A program made the position numbers and the translations under genes. A stretch of DNA of 49,902 bases from the NCBI GenBank assembly GCA_046292385.1, contig JBKBRF010000049.1, positions 1 through 49,902 on the forward strand, in the 5' to 3' direction. Source of the stretch: Armatimonadota bacterium. Lineage in GTDB: Bacteria > Armatimonadota > SYMT01. The notes below the pieces were generated by a model. That model had not been told where the DNA came from and ran no database searches. It saw only the letters and a list, made by a program, of their open reading frames with translations. This document shows positions 1 to 49,902 of this stretch, piece after piece (position 1 is the first letter of the stretch; each line of letters begins with the position of its first letter).

Positions 1-297
1 ATCCGCCGGAACGGAGCCGGCGGCGAAGAACCCGTGATGTCTTCGGCGCCGTCGGCTCCGTGGGGCTACGTACGGGAGCTACCCTCGAACTTTCCGCTTG
101 ACGCGAAGCATAGAATCTCCACAGCCTGTCCCGGAGTGTTTGTCCCGTCCGTCGAAAGGCGGCAGCCCGACCGAACTGGAGCAACCCTGTGACGGGAACC
201 CAGGAGCGGTGCCGCAGGAACTCGCCGCGAGGCAAGCCCCAGCCCATTTCATCTCCATATCTCCAACCCATCCCCACATCCCCTTTTCTTACACTCC

Positions 298-1704
298 CTA
301 CCGCCCAGCGCTGTACCGGTTTCGGAGCTCGTCGGTGCGGCGGCGGAGTCGCTCCAGGACCGGGCGGTGGGCGAGGTCGTCGACCAGGTTGTGCTCCTGC
401 TCGAAGTCGACCTGGTGGTTGTAGAGCTCCTCGACCACCGGGCTCTGCTCGAACCAGCGGATGTAGGTCCAGCGCTCCGTCCGCACGCCTTCGCTCTTCG
501 GGATGTTCGCCCGCTCGAAGAGGTGCTCGAAGAGGAAGTCGGTGCGCCAGCTCTTCGGCGTGCGGCCTTCCAGCAGCGGGACCAGGCTGCGGCCCTGGTA
601 CTCGCGGGGGACGCGGAGCCCGGCGAGGTGGAGGAGGGTCGGGGCGACGTCGACGTTCAGCGCCACCGGGTCGAGCGCCCGGCCGCGCTCCAGGAGCGGC
701 CGGCGAGGGTCGTAGACGAGCATCGGCACGCGGAGGGAGTGCTCGTAGCCGTACCACTTGTCCGCGAAGCCGCGCTCTCCCAGGAAGTAGCCGTTGTCCG
801 AACTGAAGACGAGAACGGTGTTCTCCGCCAGCCCCTTCCGGGCGAGCGCGTCCCGGATACGGCCGATGGTGCGGTCGACCCCGGTAATCATGCGGAAGTA
901 GCCGCGCACCATCCGCTGGTACTTCTCCGGCTCGTCGAAGCGCCAGTTGTAGCGCACGCGGCTCTCCGTGTTCCGCAGGAACTCCGGCAGCGCCCGGAAG
1001 AACTCCGGCGCCATGGTCCGCGGCGGCGGGTAGACCGCGCTCTCGTAGAGCCCGTCCTCGGTCTCCGGCCAGAGGTACTGCCGCGGATCGCCGTCTTCCG
1101 CGTGGGGCGCGTTGAAGCTGACGGAGAGGCAGAACGGCCGGTCGGGCGTGCTGCCCTCCAAGAACTCGATCGCGCGGTCGCCTTCCAGGTCGGTCAGGTG
1201 CCGGCGGCTGCCGTCGGGGAGCGTCTTCACGTACGGCGTCGGCGAGAGCGGCGCGAAGTAGTCGAACATCCGCTCCTGCTCGCCCGGCTGCACCTGCACG
1301 CCGAACTTGCCGACGAACCCGGTGCGGTAGCCGGCCTCCCGGAGCCGCGCCGGATAGCTGATCTCGGTGTGGCGGCGCTGCATCGGCGGGGTGCCGAAGG
1401 TGAAGCGGTGCGTCCGCTCGTAGAGCCCGCTCAGGAGCGAGGCGCGGCTGGCGGCGCAGATTGGCGTGGTGACGAAGGCGTTCCGAAAGCGGACCCCTTC
1501 CCGCGCGAGCGCGTCCATCTGCGGCGTGCGGACGATCGGGTTGCCCGCGTGGCTCATCGCGTCCCACCGCTGGTCGTCGGTCAGCAGGAAGACCAGGTTC
1601 GGGCGCGCCGGGCGCGCGGCCGGCGCCGCGGAAGCGCTCAGCACGGCGCACGCCGCCGCCACGACCAGCCACACCCCCCGCCACACACTTCTCGCCGCCA
1701 ACAT
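298..1704 (-). CDS. Secreted arylsulfatase-family (formylglycine) sulfatase
   Basis: RPNLVFLLTDDQR, TPICAASRASLLSG (CxxxR), GYRTGFVGKF, SSDNG motifs; signal-peptide-like N-terminus; start moved to ATG 1704 behind a GAGGAGG RBS. Confidence 0.93.
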   Translation of the reverse strand: MLAARSVWRGVWLVVAAACAVLSASAAPAARPARPNLVFLLTDDQRWDAMSHAGNPIVRTPQMDALAREGVRFRNAFVTTPICAASRASLLSGLYERTHRFTFGTPPMQRRHTEISYPARLREAGYRTGFVGKFGVQVQPGEQERMFDYFAPLSPTPYVKTLPDGSRRHLTDLEGDRAIEFLEGSTPDRPFCLSVSFNAPHAEDGDPRQYLWPETEDGLYESAVYPPPRTMAPEFFRALPEFLRNTESRVRYNWRFDEPEKYQRMVRGYFRMITGVDRTIGRIRDALARKGLAENTVLVFSSDNGYFLGERGFADKWYGYEHSLRVPMLVYDPRRPLLERGRALDPVALNVDVAPTLLHLAGLRVPREYQGRSLVPLLEGRTPKSWRTDFLFEHLFERANIPKSEGVRTERWTYIRWFEQSPVVEELYNHQVDFEQEHNLVDDLAHRPVLERLRRRTDELRNRYSAGR

Positions 1705-1808
1705 TCGGGCTTCCTCCTCGCGCCCCCGTTCGGGACGACGGTCGCTCTCTCCTCGGCGGGAAGGAGTGTCCACCGGCCGTGCCGCACGGGGCTGCGGAGG
1801 ACCGGACG

Positions 1809-2837
1809 ATGCAGGGACGCGAGTGGGTGGTCGTGCGCGAGCGGGAGCTGGCCTTCCGCGAGATCGAAGTGCCGGAGCCGGGCGCGGGGCAGGTGCTGCT
1901 CCGGACGGAAGCGAGTCTCGTCAGCGCCGGGACCGAGCTGGCGATCTTTACCGGCATCCACCAGGGCCTGACGAACCCGGACGTCGACTGGCCTAAGTAC
2001 CCCCAGGGCATGGGCTACATGGCGGTCGCGCGGGTGGAGCAGGTCGGCCCCGGCGTGGAAGGCTTCCGGCGCGGCGATCGGCTCCTCACCTCCACCGGCC
2101 ACACCAGCCACCGGCTGCTCGACCTCTCCACGCGTCTGGGTGGGCACCTCTGGCCGCTGCCGGACGACGTGCCCGCACACCGGTTGGTGCTGGCACGGAT
2201 GGGCAAGACCGCTATTACCGCCGTTTGCCAGGCCGGGGTGACCGTGGCGCAGAGCGTGGTGGTGGTGGGGCTCGGCATCATCGGGCAGATGACGCTGCGG
2301 CTCTTCGTGGCGGCGGGCGCCTACCCGGTAGTCGGCATCGACCCGGTCCGGCTGCGGCGGGAGGCGGCACTGCGCGGGGGAGCGGTCGGCGCCATCGATC
2401 CGGCGAGCGAAGAGCCTTCCGAGGCGCTGCAGCGACTCCTGCCCGGCGGGGCCGACATCGTGATCGACGCCACCGGCTGGGCGGAAGCGCTCCCCGGCGC
2501 CCTCAAGCTGGCGACCGAAGGCGGCACCGTGGTGGTGCTCGGCAGCCCCCGCGGAACGGCAAAAGAGGTCGACTTCTACTCCGACCTCCACCGCCGCAGC
2601 CTGCGCGTGGTCGGCGCCCACGACAGCGGCCTGGGGCGGGAGGTGCGCCGGAACTTCCCCTGGACCGACACGCGCGCCGTGCCCGCGCTCGTCCACTGGG
2701 TCCGCACGGGACATCTGCCGGTGGAAGACCTGATCACGCATCACGTCCCGCCGAGCGCCCTCCCGGGGATGTATGCGGGCCTGCTGGACGATAAGGAGCG
2801 CTACCTGGGGGTGGTGCTCGACTGGACTCGGGAGTGA
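1809..2837 (+). CDS. MDR-family (zinc-type alcohol dehydrogenase-like) oxidoreductase
   Basis: SLVSAGTE, GYMAVARV, Rossmann VVGLGIIG, DIVIDATG; ATG 1809 with GGAGG RBS. Confidence 0.88.
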   Translation: MQGREWVVVRERELAFREIEVPEPGAGQVLLRTEASLVSAGTELAIFTGIHQGLTNPDVDWPKYPQGMGYMAVARVEQVGPGVEGFRRGDRLLTSTGHTSHRLLDLSTRLGGHLWPLPDDVPAHRLVLARMGKTAITAVCQAGVTVAQSVVVVGLGIIGQMTLRLFVAAGAYPVVGIDPVRLRREAALRGGAVGAIDPASEEPSEALQRLLPGGADIVIDATGWAEALPGALKLATEGGTVVVLGSPRGTAKEVDFYSDLHRRSLRVVGAHDSGLGREVRRNFPWTDTRAVPALVHWVRTGHLPVEDLITHHVPPSALPGMYAGLLDDKERYLGVVLDWTRE

Positions 2838-2911
2838 GGGGTCCGAAGCGCGGTCACGCAGGACTACTCCCCGGCACGAGGAGCAGTTTGACGGTACTGC
2901 CGCAGCGGAGG

Positions 2912-3061
2912 CGTATTGCGTATCGCGTATTGCGTAGCGGGTAGCTTTCTCCGCTCTGCCTAACGTCGTGCCGGGCGGGAGGCCTCTCAGCGCCTCGCCC
3001 GGCAGGATGCTCCGCCAGGCGGTGCTGGCACGCCGCTACGCAATACGGAATACGGAATACG
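2912..3061. repeat. Inverted repeat whose arms are 7-mer tandem repeats (GCGTATT)n / (AATACG[G/C])n
   Basis: Arms 2912-2940 and 3033-3061 are near-perfect reverse complements, between convergent genes. Confidence 0.85.
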
Positions 3062-3859
3062 TCACGATCGCTTACGGGTGAGCTCGTCGGAGAGGAGCGA
3101 CTCCGCGTCTCCGAATGGGTCGCTGTCGAAGGCGCGGGCGGGATCTTCCGGCTGCTGCTCCTGCTCCTCGTCCTGCTCGATCACGGCGGCGCGGACGATC
3201 CCCTCGGTCTCCGCCTGGACCCGCTCCCTCGACTTCGGCGGCGGAACCGGCCGTGGGGGTGGCGGCGCGGCGGCGCGGGGGCTCGCGGGCGGAGCGGCGG
3301 TACGCTGCCGGGAGGAGGCGTAGAGAAGCACTGCCCCGGCCCAGAGCAGCGCCAGCGCGGCGGCGGCGGCGGCGCTGATCGCGCCGAGCGCGTGGACCAG
3401 CACAGCAACTCCAGCGCCGAGGAGCGCGGCGCCGGCGGCCGGAGCGAACGAAGCGGGCGCGACCGGCGCGGAGACTTCGGCGGAGACGGTGACTTCTGCC
3501 GGAGCCGCGGCGGGGGTCTCCAGGTCGGCCAACCGCTCCAGGTACTCGGCCACGGAGAGGAGCACCTGTCCCAGGGTGCCGTCCTGCTCTCCCTGGCGGG
3601 CCATCTCCACGTAGAACGGCCCGAAGATCTGCGGATGCCGCGCGAGCGCCACGTGCAGCTCGCGGCCGTCTTCCAGCAGGCTCGAGATCTCCCCGGACGC
3701 CGCCAGGATGCGCGCGTCGCCGCTGTGGCTGCTGGCGATCCGCAGCGCCCGCAGCACGTCGACCCCCGCCTGGAGCATCGCCCCGAGCTGCCGGGTGAAG
3801 CTGGCGAGCGCCCTCGGATCGACCTCCGAGATCCGGGCTGACGCGGGTGTCTCCGACAT
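3062..3859 (-). CDS. Single-domain type II secretion F (GspF/PilC-like) protein with TM hairpin and low-complexity tail
   Basis: FTRQLGAMLQAGVDVLRAL...GEQDGTLGQVL matches one T2SSF domain; second domain absent. Confidence 0.8.
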   Translation of the reverse strand: MSETPASARISEVDPRALASFTRQLGAMLQAGVDVLRALRIASSHSGDARILAASGEISSLLEDGRELHVALARHPQIFGPFYVEMARQGEQDGTLGQVLLSVAEYLERLADLETPAAAPAEVTVSAEVSAPVAPASFAPAAGAALLGAGVAVLVHALGAISAAAAAALALLWAGAVLLYASSRQRTAAPPASPRAAAPPPPRPVPPPKSRERVQAETEGIVRAAVIEQDEEQEQQPEDPARAFDSDPFGDAESLLSDELTRKRS

Positions 3860-3886
3860 CGAGCTCCTCTTCCCTACCGTGATTCG

Positions 3887-4981
3887 TTAACCCTCGATCC
3901 CGCACGCGCGCCGGAGGTCCCTCTCCAGCGCCACGTACGGCTCGCTTCCTACCTTCTCCGGCGCGCGCGGAGCTGCCTCCACGACGGCAGTCAGGGCCCG
4001 GCAGCGCTCGATGCGGGCCGCCGATTCCGCCAGCCGTGCCTCCGAAAGCTCCCCCTCCCGCACCGCGCGGCAGACCGCCGCGTGCATCCGCTGCTGCGTC
4101 TCCAGGGAGTGGCAGACCAGCAGCATGTCAGCCCCCGCCTGCAGCGCCAGCACCGCCGTCTCCTCCGGCGTCCAGTGGTCCGCGATCCCGCGCATCTCCA
4201 GGCAGTCGGTCACGACCAGCCCGTCGAATCCCAGCTCCTCCCGCAGGAGGCCGGTCAGGATCCGCCGGGAGAGCGTGCCCGGGCGCTCCGGATCGAGCTC
4301 CCGGAACAGGATGTGCGCGCTCATCACCGCGGGCGCTCCCGCCGCGAGCGCCGCCCGGAACGGCACCAGCTCCACCGCGTCCAGGCGCGCCCGGTCGACC
4401 GCCAGCTCCGGCAGCGCCAGGTGGCTGTCGACGCTCGTGTCTCCGTGTCCGGGGAAGTGCTTCACCACCGGCACGATTCCCGCCTCTAGGTAGCCCGCCA
4501 GCGCCGCGCAGCCGTGCCGTGCCACCCGCTCCGGATCGGCGCCGAAGGAGCGGTTGTTGATCACCGGATTCCGGGGGTTATTGTTGACGTCGATGTCCGG
4601 CGCGAAGTTCACGGTGATCCCGAGTGCCGCCAGCTGTTCCCCGATGGCGCGCGCCGCGGCCTGGGTCGTCTGCGGCTGGTCCAGGCGGCCCAGGCACTCG
4701 TTCGGGACGAAGACGAGACCGGGACGCGCCAGCCGCGCGATGCGGCCGCCCTCCTGGTCGATGCCGATCAGCGGGGAGCGCTTCGCGCGGGCGCGGAGCC
4801 GGGTGGTCAGCGCGGCGATCTCTTCGGCCGTCCCCAGGTTGCGCGGGAAGAGCACGAGACCGCCGACCTGCAGCTCTTCCACCAGCAGGCGGGCGTGGTC
4901 GTTGTAGCCGGCCGGGTCCGGCTCGTCGCCGTCTCCCCAGCCGCACCAGAGCACCTGCCCCGCCAGCTCTTCCAACGTCAC
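3887..4981 (-). CDS. nagZ: Beta-N-acetylhexosaminidase (GH3)
   Basis: IGIDQEGGRIARL, KHFPGHGDTSVDSH, VTDCLEM; GTG 4981 overlaps the upstream stop (GTGA). Confidence 0.9.
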   Translation of the reverse strand: MTLEELAGQVLWCGWGDGDEPDPAGYNDHARLLVEELQVGGLVLFPRNLGTAEEIAALTTRLRARAKRSPLIGIDQEGGRIARLARPGLVFVPNECLGRLDQPQTTQAAARAIGEQLAALGITVNFAPDIDVNNNPRNPVINNRSFGADPERVARHGCAALAGYLEAGIVPVVKHFPGHGDTSVDSHLALPELAVDRARLDAVELVPFRAALAAGAPAVMSAHILFRELDPERPGTLSRRILTGLLREELGFDGLVVTDCLEMRGIADHWTPEETAVLALQAGADMLLVCHSLETQQRMHAAVCRAVREGELSEARLAESAARIERCRALTAVVEAAPRAPEKVGSEPYVALERDLRRACGIEG

Positions 4982-6090
4982 CGCGCGTCCCCTTTCCCCA
5001 CCGTGCGGGCTTCCCGCGCCGCGAAGACCCCCGCCGCCGCCGCCGCGCGGAAGAACAGCTCGTCCTGCTCCAGCGTGCGGCCCATCGTCCGCAGCTCCGC
5101 GCGGTACGGCTCCAGCGCCGCCATCGCGGGGGCGGCGTCGGTCTCCACGCAGTGCCACGCCGCCAGCTCGCGCGCGAGCGCGGGCTCCAGGCCGGCCGGG
5201 ACCGGTACCCGCACCGGCACCCGGAGGCAGCGAAGCAGCGTGCGGGTGTGGTGGCTGAGCCCCTGGTGACGCGGGCGCGGGTCGGCCATGCTGAGCCGCG
5301 GCAGGAGCAGCGCGGCGCCTCCCAGTGTATCGCAGGCGTGGAGCGCCTCGGCCAGCCCCAGCCCGCTGAACCCGTACTCCGTGCCGGTGCCGGCGTTCCC
5401 CGGCCCCTGGGAGACCACTACCAGCTCCGCGTCCGCCGCCGCCTTCGCCGCCGCGAGACCGGAGTAGACGTTGACCGCCTCCAGGTCGCCGCCGAACCCC
5501 TGGCCCACCGTGACCGAGGCGCAGAGGTGGCCGTCCGAGCGGAGGCGCGCGGCGAGGCGGCTGAATCCGAACGGGAGCGCGGCGGTATCGAGCTGGAGCA
5601 GCGCCACGCGCAGGCCCGGCACCGCCCATCGGGCGGCGAGCACCGCCGCCGCCGCCTGGCTGTGGAGCTCCGCGGCGAGGACCGGCATCCGCTCCAGGCC
5701 GGTAAACCGCTCGAGCGCCTGCCGGTGCGGCGACACCTCTTCCTCTACGGAGCAGACCCGCATCTGGAGCGGGGTGTAGCGCAGCTTGAGCAGATGGCCC
5801 GCCTCGCGCCCGGGGAACGAGCCCGCCCCCGGCTCGCCCTCCAGCCGGGCGATCACGAAGTGGACGCCGCCCGTCCCGAGTGAGAGGGCGAGCGCGGTGG
5901 TGTTCAGGAGCACGCGGTCGCCCGGCTGGAGCGCGGGGACCAGGCCGGTATAGGCGACCGCGCGCGCGGCGCGGCCCTCCACCTCCACGTCCCACTCGGA
6001 GCACCCGGCCCGCACCACGCGGCAGGCGCCCAGCACCCCCACCCGGCGCTCCATCGCCGGCGGACCGGGCACGGAATCGGACTCGCTCAC
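4978..6090 (-). CDS. DUF3866-family protein
   Basis: LLNTTALALSLGTGG, GHLLKLRYTPLQ, GQGFGGDLEAVN, GPGNAGTGTEYGFSG; GTG 6090 with GAGGAGG RBS. Confidence 0.8.
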   Translation of the reverse strand: MSESDSVPGPPAMERRVGVLGACRVVRAGCSEWDVEVEGRAARAVAYTGLVPALQPGDRVLLNTTALALSLGTGGVHFVIARLEGEPGAGSFPGREAGHLLKLRYTPLQMRVCSVEEEVSPHRQALERFTGLERMPVLAAELHSQAAAAVLAARWAVPGLRVALLQLDTAALPFGFSRLAARLRSDGHLCASVTVGQGFGGDLEAVNVYSGLAAAKAAADAELVVVSQGPGNAGTGTEYGFSGLGLAEALHACDTLGGAALLLPRLSMADPRPRHQGLSHHTRTLLRCLRVPVRVPVPAGLEPALARELAAWHCVETDAAPAMAALEPYRAELRTMGRTLEQDELFFRAAAAAGVFAAREARTVGKGDAR

Positions 6091-6100
6091 CAGCGCCTCC

Positions 6101-6478
6101 TCATCGGCGGGAGGCCCCCTCCAGCGCCGCGGCCCAGGTGACGAACCGCTCGGCGAGCCAGGCATCCTGCTCCGGCGTGAGTCCGGTCCAGTCCAGGCGC
6201 GCCCGGCCGTTCCGGCACGAGACCACCTCCGCGTCGAACGACTGGCTGCTGCCGTCGAGTGCGTCGACCAGCCGCAGCGGCCAGCGGGTGCCGGGATTGA
6301 CGGGACACGAGAGCATCAGCGACACCCCGGTGCGGCTGACGTCCCGCACGAAGCCCGGCACTCCCTCCAGCACGAGCGGCGGAAGCTCCTCGCGCGGCAG
6401 CACCTCGCGGCGATCCGCCGGAGGCGCCGCCAGCGGGGTCGAGGGACGAGGGACACTTCTCGAATCAGGTGCGGACAC
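6101..6478 (-). CDS. Stand-alone PilZ-domain protein (possible c-di-GMP receptor)
   Basis: DRREVLPR (RxxxR-like) and DVSRTG (DxSxxG), followed by beta-barrel-like EVVSCR; GTG 6478 with GGAGG RBS. Confidence 0.65.
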   Translation of the reverse strand: MSAPDSRSVPRPSTPLAAPPADRREVLPREELPPLVLEGVPGFVRDVSRTGVSLMLSCPVNPGTRWPLRLVDALDGSSQSFDAEVVSCRNGRARLDWTGLTPEQDAWLAERFVTWAAALEGASRR

Positions 6479-6492
6479 CGGGCACCTCCCTC

Positions 6493-7356
6493 TTACACCA
6501 GCGGCAGCGCAAGCTGGGTACCGCTCGTCTCTTCCGCACCAGCCGTCTCCACCACCACCATCGGCTCCTCTCCGAGGCCGGGCAGGTGCAGCGACATCTG
6601 TCGCTCGATAGGCTGGCGCTGCTGGGGCAGCGGCGGGAGCGGCACATCGGTATGCACCGGGCAGACGGAGCGGAAGTCGCACCCCCCGCAGTGGTCTCCG
6701 GAGCACGGCTCCCAACGGCGGTCGGCCGTGATGGCGTTGCCGGTGTCGATGACCCAGTGCGAAAGGTCCGCCATCTGCTGCCGCGTGCGCAGCGTGGTGC
6801 GCGCCACGTTATGACGCAGGAAGTAGAGCGAGAGCGCCTCCGGCCGGATGCCCTGCCCCTCCTGCAGGCCCAGGTAGTAGAGCCCGAGCTGCAGGTCCTC
6901 GTCCACCACCTCCTGCGGGCGCAGGTCGCGGTCCAGCTTGTAGTCGATCACCTCGTAGCCGGAATCGGTGGCGTCGACGCGGTCGATGCTGCCGATCAAG
7001 ACGTGCGGGCCCAGCGGCACGCTGAACTTGTGCTCCAGGTGCACCGGCCGGCATGGCCGCTCCGCGTTCGCCTCGTGGTAGGCTCGCACGATCTCCAGGC
7101 CTTCCCGGTAGTCGGCGGAATCGGCCAGCGCCGGATCCTGCAGCACCCCCCAGGCGGAATCGTAGGCGGCCTTCGCCTCTTCCCACCGCGGCTGGCCGGA
7201 GCGCGCGTAGGTGAGCCAGCGCATCAGGGCGTGGTGGATGTGGCGCGAAGCGCGGAAGAGGCGCCGCGGCCGCCGGGGCAGGCGGTCCAGGTAGGTAAAG
7301 CGGTACCGCAGCGGGCACTGGCGATAGGTGTTCAGCTTGGAATAGGAGAGGCGCAC
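6493..7356 (-). CDS. PD-(D/E)XK nuclease, RecB/AddB/Cas4-like, with probable Fe-S cysteines
   Basis: LSYSKLNTYRQCP, GSIDRVD, VIDYK, QLGLY, C-terminal CGGCDFRSVC. Confidence 0.88.
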   Translation of the reverse strand: MRLSYSKLNTYRQCPLRYRFTYLDRLPRRPRRLFRASRHIHHALMRWLTYARSGQPRWEEAKAAYDSAWGVLQDPALADSADYREGLEIVRAYHEANAERPCRPVHLEHKFSVPLGPHVLIGSIDRVDATDSGYEVIDYKLDRDLRPQEVVDEDLQLGLYYLGLQEGQGIRPEALSLYFLRHNVARTTLRTRQQMADLSHWVIDTGNAITADRRWEPCSGDHCGGCDFRSVCPVHTDVPLPPLPQQRQPIERQMSLHLPGLGEEPMVVVETAGAEETSGTQLALPLV

Positions 7357-7583
7357 GGCTGGAAGTCCTCCTCATCCGCGGGACGCGTAGGCTGCTGCTC
7401 CCGTATTCGCCCCCCGCCCGGGGCGTTCCTCTAGCAGCCGCGCCGGCCCCGCTCGCTAGCCGAGCAACAAGTTCTGAACAATTTTCTTCGCGCAGGCACG
7501 AAACAGGAAGGAAACAGGCGTGACACGGAGAAATGTCCCCCGTCGATAAGGTAACCACCTTAATCCACCAGGAGGGATTGGCG

Positions 7584-7727
7584 TTGGAAGGCTATTGCGT
7601 AAAGTGCCGCGCCAAGAAGGCGATCAAGGATGCCAAGCAGGTCACGATGAAGAACGGGCGCCCGGCTACGGAGGGCGTCTGTCCGGACTGCGGCACCAAG
7701 ATCTTCAAGATCGGCAAGGCAAGCTAA
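7584..7727 (+). CDS. Small basic zinc-ribbon protein (DUF5679-like), 47 aa
   Basis: YCVKCR...MKNGRPATEGVCPDCGTKIFKIG; TTG start 7 nt after GGAGGG. Confidence 0.85.
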   Translation: MEGYCVKCRAKKAIKDAKQVTMKNGRPATEGVCPDCGTKIFKIGKAS

Positions 7728-7851
7728 GGAGACCGCCCGCTCTCGGGCTCGTTTCCCTTTTCCCCGTAACTAACTCACCACACAACACCCGGCATCCGCC
7801 GGCCCCCTGAAAGCCTCTTTCAGCTTCCTCGAACTCAACCCCGAGATCCCC

Positions 7852-7883
7852 GCCCCCGTCTCCCCGACGGGGGCTTTTCTTTT
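7852..7883 (+). terminator. Rho-independent terminator
   Basis: GCCCCCGTC-TCCCC-GACGGGGGC followed by TTTTCTTTT. Confidence 0.85.
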
Positions 7884-7911
7884 CGCACGCCGATCGGCGC
7901 CGCACCGCCGC

Positions 7912-8047
7912 TGGAGTGCGGCACTTGCTCCCGCTTCCCCGCGGCTGTGATCACGACGCGTCGAAACCTGCGACCGCTTGCTCTCGCCCGAGAGCATCCT
8001 ACGGGAACGGCCGGCTCCCCAAAGCGGCAGCGAGCTGCCGCACTCCA
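7912..8047. repeat. REP/REPIN-like inverted doublet
   Basis: TGGAGTGCGGCACTTGCTCCCGCTT (7912-7936) and AAAGCGGCAGCGAGCTGCCGCACTCCA (8021-8047) are inverted copies. Confidence 0.7.
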
Positions 8048-8219
8048 CAGTCCGGCCCGCGAGCTGGTCCCGCCTCGCCCCCGCCCGAGCCCTCGTTCAG
8101 AGCCACGCTGCCCGGCGAGGGAATCGCATCCCCTTGGAGACCGCCCGGTACCCTCCCGCATGCTCACTTACTTCATCTTGCATAACCCCCGGGCGTCCGC
8201 ATCATCGGGTAGCGAGCGA

Positions 8220-9524
8220 TCACTCCTCTCCCGCCGCGCTCACCAGCACCTTGTCGACGTGCAGGCCGTCCATGTCGACCACCTCGAAGCGGAAGCCGTC
8301 CCACTCGAAGGCGTCGCCGGCGCCGGGGATGCGGCCCAGCCGGGTCGACATCAGACCGGAAAGGGTGCTGTAATCGGCCTGCTGCTCTTCCGGGAGGTCC
8401 TTCAGGTCGAGCAGCGCCTTCAGATCTTCGATCGGCAGCGCGCCGTCGAGCAGCCACGAGCCGTCCTGCCGCCGCGCGACCATCGGCTCGGTCTCCGGCC
8501 CCTCGCCCGGCATCTCGCCGACGATCGCCTCCAGCAGGTCGGTCAGGGTGATCACCCCGTGGGTGCCGCCGTGCTCGTCGATCGCCACCGCGATGTGCGT
8601 CCGGTGCGCGCGGAACTGCTCCAGCAGGTGCACCGCCCGTGCGCTCTCCGGGACGAAGAGCGCGGGCTGCAGCACCTCTTCGAGGGAGAGCGGCCTCCCC
8701 TCCAGCGCCTGCGCCAGGAGGTCGCGCGTATGGACCACTCCCACCACGTGATCGGGGCCCCGCTCGCAGACGATGAGGCGCGTGTGGCGCTCTTCCAGGA
8801 TGCGGCGGCGGATCGTCTCCGGGTCGGCGGTGATGTCGAGCCACACCATCTCCCGCCGGGGGACGGAGAGCGGTCCCACCCGCCGGTCCATGAGCAGGAA
8901 GACGCGGTCGACCATCGTCTGCTCCGCCTCTTCGAACACCCCGGCCGCGGTGCCCTGGCGCAGCAGGAGGCGCAGCTCCTCTTCCGTAACGGGCGTCTCC
9001 TCTCGCTCCTGGATGCCGAGCACGCGCGTCACCAGCTCCGTGGAGCGGCTCAGCAGCGTCACCAGCGGCGCGGTGAGGCGGGAGAGCCGGTACATCGGCG
9101 CGGCGACCCGTGCCGCGATCCTCTCCGGGTCGTTCAGCGCGATCCGCTTCGGCGCCAGCTCCCCGATGATCAGCGAAAAGTAGGTGGTGAGCACCACCAC
9201 GATGCCGAACGCCAGCGGCCCGGCGTACGGCGCCAGCGGCGGGAAGTTATCCAGCCACCTCGCCAGGGGCTGCGACAGGGTGGCCCCGCTGAAGGCGCCG
9301 GTGAAGATGCCGACCAGCGTGATGCCGATCTGGACGGTGGAGAGGAACTCCTCCGGCGAGCTGGCCAGCTCCAGCGCCCGCTTCGCGCCCTCGTTCCCCG
9401 CCTCGGCCAACTGGTGCAGCCGGGCCCGCCGGGAGGAGACGACCGCAATCTCGGAGAGCGCGAAGACGCCGTTCGCAACGAGCAAGACAAAGACGAGCAG
9501 GATCTCGAACACGACGCCGGGCAT
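8220..9524 (-). CDS. HlyC/CorC (CNNM, hemolysin-family) transporter: DUF21-CBS-CorC
   Basis: NGVFALSEIAVVSSRR, STVQIGITL, IIGELAPKRIAL, DEHGGTHGVITLTDLLEAIVGE; ATG 9524 with GGAGG RBS. Confidence 0.92.
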   Translation of the reverse strand: MPGVVFEILLVFVLLVANGVFALSEIAVVSSRRARLHQLAEAGNEGAKRALELASSPEEFLSTVQIGITLVGIFTGAFSGATLSQPLARWLDNFPPLAPYAGPLAFGIVVVLTTYFSLIIGELAPKRIALNDPERIAARVAAPMYRLSRLTAPLVTLLSRSTELVTRVLGIQEREETPVTEEELRLLLRQGTAAGVFEEAEQTMVDRVFLLMDRRVGPLSVPRREMVWLDITADPETIRRRILEERHTRLIVCERGPDHVVGVVHTRDLLAQALEGRPLSLEEVLQPALFVPESARAVHLLEQFRAHRTHIAVAIDEHGGTHGVITLTDLLEAIVGEMPGEGPETEPMVARRQDGSWLLDGALPIEDLKALLDLKDLPEEQQADYSTLSGLMSTRLGRIPGAGDAFEWDGFRFEVVDMDGLHVDKVLVSAAGEE

Positions 9525-9550
9525 GGGCAGCGGAACCTCCGGAAGGCGGT

Positions 9551-9735
9551 CTTCCGACACAGGGGGACACAGGAAAGCCGACGAGAGAAGCACAGCATGC
9601 GCTTCTCTGACTGACGGCCCTCCAGCAGTGGTGCCATGCCTGGAAGGCAAGCACGCTCCAACAGACAGCACTCCGGCTCGACAGGTTTCCTTCTGTGTCC
9701 CCTTCTGCCAGTTCTGTGTCCTCTCTGTGTCGAAG
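9551..9735. repeat. Inverted repeat with GACACAG-based tandem-repeat arms
   Basis: 9551-9575 CTTCCGACACAGGGGGACACAGGA versus 9712-9735 TTCTGTGTCCTCTCTGTGTCGAAG; extra TTCTGTGTCC at 9691. Confidence 0.7.
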
Positions 9736-9748
9736 AGAGAGCCAGGAT

Positions 9749-10765
9749 CTACGCCGCCAGCCGGGTCATCTCGGCCCCGCCGTCTTCGCTAGCCGCTTCC
9801 GACTCCTGCGGGTCTTCCGCTTCTTCCCGCTTCGGCTCCCGGCGGCGGACCAGCAGAACCGAGTGCTCCGCCGTCTTCAGCAGCCGGTCCGCCACGCTCC
9901 CCAGGACCAGCCCCTCGATCAGAGAGGCGCCCCGCGCGCCGGCGACCACCAGGTCCGCCTTCCCTTCCTGCGCGAGCTGGAGCAGCTCGTGCGCCGGGTC
10001 CCCCTCCCGCACCACGCAGGCGGGCTTCCGCCCCGCCCGCGCCAGCGGCTGCGCGGCCCGGTGGAGCAGCTCCACCGCTTCCAGGCGCTGCTGCTGCTGG
10101 ACCTCCACCGTGATCTCCTCCAGCATCCCCAGGTACTCCGGCGTGAGCGCTACGTACGGGTAGTAGGGACGGGTGACGTGGCAAAGGGTGATCCGGCACT
10201 CCGGCGGCAGCGGCAGCCGCGCCAGCAGCTCCACCGCCTCCGCCGCATGCTCGGAGCCGTCGACCGCCGCCACCACGTGCCGCAGGTCGTGCCGGAGCGG
10301 GCGCGCTACCAGCACCGGAATCGGCGCGTGCTTCGCCACGTTGCGAGAGACGCTTCCGAGCAGGAACTCCCCCAGCCCGGAAAGCCCGTGCGAGCCGAGC
10401 AGCAGGAGGTCGACCGGCTCCTCTTCGGCCGCCGCCAGGATCTCCGCCGCCGCGGCGCCCATGCGCGCTTCCGGCACCACCGCCACTCCGGCCCGCCGCA
10501 GCGGCGCGCCGGCTGCCTCCGCCGTGCGGGTGGCCCACTCCAGCTCCGCGCGCCGCACCGGCTCCGGCAGGTGCCAGTCGAGCCCGGAGACCACGGTGAG
10601 GATCCGGATGGTGCTGCCGGCGGGCAGCGGCAGGCGCTGGAGCAGCGCCCCGGCGGTCGCGGCCTCTTCGGACCCGTCCGTCGCGTAGAGCACGCGCAGC
10701 GGCGGGGCGGCAGCGGACGCGGTCGAGAGGATGACGGCGCGTTGATCGGAAGGCGTCTGGGCCAT
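9749..10765 (-). CDS. Tandem universal stress protein (two USP domains)
   Basis: Two copies of the VxxDGS...GSHG/GARG...LGSV pattern. Confidence 0.92.
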   Translation of the reverse strand: MAQTPSDQRAVILSTASAAAPPLRVLYATDGSEEAATAGALLQRLPLPAGSTIRILTVVSGLDWHLPEPVRRAELEWATRTAEAAGAPLRRAGVAVVPEARMGAAAAEILAAAEEEPVDLLLLGSHGLSGLGEFLLGSVSRNVAKHAPIPVLVARPLRHDLRHVVAAVDGSEHAAEAVELLARLPLPPECRITLCHVTRPYYPYVALTPEYLGMLEEITVEVQQQQRLEAVELLHRAAQPLARAGRKPACVVREGDPAHELLQLAQEGKADLVVAGARGASLIEGLVLGSVADRLLKTAEHSVLLVRRREPKREEAEDPQESEAASEDGGAEMTRLAA

Positions 10766-11022
10766 GGATGCTTCTCCAGAAAACGAGGCTCGCGGCAGCC
10801 GCAGCGCGATCCGGCTCCGCCGGCGGGAACCGGGACGGTCGGCCGGACCGGAGTACTCAAGCAGGACGGGAGATAGCCGGCCGAGCGTCGCACACGCCTG
10901 CTTGCCGCGGGCGCGATCGGCCCCACGCCGCCGCCGCCCGCAACTCGCAACAACCCGCCAAAGTTCTGACTGGACACGACCGACCCGCGAGAGGAATCCT
11001 GATCTATCAGGAGATTTGCGTT

Positions 11023-11802
11023 ATGCAGCTTGACCTCAGCCGGATCCGCCTCGCCCACCTGCCGCTTGCGGCCCGCGTCGTCATCAGCGGGTTCGTGGTG
11101 GTGGCGCTCACCGGATATCTGATCGCCCTACTTAATATGTACCTGACGTACGCCAACGCGGACGGCAAACCGGGCCTGACTCCCGCGGACCTGGAGAAGA
11201 AGCTGCGGGGCGACCGGACGAATACCAAGCTGGAGGCGGCTCTCAACGGCACGATGGGGCAGTACCTGAAGACGCCCGAGGAGAAGCAGCAGATCGTGGG
11301 CTGGATCCACGCGGGGGCGATGGAGGCGGACTTCGCCCGCGTGCAGCCGGTGCTGCAGAAGAACTGCGTGAGCTGCCACAGCTCCTCCGGCGCGGCCAGC
11401 TTCCGCCCGCTCACCAGCTTCCGCGAAGTCTCCGTCGTGGCGCAGGTCGACACCGGCGAGTCGCTCGCCACTTTCGCGCGAGTGGCCCACACGCATCTCC
11501 AGTCGCTGGCGCTCATCTACTTCGGGCTCGGCATCCTCTTCGCGTTCTGCGGCCTGCCGGAGAAGCTGAAGGCGGTCTTCGTCGCCACGCCGTTCCTCGC
11601 ACTGGTGCTCGACTTCGGCGCGCGCGGCCTCGCCCGCTTCTGGCCGGAGATGATCTATCCGATGATGGCGGGCGGCGGCATCGCCGGCATGGCGACCACC
11701 CTGATGGCCGCCGGCATCCTGTGGGAGGTCTGGTTCGCCGGCCGGCAGAAGCACAAGCCCATGCCGGAGCCGCTGCCGGAGCCGGTCCCCGCCTCCGGTT
11801 AG
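11023..11802 (+). CDS. Membrane-anchored monoheme c-type cytochrome-like protein
   Basis: One N-terminal TM, periplasmic CVSCH heme motif, HTH segment, three C-terminal TMs; ATG 11023 after AGGAG. Confidence 0.75.
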   Translation: MQLDLSRIRLAHLPLAARVVISGFVVVALTGYLIALLNMYLTYANADGKPGLTPADLEKKLRGDRTNTKLEAALNGTMGQYLKTPEEKQQIVGWIHAGAMEADFARVQPVLQKNCVSCHSSSGAASFRPLTSFREVSVVAQVDTGESLATFARVAHTHLQSLALIYFGLGILFAFCGLPEKLKAVFVATPFLALVLDFGARGLARFWPEMIYPMMAGGGIAGMATTLMAAGILWEVWFAGRQKHKPMPEPLPEPVPASG

Positions 11803-11913
11803 TCCGCCGGGCTCCTCCTCATCGACGGGCGTCTGGATGCCCGAGGAGCGAGGAGCGGAGAGATCGCCGGAGGTTTGACCTCCGGCGGACCCAATTCGCG
11901 GAGGGGAAGAGGT

Positions 11914-12092
11914 AGATCGCCGGCAGTCAACTGCCGGCGGAGCCAATCCGCGGCGCTCACTCCGCAGCGCCCTTGCTTCCGGAGCGCGGAAGGTTCCGCC
12001 GCCCCTCCGGGGCGGATCTGTTGGGCCGGCGTGAGTCCGGGGGCTGCGCTGCGCTCGCACCCCGGCTATCGTCTCGCGCCCCTCCGGGGCGC
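11914..12092 (+). repeat. ~175-bp REP-like composite repeat, copy 1
   Basis: GATCGCCGGCAGTYRACTGCCGGCGGAGCCAATCCGCGG...GCCCCTCCGGGGCG, similar to copies near 18.1-18.5 kb and 49.3-49.7 kb; degenerate first module at ~11861-11902. Confidence 0.9.
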
Positions 12093-12119
12093 CGTCCCCG
12101 CCGTCCCCGCCATGCGCCG

Positions 12120-12217
12120 CTCTCCGTCCCGCCGTCTCTCCGTCTCTCCGTCTCTCCGTCTCCGAAGGTCTCTCCGCCTCTCCGTCCCTCCGTCCCCGAA
12201 GGTCTCTCCGTCTCCGC
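12120..12217 (+). repeat. Octamer tandem array (CTCTCCGT)n
   Basis: Visible imperfect 8-nt periodicity. Confidence 0.85.
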
Positions 12218-12224
12218 CAGGCAG

Positions 12225-12776
12225 CTACCGCACTACCTGCTCCACCACCAGGCCCGCGAGGAACGCGGCGGCTCCCGCCAGGCCGCCGACGGCGAGCATC
12301 TCCAGGCCACCCTTCCACCACCGCTGCCCGGTCACTACCGTCCGCAGGGCGCCCACCGCAAAGAGCGCAGCCAGGGTCACTGCGGCGGCGGTGGGGAAGG
12401 CGTGTCGTGCCGGGATTGGCGCCATGAACGGCAGCAGCGGGAGCAGCCCCGCCAGCACGAAAGCCCCCCAGGTGACGCCGCCGTGCCGCGCTGCGTGGAC
12501 GGTTTCATCCCAGTCGGGAAGCGCCTCCACGGCCTCCGCCGCCCGCTCCGACTTGATGCCGAGGTAGTTCCCCAGCGCCATCGAGAGCCCGTCCGCGGCC
12601 AGGTTGGCGAAGCCGAGGACCAGGACCACCGTGGCGGAGAGGCCCGCCCCCCGCACGCCGGCCACTACTGCGAAGGTGGTTACCAGCCCGTCGTTGGCGG
12701 CGTAGACCATGTCGCGAATGTAGTGGCGCGCGAAGGCGCGGGCCGTGCGGTCTTCCGGCTCGTGGGGGATCGACAT
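12225..12776 (-). CDS. VIT1/CCC1-family Fe/Mn transporter
   Basis: [40 protein letters not shown]. Confidence 0.9.
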
Positions 12777-12880
12777 GACAGGTCAGTATTCCCTTCCAGA
12801 TACGAGACGGCCCGACGGGATGGTTGAGGGAGGCGCTGCCCGGGAACCCTGGAGTCCGGAGCGCGCGGAGACGGAGATCC

Positions 12881-14797
12881 ATGGAGCATTCAACGGCGCG
12901 GAGCTGGCGCGAGCGCTATGCCGAGAAGCGGGTCACCGCGGAGCAGGCGGTGCGGTGCGTGGGCCGGGGACAGCGGGTCTTCGTCGGCTCCGGGGCCGCG
13001 GAGCCGCAGGCGCTGGTGGCGGCGCTGACGGCGCGGGCGGAAGAGCTGGCGGATACGGAGATCCTCCACATCCTCACGCTGGGCATCGCGCCCTACTCGG
13101 AGGCGCGGTACGGCGACGCCTTCCGGCACAACGCGCTCTTCATCGGACCGAACGTCCGCTCCGCCGTGGCGGAGGGCCGGGCGGACTACACCCCGGTCTT
13201 TCTCTCGGAGATCCCGCGCCTGCTCCGCTCCGGGCGGATGCCGATCGACGTGGCGCTGATCCAGGTGAGCCCGCCGGATGCCCACGGGTTCTGCAGCTAC
13301 GGCGTCTCCGTCGACGTGGTGAAGGCGGGAGCGGAGAGCGCGGAGCTGGTGATCGCGGAGGTGAACCCGCGCATGCCGCGGACGCTCGGCGACAGCTTCC
13401 TTCACGTGAGCCGGATCGCCTGGCTGGTGGAGAATGACGCGCCGCTCCTCGAGTCGCAGCCGGCGCCGCCGGACGAGGTGGCGATCGCCATCGGGCGGCA
13501 GGTTGCGGAGCTGGTGGAGGACGGCTCCACCCTCCAGCTCGGCATCGGCGCCATTCCCAACGCGGTCCTCCACCAGCTCCAGGGCAAGCGCGACCTGGGC
13601 GTGCACACGGAGATGCTCTCCGACGGCGTGATCGACCTGATCGAATCCGGCGTCATCACCTGTTCCCGCAAGACGCTGCTCCCCGGCAAGGTGGTCACCA
13701 GCTTCTGCATGGGCAGCCGGCGGCTCTACGACTACGTGCACGACAACCCGCGCTTCGAGTTCCGGCCGACCGAGTTCACCAACGACCCCGGCACCATCGC
13801 CCGGAACGCGCGCATGGTCGCCGTTAACTCCGCCATAGAGGTCGATCTCACCGGCCAGGTCTGCTCGGACAGCATGGGCTCGCGCTTCTACAGCGGGATC
13901 GGCGGGCAGGTCGACTTCATCCGCGGCGCGGCCCGGTCGGAGGGCGGCAAGCCGATCATCGTGCTCCGCTCCACCGCGAAGGGCGGCACCGTCAGCCGGA
14001 TCGTGCCGCAGCTCCGGGACGGCGCCGGGGTGGTGACGACGCGGGGGGACGTCCACTACGTGGTGACCGAATACGGGGTGGCGGACCTCTGGGGCAAAAG
14101 CGTGCGCGAGCGGGCGATGGCGCTGATCTCGATCGCGCATCCCCAGTTCCGCGAGGAGCTGCTGCGGGCGGCGAAGGAGCGGAGCCTGGTCTATCCGGAC
14201 CAGATCCTGCGAGCGGCGGAGTACCCCGTAGAATGGGTCCGCACCGTCCGCCTTCGCGGCGGCGAGGCGATCCGGCTGCGCCCCGCCCGCCCCACCGACG
14301 AGCCGCTGCTGAAGGAGCTGTTCTACGACAGCTCCGAAGAGACGCTCTACCACCGCTACTTCCGGCTGATCCGCACGGCGCCGCATGCCATGCTGCAGCA
14401 GGTCGTGAATCCGGACTACGAGACGGAAATGGCGGTGGTCGCCACCGACCAGATCGACGACCGCGAGCGGCTGCTGGCGGTCGGGCGCTACGTGGTCGAC
14501 CCCGCCACCCGCCTGGCGGACGTCGCGTTCATGGTGCTCGACCCGTTCCAGGGGAAAGGGATCGGCACGGAGCTGCTGCGGTATCTGATGGAGATCGCGA
14601 AGACGGCCGGCCTGCAAGGGTTCACGGCAGACGTGCTGGCCGACAACCTGCGCATGCTCCACGTCTTCCACAAGAGCGGCCGTCCCCTGCGCACCACCCT
14701 GGCGGAAGGCGTCTACCACCTGGAGCTCCGCTTCGCGGAGAACGGGTCGGAATCCGGGAGCAGTGCGACGCCGAATTCGGGGAATACTACAAGCTGA
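12881..14797 (+). CDS. Acetyl-CoA hydrolase/CoA-transferase fused to a C-terminal GNAT domain
   Basis: TLQLGIGAIPNAV, DLGVHTEM, SGIGGQVDFIRGA, VVTEYG; C-terminal FQGKGIGTELL; ATG 12881. Confidence 0.92.
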   Translation: MEHSTARSWRERYAEKRVTAEQAVRCVGRGQRVFVGSGAAEPQALVAALTARAEELADTEILHILTLGIAPYSEARYGDAFRHNALFIGPNVRSAVAEGRADYTPVFLSEIPRLLRSGRMPIDVALIQVSPPDAHGFCSYGVSVDVVKAGAESAELVIAEVNPRMPRTLGDSFLHVSRIAWLVENDAPLLESQPAPPDEVAIAIGRQVAELVEDGSTLQLGIGAIPNAVLHQLQGKRDLGVHTEMLSDGVIDLIESGVITCSRKTLLPGKVVTSFCMGSRRLYDYVHDNPRFEFRPTEFTNDPGTIARNARMVAVNSAIEVDLTGQVCSDSMGSRFYSGIGGQVDFIRGAARSEGGKPIIVLRSTAKGGTVSRIVPQLRDGAGVVTTRGDVHYVVTEYGVADLWGKSVRERAMALISIAHPQFREELLRAAKERSLVYPDQILRAAEYPVEWVRTVRLRGGEAIRLRPARPTDEPLLKELFYDSSEETLYHRYFRLIRTAPHAMLQQVVNPDYETEMAVVATDQIDDRERLLAVGRYVVDPATRLADVAFMVLDPFQGKGIGTELLRYLMEIAKTAGLQGFTADVLADNLRMLHVFHKSGRPLRTTLAEGVYHLELRFAENGSESGSSATPNSGNTTS

Positions 14798-14829
14798 GGG
14801 CGGCTCTGACCCGCCCCGGAGGTGGTGCC

Positions 14830-14943
14830 ATGCTGGACCTACGGACCCACCCGATCGCGGAGCGGCACGCGGTCTGGATGACGACCCTCTTCGTGATCCT
14901 CGTCGTGCTGCTGACGCTCCTCTCGGCGCCGCCGCTGCAGTAG
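14830..14943 (+). CDS. Putative 37-aa single-pass membrane peptide
   Basis: GGAGGTGG RBS, ATG 14830, MLDLRTHPIAERHAVWMTTLFVILVVLLTLLSAPPLQ; GC-rich third positions. Confidence 0.55.
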   Translation: MLDLRTHPIAERHAVWMTTLFVILVVLLTLLSAPPLQ

Positions 14944-15040
14944 AGAGCGGCCCCGCGCCCGCCTGACCGGGCTCCCGGAGCCCCTCAGGCGGGCCTCCCT
15001 CGGCTTGGAGGCGTCCCGCCAATTAGACCGCCGCGCGCGG

Positions 15041-15069
15041 TTGCGTCTGCTCAGGGCGAAACCTATAAT
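15041..15069 (+). promoter_or_regulatory. Sigma70-type promoter of the pilus operon
   Basis: TTGCGT-17 nt-TATAAT, 82 nt upstream of the pilB ATG. Confidence 0.75.
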
Positions 15070-15151
15070 TCTGGATGGTGCGCCCCGGCAGTAATTTGCA
15101 GAGGCGTTCCGCCCTCCCCGCTCTGACTTCGGCCCGGCTGACGCGCGCACT

Positions 15152-16867
15152 ATGAACCTCGAAGCCACCGCCAAGCCTGTCGACATCCTGGTAGCCGAGC
15201 GGCTGCTGCAGACCGGGGCGATCAACCGCACGCAGTTCGACCAGGGGATCGAGAACTACACCCGCACCAGCCGCTTTATCGGCGACACCCTGATCGACAT
15301 CGGCGCCGTCTCGGCGGAGCAGGTGGGCCAGGCGCTGGAAGAGATCTACCAGGTGCCGTTCGTCGACCTGGTCGACGTGACCCCGGAGCCGGCCGCCATC
15401 GCGCTCCTGCCGGAAGAGTTCGCCCGGCAGAAGAGCGTGGTCCCGCTCCGCAAGATCGGCAGCCGCCTGGAGGTGGCGCTCACCGACCCGCTCGATCTCG
15501 ACCTGCTCGACGAGATCGCGCTGCGCACCAACTGTCACGTCCTGCCGCGCATCTCGCTGCCGCGGGAGATCCTGCGCTCCATCAACCAGGAGTACGACGC
15601 GCGCGTCCGCGCTACCGCCGCCATCCAGGCGCTGCAATCAAGCTCCGACGCCTCCGACTCGGTCTCGGATCTCGACCTCTCCAGCCAGGTCCAGGCGGCC
15701 CCGCTGATCCGGCTGGTCGACTCGCTGCTGCAGGCGGCGATCGGTGCCCAGGCGAGCGACATCCACTTCGAGCCCCAGGCCGACTCGCTGCGCGTGCGGT
15801 TCCGGATCGACGGCGTGCTGTCGGAGCAGGCGGTCATTCCCAAGAACCAGCAGGCCGCCGTCCTCTCCCGGCTCAAGCTGATGTGCCACATGGACATCGC
15901 CGAGAACCGGAAGCCGCAGGACGGCCGCATGAGCTTCGACGACCACGGCCGCGGCTACGACCTGCGCGCCTCCACCATGCCGACTCTCCACGGAGAGAAG
16001 ATGGTGCTCCGGATCCTGGACAAGTCGTCGATCCTCGTGCCGCTGGAGCGCCTCGGCTTCCTGCCGGACCAGCTCGAGGGGTGGCGCAGCATGATCCACC
16101 GGCCGCACGGGCTGATCCTGGTGGTGGGCCCCACCGGCTGCGGGAAGACGACCACGCTCTACGCCTCGCTGAACGCGGTCAACCAGACGGCGCAGAACAT
16201 CACCACGATCGAAGATCCGGTGGAGTACTTCATCCCCGGCATCAACCAGACTCAGGTGAACCCGCGCGCCGGCATCACCTTCGCCAACGGGCTCCGCGCG
16301 CTGCTGCGGCAGGACCCGGACGTGATCATGGTCGGAGAGATCCGCGATGAAGAGACGGCGGAGATCGCGGTCCAGGCGGCGCTCACCGGCCACCTGGTGC
16401 TCTCCACCATCCACACCAACAGCGCCTCCGGCACCATCGCCCGCCTCGCGAACATGGGGATCGACCCGTTCCTCATCGCCTCCGCGCTGGCCGGCATCAG
16501 CTCCCAGCGCCTGGTGGGCCGCGTCTGCCCGCACTGCGCGGAGGAGTACGAGCCGGAGCCGGAAGTGCTGGAGCGGCTCGGCGTGCCGCCGGAATACGTG
16601 CGAGACTGGCACTTCCGGCGGGGAGTCGGCTGCCGCACCTGCCTCAACCGCGGCTACCTGGGGCGCATCGGCCTCTACGAAGTGCTGCTGACCGACGACC
16701 GCCTGCGCCAGCTGATCATGCGCAACGCCAGCGCCGGCGAGCTGGAGGCGGCGGCGATGGACTCCGGCATGCGTCCCCTCGCGGAGAGCGCCTGGGACGC
16801 CGTGCGCAAGGGGCTGACTACCGTGGCGGAAGTGGCGCGCGTGGTGCTGATGCAGGAGAAGCACTAG
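15152..16867 (+). CDS. pilB: Type IV pilus/T2SS assembly ATPase (PilB/GspE)
   Basis: ASDIHFEP, Walker A GPTGCGKTTT, LRQDPDVIMVGEIRD, TGHLVLSTIH, CPHC...CRTC. Confidence 0.93.
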   Translation: MNLEATAKPVDILVAERLLQTGAINRTQFDQGIENYTRTSRFIGDTLIDIGAVSAEQVGQALEEIYQVPFVDLVDVTPEPAAIALLPEEFARQKSVVPLRKIGSRLEVALTDPLDLDLLDEIALRTNCHVLPRISLPREILRSINQEYDARVRATAAIQALQSSSDASDSVSDLDLSSQVQAAPLIRLVDSLLQAAIGAQASDIHFEPQADSLRVRFRIDGVLSEQAVIPKNQQAAVLSRLKLMCHMDIAENRKPQDGRMSFDDHGRGYDLRASTMPTLHGEKMVLRILDKSSILVPLERLGFLPDQLEGWRSMIHRPHGLILVVGPTGCGKTTTLYASLNAVNQTAQNITTIEDPVEYFIPGINQTQVNPRAGITFANGLRALLRQDPDVIMVGEIRDEETAEIAVQAALTGHLVLSTIHTNSASGTIARLANMGIDPFLIASALAGISSQRLVGRVCPHCAEEYEPEPEVLERLGVPPEYVRDWHFRRGVGCRTCLNRGYLGRIGLYEVLLTDDRLRQLIMRNASAGELEAAAMDSGMRPLAESAWDAVRKGLTTVAEVARVVLMQEKH

Positions 16868-18076
16868 ATGCCCACCTACAAGTACCGGGCCCGGGACCGC
16901 TCCGGCCGGCTGGTGAGCGGCGCCGCGATCTTCGAGGGCGAAGAAGAGGCCCGCGCCTTCCTCCGCGCCAACAAGCTGATGGCGCTGGAGCTGAAAGAAG
17001 AGCAGCAGCGCGGCCGCAGCAGTGCGAACTGGCTGCGGCGCTTCCAGCGGATCGACCTGACCCCGGTCATCCGGCAGCTCGCCATCATGCTGCGCACCGG
17101 CGTGCCGCTGGACCGCACCTTCGACGTGCTGTTGGACCAGGACCACCATCCGCGCCTGGCCGACGCGCTGCGCCAGGTCACGCGAGACGTGCGCGCCGGC
17201 GCCGCCCTTTCGGAGGCGCTGCAGCGGCACCCGCACGTCTTTCCGGAGATGCTGGTTTCGCTGGCGAGGGCCGGCGAGACCGGCGGCGTGCTCGACGTGA
17301 GCCTGAGCGAGGCGGCGCGCCAGATGGGCTGGCAGCGAGAGCTGCGCCAGAAGCTGATGACCGCCCTCTCCTACCCCGTTTTCGTCCTGGTGATGGCGGG
17401 CGGCATGGTTACCGTGATGCTCACCGTGGTGGTGCCCCGCTTTGCCAAGCTCTACGCCTCGGCAGACCAGGCCCTGCCGCTGCCCACCCAGCTCCTGCTC
17501 CAGGCGAGCAACCTGCTGGTGAAGCGCACCCCGATCGTCCTGCTGATCGGAGCGGCGATCGTCTGGGCGGCAAAGCGCTGGATCGAGACCCCCGCCGGAC
17601 GGCGGAAGGTCGACGAGATCAAGCTGAAGCTCCCGATCCTCGGCGGCACCATCCGCAAGATCGCGGTGGCGAACTTCTGCCGCACGCTCGCCCTGCTGCT
17701 CGACGCGGGCGTGCCGATCCTGCAGGCGCTGCGCGTGGCCGCGAACTCCAGCGGCAGTGCCGTCATCCAGGACGCGGTGATGGATATCAGCGAGGAAGTG
17801 ACCCGCGGCCACCTGCTGGCGCAGCCGCTCCAGCGGTGCGGCGAGTTTCCTCCGCTGGTAACGCGGCTCGTCTCCGTGGGGGAGATCACCGGCGTGCTGC
17901 CGGACGTGCTGCGGGAAGTGGTAACCGTCTACACCCAGGAGGTGGACGAGGAGTTCAAGCGCGCCATGAGCATGATGGAGCCGCTCCTGATGCTCTTCCT
18001 CTCCGCGGTGGTCGGCGGCCTGCTCGTCGCCCTCTACATGCCGATTCTCCAGATCTCCACCCTGGCCGGTAGGTAG
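16868..18076 (+). CDS. pilC: Inner-membrane platform protein (PilC/GspF)
   Basis: Two T2SSF domains (RQLAIMLRTGVPL; CRTLALLLDAGVPI), ALSYP, MMEPLL, ALYMPI. Confidence 0.93.
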   Translation: MPTYKYRARDRSGRLVSGAAIFEGEEEARAFLRANKLMALELKEEQQRGRSSANWLRRFQRIDLTPVIRQLAIMLRTGVPLDRTFDVLLDQDHHPRLADALRQVTRDVRAGAALSEALQRHPHVFPEMLVSLARAGETGGVLDVSLSEAARQMGWQRELRQKLMTALSYPVFVLVMAGGMVTVMLTVVVPRFAKLYASADQALPLPTQLLLQASNLLVKRTPIVLLIGAAIVWAAKRWIETPAGRRKVDEIKLKLPILGGTIRKIAVANFCRTLALLLDAGVPILQALRVAANSSGSAVIQDAVMDISEEVTRGHLLAQPLQRCGEFPPLVTRLVSVGEITGVLPDVLREVVTVYTQEVDEEFKRAMSMMEPLLMLFLSAVVGGLLVALYMPILQISTLAGR

Positions 18077-18088
18077 GCGTCCCACTCG

Positions 18089-18460
18089 AATCGCCGGCGA
18101 GTGCGGGCGGAGCCGACCCGCGGCGCTCACTCCGCACCACCCGTGCTTCCGGATCGCGGAAGGTTCCGCCGCCCCTCCTCCAGGGCGGGACGTGGCGGCG
18201 GCTCCGAATCCGGGGGCTGCGCTGCGCTGACCCCCGGCTATCCTCTCGCGCCCCTCCGGGGCGCGGGGAGAGATCGATCGCTGGGATCGCCGGCAGTTGA
18301 CTGCGGGCGGAGCCAATCCGCGGAGCTCACTCCGCACCGCAATTCCCAAGGAGCGTGCGTAGCTCCGCCGCCCCTCCAGGGCGGATCTGTTGGGCCGGCG
18401 TGAGTCCGGAGGCTGCGCTGCGCTTGCACCCCGGCTATCGTCTCGCGCCCCTCCGGGGCG
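18089..18460 (+). repeat. ~175-bp REP-like composite repeat, copies 2 and 3 in tandem
   Basis: Units ~18089-18263 and ~18285-18460 match copy 1 and the 49-kb pair. Confidence 0.9.
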
Positions 18461-18484
18461 ACATCCCCGCCATGCTCGCTGCGC

Positions 18485-18545
18485 TCCGTCTCTCCGTCTC
18501 TCCGTCTCTCCGTCCCGCCGTCTCTCCGTCCCTCTGCCTCTCTGT
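18485..18545 (+). repeat. Octamer tandem array (CTCTCCGT)n
   Basis: Visible 8-nt periodicity directly after the composite repeat. Confidence 0.85.
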
Positions 18546-18786
18546 TCGGCAGCACAACAATGCTATCTGCGGGAGGAAAAATTCTGTTTCGTCAGCCAAC
18601 AATTCTCTCTGGTGATTCTACGGGGTTGCACCCCGTACCCACCTCGCCTACATGTCCTGTAACGATTGAGCTCACCGTTCACCCGCGCCGATGCGAGACG
18701 GGGGCCGAGGGGCTCCGGCGGTTGGGCGAGGAAGATTTCGTCCTGGGCGGGACGATGTGGGGGCAGGACCCCAGAAGGAGCTTGGA

Positions 18787-19215
18787 ATGTTTGTGAACGT
18801 GCGGAAGGCGCTGAAGCGCCGCAGTGGCTTCAGCCTCCTGGAAATGCTCGCGGTGGCCGTCGTGATCGGCGTGCTGGCCCTGATCGCCGTACCGGCCGTG
18901 CTGAACGCCGAAGCGGGAAGCAAGGACGCAGCCTGCGACGCGAACCGGGACCAGATCATCAACGCCTTCACCACCTACAAGGCGCGCAACGGGAACACGA
19001 TCAACACCTCCGAGGTGAACGATGTGAAAACGGACCTCGTCACCAACGGCTATATCAGCAACGAAGGTCTGCAAGATCCGGACGGTGGCGATCCCTACAC
19101 GATCACCATTACTCCGCTGCCGGCCGCTGCCAACACCGCCTACGGCGCTGCCTACAGCATCAAGGTCGAGTGCCCGAATACTCCGGATCACGGCGACGAC
19201 CAGGCTCTGTTCTAA
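18787..19215 (+). CDS. Type IV prepilin, probable major pilin
   Basis: Basic leader KRRSG|FSLLEML plus hydrophobic helix; two Cys; AAGGAG RBS; own terminator. Confidence 0.88.
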   Translation: MFVNVRKALKRRSGFSLLEMLAVAVVIGVLALIAVPAVLNAEAGSKDAACDANRDQIINAFTTYKARNGNTINTSEVNDVKTDLVTNGYISNEGLQDPDGGDPYTITITPLPAAANTAYGAAYSIKVECPNTPDHGDDQALF

Positions 19216-19234
19216 GCCCGCGCACGGAGTTTAG

Positions 19235-19266
19235 ACGCGCCGGGACCCAAGGTCCCGGCGCGTTTT
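19235..19266 (+). terminator. Terminator after the pilin gene
   Basis: ACGCGCCGGGACC-CAA-GGTCCCGGCGCGT followed by TTT. Confidence 0.8.
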
Positions 19267-19381
19267 GGCAACTAAGGCTGGCTGGACAAATCCCCGCCGG
19301 CCAGGTAAAGAAGCAAAGAAGAGGTTGGGCCGCGTGCAATCGCTCGACCGGCCAGAGCGATGCGGCGGAGGTGTGATTCCC

Positions 19382-20761
19382 ATGCTGGAGAGACTCCGAC
19401 TTCCAAAGGACGGACCCGCTCGCGCCGGCAAGCGCCGCGGGGTCTCTATGGTGATGTCGCTCACCATGATCACCGTGATGAGCGTGGCTGTGACCGCGGT
19501 CCTGCCGCAGGCGAACGTGCGGACCCAGGAATCGGAAACCGAGGTCCTGAAAGCGATCTCTCTCCAGGTGGCGGAAGCGGGGCTCAACTACGAGTCGCAC
19601 TGGATCGAGCACCTGATGGATCCGCACGTGATCGACCCGAGCGATCCCACCAGCGGCCTCATCATGGAGTACCCCACCGGCTCCGGCTTCTACTTTCGCG
19701 TGGGGGTGCTCTCCCGGGGCACCGGAGGTGGCTACCAGATCATCTCCCAGGGCCGGGGGGCCGCCCCGCTGCGCGAGCTCCAGACGGAGATGAAGCCGAA
19801 GCCCTACGGCGATCTCTTCGGCATCTTCGGCGTCAACAGCGTCGACGTGGGCGGGAGTGTCGCCATCACCGGCGCGGTGGGCGGCAACGGCACGATCACG
19901 GTCGACGGCAGCGCCACGGTGACGAAGGGCCCCGTCGTCAAGTGCGGAGCGAGCGCCAGTTTTCCGAACGGAGAGCCGACGGTCCAGAGCGCCGTCACCA
20001 GCCCGGCGGTCAAGAGCTGGCCGCTGCCGGTGCGGATGCCGACCGCCTCCGCCATCGCGGACTTCTTCTCCGGCTCCACCACCGGAATGACCTATTTCAA
20101 GACCAACAACAGCAACCGCGCGGCCACGACCGGCGGAAGCAAAGGCCTCTACCAGCTCTGGCGGAAGAGCAACGGCCAGCTCGTAGAAGAGCCGGTGTTG
20201 ATCTCCACCGACCACGTGCTCGACTCGGAGCTGCTCCGGCCGAAGGGGCGCAACGGCTGGACCTACCTCGGCACCAAGTTCTACCCCGGGCACTATTACT
20301 TTACGAAGATCGACATGAACGGCGGCACCAACGCCGCCGGTCAGGTGCTGATCCACAACGTCCCCTCCGCCACCAACACCGATCCTTACGTCGTCTTCTG
20401 GATCGACGAGACTTCCGGCATTACCTCGGACCTGACGCCGGCGGTCAACCTGAGCGACACCAGCTACCCCGGACGCTTCCGGATCTACTCCCGCAGCAAG
20501 GGAGGGGTGCGAATCAGCGGCCCGCAGAAGCTGACGCCGATGTATGGGAACATCTTCTGCTACGACCAGGATGCCAACGGCAGCGGCTACGGCACCGTGG
20601 AAGTGAAGAGCGGGATGGCGTTCCAGGGCTCGATCATCGCCCACAACGTCTGGATGCGCGGCGGGGCCGACGTGACGCACGTGAAGAATACCGGCGAGGA
20701 CCCGAACGGCAAGGCGATCCCGCCCTTCATGCTCAGGATGCAGGATTGGAACGAGAAGTAG
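19382..20761 (+). CDS. PilX/GspK-like large minor pilin
   Basis: KRRG|VSMVMSL lacking Glu5; AISLQVAEAGLN (PilX N-terminal motif); long beta-rich C-terminal region. Confidence 0.75.
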   Translation: MLERLRLPKDGPARAGKRRGVSMVMSLTMITVMSVAVTAVLPQANVRTQESETEVLKAISLQVAEAGLNYESHWIEHLMDPHVIDPSDPTSGLIMEYPTGSGFYFRVGVLSRGTGGGYQIISQGRGAAPLRELQTEMKPKPYGDLFGIFGVNSVDVGGSVAITGAVGGNGTITVDGSATVTKGPVVKCGASASFPNGEPTVQSAVTSPAVKSWPLPVRMPTASAIADFFSGSTTGMTYFKTNNSNRAATTGGSKGLYQLWRKSNGQLVEEPVLISTDHVLDSELLRPKGRNGWTYLGTKFYPGHYYFTKIDMNGGTNAAGQVLIHNVPSATNTDPYVVFWIDETSGITSDLTPAVNLSDTSYPGRFRIYSRSKGGVRISGPQKLTPMYGNIFCYDQDANGSGYGTVEVKSGMAFQGSIIAHNVWMRGGADVTHVKNTGEDPNGKAIPPFMLRMQDWNEK

Positions 20762-20809
20762 CGGCGCGCGGGCTCTCCCGAGCCGGCCGGGCACGAAAGA
20801 GGTAAGGCC

Positions 20810-21313
20810 ATGCTGCGGTTACCGCACCTTCTGAAGCACTGGGGCTCGCGCCGGCGGCGGGGTGAGTCGCTGGTAGAGCTCACTGCCTCGCTGACGATCT
20901 TTAGCATCGCCGTGGTCGCGTTCGGAAACCACTGGATCGCCACGGAGCGCAGTATCGACATGGCGAAGTACCGGGCGGCCCATGCCCGCATCATCGAGCG
21001 GCGGGTGGAGGAGCGCCGGGGTGTCGGCGCGGAGTACCTGCTGGAGAAGCCGATGGACTCCGATCCGGACCTCCATTACTACGACGAGAACGGGTTCGAA
21101 GTCGAGGGGATCGTCGCCAAAGGCTACTACACCAGGACCTCCGTGGAGTACCTCCCCAACAGCACGGAGTTCACGGACGGGACCGCCGGCCAGATCGGCG
21201 CGGACAGCCTCCGCGAGATCACGATCGAGCTCTACAGCTACGAGCGCGACACGCCGATCGAGACGACCAAAACCATGGTGGCGCCGGGCGGGGTCGCGCA
21301 GGACCTCTGGTAA
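20810..21313 (+). CDS. PilV/GspI-like minor pilin
   Basis: RRRRG|ESLVEL plus hydrophobic helix; C-terminal REITIEL strand. Confidence 0.72.
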   Translation: MLRLPHLLKHWGSRRRRGESLVELTASLTIFSIAVVAFGNHWIATERSIDMAKYRAAHARIIERRVEERRGVGAEYLLEKPMDSDPDLHYYDENGFEVEGIVAKGYYTRTSVEYLPNSTEFTDGTAGQIGADSLREITIELYSYERDTPIETTKTMVAPGGVAQDLW

Positions 21314-21345
21314 GCGTGAGAAGGCCGGGTACGGTGGGGGTGCAG

Positions 21346-21885
21346 ATGAGAACCGCCTGGAGCAGGTGCGGGTGGCGCGGGTGGCGCGGCAGGCGCGGCT
21401 TCACGATGATAGAGACCGTGAGCGCCCTGGCCATCGCGGCGCTCATCCTGGGGCCGATGGTGCTCATCAACTATCAGAACGCGGTGAACCTCACCCGCAC
21501 CCGCATCCAGCTCTCCCTGCAAAAGCAGATCACCGCCACCCTCGGGCAGGCGATCCGCCAGCTTCGCGAAGCGAGCACCATCAGCAGCATGGACTCGGCC
21601 ACCATCGACTTCGAGAACTACGAGGGCACCCGCTGTCGTATCTACCTCAGCGGCACCACCGTCTGGATCCGGCTGGGCGACGACGGGGAGATGGACCCGA
21701 TTGCGCTGGCCACCGACGCGAAGGCGTTCAGTCTGGAGTATTACCAGGTCGTCTCCGGCTCGCGCGTCGCCACCACCGATCCGGCGGAGGTGGACGAGGT
21801 GCAGGTAGGACTCATCCTGGAGGCCGCCGACGGCAGCAAGCTCCAGGGAGAGCAGCTCGTCACGCTGCGCCTGGCGCAGCGCTAG
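21346..21885 (+). CDS. PilW/GspJ-like minor pilin
   Basis: RRG|FTMIET plus hydrophobic helix; IRQLREA; ATG 21346 preferred, GTG 21316 possible. Confidence 0.75.
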   Translation: MRTAWSRCGWRGWRGRRGFTMIETVSALAIAALILGPMVLINYQNAVNLTRTRIQLSLQKQITATLGQAIRQLREASTISSMDSATIDFENYEGTRCRIYLSGTTVWIRLGDDGEMDPIALATDAKAFSLEYYQVVSGSRVATTDPAEVDEVQVGLILEAADGSKLQGEQLVTLRLAQR

Positions 21886-22061
21886 TCGCGAACGAGAGGC
21901 GATCCGGACCGACCCGGCTGACGGCGGCAGCCAGGCCGCCGTACTCGGAGAGCCTCCAACTTCCGGGCCGGTCGCCCGGGCAAAAGCACCTGCAAGCCGG
22001 CTCCGGAGCGGGAACGTTCCGGAGCCGGCTTGCGGCGTGGGAGAGGGAGTAACCCGGCGAT

Positions 22062-23765
22062 ATGCTGCCGATGTTTGCGGATCACGGGGTGGTGGGCCTG
22101 CTGCTCACCGACGAGTACCTCTACGGAGTGGAGATTAGCGTGGCCCGCGGAAGCGATTACCGCTTCCAGCGGCGCGCGCGCGTGCCGACGCCGCGGGGAG
22201 CCTACTCGCACGGAACGGTCACCGACGTCGACCTGTTCGCCCACTCCCTCCGCGAGCTCTGGCGCAGCGGCAGCTTCACCGCGAAGCACGTGATCCTCGG
22301 CTTGCCGTCCCACATGTGCCAGTGGCGGCGCCTCGATCTTCCCCCCGCGTCCCGGGACGAGCAGCTCCTGATCCTGCGCAACGAGCAGGAAGCGGACGGG
22401 ATGTTCGATCCGGAGCGCGAGGTGATCGATTTCATGCCGCTCGCGCTGCCGGCCGGAGAAGAGGGCACGCCGGTGGCGGTGGTCTCCGCGGAGGAGCCCC
22501 GTATCCAGTCGCTGCGACAGGCGCTGCAGGCGGCCGGGCTCGCGCTGGAAGCCGCGGAGCCGCTGCCGCTCAGCCTGGTGCGTCTCAGCGCGCTGTCGCT
22601 CAACCAGGACGACGCCGCCTGTGTGATCCTGATCTCCGCGGGCCTGGCGGAGGTAGCCGTGGTGCAGAACGGCGCCATCCGCTTCCACCGGCGAGTGAAC
22701 GGAGACTGGCAGCCGGCGCACCGCCCTAACGACGGATCGGAAGGAAGCGCGCCGGAGCCGGAGATGTTCTCCGCCCTCACCCAGGAAGAGCAGGCCCAGG
22801 GGCTCCTGATGGAGATCCGGCGGACGCTGCTCTTCTGCCAGCGGCTGGGACCGGAGCTGCCCGCACCCCGGCGCGCCTACCTGCTCACCGATAACCCGGA
22901 TCTGGAAGAGTTCCTCAAGGTCGTCAGCAACTCCAACTCCGCCATCCCCTGCGTGCCGATGGAGGCCCACCTGCTGCCCCATTTGCCGGTAGTTGCGCAG
23001 GAGCAGCTTGCCGGACGCGGCATCAGTGGCTACCTGTTAGCTTTGGGGCTGGCGCTGCGCCGCCGGGCCGATTTCGCGGAGACCGCCCGGCTCGACCTCG
23101 GCAAGGGCGACGAACGGCTCTACCTGGTGCGGAACGCGGCGGAAATCCGCACGCGGGCGCTGGTCGCCGGGAGCGTGTGGCTGGTGGTGAATGCCGCGCT
23201 CTGGTTTCTGGTCGCGGGACGAATCCAGGAAAAGATGGACGAGATTCAGCAAGTGAAGACCCGCGTGGAGCAGACGAGAGAGCAGCTGAAGCCGGTCTGG
23301 GACCACCTGGCGGTGGTGGAGGCCGCCCGGGCGGACCAGCGGAAGACGGAGATCTGGCCGGAGCGGTGGATGGAGGCGCTGGGCCGGCTGACCACGGACG
23401 ACGTGCAGGTCGACTCGATCGACGTGGCCGACGGCGTGCTCACGCTGGAAGTAACGGCCCGCAACGGCGCGGTAGCGGAAGAAGTTCTGGCCCGGCTGCA
23501 GACCGGGCTTCCGCTTAAGAATCCGAAGCCCCCCGCGCTCTCGGAAGGTGAGAATCGCAGGATGTCGGTCACGCTCGTGAGTCCGGTCGAAGGAGCTCCC
23601 ACGGAAGATTCCATCAGCCGCGCGCTGAGTCTGCGGCCGCTCCGGGAGGGAGCCACCCCGCGGGTGCGGATCACGCCGGACGCCGGCCGGGAGACCGGCG
23701 GCAGCGAGTCGCCCGCCGCCGCGCGCGGCACCCGGGCGAGTGAGCTGGCGGAGGTCCCCCGGTGA
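22062..23765 (+). CDS. PilM-like cytoplasmic domain fused to a TM and PilN-like periplasmic domain
   Basis: N-terminal PilM-like pattern (GTVTDVD...LRELW...VILGLP...LALGLALR), one TM, coiled coil, then a ferredoxin-like alternating pattern; position in the pil operon. Confidence 0.68.
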   Translation: MLPMFADHGVVGLLLTDEYLYGVEISVARGSDYRFQRRARVPTPRGAYSHGTVTDVDLFAHSLRELWRSGSFTAKHVILGLPSHMCQWRRLDLPPASRDEQLLILRNEQEADGMFDPEREVIDFMPLALPAGEEGTPVAVVSAEEPRIQSLRQALQAAGLALEAAEPLPLSLVRLSALSLNQDDAACVILISAGLAEVAVVQNGAIRFHRRVNGDWQPAHRPNDGSEGSAPEPEMFSALTQEEQAQGLLMEIRRTLLFCQRLGPELPAPRRAYLLTDNPDLEEFLKVVSNSNSAIPCVPMEAHLLPHLPVVAQEQLAGRGISGYLLALGLALRRRADFAETARLDLGKGDERLYLVRNAAEIRTRALVAGSVWLVVNAALWFLVAGRIQEKMDEIQQVKTRVEQTREQLKPVWDHLAVVEAARADQRKTEIWPERWMEALGRLTTDDVQVDSIDVADGVLTLEVTARNGAVAEEVLARLQTGLPLKNPKPPALSEGENRRMSVTLVSPVEGAPTEDSISRALSLRPLREGATPRVRITPDAGRETGGSESPAAARGTRASELAEVPR

Positions 23766-24301
23766 GATCCTCGGACGAGCTGAAAACCCTGCTGCTGCGC
23801 CACTTTATGCTGGTGATGATCGTCGGCGTGCTCGGCAGTACGATGCTGATCCACACCCCCCGGGTCGCGCAGCTGCAGCGGGCCTCGCGGGAGCATATCC
23901 AGGCGCTGCAGGGGTTGAAAGATCCCCAGCTGAAGGAGCCGGAGCCCGCGCAGCAGGCGGTCTGGCAGGAGGAGGTGCCGCTCAACGGCCTCCAGGAAGG
24001 GGCCGCCTTCACCGGCGCGATGCGCGCCCTGGCGCTGGAGGCGGACTGCGTCCTCAAAGAGTGCTCCCCGGGCGAGCCGGAGCCGGTACAGGAGCAGGAA
24101 GAGCTGGTGGCGCTCGAGGGTACCGTGGTGCTCGACGGCACGTACGACCAGCTCCTCACCTTCGTCAACCTGCTTCGAGAGCAGCAGCGCCTCTTAACCG
24201 TCTCCAGGGTTATCGTGAAACCGGCCGACTATCCTAAATTGAGTGCCACGCTCGGCGTGCGGCGTTATATTCGCCAGCCCCTCGCGGCGCCCGCCGGTTG
24301 A
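23762..24301 (+). CDS. PilO/GspM-like protein
   Basis: N-terminal TM; GTYDQLLTFVNLL...RLLTV motif; 4-nt overlap with the upstream gene. Confidence 0.72.
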   Translation: MRSSDELKTLLLRHFMLVMIVGVLGSTMLIHTPRVAQLQRASREHIQALQGLKDPQLKEPEPAQQAVWQEEVPLNGLQEGAAFTGAMRALALEADCVLKECSPGEPEPVQEQEELVALEGTVVLDGTYDQLLTFVNLLREQQRLLTVSRVIVKPADYPKLSATLGVRRYIRQPLAAPAG

Positions 24302-26382
24302 TCCGCCAGCCCATGAGCCTGTCGTCGCTATCCTCTGCAAACAGCACCCCGCAGTGCCGCGCCTTCGGAGCGGTGCTGGCGGTCCTACTTGCGGCCGGCC
24401 TGCTGGGAGCCTCTTCCGACGGTGCGAGCGGCGCCTCCGGATCGCGCTACCGCGGCCGCTATCGCTCGTACCGCACCTCCCGCTCCGCTCGCAGCCGGCC
24501 GGCGCCGAAGCCGAAGCAGGCCGCTCCGACGAAGAAAACGGCCGCGGCTCCCCGGCAGGGCACCGCGCCGCAGCGGCTGGCGCAGCGCCCACAGCCGGGC
24601 GCACCGGCTCCTCGCCCGCCCGCGCCGGCTCCTGCGCCCGCGGGCGGCCCCACGCTCTACTCCGTCTCGTTCTTCGGCCAGGATATCCACTCCGTCATCC
24701 GGGTGCTGAACGAGTACGTTCCGGAGGATATCGTCGCCTCCCCCTCCGTCTCCGGCACCGTCACGATCGCCCTCCGGGACAAGACCCTGGAAGAGGTGCT
24801 CCAGTCGATCACCACGGCGCTCGGCAGCGACTTCCTGCGGATCGGGGACACCTACTACATCGCGCCGGCTGCGGAGCTGAAAACGCTCGCTTCCAAGTTC
24901 GGGGATCGCCGGATCCTTGCCCTGCAGAACCTGACCGGAGACCGGGCCTCCACCCTGCTCCAGGAGCAGTTCCCGTACCTCACCGTCACGGCGGACGGCA
25001 CCAGCCAGGCCGTGATCGTCCGGGGGCGGGAGCAGGATATCGAAGAGGCGGTCGAGCTGCTCCGGCGGCTCGACCGGCCCGTTCCGATGCCCGAGCCGCC
25101 GCCGGTGGAGCCGGAGAAGCCGACGACCCGGCTGATCCGCACCAAGCGGCCGGCGAGCGAAGTGGCGGAGGCGCTGCGGAGCCTGGCGCCGGACGTGCGC
25201 CTCTCGGTCGTGGAGCCCAACGTCCTCTCCCTGGAGGCGGTGCCCTCCCGCCAGACGGCGTTGGAGAGCTTCGTCACGGTGCTGGATGAGCCGGAAATGC
25301 CGCCGCCGCCGGAAGCGCCGCGACGCGTGGTCGACATCTACCGGGTGAAGTACATCAGCACCCTCCAGGCGGTGGAGATGCTGGAGCAGTTCGTCCCGGA
25401 GCTCGTCGTGGACGCGGCGCCCGAGGCTTACGTCCCCCCGGTCAACCTTGGGCTCGGGGGGATCGGCGGCCTTAGCGGCGGCCTCGGCGGGGGCGGGGGC
25501 GGCGTGGGCGGCGGCCTCGGCGGCGGCCTTGGCGGCGGCCTGGGCGGCGGGCTCGGGGGCGGCCTGGGCGGCGGTGGCGGCCTGGGCGGTGGCGGCGGCG
25601 CCGGGGGCCAGCAGGGAGGCCTCGGCGGCGGGACGACACTCGAGCGCGCCAGCCGCATCGTCATGTCCGGCCTCGAAGAGCAGATCCAGTTCGCCATGCA
25701 GCTCCTGGAGCGAGCCGACGTCGCCCCGCCCCAGGTGGAGATCGACGCCAAGATCATCGAGGTGCGGGAAAGCGACTCCCGCTCGCTGGGAGTCGATTGG
25801 ACCATCGGCGGCGGCGTCTCGTTCTCGCCCCGGATCGGCTCCGGCCAGTTCGGCCCGCGGACCGGCAGCCTGGACCTGACCGCGCAGCTTCTGGCCGACA
25901 TCCAGGAAGGCCGCGCCCGCGTGCTCGCCAACCCCAAGCAGGTGGTGACGGAGAACGACAGCGCCTCGATCTTCATCGGCGACGTAGTGCGCTTCCGCGT
26001 GTTGAACGCGGTGACCGACGCCGGTCAGCAGATCTTCAACGTGCAGGAAGTCCCGTCCGGCATCTCCCTCTCCATCAATCCGCGCGTGAACGAGGACGGG
26101 GTCGTGACGCTGAGCATTGTCCCGGTGGTGAGCACCTCCACGATCGGAGCGGGCGGCATTCCCCAGTCTCAAACCCGCCTTGCGCAGACCTCCGTCCGCC
26201 TGAAAGAGGGCGAGATGTTCTCCATCGGCGGCCTGATCCGCGACGAGGACAGCCGCACCACGAACCGGGTGCCGCTGCTAAGCGACCTCCCGCTGGTAGG
26301 AAAGCTGTTCCGGGGAGACCGCCGTCTGTCGGTCCGCACCGAAGTGGTTATCCTGATCACGACGCGCATCATCCGCGACTGA
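24298..26382 (+). CDS. Secretin (PilQ/GspD family)
   Basis: QVEIDAKIIEV, ARVLANP, GISLSINPRV, IGGLI, VPLLSDLPLVGKLF, EVVILIT; start may be ATG 24313. Confidence 0.9.
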   Translation: MIRQPMSLSSLSSANSTPQCRAFGAVLAVLLAAGLLGASSDGASGASGSRYRGRYRSYRTSRSARSRPAPKPKQAAPTKKTAAAPRQGTAPQRLAQRPQPGAPAPRPPAPAPAPAGGPTLYSVSFFGQDIHSVIRVLNEYVPEDIVASPSVSGTVTIALRDKTLEEVLQSITTALGSDFLRIGDTYYIAPAAELKTLASKFGDRRILALQNLTGDRASTLLQEQFPYLTVTADGTSQAVIVRGREQDIEEAVELLRRLDRPVPMPEPPPVEPEKPTTRLIRTKRPASEVAEALRSLAPDVRLSVVEPNVLSLEAVPSRQTALESFVTVLDEPEMPPPPEAPRRVVDIYRVKYISTLQAVEMLEQFVPELVVDAAPEAYVPPVNLGLGGIGGLSGGLGGGGGGVGGGLGGGLGGGLGGGLGGGLGGGGGLGGGGGAGGQQGGLGGGTTLERASRIVMSGLEEQIQFAMQLLERADVAPPQVEIDAKIIEVRESDSRSLGVDWTIGGGVSFSPRIGSGQFGPRTGSLDLTAQLLADIQEGRARVLANPKQVVTENDSASIFIGDVVRFRVLNAVTDAGQQIFNVQEVPSGISLSINPRVNEDGVVTLSIVPVVSTSTIGAGGIPQSQTRLAQTSVRLKEGEMFSIGGLIRDEDSRTTNRVPLLSDLPLVGKLFRGDRRLSVRTEVVILITTRIIRD

Positions 26383-26390
26383 GGCTCACC

Positions 26391-27344
26391 ATGAAGCTCG
26401 ACGGCCTGGGAGAGAAGAACAAGACCCGCGAGATCGCGCTGCTCAGCGCCGCGGTGGTAGCGCTCGGCTACGCCGCCACCCGGGTGATGCGACCCGCCGG
26501 CACGCGGTCTTCCGCCGCCGAGCGCCGTCAGCCGTCCGATACGCCGCGGCTGCCGGCGGCGGAGGCGGGACAGCCGGCTCCGATCGCCGCGGGTGGAGAC
26601 GCGCTTCCCCAGCACGGCGGGCCAGAGCGCGGAGGCACCGCGGGGATGGTGCTCGCCAGCGCCGGCCGCGACCCGTTCCGCCCCCTCCCCCAGCCGGCCG
26701 CCCCTTCGACGGAAGAGGAAACGGCGTCGGATGCCGCGGGCGGCACCACGGCGGGCTCCCCCGGCGGGTCTCCCGGCGTGCTTCCCGGCCCGGAGACGAT
26801 GATCGGCAGCGGAGCGGCCCAGGGACCGCAGCAGCACGCCGTGACACCGCCCGCAGCGCAGCAGATCAAGCTCCCGCCGGTGCCCGCCACGCTGCTCGGG
26901 ACGATGATCGGCGGCGACCGCTCCGTGGCGATCTTCCGCCGCGCCGGCGAAGAGCTGGAGCTGCAGCGCGGCGGGAAGCTGGGCGCTTACACGGTGGTGG
27001 AGGTGCGCCACAACGAGGTGCTGGTCCGGAAGTACGGCACCAAGATCGTCCAGCGGCTCTACCCGGGCGAGACCACGGAGGCGCTCGGGAAGAAGCGGGC
27101 CGGCGGCTCCGTCCGCCTCACCACCGGCGCCCCTCGCGGCCGGACCTCCGCCCAGCTTCCGGCTGCCGGCGTGGTCCGCGTGACGATTCCCGCGCCGCAG
27201 CAGGCGGGAGGTGCCGCGGAGCCCGCGAAGGAGACGGAGCCGCTCCGGACCGCTTTCCCGGCCGGCGTCATCACCATTCCGGCCCAGGACGAGGAGCCGG
27301 CTCCGGCACCGGATTCCGCAGCGCCTGCCGATCCGGAGCGATAG
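26391..27344 (+). CDS. PilP/GspC-like accessory protein
   Basis: N-terminal TM, GRDPFRP motif, LLGTMIGG..SVAIF...YTVVEV strand pattern; follows the secretin. Confidence 0.55.
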   Translation: MKLDGLGEKNKTREIALLSAAVVALGYAATRVMRPAGTRSSAAERRQPSDTPRLPAAEAGQPAPIAAGGDALPQHGGPERGGTAGMVLASAGRDPFRPLPQPAAPSTEEETASDAAGGTTAGSPGGSPGVLPGPETMIGSGAAQGPQQHAVTPPAAQQIKLPPVPATLLGTMIGGDRSVAIFRRAGEELELQRGGKLGAYTVVEVRHNEVLVRKYGTKIVQRLYPGETTEALGKKRAGGSVRLTTGAPRGRTSAQLPAAGVVRVTIPAPQQAGGAAEPAKETEPLRTAFPAGVITIPAQDEEPAPAPDSAAPADPER

Positions 27345-27424
27345 GCGCTCCCCACGCGGAACGCTGCATCGACTTGTTCGGTCCGGATGCGGCGGGCCCC
27401 GCTTGCGAATGACCAGGAAGTCCC

Positions 27425-30160
27425 GTGCTCTCCGCCATCCTCTCGCTCCTGATCTCCCTGGTCGTACCGGCGGTCGCGTGGCAGAGCTCCGCACAACTCC
27501 TGTTCCGGCACCCGGAAGCTGACCGGGTGGAGGTTTCTCCCTACAGCGCGGCGGCGAGGAAGGCGGGTTTCCCGCAGTGGGCCGAGGCCGAGGGGCCCGG
27601 TCGAGCGCAGGCGGCCCTGCGGCTCTATCCGGAAAAGGTCAACCTCGGGATCCGGGTTGACAGCAGCCTGGGACCGAAGCGGATCGAGAGCTGGGCCGAG
27701 CGGACCGCGGTCGATCTCTCCTGGCGCGCCGTCGACCTCAAGGTGGTGCCCCAGGGCAAGAGCACCTACGTCGCGATCAGTGCCGAGACCGTCGTCGCCC
27801 CCGCCCTGCCGGGCCAGTATCGCGCCGGCCTTTCCCTGGGAGTGCTGCAGCGCAGCCTCGCGCGCTTGCTCGACAGCCCGGTGCCGCTCGCGGTGCTGGT
27901 CCCCGGCCAGCCGCACGCGGAAGCCTCGCATCCCCCGCTGGCGCGACACCGGGAAGGCTCCGACCACTACTCGTTTTACCTGCTCCAGCCCGGCGACGAT
28001 CGCTGGCTGACGGTGGAATACGGGCTTTCGGACGGAGCCCTGCGGCACTTCGGGCTCTCCGTGCTGCTGTGGCTGGCCATCCCGTTCCTCGCGGCCCTGC
28101 TCGCCCGCGCCGCGGCGGGTCGCGCCGGGACGGCGGCCGAGCGGACGGCCCGCTTCGCCCGCCTCGCCTGGTTTCTCTCGCTCATCGCCGTGGCGATCGC
28201 GCTGGCGCTCACCCTGCCAGCCGTGGGCGACACCGCGCGGGCGCTGCTGCCGGCGTCTCTGAAGCGGAGTCTCCCGAGCCTCGCCGCGGTGCCGGCGCTC
28301 CTCTGCGTCTACCTGACCGCCGTCGCGGTGGAGCTCTTCGGCGGCTCGAGCCGCCCGACCGGACCTGCCGAGCCGTGGTGGCAGGCGCTCTCGCGACCGC
28401 TGCTCTTCGCCGGCGCGGCGCTGGGCCTGGCGGCCGGACTCGCCGCCGCCCTGCTCACCTGGAGCCGCAGCCCCTGGCTCGGGCCCGCCGTGGCGATGCT
28501 CCCGTTCGGCCTGGCGCTGCTGAACTACGTCTGGGCCCGCGCGGAGCGTGAGCGGCAAGGAGAGGCCGCGCTCCCGGAGGCGGAGGACCGGTCTGCCGGG
28601 GCCGCGGTGCCGGGAGACAAGCCGCGCGGGCCGGCGCAGCGCCTCCTCTGGGCGGCCGGCGTGATGGCGGTCGTAGCGCTGGCACTCTGGAAAGGCGCCG
28701 ACTACTTCTCGCAGAGCGCGGGAGCGCCGGACCTCGGCTGGCAGATCGCGGTCGGGCGCCAGATGGTGGAGGAGGCCGGCCCGCCGCCGGGAGACGCCTT
28801 CTCCTGGACCTCCGGAGGCCAGCCGTGGTTCGTGCAGGCGTGGCTCCCGAACGCCTTCTTCTACCTCGCCACTACGCGCCTGCCCGACTGGACGATGATC
28901 GCCTACCGGGCGGTATTGGGCGCGGCCGCCGTCCTGCTGCTCCTGGGGCACGCCTACCGCCGCTCCGGCAGCCTCTGGGCGGCGCTCGCCGTCGCCGCGC
29001 TCTTCGCGGAGACGCTGGACCGCTTCATCGACGTGCGCCCGGTGATGTGCTCCTTCGTCCTCACCGGCGCGCTGCTCTGGAGCCTCACGGCCTACCGCCA
29101 GGGTGGGGCGCGCTGGCTGCCGTGGGCGCTGCCGGCCGGCGCCCTGCTCTGGACCAACCTCCACGGCGCGGTGGCGCTGGGGCTCCTGGTGCTGGTCCTC
29201 TGGCTGATCGGCGAGGTCGCGGCGCGGCTCCTGCTGCGGGAGGAGACGCCGCCCCTCCGGCCGATGGTGCTCGGGACCGCCGCCGCGTTCATCGCGGCCT
29301 GCTTCAGCTACAACGGCCTGCGGGTGCTCACCGCCACCTTCGAGATCTACTCCCTGCACCCGGGTGCGATGGACGAGATCAAAGAGTGGCTCTCACCGAA
29401 CTTCCACCACAACGAGTGGCTCGCCTTCGAGCTGCTGCTCCTGGGCGCTCTCGGCGGCTTCGCCTTCCTGCGGCGCCGCGCGCTCTCCGACCTGCTGATC
29501 CTGCTCTTCCTGGCGCACAGCGCGCTCACCTCCGTCCGGGCCATCCCCTTCTTCTGTCTCGCTGCGGGTCCGATCGCGGCGGAGGCGGCGGTCACCCTGG
29601 TCGACCGCTGGCCGGCGTTCCTCTCCCCCCTTCGTATCCCTGCGGCCGCGCGCGCAGTCGCCGCGTCGCTGGTGGTGGCAGGGCTCCTGGGCCTGGCGTG
29701 GAAGGCCCGGCCGACCGGTCCACCCGACACCTGGTTCGAGCGGGGTATCGCCCTCTCCGAGATGCCGGTCGAGGCAGCAGAGCGGCTCGCGCGCGGGGAG
29801 TGGCCGGGGCGACTCTTCAACGAGTACGGGACCGGCGGCTTCCTGACCTGGCAGCTCTATCCCCAGCGGAAGGTCTTCGTAGACGGCCGCGCGGAGCCGT
29901 ACTACCAGACCGGCGCCTTTGACGACTCGCTGGTGATCGCCCGCGCGAAGCCCGGCTGGAGCCGCCTGCTGGAGAAGTGGGGGGTCGAGACGATCCTGAC
30001 GAGCAAGCAAAGCGGCCTCGCCGCCGCGCTGAAGGAAAAGCCGGACCACGGCTACGAGAAAGTCTTCGAAGGCAAGGTGGAGGAGGTCTGGATCCGCAAG
30101 CAGCAGCCTCGGCGGGAGTCCCCCGCCGGCGCGGTTTCCTCCGGCGCCGAGCGGCCGTAG
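27425..30160 (+). CDS. Large polytopic membrane protein, GT-C-like glycosyltransferase with an extra N-terminal domain
   Basis: DLGWQIAVGR...DAFSWT...PWFVQAWL, RP, LWTNLHG, IKEWLSP, FNEYGTGGFL...VFVDGRAE; more than 12 hydrophobic segments. Confidence 0.6.
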   Translation: MLSAILSLLISLVVPAVAWQSSAQLLFRHPEADRVEVSPYSAAARKAGFPQWAEAEGPGRAQAALRLYPEKVNLGIRVDSSLGPKRIESWAERTAVDLSWRAVDLKVVPQGKSTYVAISAETVVAPALPGQYRAGLSLGVLQRSLARLLDSPVPLAVLVPGQPHAEASHPPLARHREGSDHYSFYLLQPGDDRWLTVEYGLSDGALRHFGLSVLLWLAIPFLAALLARAAAGRAGTAAERTARFARLAWFLSLIAVAIALALTLPAVGDTARALLPASLKRSLPSLAAVPALLCVYLTAVAVELFGGSSRPTGPAEPWWQALSRPLLFAGAALGLAAGLAAALLTWSRSPWLGPAVAMLPFGLALLNYVWARAERERQGEAALPEAEDRSAGAAVPGDKPRGPAQRLLWAAGVMAVVALALWKGADYFSQSAGAPDLGWQIAVGRQMVEEAGPPPGDAFSWTSGGQPWFVQAWLPNAFFYLATTRLPDWTMIAYRAVLGAAAVLLLLGHAYRRSGSLWAALAVAALFAETLDRFIDVRPVMCSFVLTGALLWSLTAYRQGGARWLPWALPAGALLWTNLHGAVALGLLVLVLWLIGEVAARLLLREETPPLRPMVLGTAAAFIAACFSYNGLRVLTATFEIYSLHPGAMDEIKEWLSPNFHHNEWLAFELLLLGALGGFAFLRRRALSDLLILLFLAHSALTSVRAIPFFCLAAGPIAAEAAVTLVDRWPAFLSPLRIPAAARAVAASLVVAGLLGLAWKARPTGPPDTWFERGIALSEMPVEAAERLARGEWPGRLFNEYGTGGFLTWQLYPQRKVFVDGRAEPYYQTGAFDDSLVIARAKPGWSRLLEKWGVETILTSKQSGLAAALKEKPDHGYEKVFEGKVEEVWIRKQQPRRESPAGAVSSGAERP

Positions 30161-30164
30161 CGGA

Positions 30165-30974
30165 TCAGCCTCGCAGGCGGGGACCCCGTACCGAGACCGG
30201 GCCCTCGATCAGCAGGCACGCGTCCTGGAGCCGCCGGATCACCGCGTTGCGCTCCACCGCCTCCGCCAGGTAGAAGACGCGCCCGCCCGCCGCTCCCGGC
30301 GGCTTGAAGTGGGGGAAGCGGATGTACCCCGCCGCCCGCGCGGCAACGTAGCCGGGCGTGTAGTCCGGCGCGTCGGACCAGCAGAGCTCGGCCAGCACGC
30401 CGGACCAGAGCACCTTGGTGGCGACCGCCAGCGCCTCCCGGATCCGGAAGTGCTCCAGGCCGTGGGCGCGCAGGGCGGCCTCCAGCTCCTGTCGGGCTTC
30501 CGGGGAGTAGTCGAAATGCCGGGCGCGCACGCCCCGCTCCGGGTCCGGATCCAGGCGCGCGCCGGTCTCCGCGTGCAGCAGTGCCGCGCCGCGCGCGGGA
30601 GCGCCTGCCGCCCGCGCGCCCCTTTCCAGCAGCGTGAACCCCCGCTCGACCGCCGTGACAGACACTCCGGCGGCGCGGAGCAGCTCCGAAGCGGCGCGGC
30701 GCGCGGCCGCGGGATCGGCCGCCGCGCTGGTGGTGACCGGGAGACATGGGGTGCGCGCGATCTGCTCCGGCGCGACTCGCTCGACCGTCAGGCGCAGGTA
30801 GTCCGGCTCCAGCCCCTGCGCCTCCGCCCGGCCGTACAGCTCCCGGGTGACCCGCGTCACCGCCTCGCGCGGGACCAGGCGCTCCGCGCCGGAAAGATGG
30901 CGGCCGCCCTCCTCATGCGAGGCGCCGGCCGCGGCGCGCATCCGGACGCTGTACCAGCTCTCTCCGCGGCTCAC
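30165..30974 (-). CDS. bioW: 6-carboxyhexanoate-CoA ligase (pimeloyl-CoA synthetase)
   Basis: YSVRMRA, HLSGAERLV, EALAVATKV, AELCWSDAPDYTPGYVA, GGRVF; GTG overlaps the bioB stop. Confidence 0.88.
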   Translation of the reverse strand: MSRGESWYSVRMRAAAGASHEEGGRHLSGAERLVPREAVTRVTRELYGRAEAQGLEPDYLRLTVERVAPEQIARTPCLPVTTSAAADPAAARRAASELLRAAGVSVTAVERGFTLLERGARAAGAPARGAALLHAETGARLDPDPERGVRARHFDYSPEARQELEAALRAHGLEHFRIREALAVATKVLWSGVLAELCWSDAPDYTPGYVAARAAGYIRFPHFKPPGAAGGRVFYLAEAVERNAVIRRLQDACLLIEGPVSVRGPRLRG

Positions 30975-31996
30975 GGGACCGCGGGCGGCGCCGCGATCTC
31001 GAAGCCGAGATCCGCGATCATGCGGAAGTCGTCTTCCGCGGACTGGCCGGCGGTGGTGAGGTAGTCGCTCACGAAGATCGAGTTCGCCGGATAGAGGCCC
31101 AGCGGCTGCAGGCTCTTCAGGTGCAGCTCCCTCCCGCCGGCGATCCGGATCTCCCGGCTTGGATTCACGAAGCGGAGCATGCAGAGCGCCTTCAGGCAGT
31201 AGCGCGGGTTCAGGCCCCAGAGCTCCGCCAGCGGCGTGCCGGGGATCGGGTGGAGGAAGTTGACCGGGATCGACTCCACCTCCAGCTCGCGCAGCGAAAA
31301 GGCGAGGTCTACCACGTCCTCGTCCCGCTCGCCCATACCGAGGATCCCGCCGCAGCAGGGAGAGATGCCGGCCGCCTTCACCTGCTCCACGGTGCGGATC
31401 CGGTCCTCGTAGGAGTGGGTGGTGCAGATATTCTCGTGGTGCTGCTCGCCGGTGTTCAGGTTGTGGTTGAAGCGGTCGACCCCCGCCGCCTTCAGCCGCT
31501 CCGCCTGCCCGTCCTTCAGGATCCCCAGGCAGCAGCAGACCCGCAGCGAGGTGGTCTCCTTGATCTCCCGCACCGCCTCCAGCACGTGCTCCAGCTCGCG
31601 GTCGGTCGGGCCCCGCCCGCTGGTGACGATGCAGTAGGTGCACGCCTGCAGCTCCGCCGCCCGGCGAGCGCCGCTCACCAGATCTTCTCGCGAGAGCAGC
31701 GGGTAGCGCGGGATCTCCGCGGTGGAGATGCTCGACTGCGAGCAGTAGTGGCAGTCTTCCGGACAGAGGCCGCTCTTCGCGTTCTGCAGGTAGTAGAGCT
31801 GCACCTGGACGCCGAAGTAGCTCCGGCGTACCTCGAACGCCGCGGCAAGCAGCGCCGGCAGCTCCACGTCGGGCGCCTGCAGCACCGCGAGCGCCTCCTC
31901 CCGGCCCGGCACCTCGCCGGCCAGCACCCGCCGCGCCAGCGCCATCCAGTCGCGCCCCGTGCCCGTCTCGTTCCGCTCCGCCGTCAGCACTCTCAC
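30971..31996 (-). CDS. bioB: Biotin synthase
   Basis: NAKSGLCPEDCHYCSQS, NHNLNT, CCGGILGMGE, SIPVNFL, RIAGGRE, ANSIF. Confidence 0.96.
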   Translation of the reverse strand: MRVLTAERNETGTGRDWMALARRVLAGEVPGREEALAVLQAPDVELPALLAAAFEVRRSYFGVQVQLYYLQNAKSGLCPEDCHYCSQSSISTAEIPRYPLLSREDLVSGARRAAELQACTYCIVTSGRGPTDRELEHVLEAVREIKETTSLRVCCCLGILKDGQAERLKAAGVDRFNHNLNTGEQHHENICTTHSYEDRIRTVEQVKAAGISPCCGGILGMGERDEDVVDLAFSLRELEVESIPVNFLHPIPGTPLAELWGLNPRYCLKALCMLRFVNPSREIRIAGGRELHLKSLQPLGLYPANSIFVSDYLTTAGQSAEDDFRMIADLGFEIAAPPAVP

Positions 31997-32035
31997 CTCC
32001 GCCCGGCCCTCCGCCGGCCCTACCGTTATAACCGC

Positions 32036-32133
32036 TCCAGGGGTCAGGTTTCAGGGGCCAGGGACCAGGTTCGCCCCGCCCCGTGACCGGTGTTTCCCTG
32101 TTCCGACCCTGGACCCTGGACCCTGGACCCTGG
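32036..32133. repeat. Inverted repeat with 7-mer tandem arms (CCAGGGN)n / (GACCCTG)4
   Basis: 32036-32069 versus 32105-32133, between mnmE and bioB. Confidence 0.8.
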
Positions 32134-32138
32134 CACAG

Positions 32139-33515
32139 CTACTTCCCCACGCAGAAGCGCGCGAAGATCTGGCTGATCGTTTCTTCGGTCACCGTCTCGC
32201 CTGTGATCTGCCCCAGCGCTTCCGCCGCCAGGCGCAGGTCGAGGGCGAGCGCCGCCTGGTCGAACCCTGCCTCGGCGGCCTCGATCGCGCGGTCGAGCGC
32301 CTCCGCCGCGGAGCGCAGCCGTGCTTCGTGACGCACGTTGCTCACCAGCACCGCCTCCGGGCCGCCGCTGTCGCCGACCAGCGTCTCCGCCAGCACTTCC
32401 TCCAGCCGGGGCAGGCCCTCTCCCGTCACGGCGGAGACGGCCACCACCGGCACCGGCTTCCCCAGGAGCGGCTCCAGCGCCTCGGCGGCCGGGGCGGCGC
32501 GGAGATCGGCTTTGTTGGCGGCGACCACCAGCCGGCCCCCCCGCAGCTCGTCTGCCAGGGCGCGGTCTGCTTCCGTGAGCCCCTCGGCGGCGTCGAGGAC
32601 CCAGACCACCAGGTCGGCCTGTGCCACCTGGGCGCGTGTCCGCTCCACGCCGAGCGCCTCCACGCGGTCCGCCGTCTCGCGCAGTCCGGCGGTGTCGATG
32701 GCGCGCACGGGCACGCCGCGCAGGTTGAGCGACTCCTCGATCACGTCCCGCGTGGTGCCGGGAACGTCGGTCACGATGGCGCGCTCCTCGCCCAGCAGCG
32801 CGTTCAGCAAGCTGCTCTTGCCGACGTTCGGCCGCCCCGCCAGCACCAGCGCGGCGCCTTCCCGGTAGAGGCGCCCGGCGTCCGCAGTGCGGAGCAGCGC
32901 CGCCGCCCGCTCCCGCACCTGCCGCGCGCGCTCCGCCACCTCCGCGTCCGCCGGCGGCTCCACATCGTCCGGAAAGTCGATCGCCGCCTCGATCTCCGCC
33001 AGCAGCGTGATCAATGAGTGCCGCAGCCCCGCGATCTCCCGGGAGAGCCGCCCCGAGAGCTGCGCCGTGGCAACCCGCAGCGCCGCGTCGGTGCGGGCGC
33101 GGATCACGTCGATCACTGCCTCCGCCGCGGCCAGGTCCATGCGCCCGTTCAGGAAGGCGCGCTGCGTAAACTCCCCCGGCTCCGCCAGCCGCGCGCCGTG
33201 CGCCAGGAGGCCCCGGAGCACCTGGCCCTGCACGAGGTTGCTCCCGTGGCACGCCAGCTCGACCACGTCCTCGCCGGTGTAGCTGTGGGGGGCGGCGAAA
33301 TAGGTCAGCAGGCAGTCGTCCAGCCGCCCCTCCTCCCCCGGGCGCGCCACCCACCCATAGTAAGCGCGGTGGCTCCGGGGAGGGTCCGGGAGGGGCCGCT
33401 CGCGGCGAAAGAGGGCGCGGGCGCAGTCCAGGGCGCGCGGGCCGCTGGCCCGCACGATGCCGATTCCCGCCTCTCCCGGGGCGGTCGCGATGGCGGCGAT
33501 GGTGTCTCCGGTCAC
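32139..33515 (-). CDS. mnmE: tRNA modification GTPase MnmE
   Basis: DTIAAIATAPG, GEFTQRAFLNGR, GRPNVGKSS, GTTRD, DTAG, NKAD, FCVGK. Confidence 0.97.
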   Translation of the reverse strand: MTGDTIAAIATAPGEAGIGIVRASGPRALDCARALFRRERPLPDPPRSHRAYYGWVARPGEEGRLDDCLLTYFAAPHSYTGEDVVELACHGSNLVQGQVLRGLLAHGARLAEPGEFTQRAFLNGRMDLAAAEAVIDVIRARTDAALRVATAQLSGRLSREIAGLRHSLITLLAEIEAAIDFPDDVEPPADAEVAERARQVRERAAALLRTADAGRLYREGAALVLAGRPNVGKSSLLNALLGEERAIVTDVPGTTRDVIEESLNLRGVPVRAIDTAGLRETADRVEALGVERTRAQVAQADLVVWVLDAAEGLTEADRALADELRGGRLVVAANKADLRAAPAAEALEPLLGKPVPVVAVSAVTGEGLPRLEEVLAETLVGDSGGPEAVLVSNVRHEARLRSAAEALDRAIEAAEAGFDQAALALDLRLAAEALGQITGETVTEETISQIFARFCVGK

Positions 33516-33543
33516 GCTCGATTCTATCTCGGCAGACGCGTAC

Positions 33544-33578
33544 GAAGAGAGGGGAAGACCCCGACGGGCCTCCCCCTC
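33544..33578 (-). terminator. Terminator-like hairpin after the repeat-protein gene
   Basis: Minus strand GAGGGGGAGGCCC-GTCG-GGGTCTTCCCCTC (with G-U pairs), then TCTTC. Confidence 0.6.
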
Positions 33579-33607
33579 TTGCGCTCGTCCACTCCAGCGG
33601 CGGAGTG

Positions 33608-35464
33608 TTACTGCCGCCGGATGTTCACCCGCGGGGGAGTCTCCTGGCGGCTGCCCGCCACCGACTCGTCGGGCTGGCCGCTTTCCGGCACGGGCACCAG
33701 CACCCGCACGCCGACCCGCACCAGATCGCGGGCGGTCGCACCGGACTGGAGCCGCTGGTTCACGTCGAAGAAGAAGATCTCCTCCAGCGGAACCCGGGCC
33801 ACGCTCGCCTGGCCGCCTTCATCGATGTAGTTCACCTCGGCCGTGGTCTCGCCGACCGCAGTCACGGTAGCCGGCTTCAGCGGCCGCGTGCGAGAGAGCG
33901 CTTCGATGCTCTGCTTCAGCGCCTGCTGCTGCGGATCCGCGGAGGCGGTCCACCGGATCGGGCTCGCCGTGCCGGTCCGCCGCACCGCGGTGCCGCGGAA
34001 GATCGGAGCAGGGGTCGCTATCACGCCGGTGCCGTAGAACCCCGGATCGTAGTAACCGGGGGCGTAACCGAGATCGGACGGATAGATGAACCCGGTCAGG
34101 TTATTGTAGCCGATCGGCCCGTATCCCCAGAGGCCGCCGCCGCCGGCCCCCGGAAACAACAGGAGATTCGTGGGACCCGCCACCGCCGTCGGCGGTATGC
34201 GTCCCGCGAACGGGTTGAACGGGTCGAAGACGGTATTCACCTGCGGGAGACGGAACGGGTCGTTGAAGAACCCGACCGTGAACGGGTCGATGCCGCGGGA
34301 AGCCGCCGGATCGCCCGGCAGCTGCGTGAACGGATTCACGCGGCCGGCGGTCGAGAACGTAAACGGGTTGAATCCCCGCGTCGCCGCCACGGCCGCCTGG
34401 GCCGCCAGCGCGTTGTTCCGCTGCACGGCGGTATTCGCCGCCAGCGCCCGGTTCTGCGCCAGAGTCGAGTTGGTGAAGCCGTTTACGGTGGGAATCTGCG
34501 TTACCTGCTGGGTAACCACCGGCGTCACCACCTGCTGGGGCGTCACCACCGGATTGATCACGGGGGTAACGACCGGCGTCACCACCTGCTGCGCGCTCAA
34601 GCTGGGCGCCACCAGGTTCGCCTGCAGCGCCGTCCGCTGCGCCAGCGCGGCATTATTCGTCGTGCCTACCGCCGCCGGGCGGCCGAAGCCGGCCGGCAGC
34701 CCCGCGCCGGGCAGAAGGACGTCCTGCTGCGCGTTGCCTACCGCAGCCGCGGGGACCACTCCCTGCGGCGTCACGTTGTAGAAGCGGCCGTTGATCCGCA
34801 CCGCCCGCCCCGGCGCCGCGCGGTTGGCGGTCCGGTTCACCGCCGCCGGAGTCCCGAAGCCGGCGGGAAGGCGGGCCCCCGGCAGCAGCACGTCCTGCTG
34901 TGCGTTGCCTACCGCCGCCGCGGGGACCACTCCCTGCGGTGTTACGTTGAAAAAGCGACCGTTGATGCGGACGGCGCGGCCCGGCGCCACTGCCATCGCC
35001 CCGGCACGGTTCGGCGTCAGGTTAGCCGGCGCGAAGGTCCGCGGCCCCACCATGCGGGGGGCGATGCGCGGAAGCATCGCAGCCGCCTGCTGGCTCCGCA
35101 TCACCTGCACCGCGGCCGCCGGGTGCATCCCCTGCGGGATCGTCCTGCCGTTGAACCCGTTGAACCCGGTGGCGCCGAAGCGGCCACCCGGAAGCAGCAC
35201 ATCCTGCTGCGCGTTTCCGATTGCCGCGCTGGGGACCAGCCCCTGGCGCGTCACGTTATAGAAACGGCCGTCCACCCGGATCGCCCGTCCGGGCGTCAGG
35301 TTCGCCGTGACATTCGGTCGTACGGCCGTCAAGCCGGCGCTCGACACTCCTCCGGCCGCCCCAAAGCCGCCGGCCGCCCCCGTGAAGCCGCTCTGCGCGT
35401 AGGCCGCGTGCCCCGAGAGCGCCAGTGTCGCCGCCGCAATCGGCGCCCATGCACCTCTTTTCAT
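33608..35464 (-). CDS. Secreted hypothetical protein with three 36-aa repeats and low-complexity regions
   Basis: Signal peptide (AAYA|Q), GGAGGGAG RBS, repeats of PGRA[IV]R[VI][DN]GRF[YF]NVT.QG.VP.AA.GNAQQDVLLPG. Confidence 0.75.
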   Translation of the reverse strand: MKRGAWAPIAAATLALSGHAAYAQSGFTGAAGGFGAAGGVSSAGLTAVRPNVTANLTPGRAIRVDGRFYNVTRQGLVPSAAIGNAQQDVLLPGGRFGATGFNGFNGRTIPQGMHPAAAVQVMRSQQAAAMLPRIAPRMVGPRTFAPANLTPNRAGAMAVAPGRAVRINGRFFNVTPQGVVPAAAVGNAQQDVLLPGARLPAGFGTPAAVNRTANRAAPGRAVRINGRFYNVTPQGVVPAAAVGNAQQDVLLPGAGLPAGFGRPAAVGTTNNAALAQRTALQANLVAPSLSAQQVVTPVVTPVINPVVTPQQVVTPVVTQQVTQIPTVNGFTNSTLAQNRALAANTAVQRNNALAAQAAVAATRGFNPFTFSTAGRVNPFTQLPGDPAASRGIDPFTVGFFNDPFRLPQVNTVFDPFNPFAGRIPPTAVAGPTNLLLFPGAGGGGLWGYGPIGYNNLTGFIYPSDLGYAPGYYDPGFYGTGVIATPAPIFRGTAVRRTGTASPIRWTASADPQQQALKQSIEALSRTRPLKPATVTAVGETTAEVNYIDEGGQASVARVPLEEIFFFDVNQRLQSGATARDLVRVGVRVLVPVPESGQPDESVAGSRQETPPRVNIRRQ

Positions 35465-35717
35465 CCTCGTTTCTCCCTCCGAGCTTGCCGGATGCGGTTT
35501 TCTTCCGACTCCCTCGGAGGGGAAGTACCGAAATGTGTGGCAGCCGAAACCTTTTGGAGACGGGGCCCGCCGGCGGCATGGCTAACTGTTCGAATTCAAG
35601 CAACCGCGCGCCCCGCTCCGCTGCCTCCGAGCCGGCTTCCGGCGCTCCCCGGCTATAATCCCCCTGGATTGCCCCGCCTCTGACCGCTCGCTTCCCCGAG
35701 CACGGACTCACCGAGCC

Positions 35718-36392
35718 ATGAACAAGCCACGCGTTCTCCTTGCCTGGAGCAGCGGAAAAGACTCCGCCTGGGCCCTGTACGTGCTGCGGAGCGCGGGGGA
35801 GGTGGAGGTGGTGGGGCTCCTCACCACCCTGAACCAGGAGTTCGATCGCGTGGCGATGCACGCGGTCCGCCGGACCGCCCTGGAGGCGCAGGCGGAGGCC
35901 GCGGGGCTGCCGCTCCTGACGGCGCCGCTGCCGTGGCCCTGCAGCAACGCCGACTACGAGGTCGCCATGCGCCGGGCGCTGGAGCAGGCGCGGGAGCAGC
36001 TTCGGATCACGCACGTGGCCTTCGGCGATCTCTTCCTGGAGGACGTGCGCGCCTACCGGGAAGAGCGGATGCGGGATACCGGGCTCACGCCGCTCTTTCC
36101 GCTCTGGGGAAAGCCGACGCGACCGCTGGCCGAGGAGATGGTCGCCGCCGGCCTGCGGGCGGTGCTGACCTGCGTCGACCCCCGCCGCCTCTCTCGCGAC
36201 TTCGCCGGGCGGACCTTCGACGCGCGGCTTCTGGAGCAGCTGCCGCCGGACGTTGACCCGTGCGGCGAGGCGGGAGAGTTCCACACCTTCGTCTACCGGG
36301 GACCGATGTTCTCCCGCGCGCTGGAGCCGGCAGTCGGGGAGGTCGTGGAGCGAGACGGCTTCGTCTTCGCCGATTTACAGGTGGAGAGATGA
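35718..36392 (+). CDS. Adenine nucleotide alpha hydrolase, diphthine-ammonia-ligase-like (MJ0570-type) ATP-binding protein
   Basis: PP-loop AWSSGKDS, FGDLFLEDVRAYRE, DPCGEAGEFHTFV. Confidence 0.88.
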   Translation: MNKPRVLLAWSSGKDSAWALYVLRSAGEVEVVGLLTTLNQEFDRVAMHAVRRTALEAQAEAAGLPLLTAPLPWPCSNADYEVAMRRALEQAREQLRITHVAFGDLFLEDVRAYREERMRDTGLTPLFPLWGKPTRPLAEEMVAAGLRAVLTCVDPRRLSRDFAGRTFDARLLEQLPPDVDPCGEAGEFHTFVYRGPMFSRALEPAVGEVVERDGFVFADLQVER

Positions 36393-36449
36393 AAAGGGGA
36401 GAAGAAAGACAGCGCGCGGACGGAGACCGGAGCTCCGCCCGCAGCGCGG

Positions 36450-37823
36450 TTACCCCCGCAGGCCGGGGATGCCTTCCGAGGAGTCTTTCACGATGCCGGC
36501 CTGGCGCAGGGTGACCGGCACGTCGAGACCGCACATCTCGTAGACGGAGTTGACCAGCTCCTGCGGCCCGAACTTCCCGGAGACCACCTCTTGACCGTTG
36601 GCGCTGGTGGCGCCCAGCACGCGACCGCCCGGCAGGCCGGCGCCCGCCATCAGGATGGTGAAGGCCGGCGGCCAGTGCTCTCGCCCGCCGTCCGCGTTCA
36701 CGCCCGCGGCGCGTCCGAATTCGGTCAGCACGATCACCAGCGTCCGCTTGAGCAGACCGCGGTCGTGCATGTCCGCGAAGAGGGTCGACATTCCCTGGTC
36801 GAGCCGCGGGAGCTGCCGCCGCAGCCATGGGAAGTGTCCGAAGTGGGAGTCGAAGCTGCTGCGCGTGAAGAGGTCGTCCTTCTTGGTAATCGCGTCCCAG
36901 CCGCGGGCGGACCAGTTCACCTGCACGTAGCGCACCCCCGCCTCCAGCAGGCGGCGGCCGAGGAGGCAGCTCTGCCCCCACTCGTGCATCCCGTACTTCT
37001 CCCGCAGCGCGACCGGCTCTTCTTCCACCCGGAAGGCCCGCTTCGCCTCGGCGGAGGTGACCACCGCGAAGGCGCGCTCGTACGCCGTGTCGTGCGCCAC
37101 GATGCCGGAGTGCTCCACGGAGCGCTGGAAGCGATCGAGCGAGCGCATCAACTGGTGGCGCCGGTCGAGCCGCTCCGGGATCACCGCCGCCTCGCCGCGG
37201 ATCCAGTCGAGCCGGTCCAGCTTGTCGACGTCCTGCACCATGAACGGGTTGAACCCCGCGCCCATGAAGCCGGCGCCGATGCCGCGCTGCTCCGGCGGCG
37301 CGGGCGGGGCCATCGGATTGCCGAGCCCGGGCGCCTGCACGTGGATGGCGCTCGGCAGCGGCGGCGTGCCGGGCCGGTAGCGCGCCAGGACCGTCCCCAT
37401 GTTGGGGTAGATCATATTCCCCTGCGGCGGCTGCCCGGTCAGCACCGTCTGCATCGCGTTGTCGTGCTCGTCCTGGTTGTGACTGGCGCCGCGCAGGATC
37501 GTCAGCTTGTCCGCCTGCTTCGCCAGTCCCGGCATGAGCTCGCACATCTGGATGCCGTCGACGTTGGTGTTGATCGGCTTGAACTCGCCGCGCGTCTCCG
37601 GCGTGGGGCCGTCCGGCTTCATGTCCCAGGTGTCGAGGTGCGCCACGCCGCCCCGCAGGAAGAGCATCAGGACGGAAAGGTCTTCCGGCCGCGCGCCCGC
37701 CTCCGCGGCGGCCAGGGTCCGCGGGAGCGAGAGTCCCAGTCCCCCGAGAGCTCCCACGCGGAGCACCTCTCGCCGGGAGATCCCGGAGCAGGTCTGAACG
37801 GGCAGTGAGCCGAGCTTGAGCAT
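36450..37823 (-). CDS. DUF1501-family protein with Tat-like signal
   Basis: SRREVLRVG, LFLRGGVAHLDTWDMKP, SCLLGRRLLEAGVRYV, TEFGR, GGREHWP. Confidence 0.9.
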   Translation of the reverse strand: MLKLGSLPVQTCSGISRREVLRVGALGGLGLSLPRTLAAAEAGARPEDLSVLMLFLRGGVAHLDTWDMKPDGPTPETRGEFKPINTNVDGIQMCELMPGLAKQADKLTILRGASHNQDEHDNAMQTVLTGQPPQGNMIYPNMGTVLARYRPGTPPLPSAIHVQAPGLGNPMAPPAPPEQRGIGAGFMGAGFNPFMVQDVDKLDRLDWIRGEAAVIPERLDRRHQLMRSLDRFQRSVEHSGIVAHDTAYERAFAVVTSAEAKRAFRVEEEPVALREKYGMHEWGQSCLLGRRLLEAGVRYVQVNWSARGWDAITKKDDLFTRSSFDSHFGHFPWLRRQLPRLDQGMSTLFADMHDRGLLKRTLVIVLTEFGRAAGVNADGGREHWPPAFTILMAGAGLPGGRVLGATSANGQEVVSGKFGPQELVNSVYEMCGLDVPVTLRQAGIVKDSSEGIPGLRG

Positions 37824-38042
37824 GACGGTTTCGAACCTTCGACGCAGGCCAACTAGGTGGTATGATACCGGATCCGCGTAACAGTTTCGCCACATGCGGC
37901 GCGATCCGGCGCCGACGAGGAGCGCCTCCACACCCGAGACTTGAAAGGGCATGCGCGGCCGGACCTCGAAATAGCGTTCTGGTAATCGGATCGACCCGAG
38001 GATCCCGCCGCCTTCCGCAGCGCCGGGACGCCGGAGCAGACG

Positions 38043-40667
38043 ATGGCTCGCCGCTCGCCCGAGAATCGAAATTCCGCGTCTCGCTCCCGCCGGCCCCGCA
38101 CCGGCGCGGCAGCGGGGGCGGCGCTGCTGGCGATCACCCTCGCCGGGGCGTGCGCCGGCCTGGCCGCGCCGGGGAGCGAAGGCGTCGATCTCTCCCGGAT
38201 TCCGCCCGCCGCGGCGCGGAAGGTCGACTTCGTCCGCGACATCCGCCCGATCCTCAACGCGAAATGCGTCGCCTGCCACGGCCCGGCCAAGCTGATGGGC
38301 GGGCTCCGGCTCCACAACCGGGCCGACGCGCTGGCCGGCGGCGACAGCGGCGCGGCGATTGTGCCGGGGAAGGGCGCGGAGAGCCGGCTGGTCCACTACG
38401 TCGCCGGCGCGGTCGACGGCAAGCTGATGCCTCCCGCGGGCGAGCGGCTGTCGGCGGAGCAGGTGGGGCTGCTGCGCGCCTGGATCGACCAGGGTGCCGA
38501 ATGGCCCGCCTCGGCCGACGCGGAGACGCCCCGCAACCCGCACTGGGCGTTCCAGCCGGTAAAGCGCCCCGCCGTTCCCGCGGTGAAGCGAAAAGGGTGG
38601 GTAACGAACCCGATCGACGCCTTCGTCCTCGCCCGGCTGGAGCAGCGCGGCCTCCGTCCCTCGACGCCCGCCGATCGCGTCACCCTGCTCCGCCGGGTGA
38701 GCCTCGACCTGACCGGCATCCCGCCGACCCCGGAAGAGGTCGACGCCTTCGTGAACGACCGCCGTCCCGGCGCGTACGAGCGGGTGGTCGACCGTCTCCT
38801 CGCCAGCCCGCATTACGGAGAGCGGTGGGGCCGTCACTGGCTCGACCTCGCCCGCTATGCGGACAGCAACGGCTACACCATCGACAGCCCGCGCCAGATG
38901 TGGCCCTACCGGGACTGGGTGATCCGCGCGCTGAACGACGACATGCCGTTCGACCGGTTCACCGTGGAGCAACTCGCGGGCGATCTGCTGCCGAACGCCG
39001 GCGAGTCCCAGAAGATCGCCACCGGCTTCCACCGCAACACGCTCATCAACGAGGAAGGCGGCACCGACCCGGAGCAGTTCCGGGTAGAGGCGGTCGTCGA
39101 CCGCGCCAACACCACCGGCGCGGTCTGGCTCGGGCTCACCGTCGGCTGCGCGCAGTGCCATACGCACAAGTTCGATCCGATCACCCAGAAGGAGTACTAC
39201 CGGCTCTTCGCCTTCTTCAACACGCAGGACGAGCCGACCCTCGCCTTCCCCACCCCGGAGCAGATGCGGAAGCAGTCCGAGCTGAGGGCGGCCCTAGCGG
39301 CGGCGCAGCGGGAGCTGACCGCCTACGAAAAGGCGCACCCGCAGGGGGAGAACGATCCGGAGCGGCTCCAACTGGCGCGGCGGGTGAACGACCTGAAGCG
39401 GGAGGAGAAGGAGCTGGCGGGCGAGATCCCGACCGCGATGGTCCTCGCCGAGCGGAAGCAGCCGCGCGAGACGTTCGTCCACCTCCGGGGCGACTTCTTG
39501 CGGAAGGGACAGCCGGTCCAGCCCGGCGTCCCCTCCGTGCTTTCGGCGCTCCAGGTCGATTCTCCCCGCCCGGCAAACCGGCTCGACCTCGCCCGGTGGC
39601 TCGTCTCCCCGGAGAACCCGCTCACGTCCCGCGTGACCGTGAACCGGGTGTGGATGCGCTACTTCGGCACCGGCTTGGTGGAGACCGAAAATGACTTCGG
39701 GCTCCAGGGCACCCCGCCCACGCACCCGGAGCTTCTCGACTACCTCGCCTCTGTCTTCGCGACAGCGGGTACTTCTCACGTAGACGACGGAGAGACTGTA
39801 GAGACAGAGGGACGGAGAGACAGAGGGAAAGAGGGAGTCCGAACCGCCGCTTACCGAGAAGCGCAGCCTGCCACGCGGGCACAGCTCTCTTCGTCTCTCC
39901 GTCCCTCTGTCTCTCCGTCACGTGGATTGGGCTGGTCGCTCAAGGCGCTTCACCGGCTCATCGTCACCAGCAGCACCTACCGGCAGGCGTCGCACGCGCG
40001 GGAGGACCTGGCGGCGAAGGATCCGCAGAACCGGCTGCTGGGGCGGCAGAACCGGCTGCGGCTCGACGCGGAGATCATCCGCGACTCCGCCCTCGCGGCC
40101 AGCGGCCTCCTCTCGCGCAAGATCGGCGGGCCCAGCGTCTTCCCGCCGCAGCCCGCCGGCACCGACGGGTTGACCCAGGTGAAGCGGAAGTGGACCGTCA
40201 GCAAAGGGGAGGACCGGTACCGCCGGGGGATGTACACCTGGCACTGGCGCTCCAACCAGTACGCCCTCTTCGCCACCTTCGACGCGCCGAACGGGAACAC
40301 CGCCTGCACGCGGCGGATGCGGTCCAACACGCCCACCCAGGCGCTAATGCTGGCGAACGACGAGGCGTTCGTCGAGATGGCGCAGGCGCTGGCAGCCCGC
40401 ACCCTGCGAGAGGCCCCGGCCACCGAGGACGCGCGGCTCCGCTACGCCTTCCGCCGCTGCCTCTCCCGCGAGCCACTGCCCGAAGAGCTGCAGCGGCTAA
40501 TCCGCTTCCTGCGGCTGCAGGTGCTCCGCTTCCGCGGGGCTCCCGGGGATGCAGAAGCCGCCGCCCCGAAGGACCGCCCGGAAGAAATGGATACGCCCAC
40601 CGCCGCCGCCTGGACCGCCGTAGCACGCGTGCTGCTCAACCTGGATGAATTCGTTACCCGAGAGTAG
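38043..40667 (+). CDS. Planctomycete cytochrome C (PSCyt1) + DUF1549 + DUF1553 protein
   Basis: CVACHG, NPIDAFV, YGERWGRHWLDLARYADS, CAQCHTHKFDPI, HPELLDYLA, RLDAEIIRD, LLNLDEFVTRE. Confidence 0.93.
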   Translation: MARRSPENRNSASRSRRPRTGAAAGAALLAITLAGACAGLAAPGSEGVDLSRIPPAAARKVDFVRDIRPILNAKCVACHGPAKLMGGLRLHNRADALAGGDSGAAIVPGKGAESRLVHYVAGAVDGKLMPPAGERLSAEQVGLLRAWIDQGAEWPASADAETPRNPHWAFQPVKRPAVPAVKRKGWVTNPIDAFVLARLEQRGLRPSTPADRVTLLRRVSLDLTGIPPTPEEVDAFVNDRRPGAYERVVDRLLASPHYGERWGRHWLDLARYADSNGYTIDSPRQMWPYRDWVIRALNDDMPFDRFTVEQLAGDLLPNAGESQKIATGFHRNTLINEEGGTDPEQFRVEAVVDRANTTGAVWLGLTVGCAQCHTHKFDPITQKEYYRLFAFFNTQDEPTLAFPTPEQMRKQSELRAALAAAQRELTAYEKAHPQGENDPERLQLARRVNDLKREEKELAGEIPTAMVLAERKQPRETFVHLRGDFLRKGQPVQPGVPSVLSALQVDSPRPANRLDLARWLVSPENPLTSRVTVNRVWMRYFGTGLVETENDFGLQGTPPTHPELLDYLASVFATAGTSHVDDGETVETEGRRDRGKEGVRTAAYREAQPATRAQLSSSLRPSVSPSRGLGWSLKALHRLIVTSSTYRQASHAREDLAAKDPQNRLLGRQNRLRLDAEIIRDSALAASGLLSRKIGGPSVFPPQPAGTDGLTQVKRKWTVSKGEDRYRRGMYTWHWRSNQYALFATFDAPNGNTACTRRMRSNTPTQALMLANDEAFVEMAQALAARTLREAPATEDARLRYAFRRCLSREPLPEELQRLIRFLRLQVLRFRGAPGDAEAAAPKDRPEEMDTPTAAAWTAVARVLLNLDEFVTRE
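39776..39924. repeat. Octamer-armed inverted repeat inside the DUF1553 coding frame
   Basis: Purine arm (GAC[AG]GAG[AG])n at 39786-39837 versus pyrimidine arm at 39885-39919. Confidence 0.85.
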
Positions 40668-41194
40668 GGGGTAGCGTTTAGGGTGTAGCGTGTAGGCGTC
40701 CCGAATGACTTTCCAAGCTCAAATGCCGGCACCTTCGGTGGTAGAAACCGTTCGGATGGAGCGATCGATAACCGCGATGCAAACGGAGAGCTATCGGGAC
40801 CTGAAGGTGTGGCAGAAGGGGATGGATCTTGCGGTCGCCAGTTATCAGCTCACGCGAAACTTCCCGCGGGAAGAGCAATTCAGCCTCACGAGCCAGATTC
40901 GTCGAGCGGCGGCTTCGATTCCCGCCAATATTGCGGAGGGATACGGAAGAGGACACCGGCCGGAGTACACACAGTTCCTGCACATTGCTCAGGGCAGCCT
41001 GAAGGAGCTGGAGACGTTACTGCTCTTGAGCGGACGCGTGGAGGTTTCTAGTAAAGATCACCTGACGCCGGCGCTGGAGCTGTGTGACGAAGTCGGAAGA
41101 ATGCTTCGAACCATGATCCGCGGCTTGAACAGCCGTTAGCCGCCATGCACCCCCTACCGGTCATCTACACGCTACACCCTAACCGCTACACCCT
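40666..41194. mobile_element. Putative cassette: four-helix-bundle gene flanked by a 30-bp heptameric inverted repeat
   Basis: Arms 40666-40695 and 41165-41194 match 28/30 as reverse complements; interior less GC-biased; mobility is inferred. Confidence 0.55.
40777..41139 (+). CDS. Four-helix-bundle protein (23S rRNA intervening-sequence protein / Avd-like family)
   Basis: SYRDLKVWQKGMDL, FPREEQFSLTSQIRRAAASIPANIAEGYGR, FLHIAQGSLKELET; alternative ATG at 40756 or 40705. Confidence 0.92.
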   Translation: MQTESYRDLKVWQKGMDLAVASYQLTRNFPREEQFSLTSQIRRAAASIPANIAEGYGRGHRPEYTQFLHIAQGSLKELETLLLLSGRVEVSSKDHLTPALELCDEVGRMLRTMIRGLNSR

Positions 41195-41233
41195 CTGCCA
41201 GCCGTGTCACACCACAGCCTGGGAGAACGACTG

Positions 41234-42691
41234 ATGTCTCGCGATAGTCAATCTCGCCTGCTGCAGGTCACTCGACGCCATCTCTTTCAGCAGTGCGGCG
41301 TGGGGCTCGGCTCCATCGCCCTGTCTCAACTGGTGGCGGAGGAGGCGGGGGCGGCACCGGCGAAGTCGCGAGCCGCGCGTCCGGCCCCGGAGCCGCTGGC
41401 GCCGAAGCAGACCCATTTTCCCGCCAGGGCGAAGCGGGTGATCTACCTGCACATGGCCGGCGGACCGAGCCAGCTCGACCTCTTCGATCCGAAGCCGAAG
41501 CTCCGGGAGCTGCACGGCCAGGTGACGCCGAAGTCGCTGCTGGAGGGGAAGCGGTTCGCGTTCCTGAAGCCGGACGCGAAGCTGCTCGGCAGCCCTCGCG
41601 AGTTCAAGCGGTACGGCCGGTGCGGCGCCGAGGTCAGCGACCTGCTCCCCCACCTGGCCGGGATCGTGGACGACCTCTGTATCGTCCGCACGATGGCGAC
41701 CGACGTCTTCAACCACGGCCCCGCGAAGATGTTCATCCAGAGCGGCGCGCCGCAGCCCGGCCGCCCCGCCATCGGCTCCTGGCTCACCTACGGGATCGGC
41801 AGCGAGTCGCGGGACCTGCCCGGCTTCGTCGTGCTGCAGTCCGGTCCCCGCGGTCCCCGCGGCGGCGCGGTGCTCTGGAGCAGCGGCTTCCTGCCGACCA
41901 CCTACCAGGGCGTGCCGTTCCTGCCGGGCGCCACGCCGATCGTCGACCTCGCCAGCCCGCGCGGCTTCAACCCGACCCGCCAGCGCGACTTCATCGACGC
42001 CCTGGGCGACCTGAACCGGACCCGTCTCCGCACGATCGGCGATCCGGAGATCGCCACCCGCATCGCGGCGTACGAGATGGCCTACCGGATGCAGCTCAGC
42101 GCGCCGGAGCTGATGGACCTCCGCCAAGAGGACCCGAAGACGCTGGAGAGCTACGGCGCCCAGCCCGGCAAGCACTCGTTCGCCAACAACTGCCTCCTCG
42201 CCCGGCGCCTCGTGGAGCGGGGCGTGCGCTTCGTCCAGCTCTACCACACCGATTGGGACCACCACGGCGGGCCGAACATGGACCTGGAGACCCACTTCCC
42301 CACCATCTGCCGGGAGGTGGACCAGCCGTGCGCCGCGCTGGTGCGGGACCTGAAGCAGCGCGGCCTGCTGGACGACACGATCGTGATCTGGGGCGGCGAG
42401 TTCGGACGTACGCCCATGGGCGAGGCGCGGGAGACGACCGGGCGCGACCACCACATCGAGGCGTTCACCATGTGGATGGCGGGCGGCGGCTTCAAGGCGG
42501 GAGCAGTGATCGGCTCCACCGACGAGCTCGGCTACAACCCGGTCGACGAGCGCGTCCACGTGCACGACCTGCACGCCACGCTGCTGCACCTGCTGGGGCT
42601 GGACCACAAGCGGCTCACCTACCGCTTCCAGGGGCGAGACTTCCGGCTCACCGACGTGCACGGCAACGTAGTGCAGAAGCTGCTCGCCTAG
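41234..42691 (+). CDS. DUF1501-family protein
   Basis: TRRHLF, KRVIYLHMAGGPSQLDLFDPKP, CLLARRLVERGVRFVQ, WGGEFGRTP, GRDFRLTDVHG; GGGAGA RBS. Confidence 0.92.
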   Translation: MSRDSQSRLLQVTRRHLFQQCGVGLGSIALSQLVAEEAGAAPAKSRAARPAPEPLAPKQTHFPARAKRVIYLHMAGGPSQLDLFDPKPKLRELHGQVTPKSLLEGKRFAFLKPDAKLLGSPREFKRYGRCGAEVSDLLPHLAGIVDDLCIVRTMATDVFNHGPAKMFIQSGAPQPGRPAIGSWLTYGIGSESRDLPGFVVLQSGPRGPRGGAVLWSSGFLPTTYQGVPFLPGATPIVDLASPRGFNPTRQRDFIDALGDLNRTRLRTIGDPEIATRIAAYEMAYRMQLSAPELMDLRQEDPKTLESYGAQPGKHSFANNCLLARRLVERGVRFVQLYHTDWDHHGGPNMDLETHFPTICREVDQPCAALVRDLKQRGLLDDTIVIWGGEFGRTPMGEARETTGRDHHIEAFTMWMAGGGFKAGAVIGSTDELGYNPVDERVHVHDLHATLLHLLGLDHKRLTYRFQGRDFRLTDVHGNVVQKLLA

Positions 42692-42695
42692 CCTC

Positions 42696-42742
42696 CGGAG
42701 ACGGAGAGACAGAGCGACGGAGAGACAGAGTGAAGGAGAGAC
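42696..42742 (-). repeat. Octamer array (GAGACGGA/GAGACAGA)n, opposite orientation to the arrays at 12.1, 18.5 and 49.7 kb
   Basis: Visible 8-nt periodicity right after the DUF1501 stop. Confidence 0.75.
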
Positions 42743-42767
42743 CGGGGACCTCGTGCGCGGTCGGTTT

Positions 42768-42875
42768 CCTTTAGCCCCCGTTCGGGGGGGGTGAACCTTT
42801 AGCCTTTAGCCCCCCGTTCGGGGGTGAACCTTTAGCCTTTTGACTTTTGACTTTTGACTTTTGACTTTTGACTTT
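42768..42875. repeat. Heptamer array (CCTTTAG/ACTTTTG)n interrupted twice by a mini-hairpin
   Basis: CCTTTAG-[CCCCCGTTCGGGGG..TGAA]-CCTTTAG twice, then CCTTTTG and (ACTTTTG)4. Confidence 0.85.
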
Positions 42876-42896
42876 AAGTAGATGGAATCGACAAGC

Positions 42897-43898
42897 ATGG
42901 CGGACGTGATCCTGACCGGACTGGCGGACGAGGGACCGGTTTCCAAGCGGGCGGAAGAGCAGCTCGCGATAACGCGGGCGCTCGGGCTCTCCTACTACAG
43001 CCTGCGCTTCGTCGACGTGGGGGGCGGCGTGAAGAACGCGATGCAGCTCACGCCGGACGAGGTGGCGCGCCTCCGCAAGCTGCACGAGGAGTACGAGGTG
43101 CGGGTCTCGTCCCTCGCGTCCCCGATCGGCAAGGTGAAGCTGCTCGACGCGGACGACGGCACCGCCAACCGCTTCGTGCCGTTCCAGCAGTACCTGGAGA
43201 CGGAGGTCGCCCGTGCCATCGAGCTGGCCACCGCGTTCGGCACGCGCCTGATCCGCGGCTTCTCGTTCTACCCGCCGAAGGAAGACGATCCGTGGAAGCA
43301 CGTGCCCCTGGCCGCGGAGCAGCTCCGCGCCATCGCGGAGGCATGTGCGGCGACCGACCTCTACTTCGGGCTGGAGGTGGAGGCGAACCTGGTCGGCCGG
43401 AACGGGGAGCTGGAGGCGGCGCTCTGGGAGGCGGTGGCGCACCCGAACCTGGGGCTCGTCTTCGACGGCGGGAACCTGGTCTGCCAGGGTTACACCACGG
43501 AGCAGGTGTTCCAGCAGTACCAGGCGATGAAGCCGGGCCTGATGTGGCTGCACGTCAAGGACTACCGCGATCCGGAGGCGGCCGGAGACGGGCGGGTCGT
43601 CGGTCACGTGGCGGAAGACGCGCTGAAGCACTTCGTCCCCGCGGACCAGGGCGACTCCGGCCACGACCGGATCTTCGCCGACCTGAAGGCGGAGCTGCCC
43701 GCGCTGAAGGGACGCCTGCAGGCGCGCGGCATCCCCGGCGTCTTCGTCGACCTGGAGCCGCACGTGAAGGGCGGGGGCCAGTTCGGCGGCTTCAGCGGAC
43801 CCGACGGCTATGGCGTCGCCCTTCGCGCGCTCTGCCGCGTGCTGGATGGAGCCGCGGTGAGCTACCATCTCACCAGCTTCGAAGAGCTGCGCCGCTAG
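42897..43898 (+). CDS. Sugar phosphate isomerase/epimerase (xylose-isomerase-like TIM barrel)
   Basis: GLADE, SPIGK, IRGFSFY, GLEVE, VFDGGN, LHVKD, LEPH; ATG 42882 also possible. Confidence 0.85.
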   Translation: MADVILTGLADEGPVSKRAEEQLAITRALGLSYYSLRFVDVGGGVKNAMQLTPDEVARLRKLHEEYEVRVSSLASPIGKVKLLDADDGTANRFVPFQQYLETEVARAIELATAFGTRLIRGFSFYPPKEDDPWKHVPLAAEQLRAIAEACAATDLYFGLEVEANLVGRNGELEAALWEAVAHPNLGLVFDGGNLVCQGYTTEQVFQQYQAMKPGLMWLHVKDYRDPEAAGDGRVVGHVAEDALKHFVPADQGDSGHDRIFADLKAELPALKGRLQARGIPGVFVDLEPHVKGGGQFGGFSGPDGYGVALRALCRVLDGAAVSYHLTSFEELRR

Positions 43899-43908
43899 GG
43901 AACGCATA

Positions 43909-44129
43909 TCACCGCAGAGACATACACAACGCAGAGAGAACCCGAACCTGAATTGAACCGCCAAGAGCGCAAAGGACGCAAAGAGGGACCGGAAGAGACA
44001 AACCCCGGGGTCGCTGTACGGGGCTCGAGACGCGCAGCAGGCCCATCCCTCTTGGCGAGCTTGGCGCTCTTGGCGGTAAAGGCTGGTTCCCTCAGCGCTC
44101 TCTGCGTCTCTGCGGTGAATCAGGTTCGG
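43909..44129. repeat. Nested inverted repeats with 9-mer-periodic arms
   Basis: Outer 43909-43942 / 44085-44118; inner 43957-43988 / 44046-44077. Confidence 0.85.
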
Positions 44130-44148
44130 AATCCAGGAGGTAGAGACC

Positions 44149-45426
44149 ATGATCGACCGTCGAGACCTGATCAAGAAGAGCGTGCTGGCCGGGGCCGGTC
44201 TCGCTGCGTGGGGAGCCCCCCTGCGCCCGGCGACCGCGGCGAATGAACGCGTCACCCTGGCGGTAATGGGCGTGAACGGCCGCGGCTCCGACCTGGCCCG
44301 CGGCTTCGCCGCCACGGGGGAGGCGGAGATCGCCTACCTGTGCGACGTCGACTCCCGCGCGATCCAGAAAGCCGCCGCGGCGCTGGCGGCGAAGGGGTAC
44401 GCGGGGAAGCCGCGGGGCCTGGGCGACTTCCGCAAGGCGCTCGACGATCCGAAGGTCGACGCGCTCGTCATCGCCGCTCCGAACCACTGGCACGCGCCGG
44501 CGACGATCCTGGGCTGCGCCGCGGGGAAGCACGTCTACGTGGAGAAGCCGGCCTGCCACAATCCCCGCGAGGGCGAGCTGATGGTCCGGGCCGCCCGCAA
44601 GCACCGCCGGGCGGTACAGCTCGGCACCCAGCGGCGCAGCATGCCGGGCGTGATGGAGGCGATCCGGCGACTGAAGGCGGGGGAGATCGGCAAGGTCCAC
44701 TTCGCGCGCGGCTGGTACAACAACAGCCGGCCTGCCATCGGCCACGGCAAGACGGCGCCGGTGCCGGACTGGCTCGACTACTCCCTCTGGCAGGGACCCG
44801 CCCCGGAGCGGCCGTACAAGGACAACCTGGTCCACTACAACTGGCACTGGCACTGGCACTGGGGCAACGGCGAGCTGGGGAACAACGGCATCCACGCGCT
44901 CGACGTCTGCCGGTGGGGCCTGGGGGTGGACTACCCGCAGCGCGTCACCTCCGGCGGCGGCAAGTACCGCTGGAACGATGATCAGGAGACACCGGACACC
45001 CACACCGCCACGTTCGACTTCGGGGACAAGTCGATCACCTGGGAAGGACGGAGCTGGCACCGGCGCGGCTTCGAGGGCTCCATGTTCGGCATCGCCTTCT
45101 ACGGCGACGGCGGCTCCATGATCATCGACGGCGGCCAGGCGGTGATCTACGACGCGCAGGATAAGGAAACCGCCCGGATCAGCGGCTCCGGCAGCGACGA
45201 GCCGCACCTGCGGAACTTCCTGGCGTGCGTGCGGAGCGGCGCCACCCCGAATGCGGAGATCGAGGAGGGGCACAAGAGCACGCTGCTCTGCCACCTCGGC
45301 AACATCGCCTACCGGACGGAGAGGACGCTGCAGGTCGACCCGAAGAACGGGCACATCAAAGGCGACCGCGAGGCGCAGGCGCTCTGGGCCCGGGAGTACC
45401 GCCGCGGCTGGGAGCCGAAGGTCTAG
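44149..45426 (+). CDS. Gfo/Idh/MocA oxidoreductase with Tat signal
   Basis: DRRDLIK, GVNGRG, PNHWHA, KHVYVEKP, QLGTQRRS; AGGAGG RBS. Confidence 0.92.
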   Translation: MIDRRDLIKKSVLAGAGLAAWGAPLRPATAANERVTLAVMGVNGRGSDLARGFAATGEAEIAYLCDVDSRAIQKAAAALAAKGYAGKPRGLGDFRKALDDPKVDALVIAAPNHWHAPATILGCAAGKHVYVEKPACHNPREGELMVRAARKHRRAVQLGTQRRSMPGVMEAIRRLKAGEIGKVHFARGWYNNSRPAIGHGKTAPVPDWLDYSLWQGPAPERPYKDNLVHYNWHWHWHWGNGELGNNGIHALDVCRWGLGVDYPQRVTSGGGKYRWNDDQETPDTHTATFDFGDKSITWEGRSWHRRGFEGSMFGIAFYGDGGSMIIDGGQAVIYDAQDKETARISGSGSDEPHLRNFLACVRSGATPNAEIEEGHKSTLLCHLGNIAYRTERTLQVDPKNGHIKGDREAQALWAREYRRGWEPKV

Positions 45427-45848
45427 CGTCTACCGGAGGAGCGCAAATCCCGTGGTAGCGGAGCCGCCGAACGCCGGGCGGCTCCGTTCCTGCTTCAAGA
45501 GCTCGATTCGCCGGATTCGAGCGAATCTACAGCAGCAGGGGTTTTCGGACCGACCTTGAAGCATGGAACCGGCCGGGGCTCTGCCCGAGCCGTCGATTAG
45601 GGCTCCCGCGGGAATCTCGCGTTTCAACGGGAGGCAGCGTGGTTATCTCGTTGTAGCTGTCCCCGGCCTGTCACCCGTTCAGCCGAAAACTAGCTGGCGC
45701 GGATGGAACGGAAGCGACGTCGAGTCGGTGAGCGGGACCGTCGCTCACCGGAGCAGGTCTTCCACTCCCCCATTCTTTCGCATCCTCATTCCATCTCGTC
45801 CGAAATAGCTGGACTAAACAGCCATCTCCCCAACCGCCGACCAGCGCC

Positions 45849-46539
45849 ATGAGCCCCGAGTACCCCCTCTCCGCCGATAGTGCGTCTCAGGACGCCGCTG
45901 CCGACCAGCGTATGGCGGATCTTGCCACGTTTGCCGACGGCCTGGTGCACGACATCCGGAATCCGCTGAACGTCTTGCGCAGCAACCTTTACCTGCTGCG
46001 ACAGCGGCTGCCGGAAGACCCCCGGACGGAGCGCGCGCTGACGCGGATGGACGACCAGGTAACCGCGGCGCTGCGGCTCCTGGAGGGGGTGCAGGCGTTC
46101 TACCGGGCCGACCGGCCCTCCATGCAGCGCGTCCAGGTGAACGACCTGGTACGCAGCGTGGTCGAGAGCACCCCCTCCCAGGAGGGCGCCACGGTCACCC
46201 TGGAGCTGGCGGACGGTCTTCCGATGATCCCGGCCGATCCGCAGCTGCTCGATGCCGCGCTACGGGCGCTGCTGCGCAATGCGATGGATGCCGTCCTGCA
46301 GGGCGGGAGCGTGGTGGTGAGCACCAGCACGGCGGAAGATACGGTCAGCATCTCCGTACAGGATTCGGGCGACGGCGTGCCGGAAGAGGTGCTCTCCCAG
46401 ATCTTCCAGCCGTTCTTCACCACGCGGCGCGGACGCTCCGGCCTGGGGCTGCCGCTGGTGGCGAAAGTCGCCCGGGCCCACGGCGGCTCGGCGCGCGTGC
46501 TCACCGGGGGACAGGGAACGCGGGTGGAGCTGCGCCTCC

Positions 46540-46565
<26 letters not shown>
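45849..46565 (+). CDS. Sensor-less histidine kinase (HisKA + HATPase_c)
   Basis: HDIRNPL H-box, NAMDA N-box, DSGDG, FQPFFTT, GLGL. Confidence 0.88.
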
Positions 46566-49307
<2,742 letters not shown>

Positions 49308-49340
49308 CCCTCCCGCCCCTTCGGAGCGCGAGGAGAGCTC

Positions 49341-49717
49341 GATCGCCGGCAGTTGACTGCCGGCGGAGCCAATCCGCGGAGCTCACTCCGCACCGCCATT
49401 GCTTTCAGAGCGCGTAAGGTTCCGCCGCCCCTCCAGGGCGGGAACGTGGCGGCGGCTCTGGATCCGGGGGCTGCGCTGCGCTGACCCCCGGCTATCCTCT
49501 CGCGCCCCTCCGGGGCGCCATGCCCGCCGCACCCCAGGATAGATCGCCGGCAGTTGACTGCCGGCGGAGCCAATCCGCGGAGTTTACTCCGCACCGCAGC
49601 GTGTCCTGGTCCGCAGCGTTCCGCCGCCCCTCCAGGGCGGATCTGTTGGGCCGGCGTGAGTCCGGGGGCTGCGCTGCGCTTGCACCCCGGCTACCGTCTC
49701 GCGCCCCTCCGGGGCGC
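49341..49717 (+). repeat. ~175-bp REP-like composite repeat, copies 4 and 5 in tandem
   Basis: Units ~49341-49518 and ~49541-49717, same order and variants as the 18-kb pair. Confidence 0.9.
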
Positions 49718-49730
49718 CATGCCCGACGCC

Positions 49731-49765
49731 CTCCGTCTCCCCGTCTCCCCGTCTCCCCGTCTCTC
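49731..49765 (+). repeat. Octamer array (CCGTCTCC)n, ending at the IS boundary
   Basis: About four units directly before TGGACTTACCCC. Confidence 0.8.
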
Positions 49766-49902
49766 TGGACTTACCCCCTTGGGGCGGACAGTCAGTACCC
49801 CTGGTTTAAGTGAGCGGGCTTTCGCCCTCGAACTCGGCCGGGGGCCGATAGCCGAGCGCCGAATGGAGGCGCCGGCGATTATAGATCTCCTCCAGGAAGT
49901 GC
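49766..49902 (-). mobile_element. Right end of an IS3-family insertion sequence (continues beyond the window)
   Basis: IR-like end 5'-TGGACTTACCCCCTTGGGGCGGACAG just downstream of a transposase C-terminus. Confidence 0.75.
49806..49901 (-). CDS. IS3-family transposase, C-terminal fragment
   Basis: Manual translation HFLEEIYNRRRLHSALGYRPPAEFEGESPLT* matches the IS3 OrfB YNxxRxHSxLGYxxPxEFE motif. Confidence 0.88.
   Translation of the reverse strand, partial: HFLEEIYNRRRLHSALGYRPPAEFEGESPLT

Follow-up and report, generated by a model that had tools for sequence, protein, structure and literature searches.

Heptamer repeats are over-represented in many bacterial genomes. MITEs and REP/REPIN-RAYT repeats are short palindromic multi-copy intergenic elements, and the palindromic elements of Rickettsia are inserted in frame in genes. 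For Nostoc and other bacteria an excess of heptamer simple sequence repeats was described (Mrazek 2007, as summarised in PMC4679880 and PMC4692102). In Xanthomonas the heptamer GGGAATC is intergenic and forms many convergent pairs with one array per strand, 70 and 75 pairs being given (PMC4692102). The available text of this account deals with G-quadruplexes and makes no mention of IVS-like cassettes. The intervening sequence (IVS) of the Coxiella 23S rRNA contains an S23p ORF; its 28-bp terminal stem, with tandem GACAGAT heptamers, is cut by RNase III (PMC4990558). Its authors see the 23S rRNA IVS as a selfish, possibly mobile element (PMC4990558).

A stretch of 49,902 nt from an Armatimonadota bacterium (contig JBKBRF010000049.1), here called the window, was analysed together with the rest of the genome. 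Six inverted-repeat cassettes had been claimed in an initial annotation of the window, and all of them are present at the following positions.

2912 to 3061, no strand assigned: cassette 1, full-length copy of the ~150-nt palindromic family 1, with 59 genome copies of at least 110 nt
9551 to 9735, no strand assigned: cassette 2, degenerate GACACAG-type hairpin with a unique loop; only the arms recur in the genome
32036 to 32133, no strand assigned: cassette 3, short hairpin with CCAGGGG-type and GACCCTG arms and a unique loop
39776 to 39924, forward strand: cassette 4, GACGGAGAG-type palindrome, read in frame as an insert of ~50 amino acids
40666 to 40695, no strand assigned: 5' arm of cassette 5, GTAGCGT/TTAGGGT heptamers, period 7
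40705 to 41139, forward strand: cargo gene of cassette 5, four-helix-bundle / 23S rRNA IVS protein (S23p; PF05635, TIGR02436)
41165 to 41194, no strand assigned: 3' arm of cassette 5, 93% complementary to the 5' arm
43909 to 44118, no strand assigned: cassette 6, nested double hairpin with CGCAGAGA outer arms and CGCCAAGAG inner arms

We consider it fairly probable that this genome contains several palindromic families with inverted arms of 7-8-nt units, built like the ORF-bearing 23S rRNA IVS, located after the stop codons of ordinary genes and copied as arms plus content, with stems cut by RNase III. Most likely, these are IVS-type selfish stem-loop cassettes and their MITE-like gene-less relatives.

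The arm pairs were determined by repeat search. Cassette 1 has arms of 66 nt (2912-2977 and 2996-3061, 73% complementary) with GCGTATT heptamers, an inner stem of GCGTAGCGG/CCGCTACGC and, at its centre, a conserved hairpin. The arms of cassette 4 comprise 29 nt (39800-39828 and 39886-39914, 90%), those of cassette 5 30 nt with 469 nt between them. For cassette 6 an inner pair (43957-43988 and 44046-44077, 32 nt, 88%) is nested in an outer pair (43909-43942 and 44085-44118, 34 nt, 79%). Arrays of period 7, 8 or 9 were detected by TRF in the arms of five cassettes; cassette 2, with its degenerate GACACAG units, gave no TRF row. The z-scores of RNA folding against dinucleotide shuffles were -8.8, -4.0, -1.7, -5.8, -3.9 and -9.0 for cassettes 1 to 6, cassette 3 thus being weak by this measure. 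No Rfam family reached threshold in the window. The cassettes exceed chance, as had been expected. The window contains 11 inverted repeats of score at least 14, compared with a mean of 1.5 (maximum 4) in 20 second-order Markov resamples, and 4 with periodic arms, compared with 0.1 (maximum 1), the detector used here finding four of the six cassettes.

Cassette 5 resembles the 23S rRNA IVS of Coxiella, Leptospira and others in its build. In both, a small PF05635 gene is located in the loop of a long stem of terminal inverted repeats (PMC4990558), and in both the stem consists of tandem heptamers with a purine-rich 5' arm (PMC4990558). The stems are of similar dimensions, with arms of 30 nt, 93% complementarity and period 7 in cassette 5 and 28 bp with GACAGAT in Coxiella (PMC4990558). 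The protein, announced as a four-helix bundle by the initial annotation, matches PF05635 (E 4.7e-38) and TIGR02436 (E 8.4e-36). Cassette 5 represents the gene-bearing form in its intact state, with the S23p/PF05635 gene enclosed by a 30-bp heptamer stem. The GC3 of the gene is 0.69 (measured on 40738-41139), compared with ~0.9 in the neighbour genes. The sites differ. The 23S rRNA IVS is found in helix 25 or 45 of the 23S rRNA, whereas cassette 5 lies between a DUF1549/DUF1553 and a DUF1501 gene; no 23S rRNA gene is contained in this assembly. Furthermore, most cassettes here are gene-less, including the other five of the window, unlike the ORF-bearing IVS.

The 5' arm of cassette 5 begins at the stop codon of the PSD1-family (DUF1549/DUF1553) gene and provides TAG in all three frames. 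The 3' arm ends 9 nt before the called GTG start of the DUF1501 gene (41204), and an in-frame ATG of this gene at 41234 follows 39 nt after the arm. In relative G005 the 529-nt cassette is replaced by TAG, 6 nt and then ATG, and in relative G003 by a 28-nt spacer. Cassette 5 is an insertion between two genes spaced 6-28 nt in relatives. A target-site duplication was not found in this one filled/empty comparison. Mobility of the cassettes is suggested by their copy number, by their lineage specificity and by a single clean pair of empty sites; a transposase, a target-site duplication or another mobility signature was not found for the cassettes.

The genome of 7 Mb contains ~670 intergenic arrays of 7-8-nt units and ~246 inverted pairs, taken from a small set of recurrent units. 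With at least three copies, 446 period-7 arrays are intergenic and 68 coding, and the corresponding numbers for period 8 are 225 and 57, in a genome that is 84% coding by our gene calls. A reverse-complement partner (score at least 14, within 1.2 kb) was detected for 321 of 1478 arrays, compared with 16 for reversed and 13 for complemented control queries. The 796 period-7/8 arrays reduce to 148 canonical units, the commonest being present in 85, 67, 60, 54 and 48 arrays. The units differ between the loci of the window, as had been stated, but they recur across the genome. Likewise, the loops were regarded as unique; this applies to cassettes 2 and 3, but those of cassettes 1, 4 and 6 are conserved in other copies. 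The hairpin loops group into sequence families of 81, 23, 6, 5 and fewer members. Cassette 6 belongs to a multi-copy family with the loop cluster of 23 (best match 86% over 220 nt). The 59 copies of family 1 are whole elements including loops. They are only 70-80% alike, so a spread of this family, if any, would be old. Its consensus fold is mostly invariant; covariation is weak, with 21 compensatory cells compared with a mean of 12.6 (maximum 18) in shuffles. Family 1 was not found in full length in 25 relatives, of which G005 alone gave four matches of 27-32 nt in the arm region. Cassettes 1, 4 and 6 are classed as copies of gene-less, multi-copy, lineage-specific, MITE-like families, and cassettes 2 and 3 as degenerate singletons built from recurrent units.

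Plain microsatellites expanding by slippage in spacers, with the inverted pairs and the gene link arising from small genes that inserted or survived in hairpins, are quite unlikely to explain these data. About two thirds of all arrays have no inverted partner, and the unpaired ones show no strand preference (111 G-rich and 92 C-rich relative to transcription); repeat numbers also differ between Coxiella strains (PMC4990558). However, the copies have non-repetitive termini and loops in common, as seen for the ends of the C16 cassette (45 nt at 100% between copies) and the core of family 1. Slippage would not lead one to expect the arm polarity of 189 to 9 or the co-divergence of units and cargo described below either.

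Cassette 4 is translated in frame inside an ORF of 874 amino acids (38043-40667). The insert is located in a linker of the PSD1 (DUF1553) domain and is missing or shorter in homologues. Within a single protein family, 14 of 25 paralogues have an element of this type, always at the identical linker position. As with the Rickettsia palindromic elements, a palindromic repeat is translated in frame and adds a peptide to a tolerant loop. The Rickettsia elements are scattered over unrelated genes, whereas the cassette 4 type is confined to one linker.

With GC3-based gene calls, the claimed closeness to stop codons was confirmed for cassettes 1, 2, 3, 5 and 6. Cassette 1 is flanked by convergent genes, and on the right it directly adjoins (0 nt) the stop of gene 3062-3859(-). 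Cassette 2 follows 13 nt past the stop of the Usp gene 9749-10765(-), cassette 3 5 nt past that of mnmE 32139-33515(-) and cassette 6 10 nt past that of gene 42897-43898; for cassette 5 the distance is 0 nt. Genome-wide, 203 short-loop hairpins were placed: 124 between co-directional, 45 between convergent and 22 between divergent genes, 10 inside genes and 2 at contig edges. Their median distance is 12 nt from the upstream stop and 74.5 nt to the next start. In 246 hairpins the 5' arm was G-rich in 189, C-rich in 9 and neutral in 48 cases. This strict polarity requires a directional process, e.g. transcription, Rho or DNA synthesis. Xanthomonas shares the intergenic period-7 arrays in convergent pairs and the G-rich-first polarity (PMC4692102). 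A single unit occurs there (PMC4692102), whereas in the present genome the units are many, loops are conserved and the repeats are linked to PF05635/GxxExxY genes.

The start of the hairpins at a median of 12 nt past stop codons, their strong folding and their enrichment in convergent spacers (45 of 191 placed hairpins compared with 730 of 4781 spacers) would agree with ordinary transcription terminators or 3'-end stabilisers formed and retained in place, with no history as copied elements. We regard this as very unlikely. An intrinsic terminator has a G+C-rich stem followed by a U-tract, but a U-tract (at least 6 T in the next 12 nt) was found downstream of none of 202 gene-following hairpin ends (mean 2.26 T). 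Whole elements recur with conserved loops, family 1 is in full length in none of 25 relatives, and some hairpins carry genes. A 3'-end role is not applicable to the 22 hairpins between divergent genes, and 10 more lie inside genes. The expectation that relatives are free of the cassettes held for the empty sites of cassette 5 and for 17 gene-end loci, including five mnmE 3' ends without a cassette 3-like hairpin; no periodic-arm hairpin was found at these loci with the detector that finds four of the six window cassettes, the flanking genes of cassettes 1, 2, 3 and 6 not being syntenic in relatives, so that gene ends and not orthologous empty sites are compared.

The common architecture of the cassettes was borne out; it is also the build around PF05635 and GxxExxY genes, both in this genome and across many phyla. 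Inverted-repeat flanks of score at least 16 were detected for seven of eight PF05635 and all four GxxExxY (PF13366/TIGR04256) genes of this genome, compared with 3 of 200 random small genes. Such flanks were also present at 20 of 27 PF05635 loci in other genomes of the phylum and at 24 of 39 in named MAGs of many phyla, with period 7 in 22 of these 24. For each of the 12 gene cassettes the arms were found again at further loci, with 18 to 233 BLAST hits; for the gene bodies no such recurrence was found. The distance between heptamer units decreases with increasing protein identity (Mantel r = -0.265; 0 of 2000 permutations as low), the mean unit distance being 0.0 at 80% identity or more, 1.4 at 60-80% and ~3.1 below 50%. 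Since close PF05635 relatives come from related genomes, vertical descent alone may account for this co-divergence of unit and gene. In family 1 one PF05635 gene is located between a full and a half element. Gene-less families have termini in common with gene-bearing cassettes. The empty cassettes had been proposed as eroded gene cassettes, which received no direct support: remnants of PF05635 or GxxExxY were not detected in gene-less loops at E <= 1.

Gene-less copies with the termini of a gene-bearing copy, and one gene lineage per repeat type, resemble MITEs and REP/REPIN-RAYT systems. Like MITEs, family 1 (59 copies) and the cassette 6 family are multi-copy short elements with terminal inverted repeats. 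Neither the target-site duplication nor the transposase-encoding parent of MITEs was seen for the cassettes; the proteins of gene-bearing copies are PF05635 or PF13366 and not transposases. The termini also differ, being tandem short-period arrays here and fixed inverted repeats in those systems. In a further explanation, the elements would be REP/REPIN-like and moved in trans by Y1 (IS200/RAYT-type) transposases that the genome encodes and that act on DNA hairpins, with the PF05635 and GxxExxY genes as passengers. Of the arrays of the window that had been noted as single-armed, those at 12120, 18485 and 49731 turned out to be 3' tails of a ~190-nt repeated element, each with a short purine-rich partner upstream.

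11845 to 12214, forward strand: ~190-nt repeat locus with a short GGAGCGGAGAG stretch, one repeat copy (11913-12103) and a (CTCTCCGT)n tail (12120-12214)
18090 to 18542, forward strand: ~190-nt repeat locus with tandem copies (18090-18264 and 18285-18469) and a (CTCCGTCT)n tail (18484-18542)
42696 to 42876, no strand assigned: array-filled intergenic spacer with (GACGGAGAGACAGAGC)x2.7, a 33-nt unit x2.2 and (CTTTTGA)x5.6
49341 to 49763, forward strand: ~190-nt repeat locus with tandem copies (49341-49530 and 49540-49730) and a (CCGTCTCC)n tail (49733-49763)

Two strong PF01797 (Y1) genes are encoded in the genome. One (C22:55627-55965) adjoins inverted copies of the 3' part of the octamer-tailed ~190-nt repeat, and 39-nt palindromic repeats of its own flank the other. 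In REP/REPIN-RAYT systems, inverted copies of the repeat flank the Y1 gene. For the heptamer-armed repeats this arrangement was not found, as none of their families is located beside either Y1 gene in the 1.4-kb regions examined. Heptamer arms consistently surround PF05635 and GxxExxY genes, in this genome as in other phyla. A role of the Y1 enzymes in moving the cassettes is unlikely.

The initial annotation suggested a process that writes locus-specific tandem repeats on both flanks; repeats added to both 3' ends of a break would be one example. Each gene cassette does have its own unit, and the G-rich strand runs 5' to 3' toward the cargo on both sides (189 compared with 9), as two-3'-end addition would give. 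The data nevertheless render this model highly improbable. Units are family-specific and common to tens of loci, a few of them dominating the 796 arrays, and family 1 is present in 59 whole copies. In 153 hairpins of 10 unit families the left arm matched the right arm of its own locus with a mean of 20.1 and that of other loci with 19.6 (one-sided p = 0.13), which argues against local repeat writing. The order of variant units is mirrored between the arms of cassette 5, which suggests that one arm was copied from the other or that both descend from a common source, and not that two additions occurred independently. Moreover, units co-diverge with the cargo gene, and no polymerase or reverse transcriptase was found in the cassettes.

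For the IVS-type cassettes preferred here, arms plus content together would be the unit copied to new sites. The arrays would then drift by slippage, with the complementarity of the arms kept by selection or inter-arm copying. On transcription, the upstream cistron would end in the long stem, which RNase III would cut as in the rRNA IVS. Cutting would separate or insulate the flanking RNAs, making the insertion tolerable. The G-rich arm would be kept first because a C-rich arm transcribed first would be an exposed Rho loading site. The genome encodes both RNase III and Rho. By analogy, the cassettes are probably processed by RNase III, and the former guess of mRNA intervening sequences or processing stems fits the closest known system, the RNase III-excised 23S rRNA IVS with its stem heptamers (PMC4990558).

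A more far-reaching interpretation is put forward tentatively, and we think it rather doubtful. In it, the mobile elements would form a so far undescribed class, bounded by hairpins, with the PF05635 (S23p) and GxxExxY cassettes as its autonomous members. The gene-less hairpins and arrays would be seeded or mobilised by the gene lineage whose arms they have, similar to RAYT and REPIN, with the arms kept complementary by arm-to-arm copying. The recurring arms of all 12 gene cassettes, the PF05635 gene in family 1 and the co-divergence of unit and gene speak for it. If true, it would account both for the long-noted heptamer excess of many bacteria and for how rRNA intervening sequences arose.

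As seen from the 14 of 25 paralogues with in-frame copies, such repeats can become protein parts. If the stems are RNase III sites, operon transcripts would be cut at many gene ends, which matters for annotation and for models of gene expression. With ~246 hairpins from a handful of unit families, 12 small-gene cassettes with arms of kinds also present on gene-less copies and one insertion with clean empty sites, this genome is a compact case that ties the excess of heptamer repeats to the questions of how rRNA intervening sequences arise and spread and what their S23p genes do.

Of the source assembly (7.04 Mb in 91 contigs, approximately 69% G+C), one whole contig of 49.9 kb forms the window. 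For mnmE the closest matches were found in MAGs of Fimbriimonadales and Armatimonadales with 50-56% identity. The six inverted-repeat cassettes with short-unit arms described in the initial annotation were all found at their positions, and their arm pairs and arrays were reproduced with a repeat finder and TRF:

Cassette 1, 2912-3061: palindromic element of about 150 nt (family 1)
Cassette 2, 9551-9735: inverted-repeat cassette, no TRF row (arrays of the other cassettes were recovered)
Cassette 3, 32036-32133: inverted-repeat cassette
Cassette 4, 39776-39924: in-frame cassette
Cassette 5, 40666-41194: PF05635 gene in a 30-bp heptamer stem at a DUF1553/DUF1501 gene junction
Cassette 6, 43909-44118: inverted-repeat cassette

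Compared with dinucleotide shuffles, RNA folding gave z values of -3.9 to -9.0 for five cassettes and only -1.7 for cassette 3. With our own detector, 11 inverted repeats with a score of at least 14 were counted in the window against 1.5 in Markov resamples, and four inverted repeats with periodic arms against 0.1; this detector recovers only four of the six cassettes. The proposed proximity to stop codons could be shown for five cassettes, one boundary of which is 0-13 nt away from a stop according to GC3-based gene calls. One cassette lies within a gene of 874 aa and keeps the reading frame. No Rfam family reached the threshold anywhere in the window.

Throughout the source genome, TRF arrays (one row kept per cluster, at least three copies) with period 7 were located in intergenic regions in 446 cases and in coding sequence in 68, those with period 8 in 225 and 57 cases, at a coding fraction of 84% (own gene calls). 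Periods 6 and 9 were mostly found in coding sequence. The 796 arrays of periods 7 and 8 comprise 148 canonical units, the commonest with 85, 67, 60, 54 and 48 arrays. For 1478 arrays with periods 6-10, 14 or 16, a partner was searched within 1.2 kb. A reverse-complement partner with a score of at least 14 was detected for 321 arrays (controls: 16 reversed, 13 complemented), and with a score of at least 16 for 237 (controls: 3 and 0). Altogether about 246 hairpin pairs were obtained, with peaks of loop length at 20-40 nt (57 pairs) and 100-150 nt (81 pairs). The loops had been regarded as unique. By BLAST they fall into families of 81, 23, 6, 5, 5, 5 and 4 members. Elements of family 1 combine heptamer arms with an inner stem and a conserved hairpin at the centre, and 59 copies have a length of 110 nt or more. 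Most of these are 70-80% identical to cassette 1, which is a full-length copy; covariation in this family is weak or absent. Cassette 6 is a member of the loop cluster of 23 (top match 86% over 220 nt), cassette 4 has near copies elsewhere in the genome (up to 90% over 143 nt), and cassettes 2 and 3 have the arms alone in common with other loci.

The placement was investigated with 203 hairpins with loops shorter than 200 nt.

Placement of the hairpins and number of background spacers
Between co-directional genes: 124 of 203; background 3248
Between convergent genes: 45 of 203; background 730
Between divergent genes: 22 of 203; background 803
Inside genes: 10 of 203
At contig edges: 2 of 203

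The hairpins followed the preceding stop codon at a median distance of 12 nt, and the median distance to the following start codon was 74.5 nt. A T-rich stretch after the hairpin end was found in none of 202 cases. In 189 pairs G predominated in the 5' arm; C predominated in 9 pairs, and the other 48 were neutral. An inverted repeat is identical on both strands, hence this bias is a true handedness. The same handedness is given for convergent heptamer pairs of Xanthomonas in PMC4692102. Unpaired arrays had no strand preference relative to transcription (111 vs 92). A Rho-based cause of the arm polarity is proposed; genes for Rho and for RNase III are both present in the genome.

According to the initial annotation, locus-specific repeats would be written locally on both flanks. 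For 10 unit families with 153 hairpins the match of an arm to that of its own locus was compared with the match to arms of other loci, and the means were 20.1 and 19.6 (one-sided p = 0.13). Thus, local writing was not supported, and the arms are family-specific instead of locus-specific. Across families and genomes both arms always change together; either selection acts on the arm pairing, or one arm serves as the template for its partner.

The four-helix-bundle gene predicted for one loop was identified in cassette 5, which encodes a PF05635/TIGR02436 protein ("23S rRNA intervening sequence protein"). The genome holds eight matches to PF05635 and four to PF13366/TIGR04256 (GxxExxY). Flanks with short-unit inverted repeats (score of at least 16 within 250 nt) were detected for seven of the eight PF05635 genes and for all four GxxExxY genes, compared with 3 of 200 random small genes. 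The eighth PF05635 gene has a full copy of family 1 on one side and a half copy on the other. Each gene cassette has its own unit. By BLAST, the arms of all 12 also match elsewhere in the genome, with between 18 and 233 hits for each cassette, whereas the gene bodies do not recur. Two PF05635 cassettes share 72% identity from end to end, arms included. In the cargo gene of cassette 5 (40738-41139) GC3 is 0.69, compared with 0.86-0.96 in its neighbours, which fits a foreign or recent acquisition.

Empty cassettes had been discussed as eroded gene forms. No remnant of PF05635 or GxxExxY was found in any gene-less loop with HMMs and six-frame segments. The observation of the initial annotation, the cassettes themselves, is confirmed, and its interpretation is supported in part; local writing was not supported, and direct support for the erosion of genes was not found. 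The six-frame HMM scan matched the eight known PF05635 genes, the four GxxExxY genes and one further frame of 342 aa. The latter (C5:133838-134863, on another contig of the genome) is open, and its N-terminal domain weakly resembles PF05635 (E 8.4e-07, own HMM); it is absent from the Pfam listing. A further cargo family was not found in the large loops of the genome, nor were the toxin-antitoxin genes suggested for a cargo check found in loops. Long ORFs of large loops were Arg/Pro-rich wrong frames without family and without mutual likeness, a proteasome-subunit gene proved to be an ordinary gene between two separate arrays, and another large loop contains a methyltransferase gene. Several large "loops" between arrays are filled by a dispersed non-coding repeat of about 340 nt with 97 copies of at least 200 nt and up to 90% identity (C16:77367-77763, on a further contig, and 96 other places in the genome, none in the window). 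Tight periodic arms of its own were present in none of 96 copies examined.

Stop codons in all three frames were found in the 5' arms of 20 of 54 PF05635/GxxExxY cassettes, including window 40666-40695, compared with 3.9 expected. The 54 arms contain 132 stops (96 TAG, 32 TGA, 4 TAA). Many heptamer units include TAG, so that three or more units put a stop in every frame. As 15 of the 54 arms are free of stops, this is a tendency rather than a rule.

PF05635 was present in 32 of 61 genomes searched in the phylum, the source genome counted. One locus per genome was used; two with too short flanks were left out and 27 were kept. Flanking inverted repeats with a score of at least 14 occurred at 20 of these 27 loci, in 19 with period 7 and with a different unit in each. 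For comparison across phyla, a protein-based retrieval gave 50 loci from named records covering many phyla; 11 were excluded because their flanks were cut or the match was partial. Arms were found at 24 of the 39 remaining loci; the period was 7 in 22 of the 24, and G exceeded C in the 5' arm in 22 as well. For 45 period-7 cassettes, unit distance was lower the higher the protein identity (Mantel r = -0.265, 0 of 2000 permutations as low). The mean unit distance was 0.0 at 80% protein identity or more (4 pairs), 1.4 at 60-80% (22 pairs) and about 3.1 below 50%. This indicates co-inheritance of unit and gene, not necessarily joint transfer, because the close pairs stem from related genomes. Full-text literature searches gave no paper in which heptamer-armed hairpins are linked in general to genes of PF05635 or GxxExxY; the one such link found was the description of the Coxiella intervening sequence (IVS).

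At the junction of cassette 5, the stop codon of DUF1553 and the start codon of DUF1501 are 6 nt apart in the relative G005, and the relative G003 has a spacer of 28 nt. In a third relative, G006, a Uma2-family gene (PF05685; locus L023:763-1353) is located there, with no heptamer arms evident by eye. A paralogous gene pair on contig C25 of the source genome also carries a PF05635 cassette, with related arms of the TAGGGT type. Small genes of the selfish type seem to land preferentially at the DUF1553/DUF1501 junction. Full-length family 1 was detected in none of 25 relatives; there were only four matches of 27-32 nt to the arm region, all in one genome. In the five relatives that were searched, the genes on the two sides of cassettes 1, 2, 3 and 6 are on separate contigs and not adjacent, therefore only gene ends could be compared. 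No periodic-arm hairpin was found at the matching gene ends in 17 loci of relatives, including five mnmE 3' ends.

Cassette 4 adds about 50 residues to a linker within the PSD1 domain, where homologues have a shorter insert or none. The element was found as follows:

Window 39722-39940 and 13 paralogous sites in the genome: in-frame, palindromic, repeat-encoded insert, in 14 of 25 DUF1553/PSD1 paralogues

Eight of the ten intragenic hairpins of the genome are this element at the identical site in paralogues. By motif scan, the linker of the 25 paralogues measures 7 aa in 8, 13 aa in 3 and 54-67 aa in 14. The encoded peptide reads ETERQRD...LSPSLRPSVSPS or ...GSEFIPHPSSFIPQ and was found at 12 places among the 61 phylum genomes, all in the source genome. 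Arms of paralogues are 82-86% identical, compared with about 57% in the flanking coding sequence; the copies within this genome appear to be homogenised. The orthologue of G005 has a shorter insert which looks related by eye, indicating that the site is old.

Arrays at 12120, 18485 and 49731, described as single-arm arrays, turned out to be tails of a separate structured repeat:

Window 11913-12103, 18090-18469 and 49341-49730; also locus L135:1900-2350: repeat of about 190 nt, G+C-rich, multi-hairpin

Five copies, including two tandem pairs, are located in the window, and the genome contains 18 copies that are 140 nt or longer; in clusters a tail of the type (CTCTCCGT)n follows the last copy. 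RNAalifold gave 53 pairs without compensatory change for the five window copies, and comparison with Rfam weak sub-threshold matches only. On contig C22, inverted copies of the 3' part lie next to a gene for a Y1 transposase (PF01797), and repeat and gene look like a REPIN/RAYT pair. The genome has two Y1 transposase genes, which are tied to palindromes other than the heptamer cassettes. The arrays at 42696-42876 together occupy a single spacer.

The IVS of the Coxiella 23S rRNA is described in PMC4990558 as a selfish element of 428 nt with a terminal inverted-repeat stem of 28 bp and an ORF for the PF05635 protein S23p. According to the same paper, it has two or three tandem GACAGAT heptamers, with the count differing among strains, and its stem is cut by RNase III. 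All these parts are also present in cassette 5. Its site is an operon-like junction, whereas that of the Coxiella IVS is rRNA; a 23S rRNA gene was not found in the assembly of the source genome. Since the parts of cassette 5 are those of the Coxiella IVS, the cassettes of the window are read as IVS-type stem-loop elements together with gene-less MITE-like relatives, and their stems would be processed by RNase III.

Follow-up and report, generated by a model that had tools for sequence, protein, structure and literature searches.

The window analysed here, a 49,902-nucleotide stretch of an Armatimonadota genome (contig JBKBRF010000049.1), raises the question of how a small IVP gene boxed by a heptameric inverted repeat came to separate a DUF1553 gene from its DUF1501 partner, and of whether the repeat arms act in the mRNA, in the DNA or as hairpins belonging to the host. 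All features of the locus lie on the + strand. The upstream host gene (38043..40667) encodes an 874-aa protein with PSCyt1, PSCyt2 (DUF1549) and PSD1 (DUF1553) domains and ends in the stop codon TAG at 40665-40667. The G-rich left (5′) arm (40666..40695; AGGGGGTAGCGTTTAGGGTGTAGCGTGTAG) overlaps this codon by 2 nt and consists of 7-nt units of the KTAGSGK type, in the order GTAGGGG, GTAGCGT, TTAGGGT, GTAGCGT and a final GTAG. It is followed by an 81-nt leader (40696..40776), the gene for the 120-aa IVP/four-helix-bundle protein (PF05635, TIGR02436; 40777..41139), a 25-nt trailer from its stop codon (41140..41164) and the C-rich right (3′) arm (41165..41194). The two 30-nt arms, with 469 nt between them, are complementary at 28 of 30 positions (93%), and each contains a 14-nt (2 × 7) direct repeat. 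A native-looking spacer of 39 nt with the motif GGGAGA (41195..41233) leads to the ATG at 41234 of the DUF1501 gene (41234..42691, 485 aa). The longest open reading frame of the IVP gene spans 40705-41139 (144 aa) and the leader holds in-frame ATGs at 40705 and 40756; alignment with the paralogue on contig C25 makes the ATG at 40777 (MQTESYRDLKVW) the likely true start. The first-pass annotation had described an IVP-like gene boxed in this way between DUF1553 and DUF1501, with the left arm overlapping the stop codon and the right arm ending about 40 nt before the DUF1501 ATG, and all of these features were recovered. Arms, gene and the sequence between them together form a discrete cassette about 530 bp long.

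The 40705-41139 reading frame matched PF05635 with an E-value of 4.7e-38 (130 bits, cut-off 33.8) and TIGR02436 with an E-value of 8.4e-36, and the IVP protein matched PDB entry 2gsc with an E-value of 4.3e-21. Both 2gsc and 2rld contain five chains, and a homopentameric toroid was described by Lin et al. 2006, as cited in a passage of PMC4990558. The S23p/IVP family, discovered in rRNA intervening sequences and without an assigned function since, is still termed uncharacterised in passages of PMC11270868 and PMC4990558. The fold is homologous to that of bAvd, the four-helix-bundle protein of diversity-generating retroelements, and the solved relatives are likewise pentameric, which brings in the reading of the gene as a remnant or stand-alone Avd accessory of such an element. 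The weak matches to bAvd (PF22296, 32.5 bits) and DivGenRetAVD (NF033474, 32.9 bits) point that way, but both fall below the curated cut-offs of 40 and 80 bits, respectively, the genome (98.45% complete) gave no match to the reverse transcriptase family PF00078, and no template/variable repeat pair was noted around the IVP gene, so that this reading is hardly credible and was set aside. The earlier statement that the cassette holds neither transposase nor reverse transcriptase was confirmed, and the absence of the latter extends to the whole genome. A recurrent fusion of IVP that might hint at its function was also considered and rejected, as the 27 longer proteins were, with few exceptions, one-off sequences whose partner domains are unrelated; our reading of these fused forms is that gene callers merged cassettes with host reading frames.

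The composition of the gene and the state of the same junction in relatives were found to be informative on its origin. The IVP gene has a GC content of 0.576, against about 0.70 in its neighbours, and a GC3 of 0.694, against 0.889 in the DUF1553 gene and 0.934 in the DUF1501 gene, in line with the earlier remark that it has more A/T-ending codons than its neighbours. A search by synteny for an empty site, as had been proposed, yielded the orthologous junction without the cassette in two sister genera: in G005 the stop codon TAG is followed by 6 nt and the ATG, and in G003 by a spacer of 28 nt, which on comparison by eye resembles the 41195..41233 spacer in its GCCTGG..AG..GACT..ATG part. The DUF1501 orthologues at these junctions are 72% identical to that of the present locus, whereas its paralogues in the same genome reach at most 59%. 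The cassette is thus an insertion, foreign in composition. The closest relatives of its IVP protein (52-67% identity) occur in scattered groups, among them Cyanobacteria, Chloroflexi, Alphaproteobacteria and Acidobacteria. Comparison with the empty sites, made by eye, revealed no target-site duplication at the cassette boundaries. Contigs from two independent metagenome runs carried the cassette with 0-2 differences, which makes it unlikely that the arms are an assembly artefact, and among the contigs of four DNA runs covering 39800-42100 none bridged an empty junction. A joint skipping 468 nt (40688 to 41157; one contig, side 25) and a joint between opposite strands were left uncounted, since repeats and inverted arms are expected to produce such joints in assemblies. 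A single metagenome contig from a related population (depth 2) carries one extra left-arm unit at 40671.

The association of gene and arms is not limited to this locus. All eight IVP genes of the genome, their flanks examined as had been proposed for the paralogues, are boxed by periodic inverted repeats, with scores of 17-28 (24 for the present cassette) and with a unit that differs between subfamilies, while among 300 segments of 315 nt drawn at random from this genome none reached 17 and the highest score was 16. Among 80 loci from other phyla, the score was 14 or more at 67 and 17 or more at 58, whereas 141 shifted controls gave no such case (highest score 13); these loci were gathered with a single IVP protein as query and therefore represent this IVP subfamily only (52-67% identity). 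The arm period was 7 at 52 of the loci and 8 at 13. Of the loci from relatives, 19 of 28 scored at least 14 by our reading. A chance origin of the arms is excluded by the comparison with the random segments and the shifted controls, and a design of a gene within a heptamer stem surrounds the IVP family across phyla. In four of the eight cassettes of this genome, the interrupted pair is DUF1553|DUF1501, and the DUF1501 paralogues concerned all belong to a single clade, which also holds one hairpin of the same unit; in a quick tree of DUF1501, the similarity among the IVP proteins does not follow the branching of this clade. Where the flanks of the eight copies could be identified, none showed an rRNA context. 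Inspection of the arms by eye linked the unit to the IVP subfamily: the C49 and C25 cassettes share the unit TAGSGNN and the C43 and C10 cassettes the unit GAGGGAT, while TAGGGTG-type units flank relatives in Nostocales and Acidobacteria (L041, L048, L050, L074, L081, L084). The IVP copy on C10 looks truncated but has kept its arms.

The closest known system is the intervening sequence (IVS) of the 23S rRNA of Coxiella and Leptospira (Ralph and McClelland 1993; Afseth et al. 1995; both cited in PMC4990558). According to passages of PMC4990558, the Coxiella IVS measures 428 nt, contains an S23p reading frame and is closed by a 28-bp terminal inverted-repeat stem, within the middle of which RNase III cuts have been mapped; its tandem heptamers vary in number between strains, after the RNase III cuts the rRNA pieces stay separate, and S23p is probably not made in Coxiella. 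The present cassette likewise carries a PF05635/S23p reading frame, terminal inverted repeats that close a stem (about 28-30 bp in both, with one or two defects) and 5′ tandem heptamers of variable number, and both elements are of similar size, lack a mobility gene and have a patchy, horizontal-looking distribution. They differ in that the cassette lies between two protein cistrons, starting from the upstream stop codon, and not within a helix of 23S or 16S rRNA, and in that both of its arms are heptamer arrays throughout, belonging to a genome-wide family. Excision by RNase III was demonstrated for the Coxiella IVS (PMC4990558) and would have to be assumed for the cassette.

Of the readings weighed here, an IVS-type cassette, co-transcribed with the host operon and with arms acting as an RNase III-cut stem in the mRNA, is the one we regard as probable, if only just. 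According to this proposal, an IVP (S23p) gene without a promoter of its own, placed between two inverted arrays of 7-nt repeats, would have entered directly after the DUF1553 stop codon and ahead of the native spacer of the DUF1501 partner, and would be transcribed within the host operon. The arms would then pair in the transcript into a stem of about 30 bp, and the host RNase III might cut this stem as it does the 28-bp stem of the Coxiella 23S rRNA IVS. By the same analogy, the cut would free the IVP message as an RNA of its own and part the host cistrons, with no religation. At the DNA level, the arms are part of a heptamer-hairpin family specific to this lineage, whose members sit at gene 3′ ends, vary by whole units and spread between loci. 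The direction of the neighbouring genes fits transcription within a host mRNA: in a hand tally, the IVP strand was shared by 46 of 52 Pfam-supported upstream genes and by 37 of 48 downstream genes. A search of 40500-41400, a weak test, gave no sigma-70-like promoter or terminator pattern. In the predicted minimum-free-energy fold of the RNA 40655-41205 (−223.6 kcal/mol, z = −3.77), the arms close the structure and none of 100 shuffles was as good. The genome also encodes an RNase III. The first-pass annotation had proposed that the arms loop out the gene in the mRNA, and the predicted fold agrees, with one stem around the whole cassette. Its observation is confirmed and its interpretation partly supported. 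What is supported is that gene and arms make up one inserted IVS/S23p-type unit, discrete and without transposase; excision, splicing or circularisation, and the idea that the flanking cistrons are brought together, are not supported, and in the known rRNA case the pieces stay apart after cutting. If the unit of stem and gene occurs in ordinary operons across phyla, the element is not specific to rRNA and can be tested in mRNA.

Several results sit less well with this IVS-type explanation. Over the arms of 67 loci, counted on the sense strand, the mismatches comprised 47 G·U, 51 A·C and 94 transversion pairs beside 1935 Watson-Crick pairs, with no excess of G·U. In a stem selected only as RNA, G·U pairs should be better tolerated than A·C pairs; the lack of a wobble bias counts against such selection, and the complementarity of the arms is not demonstrably kept at the RNA level. 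Furthermore, the arms are not private to the IVP gene and are members of a dispersed family: this genome contains 171 arrays of the unit TAGSGNN and 38 hairpins made from them, and only two of the hairpins hold a gene, the other 36 being without IVP. These gene-less hairpins, together with the truncated copy on C10, indicate that the arms have a life of their own, which the IVS analogy leaves unexplained. The arrangement of the arrays is also strictly chiral, with the G-rich arm on the 5′ side in all 43 array pairs (0 in the reverse order) and in 66 of 67 IVP loci, a rule that simple processing by RNase III does not predict. The conclusion of the Coxiella study on S23p also counts against this reading, and IVP may likewise go unexpressed here.

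Most of the 38 hairpins adjoin a long reading frame of high GC3 at its 3′ end. The stop codon falls between −25 and +14 nt relative to the start of the arm, and in several of the hairpins it is the TAG of an arm unit. Such positions recall REP-like elements, and it was considered whether the arms are 3′-end hairpins of the host (mRNA 3′-end stabilisers, terminators, G-quadruplex or i-motif elements) in which the IVP gene is a passenger without functional ties. Comparable arrays were described by Rehm et al. 2015 (PMC4692102), in passages of which the G-rich heptamers GGGAATC in Xanthomonas and GGGGAYT in Nostoc are reported, with 70-75 inverted heptamer pairs in Xanthomonas that lie between aligned ORFs just after stop codons and form G-quadruplexes in vitro. 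The arrays described in that text share with the present ones the intergenic 7-nt units between aligned reading frames, the convergent inverted pairs, the variable number of units and the chirality, the G-rich strand being the sense strand just after stop codons and the antisense strand before start codons. They are, however, presented as quadruplex-forming simple repeats without mention of an enclosed gene or of IVP, whereas the pairs here enclose the IVP gene; a text search of PMC4692102 for "helix bundle", "S23" and "intervening" gave 0 occurrences. The cassette ties the IVP family to heptamer arrays that the same source describes only as G-quadruplex-forming simple repeats. In the present genome, the unit families CGTATTG and CTCCTT cannot form G-quadruplexes. 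The predominance of gene-less hairpins and the presence of two strong Y1_Tnp genes in the genome would also suit host hairpins; transposases of this type (Y1, IS200/RAYT) may have moved them. Nevertheless, a passenger gene is improbable, as arms were found at IVP genes far above background, both in this genome and in other phyla. A passenger in host hairpins should moreover have host-typical units, while the units differ by IVP subfamily within one host and related IVPs elsewhere carry the same unit. Four sister genomes, two of them with 9-10 IVP genes, have next to none of the TAGSGNN family, so the arrays are not a stable feature of the host. REP/BIME elements and MITEs resemble the hairpins in being short, abundant, palindromic, intergenic and often at gene 3′ ends, in a genome with Y1 genes; they differ from them in that the arms here are tandem 7-nt arrays without a conserved palindrome, that the interiors are unrelated between copies, and that the arms can enclose an IVP gene family, with no target-site duplication seen. 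A MITE or classical transposon was rejected because the arms vary by IVP subfamily, the interiors are unrelated and no duplication is evident by eye.

A mobile element acting at the DNA level was weighed as a further reading. Its ends would be the heptamer arrays, able to form a hairpin or cruciform, and IVP would recognise or maintain its own type of array. In the same scheme, gene cassettes would be autonomous copies, gene-less hairpins non-autonomous ones and the RNA stem a by-product. Such an element would account for identical or near-identical arms at unlinked loci: the sequence at C36:4937-4967 is 100% reverse-complementary to 41165-41195, although the flanking proteins are only 46-53% identical, and C4:146931 and C88:5091 have a 35-nt array in common. 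The empty site in the sister genera, the repeated use of one DUF1501 clade by IVPs that do not follow its branching, the arms without G·U bias, the strict chirality, the unit that by eye tracks the IVP subfamily and not the host, and the extra left-arm unit in the related population all point in the same direction. On the other hand, the boundaries show no target-site duplication, and the genome lacks a reverse transcriptase for an Avd-like retro-route. Other abundant families of periodic hairpins occur in this genome without a matching IVP gene. The sequences enclosed by the 38 hairpins have no more than short matches in common, and no remnant of IVP, so that the hairpins are not simple deletion derivatives of the cassettes. 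We know of no nuclease or recombinase chemistry for a four-helix bundle of 120 aa. Taken with these points, DNA-level mobility appears possible but doubtful.

In a bolder form, offered with similar reserve, IVP genes and heptamer hairpins would make up an unrecognised class of mobile elements without transposase, in which a pentameric IVP ring might read its own unit and build, match and spread the inverted arrays, either itself or by guiding host enzymes, with the gene-less hairpins as non-autonomous offspring. On both sides of such a unit, the G-rich strand would run 5′ to 3′ inward from the host DNA. If this proposal is true, the heptamer repeats of bacteria and the rRNA IVSs that bear a reading frame are two faces of one element. 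The chirality, the lack of a G·U bias in the arms, the absence of a reverse transcriptase and the repeated use of one paralogous junction constrain any mechanism.

A literature search that covered few subscription journals gave no paper connecting inverted heptamer arrays with the IVP genes they flank outside rRNA. New are the four of eight cassettes in DUF1553|DUF1501 pairs, the family of arrays and hairpins in this genome, their chirality, the co-direction with the upstream gene, the lack of a G·U excess and the absence of a reverse transcriptase from the genome. Among periodic boxes of 280-1300 nt, those of 280-700 nt showed no other recognisable cargo gene, and the larger ones look like ordinary genes between two separate hairpins.

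The feature in the window is a real, acquired cassette of the intervening-sequence (IVS) type, placed in an mRNA context. The inverted repeat that the first-pass annotation had described around the IVP gene (PF05635, S23p four-helix bundle) was found exactly where it had been placed and with the anatomy proposed: a left arm at 40666-40695 and a right arm at 41165-41194, each of 30 nt, are complementary at 28 of 30 positions and separated by 469 nt. Each arm has an internal period of 7 nt: two KTAGSGK-type units make up a 14-nt direct repeat within it. The enclosed ORF (40705-41139) matched PF05635 (23S_rRNA_IVP, E 4.7e-38) and TIGR02436 (four helix bundle protein), and its matches to Avd models were under the models' cut-offs; alignment with the closest paralogue indicates the ATG at 40777 as the likely start, giving 120 aa. 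The upstream host gene (38043-40667; PSCyt1, PSCyt2 (DUF1549) and PSD1 (DUF1553)) ends in a TAG (40665-40667) that overlaps the first left-arm unit, and the downstream DUF1501 gene starts at 41234, 39 nt past the right arm. The remark that the IVP gene is richer in A/T-ending codons than its neighbours also held, with GC3 values of 0.694 for IVP, 0.889 for DUF1553 and 0.934 for DUF1501. Contigs from two independent metagenome runs contain the cassette, with 0 and 2 differences, and an assembly artefact was therefore ruled out. In a single low-depth metagenome contig (run X4), the left arm is longer by exactly one 7-nt unit, at 40671. Contigs of several metagenome runs break at the arms, and coverage is raised over 40647-40723, as expected of a multi-copy arm sequence.

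The orthologous DUF1553/DUF1501 junction was compared in other genera of the same family and in one genome of another family (G010). The empty site for which a synteny comparison with relatives had been proposed was found twice: in G005 only TAG, six bases and ATG separate the genes (DUF1501 72% identical to that of the window), and in G003 the spacer is 28 nt (DUF1501 71.5% identical). No DUF1501 paralogue within the window's own genome exceeds 59% identity to the window's copy; the paralogues are thus older than the split of these genera. Had the cassette come down from an ancestral paralogue, G003 and G005 would each have to have lost it cleanly, and a gain in the window's lineage is the simpler reading. 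The same junction is occupied differently elsewhere. In G006 (L011:700-1355) it is occupied by an unrelated ORF of about 590 nt that lacks heptamer arms and may, from its sequence, encode a Uma2/DUF820-type endonuclease; small foreign genes seem to gather at this junction. G004 (L015:1057-1200) has a 13-nt unit there in about eight direct copies, and in G010 (L017, reverse strand) a long gene-less TTGATGC-type heptamer hairpin fills the junction from the DUF1553 stop TAG to the DUF1501 ATG (about 260 nt).

Periodic inverted repeats had been predicted to flank the genomic paralogues as well, and this was borne out. All eight PF05635 genes of the window's genome (7.04 Mb, 91 contigs) are boxed by a 24-32-nt inverted repeat with periodic arms, at inverted-repeat scores of 17-28; the highest score among 300 random 315-nt segments of the genome was 16, so that none reached 17. 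The arm units differ among the copies, being TAGSGNN at C49 (the window cassette) and C25, GAGGGAT-type at C43 and C10, and CGTATTG, AAGGCAG, CTCCTT (6 nt) and GGGAGAGT at the remaining ones. The copy at C10:107689-107910 (minus strand) aligned to the Pfam model (106 positions) over positions 8-80 only and diverges in its C-terminal part, which points to a probable frameshift or decay, yet its 28-nt heptamer arms are retained (score 22). Outside this genome, 80 loci encoding relatives 52-67% identical, all of the window's IVP subfamily, were sampled from Cyanobacteria, Chloroflexi, Alphaproteobacteria, Acidobacteria, Planctomycetes and others. The flanking repeat scored at least 14 in 67 and at least 17 in 58 of them, with a period of 7 in 52 loci and 8 in 13, and none of 141 control windows shifted by 1100 nt scored at least 14 (maximum 13). 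In same-phylum genomes 19 of 28 IVP loci scored at least 14, as read by eye from the outputs; several unit comparisons and orientation tallies were likewise made by eye.

Junctions of this kind are used repeatedly. Four of the eight cassettes (C49, C25:42057, C47:9184 and C7:140906) lie between same-strand DUF1553 and DUF1501 genes, and two further IVP genes occupy such junctions in G006. Among the 39 junctions of this kind in the window's genome (tblastn), 15 have gaps of at most 102 nt and no notable inverted repeat. In a fifth junction, at C36:4927-5144, lies a hairpin that encloses no gene and is built from the same units as the window cassette; over 31 nt its left arm is a perfect (100%) reverse complement of the window's right arm, although the proteins flanking it are just 46% and 53% identical to those of the window. 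The four IVP junctions and the C36 junction all group within a single clade (12-13 genes, SH-aLRT 98-99) of a quick tree built from 71 DUF1501 paralogues. The C49 IVP is 63% identical to that of C25, and 26% and 29% identical to those of C47 and C7, respectively, while the tree places C49 with C7 in one five-gene subclade and C25 with C47 in the other. IVP similarity thus disagrees with the branching inside the clade, which is read as suggesting that cassettes were gained repeatedly, or exchanged, at one type of junction rather than co-duplicated.

Arrays of TAG[CG]GNN are numerous in the window's genome (113 with at least three units, 171 with at least two). A G-rich array precedes a C-rich one in 43 array pairs, forming 38 distinct hairpins with spacers of 37-537 nt; the reverse order was found in none, and the same orientation in three. 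Since an inverted repeat is the same on both strands, this handedness belongs to the element itself, independently of gene direction, and whichever strand is read has its G-rich arm on the 5' side. The 5' arm was G-rich in 66 of 67 loci from other phyla, and among all periodic inverted pairs of the genome G-rich-first prevailed by 70 to 15, several of the 15 joining two adjacent elements. As a candidate explanation of the handedness, a Rho-loading site would lie exposed if the C-rich arm were transcribed first; transcribed second, this arm would pair at once. An IVP gene lies inside only two of the 38 hairpins; the interiors of the others showed no IVP remnant and have only short matches in common. 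Most of the hairpins directly adjoin a long high-GC3 ORF at its 3' end; relative to the arm start, the stop codon falls between -25 and +14 nt, and an arm unit supplies it as its TAG in several hairpins, the window's included. The three-unit pattern gave 178 matches in this genome and none in G001, G004, G005 and G006, two of which have 9-10 IVP genes that presumably use other units; the array family is lineage-specific. At C62:11429-12014 four window-type left-arm arrays, spaced 139 nt apart, precede a single right arm and form a tandemly amplified half-element. Other abundant inverted-repeat families are also present (e.g., C11:45798-45996 and C2:322270-322567; clusters of 72, 67 and 39 members), and one of these families has CACCGCAGAGACGC...-type arms that repeat every 8-11 nt and is without a matching IVP gene in the genome.

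Several observations count for an RNA-level life of the cassette. By hand tally, a Pfam-supported upstream gene is co-strand with IVP in 46 of 52 loci and a downstream one in 37 of 48; many of these loci represent sites shared between related genomes, and collapsing to distinct sites leaves roughly 28 versus 5 upstream. Recurrent sites include nuoC|nuoD, glnA|DAO, MCP|Hpt and radical-SAM|Memo. A weak test found no promoter-like or terminator-like pattern within the cassette, the predicted RNA minimum-free-energy fold is closed by the arms (z -3.77), and an RNase III gene is present in the genome. The Coxiella IVS (PMC4990558) is the same kind of unit, with an S23p ORF, a 28-bp terminal-inverted-repeat stem, tandem heptamers of variable number and RNase III cleavage mid-stem. 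By this analogy, the proposed looping out is plausible as RNase III processing; splicing or rejoining of RNA pieces has no support. A purely RNA-level stem is argued against by the arm mismatches (G·U 47 versus A·C 51) together with the persistence of arms without the gene.

As regards mobility, no reverse transcriptase was found in the window's genome, which argues against a retro-route. Two strong Y1_Tnp genes (IS200/IS605 or RAYT-type; C51:25920-26261 and C22:55627-55965) are possible DNA-level helpers or movers of the hairpin repeats. The solved IVP relatives 2gsc and 2rld have five chains per entry each, and the Xanthomonas protein is a homopentameric toroid, as cited in PMC4990558. Longer IVP-domain proteins were one-off mergers with unrelated domains and gave no functional hint; 4 of 27 also have DNA-methylase domains. 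In three unrelated genomes, of Chroococcidiopsis, Ardenticatenaceae and Nodosilinea (L031:2380-2950, L043:2420-2960 and L060:2420-2940), the cassette lies within one long Eco57I/MmeI-type restriction-modification methylase ORF, whose frame differs from that of IVP and stays open through the entire cassette. In Calothrix brevissima NIES-22, plasmid2 and plasmid1 (L074 and L075) carry cassettes with identical arms and coordinates that adjoin a phage-integrase-family gene, a gene neighbourhood also found in L041 and L064.
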